Shown: positions 1 to 64,000 of the stretch, piece after piece | Position numbering within the stretch: position 1 is the stretch's first letter | How the letters are laid out: the number at the start of each line of letters is the position of its first letter | From: Aplysia californica | Taxonomy: Eukaryota | Direction of reading: 5' to 3' | Assembly: GCF_000002075.1 (NCBI RefSeq) | Contig: NW_004798045.1 | Span: 225,534-289,533, forward strand | Length of the DNA stretch: 64,000 nucleotides | The notes under the pieces: model-generated | Databases searched by the model: none | Told to the model about the DNA's origin: nothing | The model's input: only the letters and a program-made list of their open reading frames with translations | Translations under genes and position numbers: made by a program

Positions 1-74
1 AGTGGTTTTATAAAGTTTTTAGCTTTATATACAATGATTGGAATCAGTTCCTTAAAAAAACAAATTGTTGAAGT

Positions 75-790
75 TTTACTCCCTCATCAACACTATTTAG
101 ATCATTTTGGAGGCAGACTGCTTAGACACTGCCTATCAGGGACAGCCCAGGCTGAGAGGGATGCAAAGTCCCAGTAGAAAGACGGAGATGCTCGGTAAAA
201 ATTCTCACAATACAGGAATCAATCTCATTTCTCCGGCAAAGCACTTAACTGCTACTGGGGCTCTCATAGCCTAGAAGTTAGGTTGTTTGCCTCTCGTTCA
301 AAGGTCCATGAGGTTAGATTCTGGGGAGCGACGGTAAATGTTCTTCTCTAAAATTGTCTCCTTTCACATCCTTTCCTACTCTCTAGCAATGTTCTGTCGT
401 CTGCTTTCGTCTCCACTTTCTGCCCCCACCCCCTCACCTCCTTTGCCCCCTCCTCTGGGCTCCTGACTCCTTCTGCCGTCTTTCTACTGCTACTCCTTGG
501 CTCCTTCTTACTGCCCCTGATCTTATGGTAGGAAAGATGTACACCTAGCCTTCTCGGACAAGTGCGAAAAATCTCGGAGGTCCCATGTGCAAGTTGCGCA
601 CGTTAAAGATCCCTTGGTGGTTTAAAATCGATAAGAGTAAGCTACGGCCACCACCCAAGCAAAATCAAAATATCCTTTTTATGGAAAATGATTAATGTGT
701 CCTGCTTGTTCATATGACCTTATGCAGTTGCAAGCGCCGTAAAACACATTTAAAAAAAATAAATAAAAAAATAACTGCTACACCACAGAC
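75..790 (-). mobile_element. Older tRNA-derived SINE family C, interrupted by the family A copy
   Basis: similar to 4897-5080, 17620-17830, 32335-32490, 36755-36945. Confidence 0.6.
257..771 (+). mobile_element. tRNA-derived SINE family A, full length
   Basis: tRNA-like head, body shared with 4368-4894 and 14543-15056, A tail, TSD TAACTGCTAC (246-255 / 772-781). Confidence 0.85.
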
Positions 791-999
791 ACTAATTAAA
801 CCGAAACAGTTCTTGAGATCAAAATGCCGTTGTCCATAACATTTTTCAGTGAAAATATTCAAACAAAAATTTAAAAAATAGACCTAGAGACAGTAAAATA
901 AAAAAGTTTGAGCAAACGAGGAATTTACTATGAGAGTTTTTCAGAAGAAGGAAAACAGTACAATAGACTATCAACTTGACTTTTAGACTAAAGCCTGAG

Positions 1000-1312
1000 A
1001 AGTGTCTCAGACTCGCAACTGTAAGGTCGTGGGTTCAAAACCCGCCAGGGACCCAACGTTGTGTCCTTGGGAAAGGCACTTTACTCAAAATGTCCTCACT
1101 TCACCCAGGTGAGATTGAGTACCCAGTGAAAGATCGTGTCAGTTTGTTAGTGTTTGAGCGCTCAATCAGCTGCTTGTACTGTATGCTTCTCGGGAAGCTG
1201 AGAATGTTTATGAGTGTTCTATGGCCTGCTGGGGTAATAATATAGTGTAAAGTGCATAGAGCTTGCTGTAGAGCGGGGTTATGCGCTATGCAAATGCTTA
1301 TTATTATTATTT
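1000..1312 (+). mobile_element. SINE family B (tRNA head, CORE-like middle, (TTA)n tail), 5' eroded
   Basis: gtgtccttgggaaaggcactttac...cacccagg; matches 27549-27900. Confidence 0.8.
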
Positions 1313-1332
1313 AAGTCTACATTCCAACTTAC

Positions 1333-1435
1333 AACGCCAACCCTCTCCACATCAATCCAGCACTTGATGCCGTTGTCCTGCAGGAAATCCTTAATCTCAC
1401 GAGGATCACCAAAACCAACAGCTCCATCACTTGCC
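1333..1435 (-). CDS. Exon w52: ASDGAVGFGDPREIKDFLQDNGIKCWIDVERVGV, TIR2 (continues beyond window)
   Basis: LxxxGxxCWID motif; ttgcag / gtaagt. Confidence 0.9.
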
Positions 1436-2767
1436 CTGCAATCGAAGCAAAAATGCAAATTTAGGTACAATTTCATCATCAGCCAGTGCATTCTCTGCCA
1501 CCCTTTGCTTTTAACTTTATAACCCTGATTAGACGATGGGAGCGTCCAAAGAAACCCGCCCAGTCCCCAAAGTGGACGGTCCTAGTTTACAAAGGGTGGT
1601 TGCAGGGTACATGAAGCATTACTGCTAAATGCACTCTTTTACTAATCCAAATAAATCTATTTTGACTTGGAAGTGTTAGATAAATGTACAAACTAGAGCT
1701 ACTTCCTCTTTCATTCTGACACAGTCTTAGCCATTTTATGAATATTTTGCACATATCCCTTGTCACGTGTTTCACAAAATCTGGAAAAAATTCCGTCAAA
1801 ACGTGGAAAATAATTCCGGAATCAATGAGTTTAAAAAAAAAAAAGAACTGTGCCTTGCTATAAGTATACAGAACTGTTTTGATCATAAGCAGGAGCCCTT
1901 GACTTGGAACCTGACAGGGCAATGATATGACCTCAAGCGACATATACATATATGTTTTTTTTTAGAATCCATTTTTGCCTGTTCCTACATCCTCAGCTCA
2001 GTACCTCTCATTGCAATCAAAATGTAAGATGGAAGAAGGTGGCAGCCTGCTCTCTGATGTACATAAAGAAAACTAAGCCATGCCTTATCTTTTTTAGTTA
2101 GCTGTTTACAAATTATATAAAGGACTTTACTTCTCTCATCCCAAGTTTGCCATATATGTGAGTTGTGGGGGCAAAAAAAAAAGACCTATACACACTGGCA
2201 CGAAATGTAAACCTTCAAATGGCAGATCAGCACACAAGAAGATTCTTGTACAGGATACAAGTGTGCACGCACAAAATTAACTTTCATGCACTCTCACTTC
2301 CTTCTCTTCTGTCTCCTCCTTCTTTCCTCTCCTTTCCTCTTACTTTCAAACAGAAAGTAGTGCCATCAAAGTAACCTGTTTGGGTATGGTATTGACCTCA
2401 AACAAAATAATTAACTACCCAAGTTACCAGTTCAAGAAATAATATAACAGTACCTGGTGCCTCTTGCAACTGCATGTGCCGAGTTCTGCCAGCAGTAAGA
2501 AATGAAGCAGGGTGGAAATACTTTCTGCTTCCTTTTGTCTGTCTTCAAAGCATGTTTTTCTTTCAGCATGATCTCCAACTCTTCAAATTTGTGTGGGTAG
2601 CGACTCGCCTTCATCATGTTTATGAACACCTGAAAAAAAAGAATAATTACATTTATCATTAAGTACAGTCCTAGAAATTCAGTGCAATTAATGCTCCTTC
2701 AACATGAAGCTTCTGTAAGTTAAAAAAATAATCTTAATATGTGTTTGTGTGTGTGTTTGCATTTGTA

Positions 2768-2803
<36 letters not shown>

Positions 2804-5800
2804 GATGTGTGTTTGGTTGCGCGTGNNNNNNNNNNNNNNNNNNNNNNNNNNNNNNNNNNNNNNNNNNNNNNNNNNNNNNNNNNNNNNNNNNNNNNNNNNN
2901 NNNNNNNNNNNNNNNNNNNNNNNNNNNNNNNNNNNNNNNNNNNNNNNNNNNNNNNNNNNNNNNNNNNNNNNNNNNNNNNNNNNNNNNNNNNNNNTGCTCC
3001 AATGACCATCAGTCCAAGATGACCACCTGCACAAACGACAACTTCTCACTCCCCTTCCCTCTTCACATTAAAAAAAAATTAAAATGACCCTGTCCAAGAT
3101 GTCAACCTGTCTAAGACAACCTCTTTTCTCCTCAAACACACTCACACAAACACATAAACATATACATATATACACTCACACATCCACATTCAGACACACA
3201 GAAATACACTCGCACACATATACATATAAACACACTCACACAAATAAACACACACACTCACACAGGCACATAAAACACACTCAACTACACACACATTTCA
3301 GCCTCAAAACTCACCTCATCTGCCAAAAGGATTCCCATGTTACTTTTCTTCCAGTCTAAGTTATCGCCAATGGCAACAAGCAGCACTGGCTTCTTCAGGG
3401 TGATCCGAGCATACTTAAACAAGTTGCAGCAAGCCTCATCCAGGACAAAATTGTTGGACATAAACACCAGGAAGATCTTGGCGTCAAACAAGGCTTTGGC
3501 CATCTCATCGGTGGACTGGAGGTCTGATGCAGCCGGCATCCAGCTAGGGAAGATAACAGTAAAGTTGAGGTGAAGGGGATATGAAAAGAGGCAGTTTTCC
3601 AAATTGCTAAAATGTGTATAACAGCCTTGCTTATTAGTTTTTTAATTCTCCTGTAAAATGACAAAAACCAAGTTAGCCATTTAGAATCGTTCAACAATGA
3701 CATGTGTATTACAAAGAAATACTTCACTGGCACTTATTATAAAAAACAAAGGTACTTAGCTGTTATTTCAATATTCTGTGTGTATCCAGAATTAAGGTTG
3801 TGTAAGAAGGATTTATCATTAAAGATTAATTATTATGTATGAAAAGTCATTGCAGATATGACCCATGTTAAAGATTGCGATCCAGATAACCTTACACAGA
3901 TGTAAATTGTTAAACTAAAAAACGTAATGAGCGTTAAACAATCGCAGTTCTTCATAAGTTTGTCAATTTAAATGCTCCCGTTTTGAGAAATATCATTATA
4001 TATGAATTTTACTTCTAAGGACACAAGAAACAAAATTGAGGCAGCACAAAGCAAAGCCAAAACTTTGAGACTTGTTCCTTTTCAAGCCAATATCGGAAGC
4101 TGAACTATTCCAAAATAGTAAGCAAATAAAAAATGAAGTGAAGTGGAGAAAAATTCCTCTGCCTATGATGTAAACCATTTTAACCCATCACGAAAGGTAA
4201 CAGTAGCATAGTCAACATTATACTTGCCCTGAAAATCCTGGTAAGTAAAAGTAAAATTCCCCCCCCCCCCCCCCCACATACATTCACATGTTTAATCAAA
4301 AGGCAACACTTTCCACACAAGTCCTATTTTCAGTTTTCCCATCAGTTTTTACTCATCTAGCAACTGTTTGTTTTTTTTTTAGTAAGTGTTTTACAGCGCT
4401 CGCAACTGTATAAAGTCATATGAGCACACAAGACACATCAAACATTTTCAGTTGGTAGGAAATTTTGAATTTTGCCCTGGCGGCCACCGAAACCTACTCT
4501 TATCGATTTAAGACCACCAAGGGATCTTTAACGGGCGCAACTTGCACATGGAACCTCCAAGATTTTTTTGTCGTTGTCCACGAAGGCTAGGTCTAGATCT
4601 TTCCTACCAGAAGATCAGGGGTATGGCTGAAAGACAGCAGTAAGGAGGAGCCAAGGAGTAGCAGTAGAAAGGCTGCAGAAAAGAGAGGGAAGCCCAGAGA
4701 GGGAGCAAAGGGGGTGAAGGGGTACGGGCAGAAAGTGGAGACGAAAGCAGACGACAAAACATTGCTAGAGATCAGGAAAGAAGGTGAAAGGAGACAATTT
4801 TAGAGAAGAAAATTTTTCAATCGCTACCCGGATTCGAACCTGGGACCTTTGAATGAGAAGTGAACACCTTAACATCTAGGCCACGAGAGCCCCCTAGCAA
4901 CTGTGATATAGCCGTTAGTCACTTTGCACAACATATAGAAGACCTGACTTCCATTCCTGTGGGGAGAAGACTTTCATCAAGTATCTCAGTCTCTCTTTTG
5001 TGATGTTGTATCCTTCTCAGCCCAAGTTGGTCCACTTCCTTAGTCATCTAAATTGTGTTGATGGGGCATAAAAGAACTACATTATAAAAAAGAAAGTTTT
5101 AACTCATTGTCAGGGTAAAGACGAATTTGAACAGCTTCTCACCATCTGTATCCAATCTTTTCAACATCCTCAATAACTTTACTTGGCAATACTGTCTCGG
5201 TATGCTGAGGTACCATATCCTTGGCACAATAAGACACAAACACATCTGAAAGGAAAAAAAAAGCACAAGGCCGTTTTATGAATATCAGTATCACAAGCTT
5301 GATTTATTTTACCCACACTGTTTACATTTTAAAATGTTTCCTAATTTTAAAGATCAGAGAATCTCAAAAGAGGGAGAAGACTAACGAAGCTATCAATCTC
5401 AAAACAGAAGAATTTCGACTGTCTGACAACAGAAAACTGTATGGAAAAATGCCTATAACAATTGCTGAGACAATGAGTATTGACACAGTGAATGTTGGAA
5501 CCCTTCAAGAAAAAAACCCAACAGAAAACCAAAAGTCTCGTCAAGTCTTTGTTACTGCAGGCTCACACCCTTACTCTTTATCTCCTAAGGGGGCAAACCA
5601 ACTATGTCGGCAGCCCTCGGTACAAAATCTAAAATAGACACACGCATCACTAAATTGGTCAGTAAATCAAAATAAGTGAACCTATTTCAATAGTTCTTAA
5701 TCTAATGAATGAAATCCTAGTAAAAGAGACCTTTTGACGTCGAAGTCATCATAAAGGAATGTGCCTGAGCTGTTGTCAGCAGCCCACCAGCAGAGCGGTT

Positions 5801-8800
5801 CTCACCGCGAGTAGCTGAGAGCAGACTGCCAAAGAGAACGAGTTTATCTTGCAACACACGAGTTAACTCAATTTTCTGTTCGACAACTTTTTTCATTGTT
5901 GATTGAAGAATGTTTCCACAAAGAGTTCTACCATTTTCATCAAAACTGAGAGACTATTTAAGATTCAAAACGGAGAAATTGTTGAAACATCAACATTCAT
6001 CTGTGATTTCAGATTTTCCTGCTTCCTCCTGTCTAACCTACTTTTACCAAAAGCCAAGAGACCTGACATTTAAATTACCTCTTAGTATCTGGTAGGGAGG
6101 ACTACACACTAATAAAACCAATGATAAAGAGACAAATGTATTTTCTGAGACACTTGAATCAACATAAACGTCTTGAGCATCTTGCTCTCACTGGTAAAAT
6201 AAAAGGCAAATAAGGCAGGGGCAGACCCAGGGCAGCCAACCAGGAAAACCTTAACAGATGGGTGATGTGGAAAAGCTGAGATACTATAGGTTTCTTGAGA
6301 TCATCCGAGCAGAGAAATAAATGGTGAACCATGATCGCCGATGTCTGTTTCAGCTCTGGCATTTTATAATGGTGATGATCCAAGAAAAATAAATAAATGG
6401 CAAACCATGATAGTCAATGTCTATTTCAGATCAAACACTTTCCGATGATAAAGGTGTTAAACAAATCAAACCAGAAAAAAACTGCCAGTACATAACAAGC
6501 AATGAACAGACAGAAGACTGACCAGCAGCTACATCCTCCTGCAGTTCCTTCATGCCCTGGACAGCCTGCACAAGGTGAAGGTCAAAGTCCTGGTTGCTGT
6601 CAGGAGGCATGATGGCTGTAACCAACACAAAAAAGGAGAATGAAATATTCATGGAGTCAAAGACCATGCTCATGTTGAGACACATAACATTTTTTGGGGT
6701 CTGGTTGTTTGCTTTGTGTTTTTGCCATTTGTTTGGGGGTTGTATAGTTGGGGGTTGGGGGGGGGGGCGGGGGNNNNNNNNNNNNNNNNNNNNNNNNNNN
6801 NNNNNNNNNNNNNNNNNNNNNNNNNNNNNNNNNNNNNNNNNNNNNNNNNNNNNNNNNNNNNNNNNNNNNNNNNNNNNNNNNNNNNNNNNNNNNNNNNNNN
6901 NNNNNNNNNNNNNNNTCAGGGGTATGGCTGAAAGACAGCAGTAAGGAGGAGCCAAGGAGTAGCAGTAGAAAGGCTGCAAAAAAGTCATGAGGCCACATGG
7001 CAAAAAGGGGGGGGGGGGGGGCTGTATAACAAAAAGACTCAGGTCACAATGTCGGCCAAACAGCACAAACTGAAGACTACTTAAAAGATTAAGAAAATAC
7101 AGGACACAATAAACAATTTAGCATTAACTTTCAAAAACTAACTGAAATCTATCGCAAAACAATTTAGTGTTTCCTCAAAAGGTTCAATTCTTTAGCTATT
7201 TCATACTGAATTTTTATGGTAAATTGTGTCAGGAAACCTTCTCATCTCTTCTCCGCCATGTGAGCAAAGCTGTGGACCCCAGCTAGAGTGGAATAGCATT
7301 TCTTAGACAGAAATGTCAATCTGCAGATATTTCCCCAACTCTATACGAAACAGCGATCCTTCCCACTTTTACCACCTTGAAATAATTTGTTACAACTTGA
7401 ATTTGTCTTCTTACGTAAAGAAAAACAACTACAGTGTCTTGAACACTTGGCAACAGAGCTGGATTTTAATGAATAGCTGAAACCACTTACAAATTAAGAA
7501 GTCTTACCATTCTCATATGAATTTTTCTTTATTATCTGGTAAATGTTCTATATAAATCATGTGATTATGTACAGACATGGTAATCTAATATAAATATTCA
7601 CAAATTCATGACAGACCACAAGGTTATGGAAGAGGGAAGATGGGGTAAAGGACAAACAATTTATTTGATTCATAACTACAAAAACATAAGCCTACATTTC
7701 TGCTCGACTGAATTGTATAAGTTACTTCATAATTCTCCTAAACTTCTTTCAGCCACAAAGAAACTTTAGTAAAACATATGATTTTTTTAACCTATACACA
7801 TTTCTACTGGAAGATATGATTCTACTATCTTGTAAATCTTTAAATGAAATGGAAATAACCCCAAATTGTTACCATGTAAATTCCTTATGGAAATGGTGTG
7901 AAAGTTTTTCAGACACTGAAGGAAAGGGGCTTTCATCTCAGTCGCCCTCCTAATGATGGAGGCAGCAAACATGTGAGGTTCTTTCACTCCCTGGAGAATA
8001 AGAGAGACAAAAATAATAATAGATAGCATTTGTATAGCGCAAATCCCCGCTCAACAGCAAGCTCTGTGCGCTTCACAATCTATACTATTACCCCAGCAGA
8101 CCTGAGAGCATTCTGAAACAAACCTAATTTTCTGGGAAGCATACAGTGCAAGCAGCCATTTATAGGCGCTAAAGCACTAACATACTGACAAGATCTTTTG
8201 CTGTCTATGGCCGGGTACCCATTTCCACTTGGGTGAAGTGAGGAAAATTTGTGTAAAGTGCCTTTCCCAAGGACACAACGTCAGGCCCGTGGCTCGAACT
8301 CCCGATCCCGCAACCTCATGATTACGAGTCCGCTAGCCTAACCATCTCATTAAAAAGACAAAATTTAATGACAAAACAAAAGAAACATGACAACAACTGT
8401 CATCTTACAAAATGCATTTTTGAACACATCTTTTTTTTCCCTTTCATCCTATAAACACCCACTGTAATTTAATTATTATATTAAACTTTTCAGATATGCG
8501 TATGCAATTCCTGCAATCACTATAACATGTAGACAAAGACATTGAGAGGAAGAGGATACAGATGAAAATTGACACGTTATAAGGTGAAAAAAATTTTGTA
8601 CAGCAATATCACAAAAATCAAAGGGGATGACAAACAGCTTGAAAAGAGAACGAAATAACAAGCTCCTATGAATTAGCACAATGTTCTACGTATTTTGGTT
8701 GCACAAATGCTTTGAGTACCCATCTTCAGAAATCTTGATATAGACATATATATTCATAAACTTCCAGGAGCTGATTATGTGTCAGCAAATATGATAACAA

Positions 8801-11800
8801 CACAAAACCATTAACCGTAGTTGTCAGTTCATGATTACCACAAGTTCTAAGTATTATATATAACCACTGTTCAAGGGTTGAATATTACCATAGTTCAAGG
8901 ATTGAATATTACCAGAGTTCAAGTACTGAATATTGCAGTTCAAGGATTGAATATCACAGTTCAAGGATTGAATAAAAGGCCTACCACTGTTCAAGGGTTG
9001 AATAATAGGCCTACCACTGTTTAAGGATTGAAGATTACCAGAGTTCAAGGATTGAATATTACAACACTTAAAGGGTTGAGTGAGGACGGGTGATTTATAC
9101 TGATTGCATTTCAGCATACAATGGTACTCAGCAGCAAACATAACATGCCAGGCCCATACCAGTCTCATACAGTCAGGGCAGGGCATGAAGAAGTCATAGG
9201 TGATGCCTTGGAATGACTCCAGTATAAGCGTCTCAAAAACCTCATGCACCAGAAAGACAATATTCTCCGGGCGTGGTCCATGAGCCTTCACAGTCAACTC
9301 AGAGCCCCTGAAAAAAAGGGCATTAACATGATTTTTTATGTTGTACATATGAAAGTCTCTTTGTAATTGTCATGGATTTATGGGTGTTATTGAGCAATTT
9401 TGTTTATTCAACTAGAAATACATTTCTTACTACTTTTTCTAGCATTCTTTAAGACCTTCTAAAGAAGTCAATAACCTTGGTTATGAAACATCATGCACTC
9501 CTCTCAGAATTACAAAAGTAACTGTTCAGGTTTCAAAAGACCATCTCTTCAGAAAGAAAAGGTAAATTTAGCAGCATTGGCAGTGAAGAAGCTTACTAGC
9601 AGTAAGCTTTTAGAACACATTCCTAACAGAGATAAATATTATACGGTAAGTGAACATGAGTACCACATCACCAGTTGTAGAAATTCTTTACCTTTTCTTG
9701 AAAATGCTACAATGCATTTTAACAAAATAACACTCCATTGCATTTACAGAGGAATAAAATGTACATGCCTTTTTAATCAAAACTCTCACAATTCTAATGC
9801 AACAATTTATAGTATTTGTACCCCGTGAAACAGAAGGCTTATTTTACTTTTAAATAATCTACCCATATTTCTGTCATTCCATGTAAGTTCATGAATGCCC
9901 ATAAGTTATTTCTAATGAAACGAGTCAATGATGAATAATAATATGTGAAACTTCAAGTGCACACCTTGACTGATGAATAAGACAAACATGGGCATTCTTT
10001 CTCAGATATGATCCCCGCTTCCAGATAAGAGAACTATCACAGAACTGGTGCAGTCTGACCTGTAGGAATAAGTGAAGGAAAGAGAATCAAAGCTAAATCT
10101 GACAGTGAGCATAGCATAAACTAACCAAACAATTACCTTGGACTCCCTGCTAACATTGTAAACATTTCATGGTCACTGGTAGCACATTGCAGTTTCCAGT
10201 AATTCTCAAGCTTTGAAAGTGGCCATTTTCTCACTAATTTTATCCATGAAAGCAGGTGATCCCCACCTTCTTCAATCAAAAACATCTCAACTTCTATTCA
10301 AGGTAGATGAATTGTTTTTTTTCATTAAAAGCAAGACAAATAAACAAGTTTTAAGGTTATATCAATAACATCATATACCCAAAACTGACGAGTGCCTGAT
10401 TTTTCTGTGTTGTGACAAATATGACATCTGTAACTTCATTACAGCCACAGCTTCTTAACATAAACTTATTCAAATTTTCTGCACATACCTGACCCCTGTT
10501 GAAGAGACCTGCAGGTAAGTAGTCAAATTTGTACACAATTTTAGTTTCCTTGTTGTAGCCTCCTTTGTCCATCTCAGGCCATTCAAACTGTGAGAGAGAT
10601 AAGCGCACAACCATCACAATTCTCTTCAATTTCAAGAAGTAAAAATACGTGAACGTTGATATCTGTCTGAAAAACACGTTTTCTCCCCGAGCCTGATTAG
10701 CAAAATGCCGCTTTGCGTATTGAATATTTACTTTGTGCTCACACTATTGTTTATTGTGTTAGTTACCAGCTTACTCCACTACTGAAACATCCTAACATCC
10801 CCATGACAACAAAACTCAAAATGATCAACACCATATTTATCCCAACACTCACCTATCAATGCCAAACATAGACCACGAACAAGACATGAGAGCTAAGAAT
10901 TACAACATGTGAAATGCGATGTCTTAGAAAAGCAGTAAACAAGACCAGGCGAGACAAAATTAGAAACTTAGTAATCCGAGAAATGGTGGGCACAAATGAT
11001 GTCTTGCATCACATCCAACACCAAAGAATCAAATGGTACGGACATCTCCTCCGATTACCAACACACCATCCAGCACAACATGCCTACATTAAAAAAAATT
11101 TGATTGCAACAAGGCTAGAGGGCATCCGAGAAAGACCTGGATAGATAGAGTCAGGGAAACATTAACCGCCCACGGCATCCCCCTGACCCAAGCTCTCCGG
11201 CTGGCGACAGAGAGACGCCTCTTTCTTCCCGCGACACCCAAAAGAGTATAAGCGGCGGATAAAAGTAAAGTAAAGCTCAGACTATTGCAAGAAGAAAATA
11301 CAATGTGAATAATTTTTCAAACTGCTATACCTCTGGCTGCTTCTCAAGCAGCAAACATGGGACAAGGTTCACTTTTTCATTCTTCAGAGGGAAAGTCAGG
11401 TCAAATTCCTCTGTCAGCTTAAGAAGCCAGTTGTGCAGAGATGTGTCATAGTCTTTCCACACTTGCTTGATATCTGAGTGATTCAGGCGGCCTTCCTGTG
11501 TCAGGGAAAACAGAGAGAAATAACATAGACATCCCGATGAGAGTGTTTGCAAGTATCTGTGTATATGTATTTCTGCTTTTGTACATTATGTTTGTAGAAA
11601 AGTGTATGCCTTTGCTCAAAAGATCATTCGTTTAACCCATTCACTGCCAGGCCTGCTCCTCAATCCAATCAAAGAGCACAAGACATTCTCAGGCTTGAAA
11701 GTGAAGGGGTTAAACAAACTGAAAAAGAAGAGGTCGTTTTTACAGGTGATTATCTTGACCAGTCAGCTGTAAGAGAAAGTTCGACTGTTCAAAGTATCTT

Positions 11801-14800
11801 TGCAAACAAAGAGTGTCTAGAACAGGTGGCTGCTTGAGGAAGTTTGACTGTTCAAAGTATCTTTGCAAACAAAGAGTGGTTGACCAGTCAGCTGGAGACG
11901 ATGACCCAGTTGGTGTACCTTGATGTGAGAGTCCTTGACAGACACCACGCACGCCATCACATCGACGATCCACTGTGGGTTGATCACCACATGGGTCCGG
12001 AGTCCTGCGCTGGAGAAATGTTGCAGTGAGCCCAGCTCGTGGAGAAACTGGACAGCTTGCGCTACCTGGAAACGACCGAATGTTTTCAATTGTTTATAGA
12101 TTTAAAAATTGGGAACACACAGAAAATTGTGCGTGGGCATGTAGACACACACCCACATATACACATACATATACACACACGCGCACATGCCACACACACA
12201 CTAACACATACACATATACAAACGTATGCATGCACAAGCGCATACACATGCACATTCAAACATGCACCAACACAACATGTGCACATGCCCACACCTATCC
12301 CCCCCCCACACACACACATACACATATGCACACATGCACACGTGCACATACATGCACATTCAAACATGCACCAACACAACATGTGCACACACCAACACCC
12401 ATCCCCCCCCCCCCCCCACCCACACACACACACATGCATTCATACACTCACGCTCATGCGTGTTCACTTATTTCAAAATATCACTTTGAAACTTTAACAT
12501 AAGTTGAACTATGATTTTAAAAACTGTCTTGGTTACTGTATTCTATAGAGATTTACTTTACTCAGCACTTCTTAACCAAGTGAATGGTTCACCAAAGCAA
12601 AAATCAAATCAGTTTTCCAGATGAATGAAATATGAGAGGGGGGGGGGGGAGGATTAAAGGGAGAGATTCTAAGAGAAAAATCTCCTCAATTAAATAATTA
12701 AAATATTGCAAGAACACAAAATAGTAGAATGACCAAATTTAGAATAAAAGACCTTAAAATCAAACAGCAGACCTCTAAAATTGTTGCAGAATAAATCACA
12801 CAACCTATTCTTCCAAATCTCAAAATTAAACGTACTTCTGTGCTATCAAAGATTCCAGAACGATTGGCTCGTGTTTCCAGCTCTTTGTAAAGAATCACAC
12901 TTCTGTTTTGAATTCTGAAAAGCAAAGACAAAAACATTGGTTATTTCAGTTTGCCACATTCGCCCTCCCCCCCCCCCTCATTTATTGCTCTTATATGAAA
13001 ACATTGGGCTTCTGCACGGAGCAGGCAGACAAAAAAATGGTTTTCAAACATCAACCAACACAAAAAAGAGCAAAGAGAAAAACGGGGTGGGCTAAAAATA
13101 CTAACTGCATCTGCATGTCTTTTTCATAAAAATACATTAATAGTAAAATCTTGAAAGAACGTGGTACATGCATTGAAAGAGGAACATTTTGTATTTAAGT
13201 CACTGTTAAGAGTTAATTCTACTTTTACAATCTAAGAGAATCTTCTTGGCAGTGCTGTTCTCTGGTGGGCAGTGGAAAGCTTTAATCACACTGTTCAAGT
13301 TCTTTACCAATAATCAAATGAATGTGAAAGCACAACGTTATTATAACTTGATTCTTGCCAAGTACCTAGTTTTAAGAAATTTGACATGAAAGATTTTGAG
13401 TTTCACAACCCGTAAAGCTTTTACGAATGCAATTCTTTGAATATCTCTGTAATGACTCCGGATAATCGTACAATTTTGATAGAGCAGAAAGAACTTTTGG
13501 TTTCTTACCTCATGGTCTTAGGAACTCAAAACTGTCAAAAATGTCAGATGGGACTTTGCACTACTGAGGTAGCAAATTGTCAACAAGAAGATTTTCTCAT
13601 CTTCCAAGGGAAAATGGCTTGATAACATGACCATGTACAAAATCATGCATTTAAAGTTTTGCCCTAACACTTCTTGGCCGTTAGGGTAAAATCAAAGTGT
13701 TGTAGTCTGTTCCCGACTTTTTGGCCTTGCGCTGAGCTTAAAGCGAGAGTGATACTACATTAAGCTGATGAAGTTTCGGCTACAATTATATCTAGTGGAT
13801 GGCAATGTCCTCTTAACAAAAAAAAAGTGTTTGCCTTGACAACCCTATGCCAACAAGCACATTTTGTTTAGGGGGAATTCATTACCAAAAAATGATGTTA
13901 AAGCCAGAAAAAGAATGTTTCTGATTTTTGAGAAGATATAAGGTAGACTTTGGCAAAACTGAGATTAAGTACCAAAGAACAAGAACATAGAAAAGTTCTT
14001 AGAATTTTATACATTATCATTCTACTATGACAAGTTGTAGCAATTCACAATTGCTCACACACAACTGCGAAGAGATCCCAGGAAGGTTTCAGGCCAAGGG
14101 AAGTACTTCCAGGCCTTGGGCTGGTACAACACTACAACACATGTAACAAACACATGAGAGGAAAGATATACTGGCCATGCACTTGTATGATCCTTTTTTT
14201 TTTTTTATCAGAGAGCAATTGTGTGCAATATTTCTACAGACATCATTTCAAAAGAACAGTTCCAGTTCTAAAGTGAACTTGAACCATTAATCTGAGATTG
14301 CATACATTTGAGCTTCATACTAATAAGCTCTACGCAGAAGTATCTGGGTGCTACAGAGCTGATTTGCACATTTTTACATGTAATGTAAATGTCTAGGAAT
14401 TCAAGAAGATTCAGCACAAATTTTATCTTTCTTCTTTCAAAACACAAAAAGACACGAAAGCTTCCAAGGATAGCTTGAGAGCCCAGGAACATTATTTTAA
14501 GGTTGCAAACATAAAAGAAAGTTAACAACACTCTTACTGAAGTAGGTTCTTTTTTTTTTCAGTAAGCGTTTAACAACGCTCACAATTGCAAAAGGTCATA
14601 TGAGCGTGCGAGACACATTAAACATTTTCAGTAGGTAGGAAATTTTTAATTTAGCCTGAGTGCTGCCTAAGCCTACTCTTATCGATTTTGGACCACCAAG
14701 GGATCTTTAACGTGCGGAACTCGCACACGGGACCTCCGAGATTTTTCGCCCTTGTCCAAAAAGGCTAGGTGTAGATCTTTCCTATCAGAAGATCAGGGGT

Positions 14801-29800: not shown

Positions 29801-32800
29801 CCATAGACGGTGAAAGATCTTGTCAGTATATTAGTGTTTTAGCGCCTATAGATGGCCGCTTGCACTGTATGCTTCCCAGGAAGTTGAGATTGTTTCGAAA
29901 CACTCTCTGGTCTCCTGGGGTAATACTATAGATTGTGAAGTGCATAGAGCTTGCTGTTGAGCAGTGATTTGCGCTATACAAAGGCTATCTATTATTATTA
30001 TTATTACTTTACTATTTTCCCACAAATGCGGACACGAAGAAAAAAAAAATGTGAGTCCTCACTTTTAAAAAGATCAGATGGGATTTCTGTCAGCTGGTTG
30101 GAGCTCAGATTCAGGGAGTAGATGAAGTGTGTGTACATGCCAGGTAACTCGTGGAACTTGCTGAGCTCTTTATCAACTTGCCAGGTTGCTTGATGGGTCT
30201 CACACATCATCAACGTCTCATCCATTAAGACTAGTTTGGTTGGTTTTAGACCTTGTGACGGGCCGTGCTGCATCATCAAATCCTGCCATTTCTGAAAGAA
30301 AAAAATACAGATATAAAGTTACCTAGTTAAGTCTTTTAAAAAATTTCATTACAAAGTAGACATCAATAATCACCATTTTTCAATGCCATTACAAAGTTAA
30401 CATCAGTAATCACTTTTTTCCAATGCTATTACAAAGTTAACATCAGTAATCACTATTTTCCAATGCTATTACAAAGTTAACATCTATAATCACTACTATC
30501 CCCAGTTCTTTTCCTGCAAAGAAATAGAAGTAAATAGTCTGGATTACAAGGTAATAATTATCACAATTGTAAATGTTTTACATTTCCATTATTAGCCTAA
30601 TATTTAGATGACTTACACAGAAGGCCACTTTGGGTCTACCTATTGGGGCCAACCCAAGTGGAGAAGGATGCAACAGCAGACGGGACAGAGATACTAAATT
30701 GAAAACCTATTTACGTGGGAATAAAACTCAAATTTCTTAGTGAAAAGGCAAAGCACCTCACAAATATGCCTCCGATTTCAGTGGAATACAAAGTGCAAGT
30801 AAAAAGACACACCTAGAATTAACAGTTCACATTCAAGGCAAGTCCATACTGGAGTCATCAGTTCATCCGTTCACACAGAAAACAGTACGTAACGGACACA
30901 CATAAAAGACAGCATAGATACCTTTGCTATTGTGTCGTTTATGAGAGTGGAAACATCAAAAGCTTTTCCCAAGCTGAGAAACAATGCATCTCTAAATTGC
31001 TGAATGATCTTCATCAGTCCTGATTCAACCTGGAATTGAACAATTCAAAAGGTTACACTGTGCCGTGGTCCCGGGGCTGTAGATGTTGTATACAAAAGTG
31101 GAATGACAAAATCAAAGAAAACCTACTTTTATGTAAAAAATCTGGGGAAAAAAATAAAGTGCAGCCCTTAGTTAAAAAAATTCTTGACCTTGTGTGTAAC
31201 ATCCAGGCTCACAGTAATGATTACAGTGGGATCACAATTATGTCTCTCAGGAACAGGAAACAGTCCACTGTGATCACTGAGATGTGTGAGGATGTGGGGG
31301 TTATCATCAGTGCTTTTCACCCCTGGCAGGGTATAGGCCACATACAAGCTCCTGTGAGGGTTATACTTTACTTTAATATCCTTCATCTGTTAAATGTACA
31401 CAATACAGATAATTTTGTCAACAATTCTCCTGTGCATATCATAAACATTCTTAATTTCCAATTAAACTTCACTGTTGTGGGAGGGGGGGTGGGCAACATT
31501 CCCATCACCAGCATGCTGTACAAAGAGTAATTAATTGTAAACCCTTTGAACCCTTGCCACTGGTACACAGGTGGCGCATAAAATTGCCCATATATCTAGC
31601 CTCGGGTACAGCGGTGAAAACAGCGTTTAATACACAAGATGTTATTGATTATTTTGAAGATCTTTCTGAATTAGATGCTGGTAATGGCAAGGACTGCCCT
31701 AAGTGAGATATGGAATGTCATTCTGACGATCTTATAAATCTCTGATATCAAAGAGTCTACATTACAAGAGGGTTCACTCCTCTCTTTGAGCCAATTAAAA
31801 AAGTGTCCTCAAAATTCGGTGGCGCCCTCTTCGTAAATGCGCACCCTTTTGGGACAGAGTTACCTCACTTGTGTGAAAAAAATCAAAGTGAAACTAACAA
31901 GTTTTTGAATAAATAAGAACTCAAATTTCGGAAGAATGCTTTTTTAAAAATAGTTACGCTGACAAAAAACCTCTTCCGGAGGAGGAGGCGACTGTTTCCT
32001 TCGCTTAATTTGACCTTAGAATGAGAGGTGAGAGGTCATTAAAATAAAAAAACCTAAAGCTCCGCACTGAACGAACCCGAACAGCTGATGAACACCAGTC
32101 GATCTGCGCACGCAAGGGTGTGCTATTCCTATTCTTCTTCTGGATAAATGAAAGAGAGCTTCAAAACAAAGACTGCAGCGCCATCAGAAGCAATGAGCGG
32201 ACTTCCACGGACACTTTCTTGGCTGAGTGGACCATCTTGTTATGTACTATGTTGGTGATATTGCTCAGGAGCTCAGGCAAAGGAGCATGGCAGCCTCAGG
32301 ACGTCAGGGCTCAAAGGGTTAATGCTTTGTGTCCCAATAGACACAATTTACATCATTTAAGAGGCGGGCTGCTTTAACTTTGCCTGCAAGGGCCAACTCA
32401 GGCTGAGAGGGATACAGCATCCCAGAAACAGACAAAATTACTTAATAAAACATCTCCCCGTACATGTTGAACCATAACACCACAGAATGCCCATTATCTA
32501 TGAGTGGGCAACAAGAGTTTTTTGTTAGCTTAGTAAGAGTTTTACGGTGGTTGCAACTGCATAAGGTCAGATGAGCATGCGAAACACAAGTTGGTTGCAT
32601 TCATGACAGTTCTTAGCACAGCTTGATTTTGGTCAATGATCAGATTAAAATGTTTAAAAATTCATGGTAAAAATCTCAACATTGAAATGACAACTTCAAT
32701 AATATTAAAATAATCTTATTTAAATTGTAGAGTGCTTATTCACAGGTAGCAGAGATGTGATGAACACAGGAGGGTTGTCATAGGTAGAAGGCAATATGGA

Positions 32801-34542
32801 GAAAAAATTGTACCTAGCACTGGTTTCTCGAACCTTCCTTTAGTTTAGTTTTCGTAAGAGTTTTACGGCACTTGGAACAAAATAAGTTCATATAGAAGTG
32901 CCGAAGAAGAGATGTGTTACAAGTGAGTAACATACACAAAAAAATGGAGGAGATATAAGGACGATAGATGTTTGATAGTAAAGAAGGAGAAAACCACACC
33001 AGAGCAGCAACCAACCACCCATCAACCTTCCTTTGAGCTGAATCTTAATGTAATGTTGTCAAATACTTGTTAAATACCTTCTGTTAACAATAACATTTCT
33101 GCCTTTTATGGCTTTTGCAACACAACTAGGTCATACAAGTGTCGAAGATTAAAGGTGTTGCAAGAGATTAACAAACACCAAAAAAGGAGGAGGAGAGATC
33201 AGGATGATACATATGTTTGATAGCAAAAAGGAGCAAACCACACTAGAGCATCCGCCAACCATCCACATAAGATGTCCAACACACTTCTATCATGACTCAC
33301 CTCCTGAACACTCATTTTATCAGCACCAGCAATCCCTTGAGTCAATGCTTTCATTTCCGGCAAAGGCTCCTGTCACAGACATAAAAAAAAGAAGTTCACT
33401 CATCCTCATTTAAAATATCCTCATATATCAGAAGATCTGTGTCCATTGAATGTATTTATTGCATAAGTTGATGAGTTCGCTAAATGGAATTGAGACTAAA
33501 ACAAAGTCAGAACAATAAAAGTCCTATTTCGCATAAAAGCAGATAAGGACCAAAAAAACACAAAAAAACACACACGCACAAAAAAAGCAGCAGAAAGAGC
33601 AGATCACAAGGAATCACTGGATTTGCCAGACATACACACAACTGAGCCACTGAGACAGGACAACAACGAAGGAAGGACAAAAAGAAAAACTTGGCACTTG
33701 ACTTTTATCTTACTTATGTGAGCATGATTTTTAGGAACACAATGAAGGACTGACTACTCTGAAAACAATTTCCTTCAAATACATCAAAGGCTAAGACAGC
33801 CATGTTTGTGCAGGTGTCTTTCCCTGGTCTGTGATAATTACTCTGAAATTGAAGTACTAACAGAAATATTGTTAAGCTAAAAATTTTTTCTAGACTTTCA
33901 ATAAAGAGGTTTCGCATGACATGCAAAAAGCATTCCGCATCAACTATATTTTAAACCACAAGTGACCAAAATCAGAACCAACATGTTGAAATCGCAGCAG
34001 TATCAGCATCCAGGCCCACAGAAGACAGACTCCTGGTTCAGAAGTGTCCTCTGAGGGTTCAAACTCAAACCCTTCATTGTCCAGCATGTGCAGGGAGTGG
34101 AAGCACTCTACCACAGCCTGCTCCCGGCTGGATGGCATAGAAGACATGACAAGGCTGACGTCAGCTGAGGAGTGGGGCAAACAAACAGGAAAACAAGATA
34201 AGGCACATCTCCCATATAGTTCCCTAAATACTTAGTACAAAGGTTTTTTTTGTTTTAAAACAAGATGATAATCATCATCATCATCATCATCATCTTCATT
34301 GTACAAAGCAGATATTAAGACAATTAAGACCTGGAAGTATTTCCAAAAAATATTTTATCCAAAGTTCAACGTTTCGCCCTCAACAGGCTTCCTCAGGAAC
34401 ATTCACAAAATAAATGACAAGAATCTAGATCTACACATGCTAGAAAAACTAAAGTGCGTACATACATGTCACAACACTTAAAGGAGCAGTGAGTACAAAT
34501 CGCAAGGGCCAGAGAGAAGGGAACACTAAGGCCAGAAGTGGT

Positions 34543-34576
<34 letters not shown>

Positions 34577-37212
34577 AAGAAACAGGTGTGTGGAGGTAAG
34601 GAATATAATAACATCATAATCATAATGAGGGCGTGACATCTGCTAGATTGCCTGAGTGCGCGTATGTTACATGTACATGTTCCTGATGAAGCCCTTTACA
34701 GGGCGAAACATTGAACTTATATTAAATTTGAAAAACATACTAAGTCTCAAACCCTTTTTTGATTCCCTGCTACCTACAATAATCATAATGAGGATGATGA
34801 TGATGATGATGATGATGATAACGATATTGATAATGATGATAATGATGATAATAATGATAATAATGTTAATGATGACGATAATAAAGATCAATTCTATAGC
34901 ACCCATTCCCTGTAGGCTTTATGTGCTTCACAATATAAAAAAACAAAAACAATTCCAATAGCTAACACTATGACACATTTTATTAAAACTGGTCAATTTA
35001 ACGCACAACCTTTTCATATACACATGCACTTATAATCTGAAAAAAGAACACATACAAGAGATAACAATCACTATGGCCGCTGATCACAATTATCGTTGAA
35101 AGAAGAATCAAACTTGCTAGTCAATTAGGATTTAAATAAATCTAAGATAAAGCACACCTCTCATATACTCTGCAGCATCTTCAAGGGCAAGTACAAAAAA
35201 ATATTTTTTTAAACAAATATGAATCCCATCTCAAGTATGCTATCTTCATCAGTTAGTACAAACAAACCAAAAAACCCCCAAAAAGTAAAGGTAAAACACT
35301 CCTCCCACATAGTACCACTGGCTAGGCCCCCTTTCGATGAAAGGAATGATCGGAGCATTAACATCAACTGAATATCATTGGTCTACTATATTTACACTCT
35401 ACTGGAATGGAGCAATAAATCTTGAGAGAAAAGTGACACATGTGTTTCCAAGTTGCCAAATATATATTAGATGCACAGATTGATTCTCTGTTCCGCTTTC
35501 GTGGTTGTACACTCCAGAATTTCAAAGGTGTGGAATGAGTGCGCACTCATTGTGAACGGAAGCCTCACGTGTTCACAATGGCGTCTACGAAGACGTACTT
35601 TCCCAAGATTAGATCTAAACAAAACTAATGAAAAACTGAAAATTAAACTACAGTGACTTCATACTCCTCAGTAAAACTGTGCCCCCTGTAAATGATTCTG
35701 AATCACCGTTATTTTTTTCAAATTCGAAAGTTAAGTGGTTCGGAAGTTTTAGGAAGGCGAAAGTGACGGACTTTCACAAATATAATATGTATAGATGAAC
35801 AGCTAGTAACAAAAAGTAAAAAAAAAATAAAAACACACTTCCTTTTTGATGTGTGCTGACAAAATAGGTTAATTCTTAGATTTTAGCTCTTTGGACACAG
35901 ATAGAAACAGCAAATGTGTGGGTTGGGTTTGCATAATTTCTTTAATAAAATGATAAAAGACATTTCAGCTTTAAGAAAATGGCTTCAGATTAAAATCAAC
36001 AAATTTGATGCGTCTATTTTCAGCTGACATTTCCATTCGTGGACTACAAGAAGTAACTCATTTTGTCAGCATGCAACACATAATAATTTGGTTCTTTCAA
36101 CAACTAATACAATCAAACAAACAGCAACCCAAAATAGGACACATCCCTCAGACAGTTCTTTCAACACCAAGAACAATCAAACAAAAAAGAAAAAAAGAAA
36201 AGGGAAATCTCTTCTGTTGCGAATTAAAACTCTGGAAGTCTTAGTCTAAGAGAACCAACAACGTTTGCTCCAAGCTGAGTGAATATGACAAACTTTCTGA
36301 ATTTTTACTAGTCTTTGATTAACTCTTTAAACCCCATCAGATTCTGGGAGCGTTCAGCAGTAATAACCCTGTTCCCCATCATACGCTGCCAGTGTCCAAT
36401 ACTAGTGACATCTGTTTCGTTTTATTTAGTGCTAGTTTTTGTTAGTTTTTCGGAACTATTCCCAAACCAAGTTTTTTAGTAATGACTAAGCCTTTGTTTC
36501 CGCCATTTAGAAGTTGGAGGCAAGCTTTTGGGGTTATAATGAGACATAGTGCACAAGGTTTAGATGACAGTAGAAAAAAACTATGGGAAATGGTGGAAAA
36601 AACTCAGGGTTTAAAGAGTTAATCAAGTTCTTTATCATTCTAAAGCAGCAAAAGAAAATGGACTTCAGGCAAAGCAAAATTATGCCTTCACCTCAAAATT
36701 ATCATCATACTTCTCTTCAAGTCAAATCTATAAACACAAACACAACCCACCAGCATCTGTAGTGTGACACTCCTGCAATTCACCATCCCACACTGAAGAC
36801 CCGAGTTTGATTCTCATCTAGGAAAATTTTTTACCAATTATCTCAGTCTTTCTGCTGGGACTTTGTTTCCTTTCAACCTAGGTTGGCCCTGGCAAACACT
36901 TCTTAAATTATCTAAATTGTGTCCATGGGGGTGTAAAACACCTACAATTTTTTATCTTTTTAAAAATACACAATAAAAGATCTCACCTCTGAAGTAGCAA
37001 AGAGGATGAAGTTTGAAGCTTCTTGTGAACACCTCATGGGAACTTTGGACCAAATTGTCCATCGTCAGACTCTCTGGTAGAACCAGGAGGGGCAACACTG
37101 GGAGAAATAAAAAGGAAAAGAAACTAACAGACTGCTTTAGTCATTCTTTTGGGTCAGCCTGGAACGTAACGGCATTTATTTAAAAGGAATATAATATTAA
37201 TAATAAGGATGC

Positions 37213-37245
<33 letters not shown>

Positions 37246-40200
37246 TAATAATAATAAAAATAATAATATGGTAGCCTCTGCCTAAGATATCGGAGTAGGT
37301 ACACAACTGGTAGAATGATCTCCCTTTACTCTAAAATGAACTGGTGTGACCCCTGGGTGGGTCTATGACTTATGGCATTCAAAGAGAGATCAACCTTGAT
37401 GACTAATCACAGTGGCATGACATATGCCATTTTCACTTGTTATCTATGATTATCCAGTTGCTCCTCCCCTTTACCTGTCCAGAATTTATAGATTTTCATC
37501 TCTGATAGAGTTCCCCTGCCTTTGTCATTAGATACCATTGTGTTGTGACCAGACCAATTAAAATTCAGTTCATCTCGTAAATTCAAGGATAGGGACAATT
37601 GCTGAAATGGTCAAGGAAGAGTTCACAGTTTGATGTGATCCCGCCTGCAGAGAACTTGTAAGCCCTTACCACCCAGCGTGTGATGTAAGTTTAGGTGGAG
37701 AGCTCAGATAAGAATGTGATGTTTGGGGGGGGAAAAAACATCAGCGAATTCACACCGAGGTGTGATCCCATTAGAGGCAAACATTGTACTGTTTCATTGA
37801 GAATATTTACAAATGAAATGTGATCACATTCACAAAGTGGATGATCTGTGACACCATGGGCAGTTCAATAATCTCAAATTTTCTCTCTTGGTTGATCTTT
37901 TATGTCCGTCCGGGTTTTTGTTCCGTAAATTACGATCTGAAATGAGGGATCTGAGCCAAATATAGATATGTTTACCAAATTGTAGAGGAAAAAAATCTTT
38001 CTCACTTTCACCAGTCAAATTATTTAGCAGAATAAATTTAGCTTAAAAAAAATATCTTAAACCATAAAAATGTATGTTTGCCTTTCTTTTATTTGATGTA
38101 TCTAGCACATAACATCACAAGTGAGCTATAGCTCTTCAAAGAAATGAATCGTGTCAGTCAAAGTTCCCAGTGTATTTTTCATAGCACACAGGGGGCAGGG
38201 GCGGAGGGTTATGATAGCAGTGCCTAATGAATTTATGAAGTGCCTAAAAATGTGAAACTATACAGTCCCTAAAAGGCTCTAAGTGCTGTGCAGCGTGAAA
38301 TCATTATTCAATAAAACTGAAAGAAAAACAGAAAATGTACATTGAGAGACCATTTATCAGAGCACACATGCACACACACACGCATGCACACACAAAAGAA
38401 TGCACGCACAGAAGCACGCACCCATGCACACATAGACTCACTCACATTCTTCCATACCAAAACTACTAGTAGAGTACAGAGTTGAACAAATGTTCCGTAA
38501 GACTTTCCACAAATTGTTAGAAGTTATATCCCATTCCATAAAATATTTCTGTTTCATAATACACCTTTCTTAAACCTAGCTGGTCTGATAAAGACAGCAT
38601 TTCTGGTGCTTGCAGAGCTTCACACCTAAAAGCTTCAAATCGTGTCTCATGTTGAGCTACAAATTACATAGGACACATCTCAGCAGTCACTATCTCAAAA
38701 CCCACAGTTATCAATGTGGTTTCTGGAATCATAATCATAATAATATGATATTATCATAAACAATCTAAACACAAATACAAATTTGAAATGGGTTAGATAA
38801 CAAAGAAACAAAGAAAAGCGAAGAGTTTTTATTACCACCAAGGGTTTAAAAAACAAAGGTTGCTTGTATTCTAAATTGTAGCCTGACTTTCTGATGGAAA
38901 GCTCAGTACCTTGCTGATAGCACCCGAGGAATACATACCTCATCTGTGATAGAAATGGAACACTCCCTTTTGCATTGAATATTCATGACAGATATGAAAA
39001 ACCTCTTTACAAGTGTTATATAGAGAAAAAAATAACAGAATCTCTTGAATGCATTGCTCACCTGAGAAGTTCCATTTTCCCTCAGTGTAGAGAATGCTCT
39101 CAACTTTGTCTCGAAGTTGAACTTGCCTGGCATATAGAACTGAAATGTGGAATGAAGACAACAAACACAAGTGTTCTAGTTCAGATGGTACAAAAGAGCA
39201 TAGGTGTATCAACATCTAGAGTAGAAAAGAAATGTCAACAAATCATGAGTACAGTTGTTATAAGGATAGAACTGCCGTAAGCTGACAAAACGCCTTTTTT
39301 CATTTTGGTGTCAAATTTTCTTTATTTACTAAATCGAAAGCCTGATCAGTTCTCCTACTTGTGTGAAAAAATCAAACTGAAACTGTGAATAGTTTTTGAA
39401 TAAATTAAAATTCTAATTTTGGAAGAACTCTATTTTTAATTGGTTACACTGACAAAAAAACTCTTTTTCTCAACACTTTTGTGAACAAAAAAAGGCGTTT
39501 CGTAAGCTTACGGCACAGAACTGAAGACAGGCAAACATTCTTTGCAAAACTTGGGGAGGCAATTCATAAGCCGGAATGAAAGACAGAATTTGCTTACCAA
39601 TTCTAGAAACTTCTAACAATGGCAGGATACAGAATTGAGTCTAAGTAACCCCATTTTCCACAATAGAAAACTAGGAGGCAGGATCTCAGATTCATCATTT
39701 ATGATGATGGTGGTACCGGTAATTAGAAAGACTGAAATTCTTTACCTGAAGGAAAGTGCACAGGGGTACAAGGCATTATCAAGTCATCATGTAGCTTTTT
39801 CAAGGCTTCTGGTCTTTCCTTCTTCATCAGGGCTTGATAACCACAAGGCACTTGGAACTAGGCAGAAAAAACAATAATCTGTGTAAAACACTGACATCTT
39901 TTCATGACAGATATCTAAAAAAAAATCACAATTATTATGCTGTCATTACCAGCTCCTGTTTTCTTTACTCATCCTACAAAAATTAAGCATTTTGTGAACA
40001 AAATGTTTCAAAATGGCCTTTATCTGTGAGCGGACAAGAAACAGTCTAACAGCCACCTGTCCAAGGCAATCACTTATACAAACTACCATTCAACACTTCC
40101 TCCCTTGCATTTGACATTGTCCAAGACATCCACCTGTCAAAGACAACCACCTTCTCCTCAATCGCGGTTAGCCATCTTGGACAATATCAACTGTCCTCTA

Positions 40201-43200
40201 CTTCAATAGACACCATTTTTGACATTTAGGACAAAATCCGTTTTACCTATGCAAACAGTTATAATAACTAAAATGCTGTTGTCATGCATACTCATCTTTA
40301 TGCCTTATTCTAACAACAACAGCAGTTAAACTGCATTCAAAACACTGCGTCGTGTTGTCTCTCAGTACAAAAGTTTTGAGCTGCAGAAATAGTGCTGTTG
40401 GTAAGTTCAGAAACATGAATCATTAAAAAAAAGACGACTGTTTTGAAAAATATTATTTTTCAATGTTCAAAGAGATAAACTTCATTCAAACGCCAAGCTT
40501 GGCTCAATGCCCATTTGGTTTTATCCCATTCCTCTTTTTCTTTCTTTACTCTTATCCAATAAAAGCCACTCTTTCTCTTAATTTCCAAAGAATACACTTG
40601 GATTTTGCTTCATTTTTCTTGCCGCAGCAAACCCCAACACTACATTTCTAAATATACCCGTGTTAAGACAACTAACCTTTTTCACTCACTTGTCATTTAC
40701 AAGATATGATCATTTTACTTTCCTTTTGTATACTTACTTTAAAGAAAGACCATAAAGGTACTGGAGTCTTCTGTCCTTGATCTTTACCTGGTACAGAATG
40801 TTGAAAAAAAAGAAGAAACATATTCAAAATTCATTTACATTTCAAGAAATGTAGACATATCCTCTTTTTACTGCAATAAGCAGGCGATGGAACACTGTGT
40901 AATAGTGCACACAGGCTAGTGAACAAGAAAGCGATGTTCTGTTTACCTGTAATATTTAGCGAGTGAAACTTTGAACAAGACAATCGTGTAAATTTAAATG
41001 TAAAAGTAAGGAACAGCAATTATAATCATAAACTACAACCAATAAACAAGTGGAGGCACTTAAAGAGAAGTAGATCAGCAGCTGGTGACTGTCACGACTA
41101 AGAGGGGTGCAAAACAGTAAAAGCAACATTCAAGTGAATGTCACAAAAAAAATAAATAAATTTTAAGACAGTTGCAAAATCTCACCAGAAAGTTCTGCTG
41201 AAGACAAAGCAGTTCCCAAAGCTTCACTTGTCCCGTCAGGCATGAGTTGATCACTGGAGTAGATGAAATGTCGTTCCTCTCCATCAACATCTGGGGCAAC
41301 ATAGAAACAAAACCTCGACTAACTGCTCTTCCATGATTTTCACAACCATAAAGCCCAAACAAGATCTATCCTAATTTTCTATTCAAATCTGAGAGTATCA
41401 AAATTCACTCAGGGATCAGAGGAAAGGAAATAGTTTTTGAAACCTCCAGATTTTGTCACATGCCAGTGCAAGAATTGAACTCATTGCCTCCACTGTTTGA
41501 GCCAGCACCATACCACTGTGCTAGGGTTTTGTAACCAGAGGGGCTAAGCGTATGGGTAAGCCACAAGACATAATGATCTCATCTGATGGCCTGCAAAGAG
41601 ATTACTACATGCTTTGCTTCAGGTTTATGCTTCAGACAGTTATCTGAAAACATGAGTCTTTGAGAAAAATGAACAGATAAAAGGAGGAAATGAATTACAG
41701 AAAGCTCTGCCTTATACTAAATGACTCACATACCCCTCTTAAATTACCACCCATCTCCATTCCCTCCTACCCATAGGCATGCATGCACCCTTGCACGCAC
41801 GCACACACGCACGCATGCACACATGCACGCACCCACACACACACACGCACGCATGCACGCACACACAACACACACATACCTACACATACATACATATAAA
41901 CACATACACAAACACACACACAAACACACACATTCTTTAATCAAAAAGATGAACCGGGATAACAAATATGAAATCAAATTTGAGTTTCTAACAAAATAAT
42001 TAAAATTGTATAGAATTTCTGGTTTTTGAAGCTTTTGGAGTCTTTGACGAACAAAATTAAATTCCATGAGAACAGGAGCAAATGCAAGCATAGAACTGAG
42101 ATTTTGATGAAATGAAGCTATAAAGCTTTACATTTTGACCAAAAAAGGGACCAAATTTCGTGCTTTGCTCTCTAGATAAAAAAAAAGAGATGGAATCAGG
42201 AAAAGTCCATGAGAAGCATGTTTATACCATAAGCTTGCCATCAGATACATTGTCCATAGCATCAGCTTGCCATCAGGTAGGCCTATATTGTACTTAGGCT
42301 CGAGAGTGAGTCTGATGTTTGCACAGCTCTTTCTCACTTTAATCAAACCTTTGCGCAAGTCAGACATAAGAGAGAAGCCCGCGAGCTGTGCACATCCACA
42401 AGTGAGAGTGGACCTTTTAAATATTCAAAATGTAACACACTCTTCTCAGCCAGAATTGGTCTCATCAGCCATAGCAGAAGCCACAAGTCACTGAAACCTT
42501 TAATTCTTGTCATTCTATTCTATTGCAGAAATATGTATTGCCCATTGTCAGACTTTGATAGACGAGCTGCTATCATTACTATAATCAGCTCACCAAGAAC
42601 AAGGTTTCCATTAGGCTGTCTCTCTTTAATGACTGCTCTGTGTGCACCTGATCCTTCCAGGTTCACTTCCAGGGTTCTCCCAGGCTCAAAGTCACTGTGT
42701 CCCAAACTCCAGGAGCTCTGGAGTATCAAACAAGGTTAAAGAAAAGAGCTTATTAGGAAGAAATACACACTGAAAGTGAAAAAAGATGACATTGTCAGTA
42801 TCATTCTTGATTCTGCAATCACACTCATCATTTTCTATAGGTTTCAAGATACACATGATATTATTCAAATTAAAATTAAGACATAAAGGGAGCATCTTAC
42901 AAAACAGTTTGGTATTTTTTTTAGTTTCCGTAGTTCCTTTTTAGTTTTTAATTGAAAAATCGCAAGTGCCCAAGTCATGCATTGGATTTGGGAGATTTTT
43001 TTCCTATAATTTTCTCAAAACTTGAAAAACTGGCAGGCATTTGATGAATGACGCTGACAATATGAAAAAAGGAAAATTGAGAAATGAGATCCTTCCTTCC
43101 CTCCCTCCCTCTCTCTCTCTTCACTGAGAATTTAAGATTTTTCAGTAAAATTGCTTTTTTCATTGTATGTTAATTTTCATGCAATAATTTCAACCCGAGA

Positions 43201-46200
43201 GGAAACCTCAACTTCCTTAATTTTAATAATTTGATGCTAAAAAAAAATTAAGGTTTCATCTCCAGCTTTTGACACTCATGCAAAAAATACATTTTTATAG
43301 TACTACTTTTGCTTAACAGACCCAAAACTTACCTTAATTCCTGGGATATTGATGATGTAAATGCCTGCTTTCTCAGACTTCATATCTATCTTCATGTGCC
43401 ACCCATCCACTTCCTCAGTGTGAACCAGAAGACCTCTCAGAATAATGTTGACCCTCACTCTCTCCCCAAGCTGTTAAAATGAAAGTCATCACAAGTCAAC
43501 ATTAATGAGCATGTTTCCTTTTGTTCATCTCTTTATTACGCTTCAACAACTTTTTTCCCGACTCTGTTAATATCTCCAACATTGCATAACACGGGGGGGG
43601 GGGGGGGGGGGGAGGACAGACAGTAGTACATTCAGTTGGTATTATGCCGGACAACTGGGAAGTACTCCTTGGTTGCAAGAGCCCAACAAGAGATAATTTT
43701 GTTTTTGTTTTAACAGTTTTATGGCACTTGCAACACAATAAGGTTATATACATGCTAAAGATTAATGGGGTTACAAGAGAGAAACAAACACAAAAAAAAG
43801 GAGTGATAAGGATGATAGATGTTTGATAGGAAAGAAGGAACAAACCACACCAGAGCACCCACTAATAAGAGAGAGTAGACAAAGAAAAACAAAAGCAAAG
43901 AAAGAGGTAAAAAATAAGACTCACATCCATTAAATCTGTTTCCTGTCATTGCTTTTCGAAACACAATGAATGCTGTATGTGATAAGTATGATTTGTGTCT
44001 ACACAAGTTAAGATAAGACAAAAAAAAAGAAAAGAAAAAGAATAGAAATGATGAACTAACACAGTATCATTTTAAAATTGACAAACGAGCCATACTCCTA
44101 AGAATAACTTTATCGACAAAAAACGGTCAGCTAGTTTGAGAGGTCAACAGTGACTGAAAACGACACATAGAAATACAGACAGAGGACACAGCTTAGGTGT
44201 CTGACACACTGAATGACTGACACTCTCAAATGCCATGAAAGACGATACAGCAAATGACCGTAGTTGTTACATTCTTCGTTTAATCTGGTGGTGTGGTGCT
44301 GGAGACTCCGTTCATCTTTGTGTGCCAGGCTGTGTTAATCAGCGAAGAGTAATTCATTTAGGGCGTCAAGCTCTGTGTTGGCCTCTTTTGTACTTCTATC
44401 CATATATATGATAAATAGTAGTGGTGATAGGCCACAACCTTGTCTTACTCCGTATGTTATTTTGAACCTTTCTGTGAGTCCCTCTGACTTTGTTACTGTA
44501 ATTATGCTGTTCTGGTAAATGGTACAGATGTTATCTAGAAGTTGGCCTCTTACAGTGTAGTTTTCGAGTTCTTTCCACTGCTTGAATGAACAGAGATGCA
44601 ACAACAAGAATATTACTACTCACAGCACATTTATAGGGTTGAATTATTCTGTTATTTCAAGATGCGGCTACACTTTTGCTAACCTTGACTGGTTCCAGCT
44701 GGATTGTGATAGAGTTTGCATCTCTGCTCTTCCAGTTTTCATCAGTGTGAGTTTTTCCGTCCTGGTCGACAAAAGCCCCTGCCATGCCTTTGTACTCCAG
44801 TTGCTTCCCTGAGCCACTATTCGTGGTTGGATATGCATGGACAGTAGATTGAAGCATTAATGCCATTAAAGAGAAACTTGAAACATTAAATGTTGTGGTA
44901 AGAAAATCTACACCGAGACCTCTAGCCATGGACGATAAATGCAATAAGATAAGAGNNNNNNNNNNNNNNNNNNNNNNNNNNNNNNNNNNNNNNNNNNNNN
45001 NNNNNNNNNNNNNNNNNNNNNNNNNNNNNNNNNNNNNNNNNNNNNNNNNNNNNNNNNNNNNNNNNNNNNNNNNNNNNNNNNNNNNNNNNNNNNNNNNNNN
45101 NNNNNNNNNNNNNNNNNNNNNNNNNNNNNNNNNNNNNNNNNNNNNNNNNNNNNNNNNNNNNNNNNNNNNNNNNNNNNNNNNNNNNNNNNNNNNNNNNNNN
45201 NNNNNNNNNNNNNNNNNNNNNNNNNNNNNNNNNNNNNNNNNNNNNNNNNNNNNNNNNNNNNNNNNNNNNNNNNNNNNNNNNNNNNNNNNNNNNNNNNNNN
45301 NNNNNNNNNNNNNNNNNNNNNNNNNNNNNNNNNNNNNNNNNNNNNNNNNNNNNNNNAATTGAGAGAAAGAGATTGAAAGAGAAGGAAAGATGGGCAGAAA
45401 GAGAAGCACAAGCAGCCTGGAAAGAAAATCTAAAAAAGAAGGATGTTGAGAAGGAGATGAAGAGAAAATAAGTGGGGTGCTGTACCATAAGGACAGAGAG
45501 CTCATAAAAATTCAGTGAAAAATAATTATCTGCCATAATGATACACATAGAGGTTACATGCAAGCAGAGGTACCCACATCCCCCATGAAAGAAAAAAACA
45601 TTTATAGGTTCTAAACATTAATTTACAAAAACAAAATCCATGTTCATTTACAAAGTCATTTTCAGCAATGTTTTTCCTCACAGCTCCTAAACTATTAAAA
45701 GCAGGGGAAAAAATACAGATGCTGCTTTTGATTTAATCTTTATCATCCATAACCAACACTGTGTCTCACACTCTTTCATCGTTCACATCACACTCTTCTC
45801 CAACATTCCTCCTGCAAAATGGAAAGGCAAAAATACAACTAAAAAGAAGAGCTCAATTCTGTCTTCAATTCAATTAAAATATGCTGCAATTTTGGTGTTG
45901 TTTTGGTACTTTTTTCTTTCTCAGTTTTTCACAATGAAGGTATTAGAGGCAAAATGTTTGCAGAAACTTACAAAGACATGCGGCAGAAGAAAGTGGCACC
46001 CCGTAGAATGGTAATCCGAGTCTCGTTCCAGTAGATTGGATCCATTGGTTTGAGGAACTGCATACAATGTCCTTTTTTGTAGTAAAAAACGCTGCCTGCT
46101 GTGTTGCGTTTGATCCTGTCATCATCTTTTAACTCACCGTCTCGGATTAGTTGAATCTTGAAGGAAGTGTTTTTCAGATAGCCCGGCTGAAGAGACTTAG

Positions 46201-49200
46201 CAATTTTCTGAAAAATGATCAACCAATATGACTGTTCATTGCAACACATACATGAATTTTCCTTCAAAAGGTAGGTCTGATACAGACATCAACTACTATG
46301 GTTTGTCACTTATTGCTCCACTCAGTTGTTCTTTAAAAAACGTATATCAGCCTGGTCTTTTCCCGTGAACCAATTGTTTAAGTTCTCTGAGTACGTTATC
46401 ATATGTAGGCCTATGTATCAACAATAAAGTATTTTCAAATCTAGGTGTTGGTAAAGTAAGATGAGATGTAATTAACATCAACAAAATAATCCAAGCTAAA
46501 CAGGTTGCAAAAATTAGGACAGATAGAGTAGAGCTAAACTTTTATAAGACCACATTTGCTTGAAATAAAGAGAAGCACATGGGCAAATCAATAGTCAATA
46601 TTGTCGGTATCGTAGGACATCCACTTAAGTCTGATTGATATTTTTTACAAAGACAAAAAGCTAGACTTTGTTGAGTTTTGCCTATCACGTATCATGAAAA
46701 GCAAGAAAATTGTATACCTTGACCATGTCATTTAAATGCATTTTGGTGATGTTGAAAGGTACATCTTTGATGAACCTTTGGGAGGGTGTAAACATTGAAA
46801 ATTCTCGAAATATTAGCCTCAGTGAATTGCTTGTGACAGCGACAATATCTTTGTCTATGTTATCACCACTTGTTTTGATGTCAACAGCTTGTCAAACAAT
46901 GTATTGTCTTCATGTTTGTTCCATAATCTTCCATAAAATTCTTCCTATTTTATTCATACACTTTCGCTTTATAAGTTAAAAGAATAAAAAAATACTTGTG
47001 TTTCAGAGAAACTTGATATCCCTGATTTTTAATCGTATTCTTTTTGTCAGTTTATTATGTTCAGCTAATCTTGTATTCAAAGGATAACCACAGATTGTTT
47101 ACCTTAGATCTGTTCTCTAAAAAGAATAACAAGAAACCATTTCTTAATGGCTGTGTCCCATTTCTGACAGGGGCCAAAATTGATTTAAAAAAAACAAATA
47201 CGTGAAAACATTGTCAGTATATTGTTTCTTTTACCGCAAACTGGCAGCAACATTCCAAACACATGAGGCAATGAAGGCAGGGAGTGTCCAGCAAGGAGCC
47301 ACAATAGAAGCATCTGCAAGTTATAAGACAAAATGCATCTTTCTCAAACACAGTATCCAGCCAGTGTGATAAAACCATAGAGGTCTTTTAAAGAATTAAA
47401 CATTCTGTTTAGAATACATCAACCGCACAGTTAAGACTGCCATACGTCCCTTTTCAAGATGGTGTGTGGCTGAGTTTTATATTAAGCAGTCGATATATAT
47501 ATATATATATGTAGAATGTCAATCATCCCATGCTTTAATCTGTACAAGACCAGAAAACAAAAAAACTTGTATATATTCAAATGTTTCATCAACAAAAGTA
47601 TTATTTATGTAACTCTTTAAAAAAAACCAAGAAACTATACTGCAGATTCGTAAAAAAAATATGATAGTAGGCCTAAATGAACAACACAGATGAAAAGGCC
47701 TGTTCAGCATCATTTTATGGCAGTAAATTTCTTTCATCATCCCTGGACAGTAAACTTGCTGCTAGTCACTCTATGCTACTACCTTTCTGCTGGGTCCATT
47801 GGACGATGTCTTTCTTTCTTGATTCTGTTTTCCACCACTTTGGAAGCTGCCATGTGGTATGAGTAGTTGTGGTAGGGTATAATGGGTCCCTCTGAAGAGA
47901 GCAAAGAGAAAAAAATGGAGGAAAAAAACAACATTTCTGTAACTTTGAAACCAAAGTCTAAATATGGTAGGGGGGATTAAAATATTTTGGGCAACAAACT
48001 CTCTGAGCCCTCTATTTAATTTGTTCTCCAAAATATGTCATCACATACAAGAGTAGCTCATTAAAGGTTCAGCCCGAAGCCGTTATTTCCCTAGCCTATC
48101 TCCTTTGTATTTATCAGCAAATATGAGACCTCAGAATGTGGAAGTCTTAAGCTTCACAAACCAAAAGTAAGTTCGTATATTAGGCAGAGCCAGTACTACA
48201 TCTCGTGAAGACATGCCAACTCAAAACATGTTAAACAACTGCACAACTGAATTGTCATTATCATAAACTAGGTCTTGTAGTAACACTTAAGGCCACACTC
48301 TACTTCTCGGCACCAAAATCTACAATTAAGAGATTTTTACTTATTTTTTCTCATTTTCTCAAAGTATTCCTTTCAAGGATTGAAAATAATCAGTTTTGGG
48401 AATCACTACCAGTTACATAATCATGGAAATGGCAAATTAGAGTAGAATCGAGCTATCTGTAGGACCATTTTCAAAAAAACCTGTAAATATCTATAATTTT
48501 ATATCTTTTAGAAGATGTGCATATTAGCGAATGACAAAAATAGTCAAAATAGGAAAGTAAAAAAATTATTTTAAATACATTTTTTCAAAAATTTAAAAAA
48601 AAGCTAGCGTCATTTCATTTGGAATTGCATGGAGCACCTGCCCTCTAAATTTCAAGTTTTGATCTTGAGAGATTTTTGAGTTTTTAGCTTTTAAAGCCAA
48701 GAAATTAACATTTTGAGGAAAGGAGCAAAAACATTTCAAAATTGCTTTAAAGCTTTGTATTGGCTCACAATGTTTCAAACTTTCAGGAGCTATCTCTTTG
48801 AAATAGAGCTTTGGGAGTACTTCCATCCGATTTAGCACATAATTTTCAAGAGAAGTTTCTTAAAACCAAAAAAACATTGTCTGGGCCCAAACTGGATCCC
48901 CAAAACCCCGTGTGTGGCCTTAAAGGAGCAAACATTCCATACAAATAAAAGCGAGGGTAGAGCAACATTTTTGTTTGAATTATTGAGAAATCCAACAATA
49001 TCTATGACGGACAGAAACGAACCACAGAATAAAACTTTAATTGAAGGACACATTTTAATAAAAGCAAAATGATAAAGTTTTAAACAGTTAACACAGAACT
49101 TGAAGTTAAAAGTAAACATCATTTCGCATTCATCAGTCCATATCACACAATAGTTCTTAAAAAAAAAAATGAACAAACAAAAAACCCAGAACAGAACAGA

Positions 49201-52200
49201 ACAGAACACGACTTCAAATCACCTCCGTGCTCTTCTGTAAGATCGCACAAAAATGAGCAATTGATTCGCTTGTGCTTTTTGCACCCTCTGTGCTTGCTGG
49301 CTAAGGAAATATAGTATGGAAGATGCCAAGTCTTTTCAGCCAGCATTCCTTCTGTTTCAAATTCCCCACATTCTGGGCAAGGCAGGGTCCGCTAGCGGAA
49401 AAAACAACAACCAATAGTTATGATCTGAACGATATTACTATAGTCCCCCCAAAAAAGTGGGTACACATATCCATATCGCCTCTACCATCTTATTTTTTAT
49501 TCCTGCCCACTCGACACCCCTTTCTCCTTTATTTCATTCTATTACAATANNNNNNNNNNNNNNNNNNNNNNNNNNNNNNNNNNNNNNNNNNNNNNNNNNN
49601 NNNNNNNNNNNNNNNNNNNNNNNNNNNNNNNNNNNNNNNNNNNNNNNNNNNNNNNNNNNNNNNNNNNNNNNNNNNNNNNNNNNNNNNNNNNNNNNNNNNN
49701 NNNNNNNNNNNNNNNNNNNNNNNNNNNNNNNNNNNNNNNNNNTTCATAGATAATAATGATCATAATAATTAAAAGAAAGAGAAAGATTTTTGGCACTTAC
49801 AGCAGCATAAATCTTTGTTTTTTGACAAGCGTAGTCAACAACAGCCATGACTTGTTTCAAGCCAGAGAACATCACGTGCCGTACTTCTTGAGTCGCTTTA
49901 TGCCGATCCTCCTCTGTGGAGCGGAACCTTTTGTCCATTCGCAAGTCCACCACTCGAGCAGACAGAAACAGGACAGGGACCCCTGTGAACACGATCAGAC
50001 AAATTATGTCCCTTGAACACAGCTCATGATAAGATAATTATGTCCCTTGAACACAGCTCATGATCAGACAATTATGTCCCTTAAACACAGCTCACGATCA
50101 GACAATTATGTCCCTTGAACATGGCTCACACTTTGACGATTACATCTTTGATCAAAGCTCGCAATTAGACAGTTATGTTACAGAACAGATCACAATTAGA
50201 CAGTCATGTCACAGAACAAAATCAACCATTTGTGGGTCATGAAGACAGTGCATAATCAGAAACTTTGTCTCATGAACATAGCACACATTCAGACATCACT
50301 GATAATATCAGCACCCACTTCTGATTCCGCGTCCTCATTTGTGGGTTTTTTAAATACAGAATTTAACACAATTTTGGAGAGCTGTTAGTGTGACCTCTAA
50401 CATGTTAAGGTTTTAAAATATTTTTTAAACATACAGTAAGTTTCAAAAAAGCAAATATCATTTTTTCTAATATGGGTACTTTGCCTTGAGATACAGCTAT
50501 CTATTTCAAACAGTAATAAGAGTCTGAAAGGGTAAATCTATCATACTCACTGTCCAATCTTCCCCCCACATATCTGTGCAATGATGCCATGATATCCACA
50601 GGGCCCTGTCGCAAGAAAAAGCCTGTCTTCCAGACAAGCAGAGGCTGGAAAATCTTAAGAAGGGTCCTAAAGGAGAACAAGGAATACAATCATAAAACCA
50701 TTCCAATGGGTTTTAGTCTGAGTAATGATAATAATAATAATTGCATTTATACAGCACATATCCATGCTCTAGAGAATGCTCTATGTGCTTTACAACTATT
50801 ATTACCCCAGCAGACCCCCTGAGAGCACTCAGAAACATTCTCGGCTTCCGCGGAAGCATACAGTGCAAGCTGCGGATTTCACGCGCTCAAACACTATCAA
50901 ACTGATAAGATCGTTCACTGTCTATAGCCGAGAACCCATTTCCACCTGGGTGAAGTGAGTAGAGAGAAGTACATTGATATGACAACTAGCATGAAGTACT
51001 GGAAAAGAGGAAGACTGACAGGCAGAAACAAGAGAAGGAAATAAAGAAGTAAGGCATATCAGGAGCATCCTCAAACCATCCACAGCATGAGTTTCCATGT
51101 TAAGACGATTTATAGTTAATAATAATAATAATAATAATAGATAGCATTTGTATAGTGCGAATACATGCTCAACAGCAAGCTCTATGCACTTCACAATCTA
51201 TACTATTACCCCAGATGACCAGAGAGCATTCTGAAACAACCTCAACTTCCTGGGAAGCATACAGTGCAAGCAGCCATTTATTGGCGCTAAACACTAACAT
51301 AGTGCAAAGATCTTCTGCTGTCTTTGGCCAGGTACCCATTCCCACCTGGGGTACTTTACCTTTACAAAGTTTTCAAGGATATATTTCTCTATCAATTTAC
51401 CTGAGCAGCTTGGGATAAAAACTAGGAGGCACTGCTGGCAGGAAGTTGTAACATCTGTTATTTTGGAGCACTTTGCTCTTAGGACGAGGTTCAGGCCACA
51501 TAGATTTCTGGAGGTGAGGTGGAAGGGGGGGGGGGGAGACAAACAAGAATTAGAAATAAACTTTATTTACCACTGAGGAACTAAAATAGTATGTAGAAAC
51601 AGCTGGTAGTGTAGACAGGAAACAATCTACATTTGCCACTTTGTCCCCATCACTTTTGTATACAATACAATAAAACTATTTGCATTCGTCAAACTTTTTA
51701 ATGTCCAACCAGATACAGGACAAGCCATTTCATGTATGGAGTACATGGTGTACCCCCCCCCCCCCTCCCTTCTTCCCCGGGCAAAAGTTAGTGACACATT
51801 TATTGAAAGAAGAGCAAGAAAGTTTGGCATGTTCCTGAACTATGAGTAGCAGATCTTGTATTCAGAACCTTACTCAAATTATGTACACAATCTAGCCAGA
51901 CTGCCATGCACAAAAGCTATTTCAATAAATGGACATTGTTCATTGTTAATTACAAAAATCTGTTTCCAAGCTAAAAAATTTATGTTCTGAAGTTCTCCAA
52001 TTAAAACTCCACAAATAGAAATTTTCTTCAAATTTTATTATGTTGGCAAAACTTCTCAGATGATTGCTTTCATACAGCTGTAAGCAGATTAGAAAATATG
52101 ACTCACTGAACTCTCCTCCTCCTCCTTCTCCCTCCCCTCCTCCTCCTCCTCCTCCTCCTTCTTCTTCTTCCTTCTTCTTCTTCTTCTTCATCCTTTTCTT

Positions 52201-55200
52201 CTCTTTTGATTGTAAAGGTGCCGAGGATTACAAGTACACCCCTTCAGGTGAATGCAATTTATATGCCACAATCTCATTAGTAAAGGAGTGACATTTTTTC
52301 TCCACAGTTACCCTGTCTTCTGCCCAACTCTCTTTCATTTCACCAAGGGTGTGATTGAGAAAAAAAATAAACCAAAGAAAATCCATAATGTGGAGTCCGC
52401 CTTTCAGATGTTCAATTCATTAAAACAACAATAACTGAAAGTCTTCTTCTGCACTCATTGTCTAGGTCTCACGCATAGGTAAGTTTAGGTATCCAAAACT
52501 TATATAAGTTAATATGATTTCCAAGTTCAGAGACGTGCCCATTTATCCTTCCAATCAATAGGCTCCCTTATATTTGACACTCAGGCAGTCACATTGATCT
52601 TTAGGAGGGAAGTCTTTATCTTTCTTTTTTTTTTAACAAATCAGAAAGTTTCAGTTTTTGAATAGGAATTAATAACAATATAGACTTTTACTGATATTGC
52701 TCACCCGAGTGGGCTAGTTTCTTTTTCAAATTTCAGTTTCCAAGATATTTTTCACATACCATACATTCACACAGCCGATCTCCTTACTCAAGAAGAATAA
52801 GTGCTAGATTTTTACCTATACTAAGACCAAATATATGAAAAATTGGACAAAACAAAACGAAAAAAAAAAAATGCATCACAATATCTACCGACACTGCATA
52901 CATAAATCCAGGGTCCAATCAAGAGCTTTAGCACCAGGCCTACGAGCCTCTTGCAAAACTTATTTTAACAAATCAAAAAGTAGTTTAGCCCTTCTTACCA
53001 GAATTTCATGATAATCTGGAACATCTTCCATGCGCACATATATGTATTTCTCTTTGTCCACACGAGCCCCAAGTGTTTTGGTTGGCACTGGCAGAAGGAG
53101 ACCTTGGCGCTTGAGCAGTCCCAGAACATGAGCAGCCTGCAAGAGAAGATAACTGGTATAAGCCAGATAGCTCAAATACTTGCACGTTCAGAGAGGTAAG
53201 TGATATATACCCTAGCATATGATCAGGATAAGGTGCACCATACGATGTATTCATGTTACTCAATATAAAAATCTAGACAATATCTTTGCAAAAACGAATG
53301 CCCATTAGGTACATATCAAGATCTTACAGAGGAAGTTAGAGTGTTTTGTTGTTGTTGCTGTTGTTTTGTTGTTGTTGCTGTTGTTTTGTAATTTTGTAGG
53401 AGGGGGGGTCTGAGCGCTGTGAAGTATAGGACTCCTTTATAAGATACACTCGTGGAAAGGTGTTGGGGGGGGGGGGGGGGGTGAAGGGAAGGGGTTTTGC
53501 AAAGAAATATTACAGTATGACGAAAGTCTTGGCCACAATGTTATTTTGAGTTTTGACGTACTTCAACACAACAATATGAGTTTTGACGTATTTCAACGCA
53601 ACAATATGTTATTTTGAGTTTTGACGTATTTTAACATAACATTATGTTATTTTGAGTTTTGACGTATTTCAACACAACAATATGTTATTTTGAGTTTTGA
53701 CGTACTTCAACACAACAATATGTTATTTTGAGTTTTGACATACTTCAACACAACAATATGACTCAAAAAAGACAATCTCACATCTCCTGGTGCCTTTTGT
53801 CCAGCCAGGACTTTTCCTGCAGAACTGGCTGTCCAGAATGGAACTTCTTTACCAAGAAAGCCTAGGTAGATTCTCTCAGGGGGAGTCTCGGTGATCAGTT
53901 TTGAGCAGATCTCTTCATAGGCACGCATGTTGGTAGCACACAGGCTCACTTTTAGATTTGGAGTATATAAACATTCACCCTGTGAAAAGATATTAGGAGA
54001 AAATTTCAGCATTGAGTGTATGAAAAAATTTTGATTAACTTATACGAGACAAAGCATGGCAAGCAAATGGGTATGCAGTCAAAGCCTTAGCCAAAGTGCT
54101 ACAGAAACGCTCTACACCGTCTATACTGAAAAAAAAAAGCATGCACTCAATAAAAATAGCTTTGAGAACCAGTAACCCTACTAGGCTGATACTAATGGGC
54201 TTATTAAAAGACCCACTATATTTAAACCTTGTGGATGGTGCAAGCAAATATGGGTCAATTTTTAGGGTCAATTGCAACTCAGAAGAATTTTCGCTGGAAA
54301 AGGAAATTTCAGATTCTGATTGGAACACATACAGAGCTATATGATTAGATAACTTCTCCACCCGGAGTGCTATGGCAAAGAGCCTAAACATGACACCACA
54401 GGTATTGATAGGTTTTGATGAACTGAAAAACCATTCAACTACAAATAACTTGTACTACAAATTGATCTCAAGTGATTTTTGCTCAGATTATAGCTTGTTC
54501 ACTTTCCTCTGACCACTGTTCAAATAAGATAAAATAAAATCGCTCTGTTTAATCTTTCCAGATCTTTGCATATGGTTCTAAAAGTTGAATGACTAACAGA
54601 ATTTAAAAGCTCATTCCTAGAGATCACTGCAAACTAAGATTCCGACACATTTTCTTTAAAGTAAGCCTAAAGTGGGTAAAAAAATAATTGGGGATTCACA
54701 GCATACACCTAAAACATTTAAAAGTTGACATATTTTCCTCAACACCACACTTTGACATTTGCCTAAGGAAGGAGATTCAAGAAACGGGGTGACTAATTTC
54801 CGAGACTAATGGGGAGCACAAGGATATGTCCAGACAGTCAGGGGATAAAATCTACAAGCTTATACTGAAATATGGGGGCAGGGTGGTGTCGCTGTCTCAA
54901 AATGAACAATTTGTACGCAAGGTTACTGTAAGTCATTTATTACAGTGATGCTGTGTATGCATCCAAAGAGCGGGTTTTAATATAGGGCACAAAGAGAAAC
55001 ACTTTTTCATTACTGGATCAAGATTTTAAAAAAAAAATTTGTTTCGTTGCTGGCCTGCAGAAGTGCCATGCCAAATTTCGTCAGCGTAGGTGAATTAATA
55101 AATGAAATTGAACTTTTTGTTTAATGCTGTCAGACGAAAATGATCAAACTATAGCAGTGGGTATTACACAGAAAATCACGCAGCAACAAATTCCTTAAAG

Positions 55201-58200
55201 AAAAAAAAGAAAGTCCCTCAAGCTGTGATCTAAGTATCTTACCCAGTTTTGTAAGAGATTGAGAACTTTTCCAAGGCGAGCGAATGAGAAGCGTTTGTGG
55301 GATTTTTCTCTTGCTTCCTTGTCTGTAGTATGGAACAGTTCCTTTTGAGAGGAGGCACCAAATCTTGGAAGCTGTGGAAATAATGATAAAGATAAAGCAA
55401 TCCACTTTGTCTAGGATAGATCCACATATTGACTTGTTTTGCCTTAGACCCTGACATTTCTTGAAAAATTTTTTTTTTTATCATGCAAATCTCCTTTTAC
55501 AAAAGAATGTACAGATAAGATTGATTTAACTCTTTATCTCCAGCAAACTGCTCCCAGCTTAAGAACCCCCCCCCCCCTCCACCCACTCTAATATTAATGA
55601 GTCGAAAATCAACAAAAAAAAATATTTTTGATCCAACCCATCATTTCAGCTGCTCTCTACTGAGCATGACAACATACGTCTCATTTGAAATGTTAATTTC
55701 TAATTCTGAGTAGTTGACTACAATTCATTAACACATTATATGTATTAACCCTTCCAGCTGTCAATTATTTCTGAACTCCACTTGCCTTGACTGGAGGATT
55801 ATTTTAGCCTACACTGCACTGACACAAGGTTATGTCAGAATAACATTCAGAAAAAATGTCACTCTGAAGCTAGAAACTTGTATCATATGTCACAACAACC
55901 ACAAATGAATGAAGAATTTTAACAAAATAGATATAAGATTTGGAAATATATTTTCTACTCACATTTATTGTTGTGTTTGTTTGCTTCGTCTGTGTGCTTT
56001 TGTAACTGTGTTCAGTAAGTTTGTAAACATGTTTTGTGTGATTATCCGCGAAACATTCAGGATGTGTGTGCATAGTTCACAACTGGAACATTTATTTCAC
56101 CCTCTGTATCATTGATGCCATCCTCATACGTAGACTGTCAAGAAGATTGCATATGTTTTGATTTGATTGGGTTCTCATAACAAAGTTAGATCTAGTCAGA
56201 GCTGGTATTTCATTCGCGCGCTAAAAGGAAGAGTCTGGTTTTTCATTCCTTTTGTGAGAGTGTAACAATCATGTAAAAGATTATTGCTACATGTGAGGTA
56301 TCAGCACACTGACAAATTTCAGTCCTAATCAACTCAAAAACATGAACGCTGCACTGGACAGAATTGGAATATGGGGTGGTGGCTTCACTTGACGCTGAAT
56401 TTTCAGCTACATTTCACAGCAAGTTTAAGTGATAAAGGCTATATTTTATAATAAACCTGCTACAATAACAGCAACACTAGAATGGTAGGAGCTTACCATA
56501 CTATAGCACCCATCAGCCACAAACTGATCTGCATTACCCACTTCATCTATTGGGTGGTTGAAGGGCAACCTGGTACATTCTACTTTCATTCTTTCACTCT
56601 TTTGTTTCTGTTGGCCTATCTCACTCCTCCCCATCCTCAAATGCCCATACTTAAACAATGTGCATCTCTTTACTCAAACAAACAAACTCACCTTGTCAGC
56701 AATATGCAGCACAGTCTTTTCCCATTCACAGTGCAGCCAAGGGACCCTCTGAGCCACCAGAGAAACACATTTATTCAGCGTGGACACCACCTCCTTCTGA
56801 AAGTTCTGCTTTGTCTGGAGTACATAAAATTCACATTTTACCAACACATATTGTGACCAGTGAATAAAGATGAAAATTAAACAATGCTCAGAAATAATTC
56901 TTAAAAAGTCATTACACTTAAAAGTTAACTTAGGAAAATGAGAGTTATAAAATGAGGGAAGAAATGGAATTACCACTGTCATGTTGATCAGTAAACTGGA
57001 CTGTCCATTTTGGTCATACAGATTTGCCAAGATATCCAAAACGCCAATACCCCATTCCATACCCTGTTGTCCTTTGAAGTCAAGACACTCCAGATGCCAA
57101 GTCCTCCTGGGAAGTAAAGGTCACTTGCTTTATGATCATGAACATATTCATACACACAGCAACATAGTCACAGATATACAATATAAAATGTGAATGGACG
57201 TGGTGGAATTAGGCGCTCATCAAAATAATGAAATTGAAGAAACAGGCAATTTTTCTTGAATTTTTTTTTCCGGCTTAACACCATTGTTGTCCAATTAAAA
57301 ACAAAATTCTGGGTATATTTTACTAAAAAAACGTTGATTAAAGGCACAAAAGATGTAAGTTTTTCAGTTTCCACAGACTATCAAGCTATGTAAATAACCA
57401 GACTTTGGCGGTCATTTTCTCACTAATTCTACATTTGAAACTATGCGACCCCTCCTTCTTCAATTTCAAATATCTTGACTTCTATTCAACATAGACGGGC
57501 ATTTTTTCCCCCGATAGCAAGAAAAGTGAATAAGCTTTAAGATTATACAAATAACTCAACATGCCAAAAAATTAAGGAGCGCCTGATTCCATCACGTCGT
57601 GACACATATAGTCACACAAAGCTAGCAAAAAATTCAAACACTTTCAAGAACACATATCTTGTGGTCACATACTCTATACGAGAGGAGCCATTTTTATAAT
57701 GGTTTGAGAGATGCCATCTGATGTGACATGTTGTAACATTGACAGTTTTTATTCCCTCTCCAAACTGAAATTCTTTAATAAAAGTGATGTACAATTTAAG
57801 TTCCATGCATATTCGCATGTGTTTTAACCCTTCCTCTTATGCCACAAAAATTTTACACAGCGACAATAGATATATACTATCTTATGTTTTATCTTATTTC
57901 ATCTTATCTTATCTTATTTTACCTTACCTTATCTAAAATGCAGTAAAAAATAGACCTATAATATAACTATTGACTTGGACCACATGACCCTCTCACTAGT
58001 TGCCACGAGTGTGAACAAATCCCATGAGAACACTTTCACACCACACCCCCTTGACAAATATTAGCATCAGAACATCTATAGAACAAAAAATTGGTAATTC
58101 AACTTGTCAACGGGCTTGAGGGCGCAGGCCTGGAACAAGAAGAATAACATAATTATTTGCAAATATTAACATCCTTTCCAAAAGATCCACTTACTCGGTT

Positions 58201-61200
58201 ACTCCAAAAGTTGCAGTAGTCAGAGCTTTGACTAGAAACTCAATCTTTCCCTTCACGAGCTGCAACATTTGAGAGTCTCCACCACTTTGAGAAATTTCCA
58301 CCAACAAAATCACCACATCTGGACACTAGTATACAGAAGAGAGATTAACATAAGACAAAAATCTAAACAAAACTCATTTATTTTACGATACTAATATCAC
58401 CATTCCAAACTGATGACATGAGCAAAGCTAATAATTCTTGTGATAAGAGAGATAAACAGGCAACAACAGCTTCAAGACAAAAGATGAAATAATAAAGTCC
58501 TTGAATAATGATGGATCAAATAGGTTGGAAATACAGTGTGATTCAAAAGTTGCCACAAGATGTGCTAAGATCATTCATTCAGTTCTTTTGAAATGAGAAC
58601 TTAATTCAGAGGTCCCGTGCAAGTTTTGAGAAGGGCACAGATCTAAAAGCTGGCTGAAAAATCATAAATGACATAAATGAACAATATAGATAAACAGCAT
58701 TTTGCTGAAAAGAAATAACTTTGCTATTGTGATTATGAAAAAAAAAGGAACTGTTTCTATGCTTGATGTTCTATTTTTATTAAAATGTTATTGACAGAAA
58801 CCATTTGCCATTTCATAGATTCACAAACCGCTGATTCACAGTTTTTCTCTGAAAAGAATTCTTAAATTATAGGTCATGAAAGCTTCCTGTCCACAATAGA
58901 ATTACCTTCACTTTTGAAAGTAGACGAAGAGTAAGTTTGAGTAAATTTAGAAAATCTCAGCCAAATGTAAAGAAACACTGTTCAATTCAAATAGCGAAGG
59001 AAAACTTTTCAACTAAATATTGCTGCAAGAGAGTCAACGGGTCATACAGCCTGGTATAAAAAAAACCCAGCTACGAATATAAAAATCATCTGCGCTGTCA
59101 GACGAAAACCCGACAGTTTGCTACCACGAGGCCAAAGTAAGGGAATGAAGACAAACAAGAAATGCTATACCTTATTAATAACCACACCCACAGCTTCAGT
59201 TAGCTTTTGTGCATAAGAGTCCATCTCTGATTCCTCTGTGATTGTAGGATAAGCTATCATCACAATGCATCCTTCTGAAATAAGGCTGTCTTGAAGAGGC
59301 TGGTGAAATGAAAGGGAAAAGATGAGACTACTTTCTTCTACTCTGTAAGAAAGTTGGATCATAAAAATGTAAATGGCTATGAGACAAAACTCTTTGTATC
59401 AAAAGAGTGAAAAAAGAAGAGAACACTGATTATTTGGTTCCTAGTCTGTATTCTGTGGAAGCAAAAACAGAATCAAAGCTGAACAAAATAATTGACTACA
59501 GTAAGTTTTGATACCAAATATTTATGTGGCATCGCAGTGAAACCAGGCGCTCATCAGAATAAAGAGACCGAAGAGCCCAACAGGCTCTGCCCTTTGGATT
59601 ATTCTTATCTTTTTTTTTTAGCTCCACACATTTGATGTCCATTTAAAAACATAATTCTGTGTGAATTTTACTGAACAGCGTTGAAAAAGGATAATTGTAA
59701 CTTGCAGAATAATCCTTTTTTTTTCAAAAACCAGTATCAAAGACGGACCTAATTTCAAAACATAAAATGTCTCACACTATTAATCTGGGTCTCCAGAATG
59801 TTGAAGAAATTCAAGGCACCATCAGGGTCATCTGATTTCACTTCCCATGATTCACGATATGCAAACACAGAATTGCCTCCCACAGCTGTGCTTCCACAAA
59901 GAAGGGGGATAACACCTTCTTGAAACTTTTGATCTCGAAGTATCACCAACTTCTGTTTCTGTGGTGTGAAATAATTATCAGGATCACCACCTAGAAAGAA
60001 AAACAAAACAATAAAAAAGTGATTAATTGTTGAAAAAAGAGCAAGTAAATATACACCTTAAAAGGAACCAAGAAATATTTACAAGAAAACTTTTTTTTTA
60101 CAAGCTAAGTCACCACCATTTATGGGGTAGTGAATAAACTCCCCGCCATCACTGAAGATGTTTGTTTAGTTCCTCAATGGGGAAGCTTTTTATCAAGTAT
60201 TTTCCTTTGTCTGCTATGATGCTGTATCCTGCTCAGCCCAGGCTGGCCCTCGATAGGCAGGGTCAAAGTAGCCCGCTACATTGTGTTCAAGATCCTCACT
60301 TAGATGCTAACCTCTTGCTTCACTATGTTGGTCAGCGCTCATATGACCTTAGCAGTTGCGAGCGCCGTAAAACCTTATACTATACATACTATACTATGTT
60401 GGTCAACTTGATTAGGAATGCATTACAACAGTAAGTCCTGCAAATTCTGTATTAGAAAAAAATTCAAAACAAAGATTTTGTATTGGACAGATTATAACAT
60501 AACATGACAGACTTCTGTTCAAGTTTATCACCCTGGTAGACACAGAATAGGCAATTTTGAAGACAAGGCGCTTTCAGCTTACAAACATCCCAACTCTGGC
60601 ACTATATAGTAATCCCAAGAAGGCCAGCCAATGTACATGGTCTTTAATTCAACCAACATGCAGTGTTCTTTCTCTACTAGCCAGGCAGGTGCCACAGAAA
60701 ATGAAGTCGAATGACCACATAATGCCATTGTGTGGAAAACATTTTACGGAAGGCTTTTTTTTTGGGTAAGGTTTTATGGCGCTCACATTTGAATAAGGTC
60801 ATATGAGCGCCAAAGTGTTGATGTCAACAGAAAAGTCCAAACGGGGAATCAGATTTATTGCATTCACCTCTGTAACCTCAACAGCACAAAGTCTGCTTCT
60901 ACTATCAAGACACCCCGGAAATAGTGGGTCACAAGAGTGTGACAAACATACAAAAGAAGTAGAGGACAAATGACGATAGTAAGAATGAAGAAAGAAAAAG
61001 CAGCAGTTCCCCCTATGTTGTTCCAGGACAGTGTGGGCATGACATTGATAAATCAGCCCATTTACAATTCTACTGTGCATAATAACATGTCAATATCCCC
61101 CCTTTGGGAATGGCCTAAATACACTTCAGTTAGTAGCACTGTCCTGAGGGGGAGGGGGGGAGGGGGGTAATGGAAAGCTTACCCATACCTGACACAATTA

Positions 61201-63849
61201 GTACAAAGTATCAATGATGTCTGAGGGGGGCGGAGGGGAGGATTAACTTTTTTTTAGAGGTAAGGTTATTCCTCTCATACTAAGAACCTGGCTGGATTTC
61301 AAGTTCAATCAACCAATTTCGACAAAAGAGAAAAAAATGTTCTTCATTAAAAAATGTATTAATTCAAGTACAACAGTTTTGTAATCATCGTAGACAAGAT
61401 AATAAACATTATAATTCTTGCCCCTCTTTCAAATGTACACTACACAAGACAGATGCCATAAAGAAACGTATATTGTTAGCTGTAAATTAAGCGTTATGTT
61501 TCTGCACTCTTTGTTTAGGTCTCATGCTTTCATGCTATATATATTTGAAATGAAGGTGAGACATTATCCAAGTACTTTTCCAGTAAGAAGCCTATCGTTC
61601 AGCATAAGTTTTTTCAGATTCGCAAATCTATTGACCGAAGTAGAGTGTCCTTCGATCAACAGACTGAACAGCACATCTGAGAGCATGTGGCTTGGCTAGT
61701 GTTTGGAGAAGTACAGAACATCCTCAAAGTTTTTATCATAATATCATCCACATACTAATCTTCAAGCTCCCTGATGATCGCAAGTTATTTTTGAATGTTC
61801 ACAACTCCATAACCTGTATGTAACTCTGAGAATAAATAGTTGAAATTACACAACGCAAGTAGGGTAAAGCAACAAAAACAAATATGTGAGGCAGCGTGGT
61901 GGAATGAGGCTCTCGTCAAAATAATCAAAGTGAAGAAACTTGCATTTTTCCTCAGGTTTGTGAATTTTTATAAAATTTTCGTTTTTTGGCTGAACACCTT
62001 TCATGCCCATTAAAGAACTCATTTCTGTGTGGATTTTTCTGAAAAACGTTGATTAAATTCACAAAAAATGTTAATTTTCAGTTACCACGGACTCTTAATC
62101 TAAGGAAATAACTATTTTTTGGTGGCCATTTTCTCACTAATTTTTCCTCTAAAAACAGGTGACCCCCAGCTCCTTTATTTGCTAATATCTTGACTTGTAT
62201 TCGAGATAAATGGGTATTTTTTTCATCCAAATAAAGACAAGTGAACAAGCTTCAAAATGATACCTATAACTTTACATGTCCAAAAATTGACGAGAGCCTG
62301 ATTCCACCACGCTGCCTCACATATAGTTAACAGGAAGAAAAAGTAAATTAATGAAAAAGGTAAAACAAGTTTCCAATGCCACTAAAATTAAAGGATGTAG
62401 CATATCTCTGCACTTAAGTTGCATGCTGTTCCAGCTTGAAATAAATAGATGCAAAAGAAAATAATGTTCTACTATTTTAAAGATATTTCAATGAACAGGC
62501 TATATTATTTTCAGAGTAAACATTCCTTCAATGTGTACCACAAAAATGTCTTACATAAGTGCAGTAACAGTCTAGTGCCAATTATTTTTTTTATATAACT
62601 AAAGGGTTCCCTTACAAAACATACTATGTGGCAGCGTTTAAAAAACACATAGGCACATTGATTTTCGCCCACTTCAGAGTTCAGAACCCATTTTGCACTG
62701 AAATTTCAAATCTGCAAAGACAGTGTTGAAGACTACAAAGCATTTCATTTTCAAAAAATCAAGATAGACCACTTTAACATTTTGCAGTCACTTGGCGCAA
62801 TAACGTGCCAGTGAAAATTATCCGTTCTGGTCACCTAGCGCAGTTCTGTGCCAGGTTCGAGAAGTCCGTTGCAGTCGCTCTCCTGGCTGGGTGACCATGG
62901 GGTATTTTGTACTGTTGGCTGTGTGACTGCAAAGTGTTAAGGCAGCACCAGGACGAATAAAAAGATGCTGGCCACTAATTTTGTTTGGAAGTCGGACACA
63001 CCATGTTTTGTTCCATTTTAGAACCCTAAGAGTCTCCTTATTTTCAAGACTTGCAACCCTTCAATCAACCAATTTCGACAAAAGAGAAAAAAATGTTCTT
63101 CATTAAAAAATGTATTAATTCAAGTACAACAGTTTTGTAATCATCGTAGACAAGATAATAAACATTATAATTCTTGCCCCTTTTTCAAATGTACACTACA
63201 CAAGACAGATGCCATAAAGAAACGTATATTGTTAGCTGTAAATTAAGCGTTATGTTTCTGCACTCTTTGTTTAGGTCTCATGCTTTCATGCTATATATAT
63301 TTGAAATGAAGGTGAGACATTATCCAAGTACTTTTCCAGTAAGAAGCCTATCGTTCAGCATAAGTTTTTTCAGATTCGCAAATCTATTGACCGAAGTAGA
63401 GTGTCCTTCGATCAACATAAAGACTACAAAGCATTTCATTTTCAAAAAATCAAGATAGACCACTTTAACACTTTGCAGTCACTTGGCGCAATAACGTGCC
63501 AGTGAAAATTATCCGTTCTGGTCACCTAGCGCAGTTCTGTGCCCGGTTCGAGAAATCCGTTGCAGTCGCTCTCCTGGCTGGGTGACCATGGGGTATTTTG
63601 TACTGCTGGCTGTGTGACTGCAAAGTGTTAAGGCAGCACCAGGACGAATAAAAAGATGCTGGCCACTAATTTTGTTTGGAAGTCGGACACACCATGTTTT
63701 GTTCCATTTTAGAACCCTAAGAGTCTCCTTATTTTCAAGACTTGCAACCCTTCAATATTTACCGTGGAAAGTTGTCATGTATGTTTTGCCCTGAGAGATC
63801 ATCGGACAACCAGCCCATTGAATTGCTCCTCTGGGTACCGCACAGTCCA
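1333..63849 (-). CDS. Partial multi-exon gene (52 exons, ~2196 aa in window, both ends outside): Roco-family protein, pseudoRoc-COR / Cys finger / MBT-like / LRR-EF hand-LRR / Roc / COR / TIR / TIR
   Basis: All 52 exons have AG/GT boundaries and matching intron phases, giving one open frame. Roc G1-G5, COR, LRR, EF-hand and TIR box-1 motifs are directly visible. Exons hidden in N gaps cannot be excluded. Confidence 0.9.
2454..2629 (-). CDS. Exon w51: VFINM...PPCFISYCWQNS, TIR1 end / TIR2 box 1
   Basis: CFISYxW motif; phase 0-2. Confidence 0.9.
2737..2825. repeat. (TG)n microsatellite running into N gap
   Basis: visible. Confidence 0.9.
3315..3543 (-). CDS. Exon w50: WMP...AKIFLVFMSNNFVLDEACCNLFKYA...LLADE, TIR1
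   Basis: TIR beta-C/alpha-C pattern; phase 2-0. Confidence 0.9.
4368..4894 (-). mobile_element. SINE family A, full length
   Basis: B box ggttcgaatcc on minus strand; TSD TAGCAACTGT (4358-4367 / 4895-4904). Confidence 0.88.
4897..5080 (+). mobile_element. SINE family C
   Basis: degenerate A/B boxes, body shared with 36755-36945. Confidence 0.6.
5143..5245 (-). CDS. Exon w49: DVFVSYCAKD...KIGYR, TIR1 box 1
   Basis: DVFVSY motif; tttcag / gtgaga, phase 1-2. Confidence 0.9.
5550..5790. repeat. Unclassified dispersed repeat, second copy at ~18270-18500
   Basis: shared ttactctttatctcc...cactaaattggtca...taatgaatgaa. Confidence 0.65.
6523..6615 (-). CDS. Exon w48: IMPPDSNQDFDLHL...EDVAA
   Basis: ttacag / gtcagt, phase 1-1. 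Confidence 0.85.
7873..7990 (-). CDS. Exon w47: GVKEPHMF...QCLKNFHTISIRNLH
   Basis: phase 0-1; C...H completes COR Zn motif. Confidence 0.9.
8012..8345 (-). mobile_element. SINE family B
   Basis: reverse complement of 29649-30006 type with (TTA)n tail. Confidence 0.85.
8863..9080. repeat. ~24-bp minisatellite (ccactgttcaagggttgaatatta)
   Basis: roughly 8-9 degenerate units. Confidence 0.85.
9160..9307 (-). CDS. Exon w46: GSELTVKAHG...FFMPCPDCMRL, COR-B
   Basis: phase 2-0; PCPxC motif. Confidence 0.92.
9965..10059 (-). CDS. Exon w45: VRLHQFCDSSLIWKRGSYL...HQS, COR-B
   Basis: ctacag / gtgtgc, phase 0-2; WKxG motif. Confidence 0.9.
10489..10587 (-). CDS. Exon w44: FEWPEMD...YKFDYLPAGLFNRGQ, COR-B
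   Basis: YxFxYLPxGLF motif. Confidence 0.93.
10780..11274 (+). mobile_element. RTE-type LINE 3' fragment
   Basis: EMRCLR...TRRDKIRN...KWYGHLLR, stops/frameshift, (AGTAA)n tail. Confidence 0.8.
11331..11495 (-). CDS. Exon w43: EGRLNHSD...LVPCLLLEKQPE, COR-A
   Basis: phase 0-0; LVPxLL motif. Confidence 0.92.
11636..11709. mobile_element. Tiny TTAA-flanked MITE (piggyBac-like ends)
   Basis: TTAA-cccattcact ... agtgaagggg-TTAA. Confidence 0.55.
11919..12065 (-). CDS. Exon w42: VAQAVQFLHELGSLQHF...VINPQWIVD, COR-A
   Basis: FLHxxG and PQW motifs. Confidence 0.95.
12140..12460. repeat. CA-rich compound repeat with internal duplication
   Basis: visible. Confidence 0.85.
12836..12914 (-). CDS. 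Exon w41: IQNRSVILYKELE...FDSTE, COR-A
   Basis: ttcag / gtacgt, phase 2-0. Confidence 0.88.
13666..13712 (+). pseudogene. U2 snRNA 5' fragment (degenerate)
   Basis: aacacttcttggccgttagggtaaaatcaaagtgttgtagtctgttc versus U2 5' end ATCGCTTCTCGGCCTTTTGGCTAAGATCAAAGTGTAGTATCTGTTC (recalled). Confidence 0.55.
14543..15056 (-). mobile_element. SINE family A, full length
   Basis: TSD TCTTACTGAAG (14532-14542 / 15057-15067). Confidence 0.88.
15199..15305 (-). CDS. Exon w40: GIEKLQEQL...MGEKIPGVWLNFEE, Roc end / COR start
   Basis: phase 0-2; IPxxW motif. Confidence 0.92.
15721..16270 (-). mobile_element. RTE-type LINE 3' fragment
   Basis: QLRFFGHIKR...GKIEEKNSRGRERTTY; (GAA)n tail. Confidence 0.8.
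16447..16536 (-). CDS. Exon w39: VSKVELPMKELQAKY...FVSAHTGQ, Roc G5
   Basis: ttgcag / gtgggt, 90 nt; VSAxTG motif. Confidence 0.9.
17339..17485 (-). CDS. Exon w38: FFLSDRAVYFLTW...APIFVIGTHLDQ, Roc G4
   Basis: GTHLD motif; phase 0-0. Confidence 0.95.
17620..17830 (-). mobile_element. SINE family C
   Basis: similar to 36755-36945. Confidence 0.6.
18018..18118 (-). CDS. Exon w37: IDICPW...VWDFAGQTVYYNTHQ, Roc G3
   Basis: WDFAGQxxYYxTHQ motif; phase 1-0. Confidence 0.95.
18617..18684 (-). CDS. Exon w36: SLVKALLSG...EITDG, Roc switch I
   Basis: ttgcag / gtgggt, phase 2-1. Confidence 0.9.
19208..19645. mobile_element. TA-flanked MITE family M1
   Basis: TIRs and body match 61885-62321. Confidence 0.85.
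19766..19937. mobile_element. Tc1/mariner-type MITE
   Basis: TA-CAGTATAACACGGATAG ... CTATCCGTGTTATACTG-TA. Confidence 0.85.
20315..20480 (-). CDS. Exon w35: last LRR, PPKEI linker and Roc P-loop KLMLVGLGGAGKT
   Basis: Roco signature; aag / gtgtgt, phase 1-2. Confidence 0.95.
20639..20715. repeat. (CTT)n microsatellite
   Basis: visible. Confidence 0.95.
20870..21290 (+). mobile_element. Highly decayed LINE RT fragment (RTE-like)
   Basis: remnants resembling GVKQGC..P..F and FGLxIN..KTE with many stops. Confidence 0.4.
21315..21682. mobile_element. MITE family M1 (diverged)
   Basis: atgtgaggcagcatggtgaaatc ... gattccaccgcgttgtga. Confidence 0.8.
21705..21899 (-). CDS. Exon w34: LRRs (FPEVVFELKNLTYLSL...LQNLQLGNNPNL)
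   Basis: LRR consensus; ttgcag / gtaagt, phase 1-1. Confidence 0.92.
22964..23931. mobile_element. TTAA-flanked DNA element spanning an N gap
   Basis: perfect 13-bp TIR CTCATTCGCTACG, TTAA on both sides. Confidence 0.75.
24359..24491 (-). CDS. Exon w33: EF-hand (IFRLFDEDTNGTLDPKEI)
   Basis: canonical 12-residue DxDxNGxLxxxE loop; tttcag / gttggc, phase 0-1. Confidence 0.9.
25124..25216 (-). CDS. Exon w32: VKSNVLLSKANFEDDF...ERHNQ, insert in LRR
   Basis: cgtgtag / gtaggt, 93 nt, phase 0-0. Confidence 0.85.
25230..25490. repeat. 28-30-bp minisatellite (aggaatatcagtggaaaacttgaaatattt)
   Basis: roughly 9 units. Confidence 0.9.
26110..26387. mobile_element. TTAA-flanked MITE family M2
   Basis: TTAA-ctcttt ... 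aaagag-TTAA; inverted copy at 36323-36618. Confidence 0.85.
26398..26606 (-). CDS. Exon w31: LRRs (FPPVVFKL...LEVLSLNGNCFTELP...GVMWAK)
   Basis: LRR consensus; ccttag / gtaagg, phase 1-0. Confidence 0.92.
26922..27527. mobile_element. TTAA-flanked MITE carrying a nested RTE fragment
   Basis: TTAA-ccccttcactg ... cagtgaagagg-TTAA. Confidence 0.65.
27015..27386 (+). mobile_element. RTE-type LINE 3' fragment
   Basis: RKIQYYGHLKRH; (CCAGGTA) tail; TSD ATAGTATCTTT (27004-27014 / 27387-27397). Confidence 0.8.
27549..27900 (+). mobile_element. SINE family B, full length
   Basis: A box tggcctagtgg, B box ggttcgaatcc, CORE-like middle, (TTA)n. Confidence 0.9.
28810..28995 (-). CDS. Exon w30: LRRs (LKDLGLSNNLLEKLP...LKRLDIEHNDFS)
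   Basis: LxxLxLxxNxL repeats; cag / gtaatg, phase 1-1. Confidence 0.92.
29110..29375. mobile_element. MITE family M1, inverted and partial
   Basis: ttgacgagcacctgtttccac...ccacatat end. Confidence 0.65.
29649..30006 (+). mobile_element. SINE family B, full length
   Basis: A/B boxes, CORE-like middle, (TTA)n. Confidence 0.9.
30063..30291 (-). CDS. Exon w29: KWQDL...GLKPTKL...MMCETH...SLNLSSNQLTEIP, end of module 1 plus first LRR
   Basis: tctttcag / gtgagg, 229 nt, phase 0-1; LxLxxNxL. Confidence 0.88.
30347..30500. repeat. ~40-bp tandem repeat, about 4 copies
   Basis: caatgctattacaaagttaacatcagtaatcact. Confidence 0.9.
30922..31029 (-). CDS. Exon w28: VESGLMKIIQQF...DTIAK
   Basis: aattccag / gtatct, 108 nt, phase 0-0. 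Confidence 0.8.
31542..32318. mobile_element. piggyBac-like non-autonomous element
   Basis: ccctttgaaccct ... agggctcaaaggg-TTAA. Confidence 0.55.
32835..33265. repeat. Two adjacent copies of a dispersed repeat; third at 43700-43865
   Basis: shared gatagatgtttgatag...aaaccacaccagagc. Confidence 0.65.
33301..33369 (-). CDS. Exon w27: EPLPEMKALTQGIAGADKMSVQE
   Basis: tgtgacag / gtgagt, 69 nt, phase 0-0. Confidence 0.8.
33983..34164 (-). CDS. Exon w26: DVSLVMSS...HSLHMLDNEGFEF...LLRFQH
   Basis: ctcctcag / gttggt, 182 nt, phase 1-0. Confidence 0.75.
34785..34880. repeat. (ATG/ATA)n microsatellite, likely an expanded SINE tail
   Basis: visible. Confidence 0.85.
36323..36618. mobile_element. 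TTAA-flanked MITE family M2
   Basis: TIR ctctttaaaccc/gggtttaaagag. Confidence 0.85.
36755..36945 (+). mobile_element. SINE family C
   Basis: degenerate tRNA head, shared body. Confidence 0.6.
36987..37097 (-). CDS. Exon w25: LPLLVLPES...RSFKLHPLCYFR
   Basis: tctcccag / gtgaga, 111 nt; only phase 1 is open. Confidence 0.82.
39062..39139 (-). CDS. Exon w24: VLYARQVQLRDK...KWNFS
   Basis: catttcag / gtgagc, 78 nt, phase 1-1. Confidence 0.8.
39273..39515. mobile_element. MITE with ~28-bp TIR
   Basis: tgccgtaagctgacaaaacgcctttttt ... aaaaaaggcgtttcgtaagcttacggca. Confidence 0.8.
39746..39857 (-). CDS. Exon w23: FQVPCGYQAL...PVHFPS
   Basis: tctgcctag / gtaaag, 112 nt, phase 0-1. Confidence 0.8.
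40738..40787 (-). CDS. Exon w22: GKDQGQKTPVPLWSFFK
   Basis: tgtaccag / gtaagt, 50 nt, phase 1-0. Confidence 0.75.
41186..41290 (-). CDS. Exon w21: DVDGEERHFIYSSDQLMPDG...AELS, MBT-like repeat C-half
   Basis: gccccag / gtgaga, 105 nt, phase 1-1. Confidence 0.82.
41770..41930. repeat. CA/GCAC microsatellite
   Basis: visible. Confidence 0.9.
42594..42717 (-). CDS. Exon w20: SSWSLGHSDFEPGRTLEV...GNLVL, MBT-like repeat N-half
   Basis: tactccag / gtgagc, 124 nt, phase 0-1. Confidence 0.82.
43333..43470 (-). CDS. Exon w19: LGERVRVNIILRG...NIPGIK
   Basis: ttttaacag / gtaagt, 138 nt, phase 0-0. Confidence 0.82.
44335..44585 (-). mobile_element. LINE reverse transcriptase fragment (RTE-like)
   Basis: GVRQGCGLSPLLFIIYMD...LLFAD*. 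Confidence 0.85.
44684..44816 (-). CDS. Exon w18: GSGKQLEYKGMAG...QLEPVK
   Basis: gaatag (weak acceptor) / gttagc, 133 nt, phase 2-0; N gap upstream. Confidence 0.62.
45770..45811 (-). CDS. Exon w17: RNVGEECDVNDER
   Basis: attttgcag / gtgaga, 42 nt, phase 2-2. Confidence 0.6.
47103..47116 (-). CDS. Exon w16: 14-nt microexon (RTDL-R)
   Basis: ttattctttttag|AGAACAGATCTAAG|gtaaac; converts phase 0 to the phase 2 needed downstream. Confidence 0.6.
47235..47313 (-). CDS. Exon w15: CFYCGSLLDTPCLHCLMCLECCCQFA, Cys-rich finger
   Basis: acttgcag / gtaaaa, 79 nt, phase 2-0. Confidence 0.75.
47783..47891 (-). CDS. Exon w14: GPIIPYHNYSY...MDPAE
   Basis: ctcttcag / gtagta, 109 nt, phase 1-2. Confidence 0.72.
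48291..48919. mobile_element. Kolobok-like non-autonomous element
   Basis: TTAA-GGCCACAC ... GTGTGGCC-TTAA. Confidence 0.7.
49223..49391 (-). CDS. Exon w13: RTLPCPECG...GCKKHKRINCSFL...EEHG, Zn motif ending first COR
   Basis: ttccgctag / gtgatt, 169 nt, phase 0-1; PCPEC. Confidence 0.82.
49801..49982 (-). CDS. Exon w12: VPVLFLSAR...KTKIYAA, first COR-B
   Basis: ttcacag / gtaagt, 182 nt, phase 1-0. Confidence 0.85.
49985..50260. repeat. ~34-bp minisatellite (cccttgaacacagctcatgatcagacaattatgt), decaying distally
   Basis: about 4 clean units plus degenerate ones. Confidence 0.9.
50551..50666 (-). CDS. Exon w11: TLLKIFQPLLVWKTGFFLRQG...GRLD, first COR-B
   Basis: ctcctttag / gtgagt, 116 nt, phase 2-1; WKxG motif. 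Confidence 0.85.
50725..50960 (-). mobile_element. SINE family B, 3' part
   Basis: body and (TTA)n tail. Confidence 0.8.
51118..51350 (-). mobile_element. SINE family B, 3' part
   Basis: body and (TTA)n tail. Confidence 0.8.
51401..51507 (-). CDS. Exon w10: KSMWPEPRP...CYNFLPAVPPSFYPKLL, first COR-B
   Basis: cctccag / gtaaat, 107 nt, phase 0-2; WPE...YxF...P motif. Confidence 0.85.
52999..53136 (-). CDS. Exon w9: AAHVLGLLKRQGLLLPVP...YHEIL, first COR-A
   Basis: cttgcag / gtaaga, 138 nt, phase 0-0. Confidence 0.85.
53534..53760. repeat. 38-bp minisatellite, about 6 copies
   Basis: caacacaacaatatgttattttgagttttgacgtactt. Confidence 0.9.
53782..53979 (-). CDS. Exon w8: GECLYTPNLK...QKAPGD, first COR-A
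   Basis: ttttcacag / gtgaga, 198 nt, phase 0-0. Confidence 0.85.
54100..54700 (-). mobile_element. Decayed L1/Tx1-like RT fragment
   Basis: remnants resembling ISLDxxKAFxxVxH, LFAIAL, FKYxG across frameshifts. Confidence 0.35.
55243..55371 (-). CDS. Exon w7: LPRFGASSQKELF...LGKVLNLLQNW, first COR-A
   Basis: ttccacag / gtaaga, 129 nt, phase 0-0. Confidence 0.82.
56692..56814 (-). CDS. Exon w6: TKQNFQKE...AQRVPWLHCEWEK...ADK, start of first COR
   Basis: actccag / gtgagt, 123 nt, phase 0-0. Confidence 0.85.
56974..57106 (-). CDS. Exon w5: RTWHLECLDFKGQQGMEWG...INMTV
   Basis: cttcccag / gtaatt, 133 nt, phase 2-0. Confidence 0.82.
57188..57608. mobile_element. MITE family M1
   Basis: TIRs and body match 61885-62321. 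Confidence 0.82.
58195..58325 (-). CDS. Exon w4: CPDVVILLVEISQ...TFGVT, pseudo-Roc G4 region
   Basis: atactag / gtaagt, 131 nt, phase 0-2. Confidence 0.85.
59171..59299 (-). CDS. Exon w3: PLQDSLISEGCIVMIAYP...GVVINK, pseudo-Roc
   Basis: caccag / gtatag, 129 nt, phase 0-0. Confidence 0.85.
59776..59990 (-). CDS. Exon w2: GGDPDNYFTPQKQKLVILRDQ...SWEVKSDD...ETQINS, pseudo-Roc G1-G3 region
   Basis: tttctag / gtgaga, 215 nt, phase 1-0. Confidence 0.85.
61304..63755. repeat. Local near-identical duplication X-Z-Y-X'-Y'
   Basis: 61304-61661 = 63060-63417; 62729-63065 = 63419-63755. Confidence 0.9.
61885..62321. mobile_element. MITE family M1, best-preserved copy
   Basis: TA-TGTGAGGCAGCGTGGTGGAAT...ATTCCACCACGCTGCCTCACA-TA, near-perfect ~35-bp TIR. 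Confidence 0.92.
63763..63849 (-). CDS. Exon w1 (phase 1-1): DCAVPRGAIQWAGCPMISQGKTYMTTFH, linker before pseudo-Roc
   Basis: ttttcag acceptor, gtaaat donor; phase 1 joins next exon. Confidence 0.7.
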
Positions 63850-64000
63850 CTGAAAAATGGCAAGAGACAAATTGGATTGATCAAACAACCATACAGTGAC
63901 CCAGGAAGAAAAGAAAATCTTTTTACACTGACACAGTATGTCCGTTTATCTGTGTGTTTATCCTCGTGTCTGTGAATACACAACCTTGTTTCATTATGCG

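What the first reader, a model, noticed from the sequence alone, without database searches (positions are those of the whole stretch)
1333..63849. Giant 'double Roco' receptor-like architecture ending in tandem TIRs
Seen: one continuous frame of more than 2196 aa with order pseudoRoc-COR, Cys finger, MBT-like, tail motif, LRR(EF), Roc, COR, TIR, TIR. No kinase is present in the window. Known: LRR sensor + NTPase switch + TIR effector is the logic of NLR/STAND immune receptors, and paired receptors often combine an inactive sensor carrying integrated domains with an active executor. Inference: this may be a Roco-based equivalent fused into one chain, i.e. a candidate invertebrate innate-immunity or cell-death system.
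Basis: partly seen in the sequence, partly recalled or inferred. Interest (0 to 1): 0.85.

Follow-up and report, generated by a model that had tools for sequence, protein, structure and literature searches.

The report
Giant double-Roco TIR gene of Aplysia
This is a real, transcribed, roughly 80-kb sea-hare gene (Aplysia californica LOC101845043) for a giant kinase-less relative of the Parkinson's protein LRRK2. It carries a dead copy and a live copy of the GTPase switch and two TIR signalling domains; the gene family is ancient and already listed in immune-gene surveys, but nobody has tested what it does.

Summary
There is no single open frame. The gene is spliced and lies on the minus strand. 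49 GT/AG exons (59260..1333) reproduce residues 1-2143 of the public protein XP_005109462.3 (Aplysia californica LOC101845043, 2620 aa) exactly. All seven N gaps lie in introns. Spliced transcript contigs join the N-half to the C-half in one open frame.

The domain order is confirmed:
- COR-like domain: profile match Prob 98%.
- Motif-less Roc-like domain before it: Prob 55%.
- Cys finger, then a degenerate MBT-like module: Prob 84%, no Pfam hit.
- LRR with a canonical EF loop.
- Intact Roc (GLGGAGKT, DFAGQ, THLD), COR-A, COR-B, TIR1, start of TIR2.
- No kinase.

The gene runs off both ends of the window:
- Upstream exons encode an F-box-type LRR.
- After TIR2 come about 420 more conserved residues, so the protein does not end in the TIRs.
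- The core of TIR2 lies in unassembled DNA, which I did not look up.

The family runs from Trichoplax to amphioxus in slowly evolving orthogroups. Published surveys already list it (Kron 2022; van der Burg 2016; Civiero 2014) without a tested function. The internal dead Roc-COR and the TIR1/TIR2 asymmetry appeared in none of the papers read here. The immune-receptor reading is plausible and untested. The scan's earlier notes cover this same stretch only, not other DNA.

The parts
59785..63849 (-). Probable upstream coding exons that are not in the RefSeq model (end of the F-box-type LRR and start of the Roc-like region). More lie beyond the window in L004 4910..773.
   Evidence: tblastn with orthologue P0177 residues 551-621 on 59997..59785 (E 0.008). 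Family profile on 63838..63776 is only iE 2.9. The L004 hits are stronger, up to E 8e-15. The in-window part is weak.
55243..59260 (-). Roc-like pseudo-GTPase region: exons 1-5 of the RefSeq model (59260..59171, 58325..58195, 57106..56974, 56814..56692, 55371..55243).
   Evidence: Exact threading of P0276. hhalign of 86 family sequences against the family's Roc gives Prob 55%, E 1.2e-4, with controls at E 0.2-0.65. The G1, G3 and G4 motifs are absent from the consensus. No Pfam hit.
49801..53979 (-). COR-like domain of the N-terminal unit: exons 6-10.
   Evidence: hhalign against the family's COR gives Prob 98.3%, E 2.6e-14 over 246 columns. With the shallower alignment it was Prob 91%. Exact threading.
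49223..49391 (-). Cys/His-rich finger exon (PCPEC ... C ... C) at the end of the COR-like domain. It mirrors the PCPDC motif that ends the real COR-B.
   Evidence: Translation. Conserved Cys/His columns in alignment A2. Alignment of the PCxxC motifs. No Pfam hit.
39116..44689 (-). Degenerate MBT-like module. It spans the end of exon 15, exons 16-20 (43470..39746) and the start of exon 21. The core is exons 17-19 (42717..42594, 41290..41186, 40787..40738).
   Evidence: hhalign of the orthologue alignment for this region against true MBT regions of the paralogue groups gives Prob 84.5%, E 7e-6 over 183 columns. Positive control: Prob 100%. No Pfam MBT hit on the exons, on the whole model or in a six-frame search of this contig. 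The cage motif FDGW reads VDGE.
30200..39139 (-). Linker or 'tail' region before the second LRR: exons 21-25 and the first part of exon 26. Exon 26 (30291..30063) runs from this region straight into the first LRR.
   Evidence: Exact threading. RNA contigs join 34164..33983, 33369..33301, 31029..30922, 30291..30063 and 28995..28810. Similarity to the post-TIR tail is inconclusive (E 0.023).
21705..30123 (-). Leucine-rich repeats of the C-terminal unit: exons 26-31.
   Evidence: Pfam LRR_8, LRR_4 and LRR_14 on exons and on P0174. The profile matches SHOC2, LRRD1 and LRRK2 LRRs in the PDB.
24431..24464 (-). Canonical EF-hand calcium loop DEDTNGTLDPKE inside the LRR-Roc linker (exon 30).
   Evidence: Pattern match. 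Pfam EF-hand_1 E 1e-3, below the cut-off. The loop is conserved in all 11 giants of A2.
16447..20480 (-). Roc GTPase domain with intact motifs G1 GLGGAGKT, G3 DFAGQ, G4 THLD: exons 32-36.
   Evidence: Pfam Roc E 1.9e-20 on P0174 and on single exons. Motifs. The profile matches LRRK2, LRRK1 and CtRoco Roc-COR at E 1e-54 to 1e-70.
11331..15305 (-). COR-A domain: exons 37-40.
   Evidence: Pfam COR-A E 4.3e-31 on P0174. Exon hits at E 1e-10.
7873..10587 (-). COR-B domain, ending in PCPDC: exons 41-44.
   Evidence: Pfam COR-B E 4.4e-28. The AF2 model of the Elysia orthologue matches the CtRoco COR at Z 14.5 and Foldseek E 3e-7.
3315..5245 (-). TIR1: exons 46-47. It starts DVFVSYC and has Leu at the catalytic-Glu position (SNNFVLDEACCNLFKYA).
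   Evidence: Pfam TIR_2 on exon 47 at E 8.7e-4. Orthologue model residues 171-314 match the Hydra TRR-2 TIR at Z 16.0. The profile aligns to TLR TIRs with Leu where they have Glu.
1333..2629 (-). First part of TIR2: exons 48-49, starting CFISYCWQNS. The rest of TIR2 is not in assembled DNA.
   Evidence: Exact threading stops at 1332. Family profile hits. Orthologue model residues 319-474 match the MyD88 TIR at Z 15.4 and the SARM1 TIR at Z 14.6.

Best explanation
The window holds most of Aplysia californica gene LOC101845043. It belongs to an ancient animal family of giant (about 2,600-3,300 aa), probably cytosolic, kinase-less Roco proteins.

Shown here:
- One spliced transcript unit on the minus strand.
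- N-terminal unit: F-box-type LRR, then a Roc-like region with no nucleotide-binding motifs, a COR-like domain, a Cys finger, and a degenerate MBT-like module.
- C-terminal unit: LRR with an EF calcium loop, a Roc GTPase with intact G1, G3 and G4 motifs, COR-A, COR-B, TIR1, TIR2, and a conserved Cys/His-rich tail.
- TIR1 lacks the glutamate that NAD-cleaving TIR domains use.
- TIR2 keeps that glutamate in every relative examined.

Inferred mechanism:
- The live Roc-COR works as a GTP-controlled conformational switch, as in LRRK2 and bacterial Roco proteins.
- The LRRs hold it in check, and the EF loop may add calcium control.
- The dead N-terminal Roc-COR serves as a built-in partner or regulator for the live one. 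It also carries the paralogue-specific recognition module.
- Switching releases or assembles the TIR pair. The pair then signals either by TIR-TIR scaffolding or by NAD+ cleavage at TIR2, with TIR1 as a non-catalytic partner.

This is the logic of an NLR, built on a Roco GTPase instead of a STAND ATPase. Whether the output is immune, cell-death, or neuronal and metabolic (as with SARM1) is not known.
For: Gene identity and structure:
- P0276 (XP_005109462.3) sits on a contig of 357,188 bases, the same length as the window's contig C775.
- 49 GT/AG exons give an exact match to residues 1-2143.
- The gaps are intronic.

One transcript:
- One 5,599-nt contig joins five exons across the N-half/C-half boundary, and shorter ones (2,881 and 1,850 nt) join four and three of them. 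All sites are AG/GT and the 257-codon frame is open.
- The longest contig runs 3.2 kb further into the N-half and 1.6 kb further into the C-half.
- No retrocopy was found in the genome.

Domains:
- Pfam and PDB profile matches to LRRK2, LRRK1 and CtRoco.
- Roc motifs and the EF loop.
- Dead N-terminal unit.
- MBT-like module.

TIRs:
- AF2 model of the Elysia orthologue: pLDDT 80, pTM 0.72.
- The TIR1 and TIR2 folds match at Z 15-16.
- The TIR2 segment 'CrmEf' aligns on 'CWDEL' of the CRISPR-associated TIR protein Cat1 (an NAD-cleaving enzyme by my own knowledge, not a tool result). The Glu is invariant in 41 of 41 and 18 of 18 sequences.
- TIR1 has Leu at that position.

Family:
- Colinear giants from Trichoplax, rotifers, annelids, nemerteans, brachiopods, molluscs, a hemichordate and amphioxus.
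- A full colinear paralogue with a true MBT lies on contig C323.
Against: - No biochemical or expression-after-challenge data exist for any family member in the papers found.
- The Roc-like assignment of the N-terminal unit rests on Prob 55% only, and I could not fold that unit.
- For this gene itself the TIR2 segment with the glutamate lies in unassembled DNA. I did not inspect it.
- Strong conservation and species-tree-like orthogroups fit a conserved signalling role better than a pathogen-driven receptor.
- Expression looks low: depth 9-15 in the transcript contigs, and no polyA reads on these exons in run X15.
Confidence: 0.5

Rival explanations
1. The gene is a conserved non-immune regulator, comparable to LRRK1/2 in trafficking or SARM1 in neuronal NAD+ metabolism. 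The GTPase-gated TIR2 would control NAD+ levels or organelle and cytoskeletal processes in normal physiology. The MBT, SPRY, PLAT or C2 slot would set the subcellular address.
For: - Single-copy orthologues follow the species tree, and the C-half is 37-46% identical between phyla, 55-56% over the whole protein within heterobranchs.
- Only about seven Roco loci in this genome.
- The TIR2 fold matches MyD88 (Z 15.4) and SARM1 (Z 14.6) about equally.
- The integrated domains are lipid, protein or histone binders fixed in ancient orthogroups.
Against: - TIR domains in animals are mostly tied to immunity or death signalling (established knowledge).
- Some lineages hold 5-7 paralogues.
- No tissue or functional data either way.
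Confidence: 0.3
2. The TIRs are pure scaffolds, like MyD88 or TLR TIRs. The protein would be a GTP-switched adaptor that recruits other TIR proteins, with no enzymatic output.
For: - TIR1 aligns best with TLR-type TIRs and lacks the glutamate.
- The best fold match for TIR2 is the MyD88 TIR, Z 15.4.
- TLR TIRs also carry a Glu at this position without being NADases (alignment; the non-NADase status is established knowledge).
Against: - The Glu of TIR2 is invariant across all relatives.
- The best PDB sequence match to TIR2 is the CRISPR-associated TIR protein Cat1, E 7e-9.
Confidence: 0.25
3. It is a Toll-like receptor, that is a membrane pattern-recognition receptor, as it is filed in the Aplysia immunome survey.
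For: It contains LRRs and TIR domains and was counted among 39 Aplysia TLRs (PMC9334734).
Against: - The LRRs sit between cytosolic-type domains. They match SHOC2, LRRD1 and LRRK2 LRRs as well as plant receptor-kinase ectodomain LRRs.
- No conserved hydrophobic span: the top 19-residue hydropathy windows score 1.5-2.0 at positions that differ between orthologues. This is a crude test.
- A Roc-COR GTPase lies between the LRR and the TIRs.
Confidence: 0.04
4. Two neighbouring genes (an N-terminal one and an LRR-Roc-COR-TIR one) have been wrongly merged by gene prediction and by the reader.
For:
- A contig across two genes is not formal proof of one mRNA (tool caveat).
Against: - Spliced contigs from three runs of one study join the halves through canonical introns in one open frame.
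- The same colinear fusion is modelled independently in dozens of species from several phyla, and in the paralogue on C323.
Confidence: 0.03

Closest known systems
LRRK2 / LRRK1 and bacterial CtRoco (Roco family)
   Same: LRR, Roc, COR-A and COR-B in the same order. The profile matches at E 1e-54 to 1e-70. The COR-B fold matches. The G4 motif is the Roco-type THLD.
   Different: No kinase and no WD40. TIR-TIR plus a Cys/His tail follow COR instead. A second, motif-less Roc-COR-like unit and an F-box-type LRR come before it.
MFHAS1 (MASL1), the label given to the amphioxus relative
   Same: A kinase-less LRR-Roc-COR core.
   Different: MFHAS1 is about 1,050 aa with nothing after COR (own knowledge). 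This protein has about 700 more residues after COR and at least 1,100 before the LRR.
'NG1' of sea anemones, the Trichoplax ROC-COR-MBT-TIR protein and the Aplysia 'ROCO TLRs' (in-silico surveys)
   Same: The same family. LRR + Roc/Ras + COR + TIR_2, with an FBXL-like LRR hit, C2 in oyster and MBT in Trichoplax (PMC5094078). Trichoplax figure (PMC4104024). LOC101845043 with an EF-hand and LOC101848126 with Mbt (PMC9334734).
   Different: In the passages read, those papers list Pfam/SMART domains only. None mentions the internal dead Roc-COR, the degenerate MBT in this orthogroup, the TIR1/TIR2 asymmetry or the conserved tail. None gives a function.
SARM1 / TIR-1 and TIR-effector NLRs (plant TNLs such as RPP1, RPS4/RRS1)
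   Same: A regulatory module gating a TIR effector. The TIR2 fold resembles SARM1, and the catalytic-position Glu is kept. A slot for integrated domains recalls RRS1-type sensors.
   Different: The switch is a Ras-like GTPase with COR, not ARM-SAM or a STAND NB-ARC/NACHT ATPase. There are two TIRs in tandem on one chain. The integrated domains are fixed in ancient orthogroups and do not turn over quickly.

Membership tests
Roco proteins | Roc G-domain with nucleotide-binding motifs | tested here: met
   Pfam Roc E 1.9e-20. GLGGAGKT, DFAGQ, THLD.
Roco proteins | COR (COR-A + COR-B) directly after Roc | tested here: met
   COR-A E 4.3e-31 and COR-B E 4.4e-28, adjacent to Roc. The fold of the orthologue's COR-B matches CtRoco at Z 14.5.
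Roco proteins | GTP binding and hydrolysis | not testable with these tools
   Needs biochemistry.
LRRK subfamily | Ser/Thr kinase domain after COR | tested here: not met
   No kinase family in Pfam scans of P0174, P0177, P0184, P0002, P0028 or P0001. The UniRef name 'non-specific serine/threonine protein kinase' is an inherited label.
Second (N-terminal) Roc-COR unit | COR-like domain homologous to the family's COR | tested here: met
   hhalign Prob 98.3%, E 2.6e-14. 7 of 96 single sequences also hit the COR HMM weakly at the same place.
Second (N-terminal) Roc-COR unit | G-domain fold before the COR-like domain | tested here: inconclusive
   hhalign Prob 55%, E 1.2e-4 against controls at E 0.2-0.65. 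No G motifs. The region could not be folded: no reference of 1200 aa or less was available.
TIR domain | TIR fold, twice | tested here: met
   Pfam TIR_2 with 2 stretches, E 1.3e-16. In the orthologue model TIR1 matches at Z 16.0 and TIR2 at Z 15.4. For TIR2 only the first two exons are in the window.
NAD-cleaving TIR enzymes (SARM1, plant TIRs, Cat1) | Catalytic glutamate in the (W)CxxE(L) segment | tested here: inconclusive
   TIR1 has Leu there, so the feature is not met. TIR2 has the Glu invariant in all aligned relatives. This gene's own segment lies in unassembled DNA and was not inspected. Activity is untested.
NLR / STAND receptors | NACHT or NB-ARC STAND ATPase | tested here: not met
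   No such Pfam family in any scan. The resemblance is in logic only.
Toll-like receptors | Signal peptide, extracellular LRR, one transmembrane helix, cytosolic TIR | tested here: not met
   A Roc-COR lies between LRR and TIR. No conserved hydrophobic span in a crude hydropathy scan. Signal peptide not tested.
MBT repeat | Match to the MBT profile and an aromatic methyl-lysine cage | tested here: inconclusive
   No Pfam hit. Remote profile match Prob 84.5%, E 7e-6. The FDGW cage motif of the paralogue reads VDGE here.
EF-hand | 12-residue calcium loop in a helix-loop-helix pair | tested here: inconclusive
   The loop DEDTNGTLDPKE is canonical and conserved. Pfam E 1e-3 to 0.016, below the cut-off. 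No second hand was seen.

The most novel reading that the evidence does not exclude
The protein is an intramolecular pseudo-dimer. The dead N-terminal Roc-COR pairs through its COR-B-like part with the live C-terminal Roc-COR, replacing the homodimer that other Roco proteins need. GTP (and perhaps calcium) binding to the live unit then releases a pre-paired TIR1-TIR2 module, in which Glu-less TIR1 completes the active site of TIR2. That would make it the first animal GTPase-gated TIR NADase, a Roco-built counterpart of plant TNLs and SARM1, lost in vertebrates and in the standard fly and worm models.
Probability: 0.2. Interest if true: 0.8.

Novelty: new variant of a known kind. Interest (0 to 1): 0.5.

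Why it matters
Roco GTPases matter because of LRRK2 and Parkinson's disease. TIR enzymes matter because of SARM1-driven axon loss and of plant and bacterial immunity. This family joins the two on one chain and is conserved from placozoans to amphioxus. It seems to be missing from vertebrates and from the standard fly and worm models; among nematodes only Plectus appeared in the hit list.

It offers a natural system for two questions. How does a Roc-COR switch control an effector other than a kinase? What does a dead internal Roc-COR copy do to the dimer-dependent GTPase cycle? Aplysia, with its large identified neurons, would be a practical place to test a neuronal or immune role.

The gene and its C-half domain list are already public, so the added value lies in four points:
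- the transcript-level proof of one gene;
- the internal duplication;
- the asymmetry between TIR1 and TIR2;
- the corrected gene ends.

Tried and rejected

- Pfam on ten N-half ORFs at E<=1 and ten more at E<=10: no families.
- phmmer of the Elysia orthologue against PDB sequences: no hit.
- ESM Atlas search on the post-TIR tail: no usable hit.
- The search for homologous proteins on the Haliotis N-half found only Haliotis orthologues plus unrelated PLAT proteins.
- Search with the short Sinanodonta N-terminal fragment P0154 found only an unrelated protein, P0170.
- The first paper search was uninformative because word-start matching was too loose. The TIR survey PMC7075850 does not mention Roco.

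**Ideas rejected or left open**
- The region before the second LRR as a copy of the post-TIR tail: Prob 0.08% with the shallow alignment, and Prob 2%, E 0.023 with the deep one. The motifs line up, but this is inconclusive.
- A PLAT domain in this gene: it is a Haliotis-only insert.
- A true MBT in the window: that belongs to the paralogue on C323.

Exons were searched by reference and public protein ids were used instead. Joining was done only inside scripts to check frame and splice sites.
- Residues 2144-2202 of the public protein, which have no assembled DNA, were not inspected.
Full report
**What the window is**

The window is G000:C775:225534-289533 of a 927-Mb, 4,332-contig genome. It is Aplysia californica. 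The public protein P0276 (XP_005109462.3, 'uncharacterized protein LOC101845043 [Aplysia californica]', 2620 aa) is recorded on a contig of 357,188 bases, which is the length of C775. The paralogue LOC101848126 is recorded on one of 852,572 bases, which is the length of C323.

**Check of the observation**

There is no long ORF. Stop-to-stop pieces reach only 100-170 aa, and the coding pieces lie on the minus strand.

Threading P0276 onto the reverse strand reproduces residues 1-2143 letter for letter. It needs 49 exons from 59260 to 1333, each intron beginning GT and ending AG.

**Gaps**

The window has seven N runs, one more than the scan's program listed: 49550-49742. All seven fall inside introns of the exon chain.

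At each of the seven exon junctions concerned, four orthologues (Plakobranchus P0177, Biomphalaria P0184, Pomacea P0179, Haliotis P0002) align without any inserted residues. The gaps therefore do not hide coding exons, and the frame is continuous across them.

The one place where coding sequence is missing is just past the window. Residues 2144-2202, the core of TIR2, have no assembled DNA. A 1,033-N gap abuts window base 1.

**One gene or two**

- I laid three runs on 28700-34300 that hold about the exon share of that stretch (0.11-0.12 of sampled words, where the exons make up 0.12 of it).
- They contain one contig of 5,599 nt joining five exons, and shorter ones of 2,881 and 1,850 nt joining four and three of them.
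- After refining the ends, the exons are 34164..33983, 33369..33301, 31029..30922, 30291..30063 and 28995..28810. All have AG/GT sites and read as one open frame of 257 codons.
- The longest contig continues 3.2 kb into the N-half and 1.6 kb into the C-half.
- The runs are only guessed to be RNA. But intron-less joins cannot come from this genomic DNA, and neither an N-half exon nor the TIR exon has another copy that could be a retrocopy.
- PolyA run X15 had no reads on these exons, so expression there is low.
- Only this 5.6-kb stretch could be laid; the rest of the chain rests on the gene model and on colinearity.

**The C-terminal unit**

Pfam was run on single exons and on the near-identical older model P0174. 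It gives:
- LRRs.
- An EF-hand loop, below the cut-off.
- Roc, E 1.9e-20.
- COR-A, E 4.3e-31.
- COR-B, E 4.4e-28.
- Two TIR_2 stretches, E 1.3e-16.
- No kinase.

The Roc motifs are intact (GLGGAGKT, DFAGQ, THLD) and the EF loop DEDTNGTLDPKE is canonical. A family profile matches LRRK2, LRRK1 and the Chlorobium Roco protein at E 1e-54 to 1e-70.

I folded the closest relative short enough for the tool, Elysia chlorotica P0001 (846 aa: COR-B to the C-terminus). The model has pLDDT 80.3 and pTM 0.72. Its parts match as follows:
- COR-B matches the CtRoco COR: Z 14.5, rmsd 2.8, 143 aligned.
- TIR1 (171-314) matches the Hydra TRR-2 TIR: Z 16.0, rmsd 2.7, 123 aligned.
- TIR2 (319-474) matches the MyD88 TIR (Z 15.4, rmsd 2.2, 128 aligned) and the SARM1 TIR (Z 14.6, rmsd 2.5, 125 aligned).

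**The two TIRs differ**

- In a profile search of the PDB, TIR2 aligns best with the CRISPR-associated TIR protein Cat1 (E 7e-9). Its segment 'CrmEf' lies on Cat1's 'CWDEL'.
- That glutamate, which by established knowledge is the catalytic residue of NAD-cleaving TIRs, is invariant in all 41 and all 18 aligned relatives.
- TIR1 aligns with TLR-type TIRs and has Leu at that position. This is visible directly in window exon 47.

**After the TIRs**

The protein goes on. Residues 2203-2620 map to seven exons in the downstream locus L006. This tail is conserved to the last residues from molluscs to amphioxus and has invariant Cys/His pairs. It has no Pfam family. The model shows a long helix followed by a confident mixed helix/strand domain. 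I could not fold or search it alone.

**The N-terminal unit**

Pfam finds nothing there. I aligned the N-halves of 93 family members and compared them with the family's own domains:
- The COR-like domain is clear: Prob 98.3%, E 2.6e-14, 246 columns. It includes a terminal PCxxC like the PCPDC that ends the real COR-B.
- The region before it aligns to Roc over 129 columns at Prob 55%, E 1.2e-4. Three cross-controls gave E 0.2-0.65.
- Its consensus has no P-loop, no DxxGQ and no THxD.

So the dead second Roc-COR is well supported for COR and tentative for Roc.

Orthologues extend a further 545-730 residues to the N-terminus. This part holds an F-box-type (cysteine-containing) LRR (Pfam LRR_At5g56370, E 1.5e-4 in P0177). 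Its exons map to window 59997..59785 and upstream locus L004 4910..773. The RefSeq model is therefore probably truncated at its 5' end, and the gene spans about 79 kb.

**The MBT-like module**

- No MBT profile hit exists in this contig. The genome's MBT hit near a Roco gene belongs to the paralogue on C323, which has a textbook MBT exon.
- An alignment of this region from nine orthologues matches the true MBT regions of the other groups at Prob 84.5%, E 7e-6 (positive control Prob 100%).
- The aromatic-cage motif FDGW reads VDGE here, so methyl-lysine reading is unlikely.
- In the tree of the C-halves, Trichoplax (the chosen root) and the amphioxus and hemichordate members, all with true MBT repeats, sit basal to four lophotrochozoan orthogroups: the window's group, an MBT group, a SPRY group and a coiled-coil 'stalk' group.
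- This fits an ancestral MBT that decayed in the window's lineage.
- Haliotis alone has a PLAT domain inserted at the same slot.

**What is already known**

- Kron (2022, PMC9334734) lists this very gene as a 'TLR' with ROC, COR and an EF-hand, and its paralogue with an Mbt repeat. The paper suggests a novel GTPase TLR cascade.
- van der Burg et al. (2016, PMC5094078) describe 'NG1' in sea anemones (LRR, Ras/Roc, COR, TIR_2, with FBXL-like BLAST hits). They note C2 in the oyster form and MBT in the Trichoplax form.
- Civiero et al. (2014, PMC4104024) draw the Trichoplax ROC-COR proteins with MBT, LRR and TIR.
- In the passages read, none mentions a second Roc-COR-like unit, the TIR asymmetry or the tail, and none tests a function.
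- No other paper in the library cites either locus.

**How it most likely works**

Shown:
- The domain order.
- Intact GTPase motifs in one unit only.
- A canonical calcium loop.
- One Glu-less and one Glu-bearing TIR.
- A paralogue-specific domain slot.
- One transcript.

Inferred, from what is established for LRRK2 and CtRoco (COR-mediated dimers, nucleotide-dependent conformational change, LRR autoinhibition) and for TIR effectors (activity or signalling on TIR-TIR assembly): the live Roc-COR gates the TIR pair. The dead unit acts as an internal partner or regulator carrying the recognition module. The output is TIR scaffolding or NAD+ cleavage.

This works like an NLR but is not a member, because there is no STAND ATPase. 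It is also not a TLR in the structural sense.

Slow, orthologous evolution argues against a pathogen-chased receptor and keeps a SARM1-like physiological role open. I put 0.5 on the GTP-switched TIR signalling mechanism as stated. Within it, the immune or death reading and the physiological reading are about equally likely.

**Verdict**

It is an annotated gene of a family already listed in surveys, so it is not categorically new. The internal dead Roc-COR, the decayed MBT, the TIR1/TIR2 asymmetry, the conserved tail and the transcript proof are additions. Interest 0.5.

Noticed in passing
window 61304-61603 = 63060-63359 (100%); 62729-63028 = 63420-63719 (99%): Near-perfect direct repeats 691 and 1,756 bases apart, in the intron region upstream of exon 59997. 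This is either a very recent local duplication or an assembly artefact. It lies next to the weakly supported first exon at about 63838..63776.
   Followed up: partly
window 44338-44619 (-), 10890-11141 (+), 27036-27353 (+), 15741-16052 (-): Open pieces that look like fragments of reverse transcriptase and other retrotransposon proteins (for example YGVRQGCGLSPLLFIIYMD). All lie inside introns of the gene.
   Followed up: no
window 29635-30008, 31318-32252, 32814-33374: Intron stretches with very high summed contig depth (up to about 5e5) and many variant letters in all runs laid. This is the behaviour of high-copy dispersed repeats that are transcribed somewhere in the genome.
   Followed up: no
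L004 5425-6297 (-), i.e. C775:294958-295830, upstream of the window: A 291-codon open piece rich in proline repeats (PPPPSVPPPAPPP), followed by a short basic segment. Biomphalaria orthologue residues 167-199 hit its lower part (L004 5559..5461, E 3e-4). So it may be a 5' exon of this gene rather than a neighbour.
   Followed up: partly
G000:C323:31000-110000 (+), loci L009-L016: A full colinear paralogue (LOC101848126) with the same double-unit architecture, a true MBT exon at 58214..58387, the two TIRs and the tail. It is interrupted by nine assembly gaps.
   Followed up: partly
window 12026-12502 and 41721-42091: Long CA/TG-rich microsatellite-like tracts that read as His/Thr or Cys/Val runs in several frames. 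They lie in introns next to the COR-A and MBT-like exons and produce spurious long ORFs.
   Followed up: no
Family-wide (proteins P0231, P0233, P0236, P0240 and others): A sister orthogroup of about 3,600-3,900 aa carries SPRY domains in the slot. Another carries a dynein-stalk-like coiled coil (PF12777). Oyster forms carry C2. UniRef names all of them 'non-specific serine/threonine protein kinase' although no kinase domain is present.
   Followed up: partly

What the first reader, a model, noticed from the sequence alone, without database searches (positions are those of the whole stretch)
30063..37097. Bacterial/TRN1-type Roco tail runs into the second Roco's first LRR inside one exon
Seen: LPLLVLP...FKLHPLCYF (w25), HSLHMLDNEGFEF (w26) and GLKPTKLVLMDETLMMCETH (w29). 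About 25 residues later in the same exon, with no stop, comes SLNLSSNQLTEIP (LRR). From memory, cyanobacterial LRR-Roc-COR proteins and plant TORNADO1 end in a similar series (P.LF.L.P; L.L.CE; H...GYE; GL.RV...W.C..H). Inference: module 1 was once a complete Roco of that type, and exon w29 preserves the fusion seam. The seam is the strongest evidence against two neighbouring genes.
Basis: partly seen in the sequence, partly recalled or inferred. Interest (0 to 1): 0.7.

Follow-up and report, generated by a model that had tools for sequence, protein, structure and literature searches.

The report
Ancient double Roco GTPase gene seam
One open reading frame of this animal gene runs from a Roco GTPase module that has lost its nucleotide-binding motifs, through a likely zinc-binding end domain probably related to bacterial Roco tails, into a second intact LRRK2-type module, so two whole Roco proteins were likely joined early in animal evolution.

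Summary
All five motifs are real. CxxH and the LRR motif share one exon, 25 codons apart. A 49-exon, stop-free chain joins both modules, and four animals (limpet, abalone, Lingula, Trichoplax) have single 2,847-3,150 aa orthologue models. Module 1 is a degenerate Roc-COR with no P-loop.

Tail 1 fails HMMER and HHalign against bacterial tails (0.3 bits; probability under 1%). It does pass a whole-domain profile alignment (z 4-6) that puts the same invariant Cys, His, Cys, His in register, and its predicted secondary structure has the same order. Homology is likely, not proven. TORNADO1 was untestable and no cyanobacterial tail was found.

The shared exon is not a fossil of the fusion: two paralogues in this genome have an intron there. 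RNA reads and the COR tree were inconclusive. Best reading: an ancient, likely membrane-anchored pseudo-Roco plus Roco-TIR signalling protein, formed by duplication or fusion.

The parts
59776..59990 (-). First exon of Roc1 (pseudo-GTPase); P-loop position reads RDQKFQE, G3 position reads FNILETQ
49223..59299 (-). Eleven further exons: rest of Roc1, COR-A/COR-B of module 1, start of Cys-rich segment
   Evidence: in-phase chain; HHalign to Roc-COR2 92%, E 5e-7
43333..47891 (-). Five exons: Cys-rich segment and a beta-rich domain (SPRY/NHR-like by eye, recalled, no Pfam hit)
   Evidence: boundaries of 46207-45972 and 44921-44684 are the least certain
40738..42717 (-). Three exons: degenerate MBT-like repeat (intact MBT in Trichoplax, Haliotis and Elysia orthologues)
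39746..39857 (-). Exon w24: first helix of tail 1
36987..37097 (-). Exon w25: two strands of tail 1; invariant Cys at 36999-36997 (putative Zn ligand 1)
33983..34164 (-). Exon w26: conserved His at 34090-34088 (putative ligand 2), Gly, hydrophobic helix
33301..33369 (-). Exon w27 (69 nt, phase 0-0)
30922..31029 (-). Exon w28 (108 nt, phase 0-0): helix
30063..30291 (-). Exon w29, the seam: last helix and hairpin of tail 1, CxxH at 30204-30193 (putative ligands 3 and 4), irregular capping repeat, first canonical LRR from 30114
21705..28995 (-). Module 2 LRRs with EF-hand insert (five exons)
   Evidence: Pfam
16447..20480 (-). Roc2, intact GTPase motifs (GLGGAGKT, WDFAGQ, GTHLD)
7873..15305 (-). 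COR-A/COR-B of module 2 and zinc-ribbon-like CxxC
1333..6615 (-). TIR domain 1 and start of TIR domain 2. Tail 2 and the CaaX end lie beyond the window in L009 (6609-944; stop at about L009 36)

Best explanation
This is the junction inside one large gene in which a degenerate Roco module (LRR, Roc without a P-loop, COR, accessory domains and a likely zinc-binding tail) runs in frame into an intact LRR-EF-Roc-COR-TIR-TIR module that ends in a clear copy of the bacterial tail and a CaaX motif. Shown: the open chain, the loss of G motifs in Roc1, and tail 2's homology to bacterial tails. Inferred, likely: tail 1 is an eroded copy of the same domain. It keeps four metal ligands and its last helix now caps module 2's first LRR. 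The join predates the placozoan-bilaterian split and arose by tandem duplication or fusion of two tail-bearing Rocos. Inferred, untested: the protein would be prenylated and membrane-bound, and Roc2 would be the GTP switch gating the two TIR domains in immune or stress signalling. Module 1 would be a catalytically dead regulator, most simply a built-in COR dimer partner that holds Roc2 off until the LRRs engage a ligand.
For: One chain: 49 of 49 exons AG/GT, 2,237 aa, 0 stops, one continuous BLAST alignment to Patella P0077 (376-2619, 41%). Full-length models in 4 species. None of 17 shorter models checked breaks at the seam. Roc1-COR1 vs Roc2-COR2: 92%, E 5e-7; vs bacterial Roc-COR: 89%, E 2e-6; 0 of 15 shuffles reach either. 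No GxxxxGK[ST] in window Roc1; 3 of 4 full-length orthologues have only the Roc2 P-loop, and Patella has one extra off-register match. Tail 2 vs bacterial tails: 8 of 8 sequences beat all 200 shuffles; HHalign 96-99%. Tail 1 ligands conserved in 10, 9, 10 and 10 of 10 orthologues; the bacterial last ligand is His in 41 and Cys in 15 of 60. Unforced semi-global profile alignment puts all four in register at z 5.4, against a best of 3.3 in 30 real control windows. With untrimmed flanks z is 4.1-6.2 and 0 of 30 shuffles reach it. Same predicted order of helices and strands. CaaX in the window's gene and in 10 of 18 orthologue models.
Against: Tail 1 vs the bacterial HMM: 0.3 bits, 15 of 200 shuffles as high, and 0 of 9 tail-1 sequences beat all shuffles. 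HHalign probability 0.2-1.0%, E 0.05-0.36. The semi-global score is my own uncalibrated measure: its raw value (84) was exceeded by one control window (88, n=36), and against tail 2 only two of four ligands aligned. Both AlphaFold models are moderate (pLDDT 67 and 64) and could not be superposed. Zinc binding is inferred from conservation only. Three bivalve models begin at the start of tail 1, so some lineages may make a shorter protein. The tree cannot separate duplication from fusion (p-AU 0.23).
Confidence: 0.7

Rival explanations
1. One gene, but the region before the LRRs is an unrelated helical domain and CxxH is just a Cys/His N-cap of the LRR; the resemblance to Roco tails is coincidence.
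For: No significant HMMER or HHalign match. In the model the LRR fold starts at residues 263-268, right after CxxH, and some capped ectodomains align from residue 261 at Z 5.2-5.7.
Against: The two upstream ligands are as conserved as CxxH. The bacterial profile lands on exactly this 220-column span in a 418-column region and ends about 6 columns after the His. It lies downstream of COR1, as tail 2 lies downstream of COR2.
Confidence: 0.2
2. Module 1 came from a separate, bacterial- or TORNADO1-like lineage (for example by transfer) and fused to an animal Roco-TIR gene, rather than arising by duplication. This is a variant of the origin only.
For: Roc-COR1 scores about equally against bacterial and module-2 profiles (57.5 vs 60.4). 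Tail 1 aligns better to bacterial tails than to tail 2 (z 5.4 vs 3.0). One tree joins R1 to a bacterial long branch (88/74).
Against: That join is between long branches and is unstarred. Without two long outliers, R1+R2 are one side of a branch at weak support 79. AU does not reject R1+R2 (p 0.23). Module 2 has the tail too, so no foreign donor is needed.
Confidence: 0.3
3. Two neighbouring genes, or a second promoter that makes module 2 (with or without tail 1) on its own.
For: Patella vulgata, Trichoplax adhaerens and one Lingula locus are annotated in two pieces, and three bivalve models start at tail 1. No junction reads were seen here (inconclusive).
Against: Those breaks fall at different places (P0077 about 1170-1216, P0080 478-507, P0082 1434-1451), never at the seam (P0077 1560), and near-identical sequences are annotated whole. 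The window chain is open throughout.
Confidence: 0.07

Closest known systems
Aplysia LRR-ROC-COR-TIR 'putative TLRs' LOC101848126 (MBT) and LOC101845043 (EF-hand), PMC9334734 (passages seen)
   Same: LRR, ROC, COR and TIR with MBT or EF-hand; likely the same family (inferred from architecture, sequences not compared).
   Different: The passages seen name one ROCO unit per protein; no upstream dead Roc-COR, tail or CaaX is mentioned.
Bacterial LRR-Roc-COR (AP-GTPase) proteins with this C-terminal tail: P0001, L021-L024 (Chthoniobacter, Gemmataceae, Planctomycetota, Phycisphaerae); class described in PMC8195603 and PMC7159879 (passages)
   Same: LRR-Roc-COR followed by a tail with Cys...His...Cys-x2-His/Cys; clear for tail 2, probable for tail 1.
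   Different: Single module with an intact P-loop and no TIR pair, MBT or CaaX; the tail ends the protein.
Conserved post-COR C-terminal domain of Ectocarpus ROCOs, PMC3341825 (passages, section 13)
   Same: A possible new domain after COR, shared with ROCOs of other species.
   Different: Its alignment (supplementary Fig. 1B) could not be read, so identity with this tail is untested.
Chlorobium tepidum Roco and LRRK2 dimer mechanism, PMC6337361 and PMC4104024 (passages)
   Same: COR-mediated pairing of Roc-COR units gives the model for module 1 as a partner.
   Different: Those pair between two chains and both Roc domains bind nucleotide; no kinase here.
Plant TORNADO1
   Same: LRR-ROC-COR (PMC4104024, section 5).

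Membership tests
Roco family (module 2) | Roc GTPase with G1-G5 motifs followed by COR | tested here: met
   Pfam Roc, COR-A and COR-B on exons; motifs intact
Roco family (module 1) | Roc-COR homology | tested here: met
   HHalign 92% and 89%, 0 of 15 shuffles; Pfam finds none on the single exons tried
Roco family (module 1) | Nucleotide-binding motifs (GxxxxGK[ST], DxxG) | tested here: not met
   Absent in the window's Roc1 and at the aligned place in 4 of 4 orthologues: pseudo-Roc
Bacterial-type Roco tail (tail 1) | Significant HMM or HHalign match | tested here: not met
   0.3 bits; probability 0.2-0.4%
Bacterial-type Roco tail (tail 1) | Invariant Cys...His...Cys-x2-His/Cys in register | tested here: met
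Bacterial-type Roco tail (tail 1) | Same fold | tested here: inconclusive
   Same order of predicted elements; models could not be superposed; no shared PDB hit
Bacterial-type Roco tail (tail 2) | Significant profile match | tested here: met
   HHalign 96-99%, E 2e-9 to 2e-17
TORNADO1 | Similarity of C-terminal region | not testable with these tools
   No TRN1 sequence returned by any search
Cyanobacterial Roco tail | A cyanobacterial Roco with this tail | tested here: inconclusive
   The one examined (Calothrix plasmid) ends differently; plasmid tblastn found none; cyanobacterial chromosomes were not searched by profile
LRRK1/LRRK2, DAPK1 | Kinase domain | tested here: not met
   No kinase Pfam in 4 of 4 full-length orthologues

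The most novel reading that the evidence does not exclude
An overlooked animal family, from placozoans to molluscs, that carries a Roco 'dimer' on one chain: a dead Roc-COR pairs with and regulates a live Roc-COR that fires twin TIR domains at a membrane. Each half ends in an unnamed, structurally unsolved Cys/His zinc domain inherited from bacterial Rocos. It would be a natural asymmetric model for the debated monomer-dimer cycle of LRRK2-type GTPases.
Probability: 0.3. Interest if true: 0.75.

Novelty: new variant of a known kind. Interest (0 to 1): 0.52.

Why it matters
How dimerisation controls Roco GTPases is still debated (PMC6337361, passages). A conserved single-chain pseudo-Roco plus Roco pair would let the two partners be mutated separately. 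The tail is a post-COR domain with no Pfam hit and no clear solved-structure match (best Z 4.5), shared by bacteria and animals and probably zinc-binding. Pfam scans see only the second module, so the first is easily missed in invertebrate immune-gene surveys. I found no paper on a tandem Roc-COR gene in searches (open-access library only).

Tried and rejected
RNA: no indexed holder is on record as RNA. Three raw polyA runs and one contig set laid on 24000-41700 gave repeat-dominated signal and depth of about 1 or less in most exon-bearing bins. None of the 15 joints listed was a splice junction of this gene, and 16 more were not shown. This is no evidence either way.

Complex prediction of Roc-COR1 with Roc-COR2 was not available. 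ESM Atlas gave no usable hit for tail 1 or tail 2. Fold searches: the tail-1 model matched only through its LRR end; the bacterial tail had best Z 4.5 and no Foldseek hit at E 0.001 in the viral library; the PDB sequence search gave one chance hit at E 0.22. HHalign global mode on tail 1 gave nonsense end alignments. A profile search of 301 genomes in G002's phylum found the tail in 2. The P0022 search for longer proteins found none among 69 candidates. ORF 52227-51949 was rejected as an exon because the chain closes without it. An early guess of an echinoderm host was dropped: Roc-COR2 groups with Patella (100/97) and paralogue C323 is closest to the abalone/Elysia type, so a gastropod is likely. 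Earlier scan findings: none on this gene; the 8 listed concern other Roco architectures and were not used.
Full report
Observation. The window is animal DNA (contig C775 of a 927 Mb genome) carrying a minus-strand, many-exon gene. All five motifs lie where stated, and CETH and SLNLSSNQL share ORF 30318-30007 with 25 codons between them. Pfam on single exons gives LRR, EF-hand, Roc, COR-A, COR-B and TIR for the downstream half and nothing for the upstream half (37 ORFs; 13 more upstream ORFs).

One gene. I chained exons by splice sites and phase, guided by orthologues. There are 49 exons from 59990 to 1333, all AG/GT, giving 2,237 aa with no stop, and they align in one piece with Patella caerulea P0077 376-2619 at 41% (partial chains). 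The gene appears to begin upstream of the window with a proline-rich exon and LRR exons (not chained) and ends downstream in ...CALM (one TIR exon and the exon joins near the end were not resolved). Cluster listing returned whole models: P0077 (3,067 aa), Trichoplax H2 P0080 (3,019), Lingula P0082 (3,150) and Haliotis asinina P0084 (2,847). Of 17 shorter models checked, none breaks at the seam. Split annotations break at three different places and three bivalve models start at the beginning of tail 1. These are gene models, not proteins seen. RNA reads were uninformative.

Module 1. An alignment of five Roc1-COR1 sequences matches Roc2-COR2 at 92%, E 5e-7, and bacterial Roc-COR at 89%, E 2e-6; 0 of 15 column shuffles reach either. 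The P-loop and DxxG are lost in the window and at the aligned place in all four orthologues, so it is a pseudo-GTPase by sequence. After COR come a Cys-rich segment, a beta-rich domain (SPRY/NHR-like by eye, recalled) and an MBT repeat, intact in Trichoplax, Haliotis and Elysia and eroded here.

The bacterial tail. From P0001 (LRR-Roc-COR) I collected 4 genome and 60 metagenome loci. I used 56 of the 64, dropping 8 short matches; 42 of 57 ORFs showed Roc-COR, and many of the others are short or cut by contig ends or frameshifts. After removing near-duplicates and one frameshifted row, 37 tails remained; a more diverse set of 17 added P0009, P0037 and P0005. Named hosts are verrucomicrobial and planctomycete. 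The one cyanobacterial Roco examined ends differently, and TORNADO1 was unavailable.

Tail 2. The same gene ends, beyond the window (L009 6609-944), in a clear copy. All 8 animal sequences score 10.9-33 bits and beat all 200 shuffles, and HHalign gives 96-99%.

Tail 1, the finding itself. Against: 0.3 bits with 15 of 200 shuffles as high, none of 9 sequences significant; HHalign 0.2-0.4% to bacterial tails and at most 1.0% (E 0.054, 1 of 60 shuffles) to tail 2. For: four of the seven columns conserved in at least 9 of 10 orthologues are Cys, His, Cys, His. The bacterial alignments hold Cys, His and Cys invariant, and the fourth position is His in 41 and Cys in 15 of 60, the exchange expected of a metal ligand (established knowledge). 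A semi-global profile alignment of my own, with nothing forced, pairs all four with the bacterial ones under three gap settings, and also pairs FTRSFKLHPLCYF with FFKKTYILTPYCEC. Its z is 5.4-5.9, against at most 3.3 in 30 real control windows; the raw score was exceeded by one of 36 controls. With MBT and LRR flanks left on, it picks the same span at z 4.1-6.2, 0 of 30 shuffles. Against tail 2 only the last two ligands pair. AlphaFold models (pLDDT 67 and 64; one row of the tail-1 alignment was misplaced) share the order helix, strand, strand with Cys, strand with His, strand, three main helices, strand, strand with CxxH. Module 1 evolves roughly ten times faster than module 2 (branch lengths), so failure of local searches is expected. 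I put homology at about 75-80%.

The seam. In the model the LRR fold begins at residues 263-268, directly after CxxH, so the 25-residue gap is an irregular first repeat and the join has almost no linker. The spacing is 26-31 residues across orthologues, which suggests the tail now caps the LRR (inference). Two paralogues in this genome, C323 and C105, both show tail 1 and tail 2, with weaker hits to module 1. Both have an intron 17-19 codons after the His, in different phases. So the intron-free seam is particular to this paralogue type. It shows continuity today and does not record the fusion.

Origin. R1 and R2 each form a clade across Trichoplax and bilaterians (98/95 and 100/100), so they are not recent sisters. 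R1+R2 is neither found with support nor rejected (p-AU 0.23; support 79 after removing two long outliers). Sampling lacked LRRK, DAPK and algal or plant Rocos. Because both halves end in the tail, ancient tandem duplication is the simplest account; fusion of two lineages remains open.

How it likely works. A CaaX end is present in this gene and in 10 of 18 orthologue models, the rest appearing truncated, so the protein is likely prenylated. Roc2 has all G motifs and sits before two TIR domains. Bacterial counterparts are predicted conflict proteins with variable C-terminal domains (PMC8195603, passages), and Roco units pair through COR (PMC6337361, PMC4104024, passages). I propose that module 1 is a dead, tethered partner that restrains Roc2 and TIR signalling, with the zinc tails as structural clasps.

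Literature. PMC9334734 (passages) lists Aplysia LRR-ROC-COR-TIR proteins with MBT or EF-hand, with one ROCO each in the passages seen. PMC3341825 (passages, section 13) notes a conserved post-COR domain; its supplementary Fig. 1B could not be read and may already show this tail. PMC4104024 (passages, section 5 part 1 of 2) notes three other Trichoplax proteins with a Ras-like domain before ROC. PMC7159879 and PMC11378527 were seen as passages only. Seven searches found no description of a tandem Roc-COR gene.

Verdict. Observation confirmed; interpretation partly supported; new variant of a known kind; interest 0.52.

Noticed in passing
L009 about 330-36 (contig C775 near 215569) and orthologues P0053, P0055, P0057, P0065, P0066, P0068, P0077, P0080, P0082, P0084: The gene ends in CALM; 10 of 18 orthologue models end in C-x-x-L/M, a CaaX prenylation-type motif kept from Trichoplax to molluscs.
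   Followed up: partly
G000 C323 about 31000-105300 (+) and C105 about 1318000-1259300 (-); loci L091-L110: Two more paralogues with the same family layout; C323 has an intact MBT repeat.
   Followed up: partly
window 63417-63232 and 61684-61476: Two 96%-identical intronic copies of DNA that overlaps a predicted first LRR exon upstream of the window, within a locally duplicated stretch at about 61300-63750.
   Followed up: no
window 54039-54341 (+): 101-codon ORF on the opposite strand inside an intron; weak Pfam TRADD-like_N hit, E 0.094. Unexplained.
   Followed up: no
L017 (G000 C328) and L016 (C1199): Other Roco genes with long exons: a 750-codon LRR-Roc-COR ORF (MFHAS1-like by architecture, recalled) and a 361-codon COR ORF.
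   Followed up: no
window 27546-28136, 32865-33455, 35229-35819: Intronic repeats draw most RNA reads (depth up to about 40) from copies elsewhere.
   Followed up: no
L021-L085, P0001, P0005, P0009, P0037: Bacterial LRR-Roc-COR proteins with this tail have no Pfam hit on it, and the last Cys/His position switches between His and Cys: an unnamed domain worth defining.
   Followed up: partly
window 10859-11248, 15741-16052, 44134-44619: Fragments that look like LINE reverse transcriptase by eye (recalled) in introns.
   Followed up: no

Follow-up and report, generated by a model that had tools for sequence, protein, structure and literature searches.

Does the California sea hare encode a Roco protein that carries, ahead of its working GTPase, a second and catalytically dead copy of the Roc-COR module? 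The question is raised by a 64,000-nt stretch of the Aplysia californica genome (NW_004798045.1, positions 225,534-289,533; hereafter the window). The original prediction assigned exons on the minus strand of the interval 49223-63849 to a GTPase-dead Roc-COR of about 620 residues, N-terminal to the canonical one. Here, the upstream element is called module 1, with exons w1-w12, and the canonical unit module 2, with exons denoted r. The explanation that we favor, with moderate confidence in the whole, is that the interval would belong to a very long gene of low expression and would code for its N-terminal half. In the proposed order, an FBXL-type cysteine LRR is followed by approximately 340 residues of unrecognized sequence (w2-w8) and, in w9-w12, by a COR-B-like domain some 190 residues long. 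Past w12, the transcript most probably runs on into an LRR-EF-Roc-COR-TIR unit lower in the window.

Module 2 is a textbook member of the LRR-Roc-COR proteins, which include MFHAS1/MASL1, LRRK1/2, DAPK1, and the Chlorobium tepidum Roco. All of its exons lie on the minus strand. The LRR exons (21637-30318) yield Pfam LRR_4, LRR_8, or EF-hand matches exon by exon and are common to the paralogues; the EF-hand-like exon is located within this stretch at 24572-24330. The Roc domain (16393-20559) is recognized by Pfam and by our custom HMM (13-37 bits, colinear), and retains intact G1 (G-L-G-G-A-G-K-T), G3 (D-F-A-G-Q), G4 (T-H-L-D), and G5 (S-A) motifs, the last in an additional exon, r4b, located through the paralogues. 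COR-A and COR-B occupy 7790-15413, with COR-A at 15413-11328 (Pfam E of 3e-10 and 9e-11). COR-B is also matched by Pfam, and its predicted exons (10587-10489, 10059-9965, 9307-9160, and 7990-7873) have splice sites that are kept in three paralogues. Thus, Roc, COR-A, and COR-B follow the LRR in the expected order between 20.5 and 7.8 kb, and TIR exons (1282-3641, Pfam TIR_2) that are conserved in paralogues C105 and C323 close the 3' end. These two paralogues share the exon structure of module 2, with 50-77% identity per exon.

Two Aplysia ROCO-TIR "TLR-like" genes have been described, LOC101848126 (Mbt-LRR-ROC-COR-TIR) and LOC101845043 (EF-hand-LRR-ROC-COR-TIR) (Kron 2022; PMC9334734). They come from the same species and the same small family as module 2, which combines LRR, an EF-hand-like exon, Roc, COR, and TIR. 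The published listing, given as InterProScan domains, includes no second COR or pseudo-Roc (PMC9334734), and a second unit is mentioned neither in a review of the Roco family (PMC6337361) nor in a survey of brown algae (PMC11378527). Known Rocos have a single Roc-COR per chain, whereas here an extra COR-B-like domain would be found far toward the N-terminus, after sequence in which neither Roc nor COR-A is recognized.

The exons themselves are well supported. Six of them are spliced together in RNA-derived contigs, at 53979-53782 (w7), 53136-52999 (w8), 51507-51401 (w9), 50666-50551 (w10), 49982-49801 (w11), and 49391-49223 (w12). The supporting contigs (X4 record 1, X5 record 5, and X6 record 8, with lengths that include 3,406 and 5,599 nt) come from three runs of one study, and the boundaries were refined after an ambiguity of ±1. 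All of the intervening introns are GT-AG and a single frame stays open throughout. A run of Ns at 49550-49742 marks an assembly gap between w11 and w12; the 49801-to-49391 junction bypasses it in the contigs of all three runs, so the gap is intronic and no coding sequence is lost. Exons w1 (63761-63850), w2 (59776-59990), w3 (59171-59299), and w4 (58233-58325) are joined by splicing in a database model, P0001 (UniParc UPI00065B96B7, 344 aa), as had been claimed for them. The w4 acceptor is taken from this model, which then continues unspliced as far as a stop at 58194; the donor at 58233 is therefore counted as predicted. Two further exons are predicted by splice and coding models: w5 (56692-56814; phase 0/0, with a strong donor of 8.2 bits) and w6 (55243-55371; alternative acceptor at 55341). 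The exon total including w5 agrees with the word share of 0.10-0.11 in the RNA runs. Across the 11 exons from w2 to w12, the w4 donor, w5, and w6 being predicted, there are no stops and no frameshifts. The sequence strings quoted in support of the prediction are all present on the minus strand where they had been placed; the module amounts to about 530 codons rather than 620. Expression is low, with a contig depth of 9-17, and the polyA raw reads of run X11 give no depth over these exons. Exons w2 and w10 each occur once in the 927 Mb A. californica genome, so the interval is not a retrocopy.

The beginning of the gene lies upstream, outside the window, and consists of FBXL-type LRR. Earlier LRR exons of P0001 map to extended coordinates 68919-64773, beyond the window edge. 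FBXL2 (PDB 6o60_C) matches P0001 residues 48-144 with an E of 1.5e-7, and FBXL17 gives a weaker match. Like these proteins, the N-terminus contains cysteine-type LRRs, which w1 continues: P0001 maps to this exon at 100% identity, and x-I-Q-W-x-G-C-P-x-I-S-Q agrees with the 26-residue repeat L-x-x-L-x-L-x-G-C-x-x-I-T-D. By our reading of the sequence, w1 is the fourth and last of these repeats and lies outside any G domain. The "GKT" in this exon is consequently no P-loop but a coincidence, and w1 does not open a Roc-COR module, as had been proposed with the AGCPMISQGKT string entered as a caveat. No F-box is detected in P0001, for which Pfam returns no match at all. In canonical Rocos, the LRRs immediately ahead of Roc are of the typical or bacterial type, whereas the FBXL-type LRR here is N-terminal.

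It is at the other end of module 1 that kinship with the Rocos emerges. In an exon-by-exon profile matrix, the two highest cells are expected pairs, w10 with r9 (9.6 bits) and w12 with r10 (4.9 bits), and the score of w10 against the paralogue profile of r9 exceeds all 1,561 decoys. The chain also pairs w9 with r8 and w11 with r10. The colinear COR-B chain, calculated for a domain split that was picked after the matrix had been viewed, attains z scores of 5.1-7.4 against shuffles (0/500 equal it) and 5.9-10.5 against real-sequence decoys (0/924). Its score of 64.3 is above all 46 genuine MFHAS1-type COR-B domains (35-59), and 18 distant COR-B domains have a median of 59.5; w9-w12 therefore resemble COR-B as closely as do the authentic COR-Bs of other Roco families. 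The exons also reproduce recognizable elements: W-P-E ... Y-N-F-L-P-A at the start of the domain (w9), L-V-W-K-T-G in its core (w10), and at its end (w12) C-P-E-C followed after 28 residues by another cysteine. The C-P-x-C motif is found in module 2 and C105, takes the form C-L-E-C in C323, and is present in none of 87 other Rocos; the following cysteine comes after C-x-x-C at a spacing of 28 in module 1 and module 2 alike. This C-x-x-C ... C signature is private to the small subfamily and is shared by w9-w12. From a three-sequence subfamily profile and our own chain statistic, we conclude that w9-w12 are a homologue of COR-B from the LRR-Roc-COR-TIR subfamily of the gene itself.

Several other comparisons do not register this relationship. 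The general Pfam COR-B model (PF25497) gives no match to w9-w12 even at E ≤ 10, BLASTP of module 1 exons against those of module 2, a tiny database, gives no E below 0.016, and the single-sequence colinear chain between the modules reaches an unconvincing z of 1.3-2.5. A phmmer search of w9 and w10 against PDB sequences finds no Roco or GTPase. Intron positions are mixed, as three fall within 1-2 codons of each other in the two modules, with only one of them matching in phase, and two others are unshared, so they were left out as support for a duplication.

Nothing comparable is obtained for w2-w8, where the dead Roc and its COR-A had been placed. Module 1 was searched as single exons and through P0001, and X spacers separated the exons in our own calculations. 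Pfam finds nothing relevant in any stop-free exon segment of module 1 or in P0001 and the two other-species contigs (P0002 and P0005) that carry w2. Genome-wide, the Pfam COR-A and COR-B models identify about eight Roco loci, none of them within module 1. A custom HMM of 84 Roco sequences recovers module 2 and yields noise for module 1. With hhalign, module 1 exons and the w2 alignment match the Roco alignment at E ≥ 0.002 and a probability of at most 14%. A three-species w2 profile retrieves no Roco or GTPase from PDB sequences, and the ESM Atlas search provides no usable match. By the chain statistic, Roc reaches z scores of 0.2-0.9 and COR-A of -0.5 to -0.7. The scores themselves are 32 for a module 1 Roc and 29 for a module 1 COR-A, whereas genuine domains, bacterial ones included, score at least 75 and at least 46, respectively. 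Exon w3 has no family match, and w2, which had been described as running from the P-loop to switch II, is a conserved coding exon of no recognizable fold. Neither a Roc domain (PF08477/PF00071, with G1-G5 or relics thereof) nor a following COR-A (PF16095) is thus identified, and the headline of a GTPase-dead Roc finds no statistical support. The assertion that module 1 aligns in order with the canonical Roc-COR holds for the COR-B exons; where Roc and COR-A should lie, module 1 is no more similar than a shuffled sequence is. What stands is a Roco-derived element, expressed and constrained, N-terminal of the canonical module, with homology demonstrated for its COR-B-like third.

The residues of w2-w8 may be Roc and COR-A diverged past recognition, which their length would fit, or else unrelated sequence. 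On the former reading, w2-w12 would be a complete second Roc-COR that has lost G1, G3, and G4 and serves in cis as a pseudo-GTPase partner or brake. The architecture is suggestive: LRR comes first, then 341 residues where Roc plus COR-A require approximately 320-340, then the COR-B-like domain, and we know of no COR-B that occurs without Roc and COR-A. By eye, K-x-K-h-h-I-L-R-D sits at the place of the strand-1 K-L-h-h-h-G-x, and W-x-V-x-x-D-D and R-V-P-W-L (for K-I-P-x-x-W-L) are colinear with their canonical counterparts. The w2 by r3 cell (2.3 bits) is near the 99th percentile, and hhalign sets w2 residues 1-40 on the expected strand-1/P-loop columns, though with an E of 0.11. An AlphaFold2 model of P0001, calculated from three sequences, alternates strands and helices as an α/β fold would, but its mean pLDDT of 40 is too low for use. 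The pseudo-GTPase domains pG1 and pG2 of p190RhoGAP and CENP-M are precedents, being invisible to sequence searches and revealed by structure. They would be functional analogues only if w2-w5 were a G fold lacking nucleotide motifs, and no G fold is recognized here, the one model having a pLDDT of 40. Against a complete dead module, every statistical test for Roc and COR-A returns noise, the whole-module chain matches w7 to a Roc exon instead of COR-A, and hhalign also yields a second, equally weak P-loop placement, a sign of pattern-seeking. We consider a full second Roc-COR possible but doubtful. Its most elaborate version, a giant immune-type chain in which a complete nucleotide-dead LRR-Roc-COR pairs in cis through its COR-B with the active COR-B, appears unlikely. 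Such a chain would contain its own asymmetric "dimer", with a pseudo-GTPase as the gate of a GTPase for which dimerization is normally a requirement.

Returning to the favored explanation, in which the COR-B-like domain follows sequence of no recognizable family, modules 1 and 2 are probably parts of one long protein. The RNA contig pieces stop precisely at the w12 donor, past which 492-3,667 nt of contig continue; the donor is used, and the transcript therefore goes on downstream. When exons are chained ab initio from w12 toward the LRR exon near 30.3 kb, an open, phase-consistent path results, which is weak evidence as it includes dubious exons. The paralogue C323 offers a parallel. Its FBXL-LRR exon, a homologue at 38% identity (E of 3e-11), precedes the Roc by about 46 kb in the same orientation, and a Pfam MBT repeat lies in between, such that FBXL-LRR exon, MBT repeat, and Roco-TIR unit share one strand over about 60 kb. 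From end to end, the layout of this paralogue is the same, which supports continuity. A published RefSeq model unites Mbt, LRR, ROC, COR, and TIR in a single Aplysia protein (PMC9334734), and this gene is probably C323. Pfam finds no MBT match in our window. Upstream of C323 and C105, no module-1-like exons are found, apart from a weak w2-like relic at C105 that is frameshifted and not significant. Between 49 and 30 kb, a search for conserved exons with the paralogues as guides is overwhelmed by matches to interspersed repeats.

Alternatively, two genes could be present, one with the FBXL-LRR, the unrecognized region, the COR-B-like domain, and a few additional exons ending before approximately 30.3 kb, and a separate LRR-Roc-COR-TIR gene that begins at one of several ATGs in the exon at 30291-30063. 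The RNA evidence covers 49.1-55.0 kb, where no read or contig links w12 to the LRR exons; P0001, the annotation model, is short and separate; and Met codons occur in frame ahead of the LRR in the 30.3 kb exon. Even the 3,667 nt past w12 could represent more exons and a long 3' UTR. The active w12 donor with 3.7 kb of contig beyond it, the open path into the LRR exon (weak as it is), the single-strand arrangement at C323, and the RefSeq linkage of Mbt to ROC-COR-TIR in what is probably the same paralogue all speak for continuity and make a division into two genes rather improbable.

Constraint on module 1 can be assessed at w2, whose orthologous exons from two further species are 47% and 40% identical. 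Between species, pN is 0.37 and pS 0.81-0.84, with synonymous sites saturated; the acceptor and donor fall at the identical codon and phase in all three species, and 22 residues are invariant. These values identify w2 as an exon evolving under purifying selection. No further homologues are found for the C-terminal half of P0001 or for w12, and as the COR-B-like exons have no orthologue among the sequences found, constraint is established for w2 alone. The selection on w2, its preserved splice sites, and the intact reading frame argue against module 1 being the functionless remnant of an old internal duplication that is still spliced in, and despite the extreme divergence from Roc and COR-A, the low expression, and the relic near C105, we find such decay very hard to credit. 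That all resemblance between the modules, COR-B included, is chance selected by eye would suit the BLASTP, single-sequence, Pfam, and PDB results, but it is highly improbable given profile z scores of 5-10 that no shuffle or decoy reaches, scores above genuine COR-Bs of another family, and a private motif at identical spacing.

For the favored gene, with its COR-B-like domain and probable continuation into the Roco-TIR unit, the solved structures suggest a role. In these, COR-B is the surface where two chains pair (PMC6337361), from which we infer that the extra domain could act as a built-in pairing surface. Its partner may be the canonical COR-B within one polypeptide, and the resulting cis pseudo-dimer would then gate the active Roc; alternatively, the domain may associate with a paralogue's COR-B.

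For Roco GTPases, including LRRK2, the prevailing view is that they act through COR-mediated pairing of two chains, and how this controls the GTPase is debated (PMC6337361). A natural chain with a spare COR-B-like domain would be a ready system in which to ask whether COR-B by itself suffices for pairing and for the regulation of Roc. If w2-w8 prove to be a dead Roc and COR-A, the protein would be the first Roco known to us that joins a pseudo-GTPase and a GTPase in cis. The gene belongs to the mollusc-specific ROCO-TIR family, whose members have been proposed to be innate immune receptors or adaptors (PMC9334734).

The gene spans the entire window (G000:C775:225534-289533) on the minus strand, and all of the strings quoted in the original prediction are found there. 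In an exon-by-exon scan, module 2 has the canonical Roco architecture: LRR exons (30.3-21.6 kb), among which lies an EF-hand-like exon (24.5 kb), followed by Roc (20.5-16.4 kb), COR-A (15.4-11.3 kb), COR-B (10.6-7.9 kb) and TIR exons (3.6-1.3 kb), all on the minus strand. The 3' end of the gene (5953-1282) apparently contains two TIR units, the first represented by the C-terminal half of TIR_2 (3641-3288) and the second by a new F-I-S-Y-C-W box (2698-2435). Module 1, comprising the upstream exons w1-w12 (63850-49223), had been read as a second, GTPase-dead Roc-COR.

The module 1 exons are real, according to four lines of evidence: annotation, conservation, RNA and word share. Exon w2, searched against 1.84 billion proteins, hits the Aplysia californica model P0001 (UniParc UPI00065B96B7, 344 aa) at 99% identity, and this database model exactly matches the predicted splicing of w1-w4. 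The same search finds w2 on short contigs from two other species (P0002, 47% identity; P0005, 40%). The three versions share 22 invariant residues, and neither the codon nor the phase of the acceptor and donor differs between the species. With pN of 0.37 against saturated synonymous sites (pS 0.81-0.84) and its splice sites kept, w2 shows purifying selection and no sign of decay in its orthologues. Six exons (53979-53782, 53136-52999, 51507-51401, 50666-50551, 49982-49801 and 49391-49223, minus strand) are spliced in RNA contigs from three runs of a single study, with GT-AG introns and one open frame. All six lie within one contig in runs X4 and X6 (3,406 and 5,599 nt), and are spread over shorter contig pieces in X5. 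A retrocopy read as DNA is rejected as the source of these intron-less contigs, because w2 and w10 each have one copy in the genome (927,310,431 bases in 4,332 contigs). Together with the predicted phase 0 exons w4 (58325-58233), w5 (56814-56692) and w6 (55371-55243), also on the minus strand, nine exons occupy 50.4-60.1 kb; the 31-mer share expected from them is ~0.10, and 0.10-0.11 is observed in the RNA runs. Contigs of all three runs contain the junction 49801->49391, which skips the N run at 49550-49742 without breaking the frame, so the assembly gap lies inside an intron. The w9/w10 intron harbors an interspersed repeat (50676-51463) whose summed RNA contig depth is very high (tens to hundreds of thousands) and which many raw polyA reads match with 95-99% identity; it seems to belong to a strongly expressed repeat family.

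P0001 residues 1-156 map upstream of the window (extended coordinates 68919-64773, locus L003), and its N-terminal residues match the leucine-rich repeats of FBXL2 and FBXL17 (6o60_C, E 1.5e-7). From its sequence, exon w1 appears to be the fourth repeat of this cysteine-type LRR at the gene start. Its AGCPMISQGKT string is the repeat signature G-C-x-x-I-[ST] followed by a chance G-K-T, and the spacing is incompatible with a Walker A motif. This places w1 outside any G domain, and its assignment to the Roc-COR module is not upheld. The w1/w2 intron (61300-63750) contains repeated blocks with pseudo-copies of the upstream LRR exon at 61683-61597 and 63418-63353, which share 95-97% identity with P0001 residues 65-93, and an 80-codon open segment in two copies (63751-63512 and 63060-62821). 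These repeats reflect either a tandem duplication at this site or an error in the assembly.

General searches give no backing to a Roc-COR in module 1. Pfam finds no match on any module 1 exon or P0001, genome-wide Pfam scans leave the interval without a match, PDB sequence searches return nothing, and exon-versus-exon BLASTP between the modules attains a lowest E of 0.016. A custom HMM built from 84 Roco proteins recovers 9 of the 11 tested module 2 exons colinearly at 2-37 bits (13-37 bits for the main Roc and COR-A exons), missing r2 and r11; with the same HMM, module 1 exons score like shuffles and plus-strand decoys. Every hhalign E-value for module 1 against Roco is at least 0.002, and one alignment puts the 'P-loop' in a different place from that originally predicted. 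AlphaFold2 modelling of P0001, supplied with its two orthologous exons, gives a mean pLDDT of 40, too low for use, and an Atlas search gives no match.

Module 2 has two close paralogues with identical exon structure, on contigs C105 and C323, and one small profile per exon was made from the three copies. When module 1 exons are scored against these profiles, the two highest cells of the 11 x 11 matrix belong to the expected COR-B pairs, w10 x r9 (9.6 bits, exceeding all 1,561 decoys) and w12 x r10 (4.9 bits); the expected Roc and COR-A pairs are all at noise. A colinear chain statistic, in which X spacers separate the exon pieces, yields z of 2.0-4.3 for full module 1. The predicted in-order alignment with Roc-COR holds for the COR-B part (z 5.1-7.4, reached by none of 500 shuffles) and fails for Roc (0.2-0.9) and COR-A (-0.5 to -0.7). 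With decoys taken from real proteins, z for the COR-B chain is 5.9-10.5, reached by 0 of 924. On the COR-B profile the module 1 tail scores 64.3, versus 35-59 for genuine MFHAS1-type COR-B domains (n=46) and a median of 59.5 for distant genuine ones (n=18). The Roc and COR-A profiles give module 1 scores of 32 and 29, where the weakest genuine domains score 75 and 46. Three intron positions are near-coincident between the modules, with a common phase at only one, and two are unshared; this mixed evidence is therefore not counted as support for duplication. The full original reading, which would make w2-w8 a Roc and COR-A diverged beyond recognition, is somewhat unlikely: the 341-residue length of the segment and its place between LRR and COR-B speak for it, but every sequence statistic favors unrelated sequence. 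Module 1 is a constrained, transcribed N-terminal region with a COR-B-like domain at its end.

A C-P-x-C motif is present in the COR-B of module 2 and of the C105 paralogue, is C-L-E-C in C323, and occurs in none of 87 other retrieved Rocos. Module 1 retains C-P-x-C, and in both modules 28 residues separate the motif from the next cysteine. The three-gene subfamily keeps a C-x-x-C, 28 residues, C-x4-H pattern in all three paralogues (window 9307-7873 for module 2; loci L028-L033 for the others), a COR-B feature that could be a zinc site. On contig C1199 (L022), an intron-less ORF of 350 aa encoding COR-A plus COR-B has C-x-H-C at the position of the subfamily's C-P-x-C. The Aplysia MFHAS1 homologue (P0010, 1,205 aa, G000:C328:102825-106289, L023) encodes its LRR-Roc-COR part in a single intron-less 735-codon frame.

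The two modules quite probably form one long protein. With RNA mapped to one 6-kb stretch of the window, contig pieces stop precisely at the w12 donor (49223), and the contigs extend past it by 3,667 nt (in the 5,599-nt contig), 1,437 and 492 nt; thus, the transcript continues downstream. An ab initio phase-aware chain, a weak model, connects w12 to the LRR exon at 30291-30063 in the LRR frame through ~1.2 kb of spliced sequence. Independent support comes from the layout of C323, where an exon homologous to the FBXL-LRR one (38% identity, E 3e-11) lies ~46 kb upstream of Roc and shares its strand, and Pfam MBT repeats fall in the interval. The FBXL-type LRR exon, MBT repeats and LRR-Roc-COR-TIR unit (G000:C323:31121-31324, 56102-58357 and 77296 onward; L034-L038, L031-L033) occupy one strand over about 60 kb. 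This paralogue is probably the published LOC101848126; in a published RefSeq model, a single Aplysia protein combines Mbt, LRR, ROC, COR and TIR (PMC9334734). Pfam detects no MBT match in the window, including the 40.7-42.7 kb region that had been called 'MBT-like'. The C105 minus strand carries a weak, frameshifted w2-like relic at about 1,297,400-1,297,500 (L039), ~13 kb upstream of the paralogue's Roc, reading D-P-D-N-K-F ... V-A-I-L and then V-C-G-S-T-L-V-G in another frame (E ~0.6-0.7, not significant). A reverse-transcriptase-like open segment at 44338-44619 on the minus strand (Y-G-V-R-Q-G-C ... F-I-I-Y-M-D) probably represents a fragment of an intronic LINE.

The Roco reviews and surveys consulted describe no Roco that carries a COR or Roc-COR unit twice. 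The Aplysia immunome paper lists the domains of the ROCO-TIR family, none of them a second COR or Roc-COR unit (PMC9334734). What is supported here is an extra COR-B-like domain in an otherwise known Roco type. This domain may serve for pairing, with the canonical COR-B in cis or with the COR-B of the paralogues.
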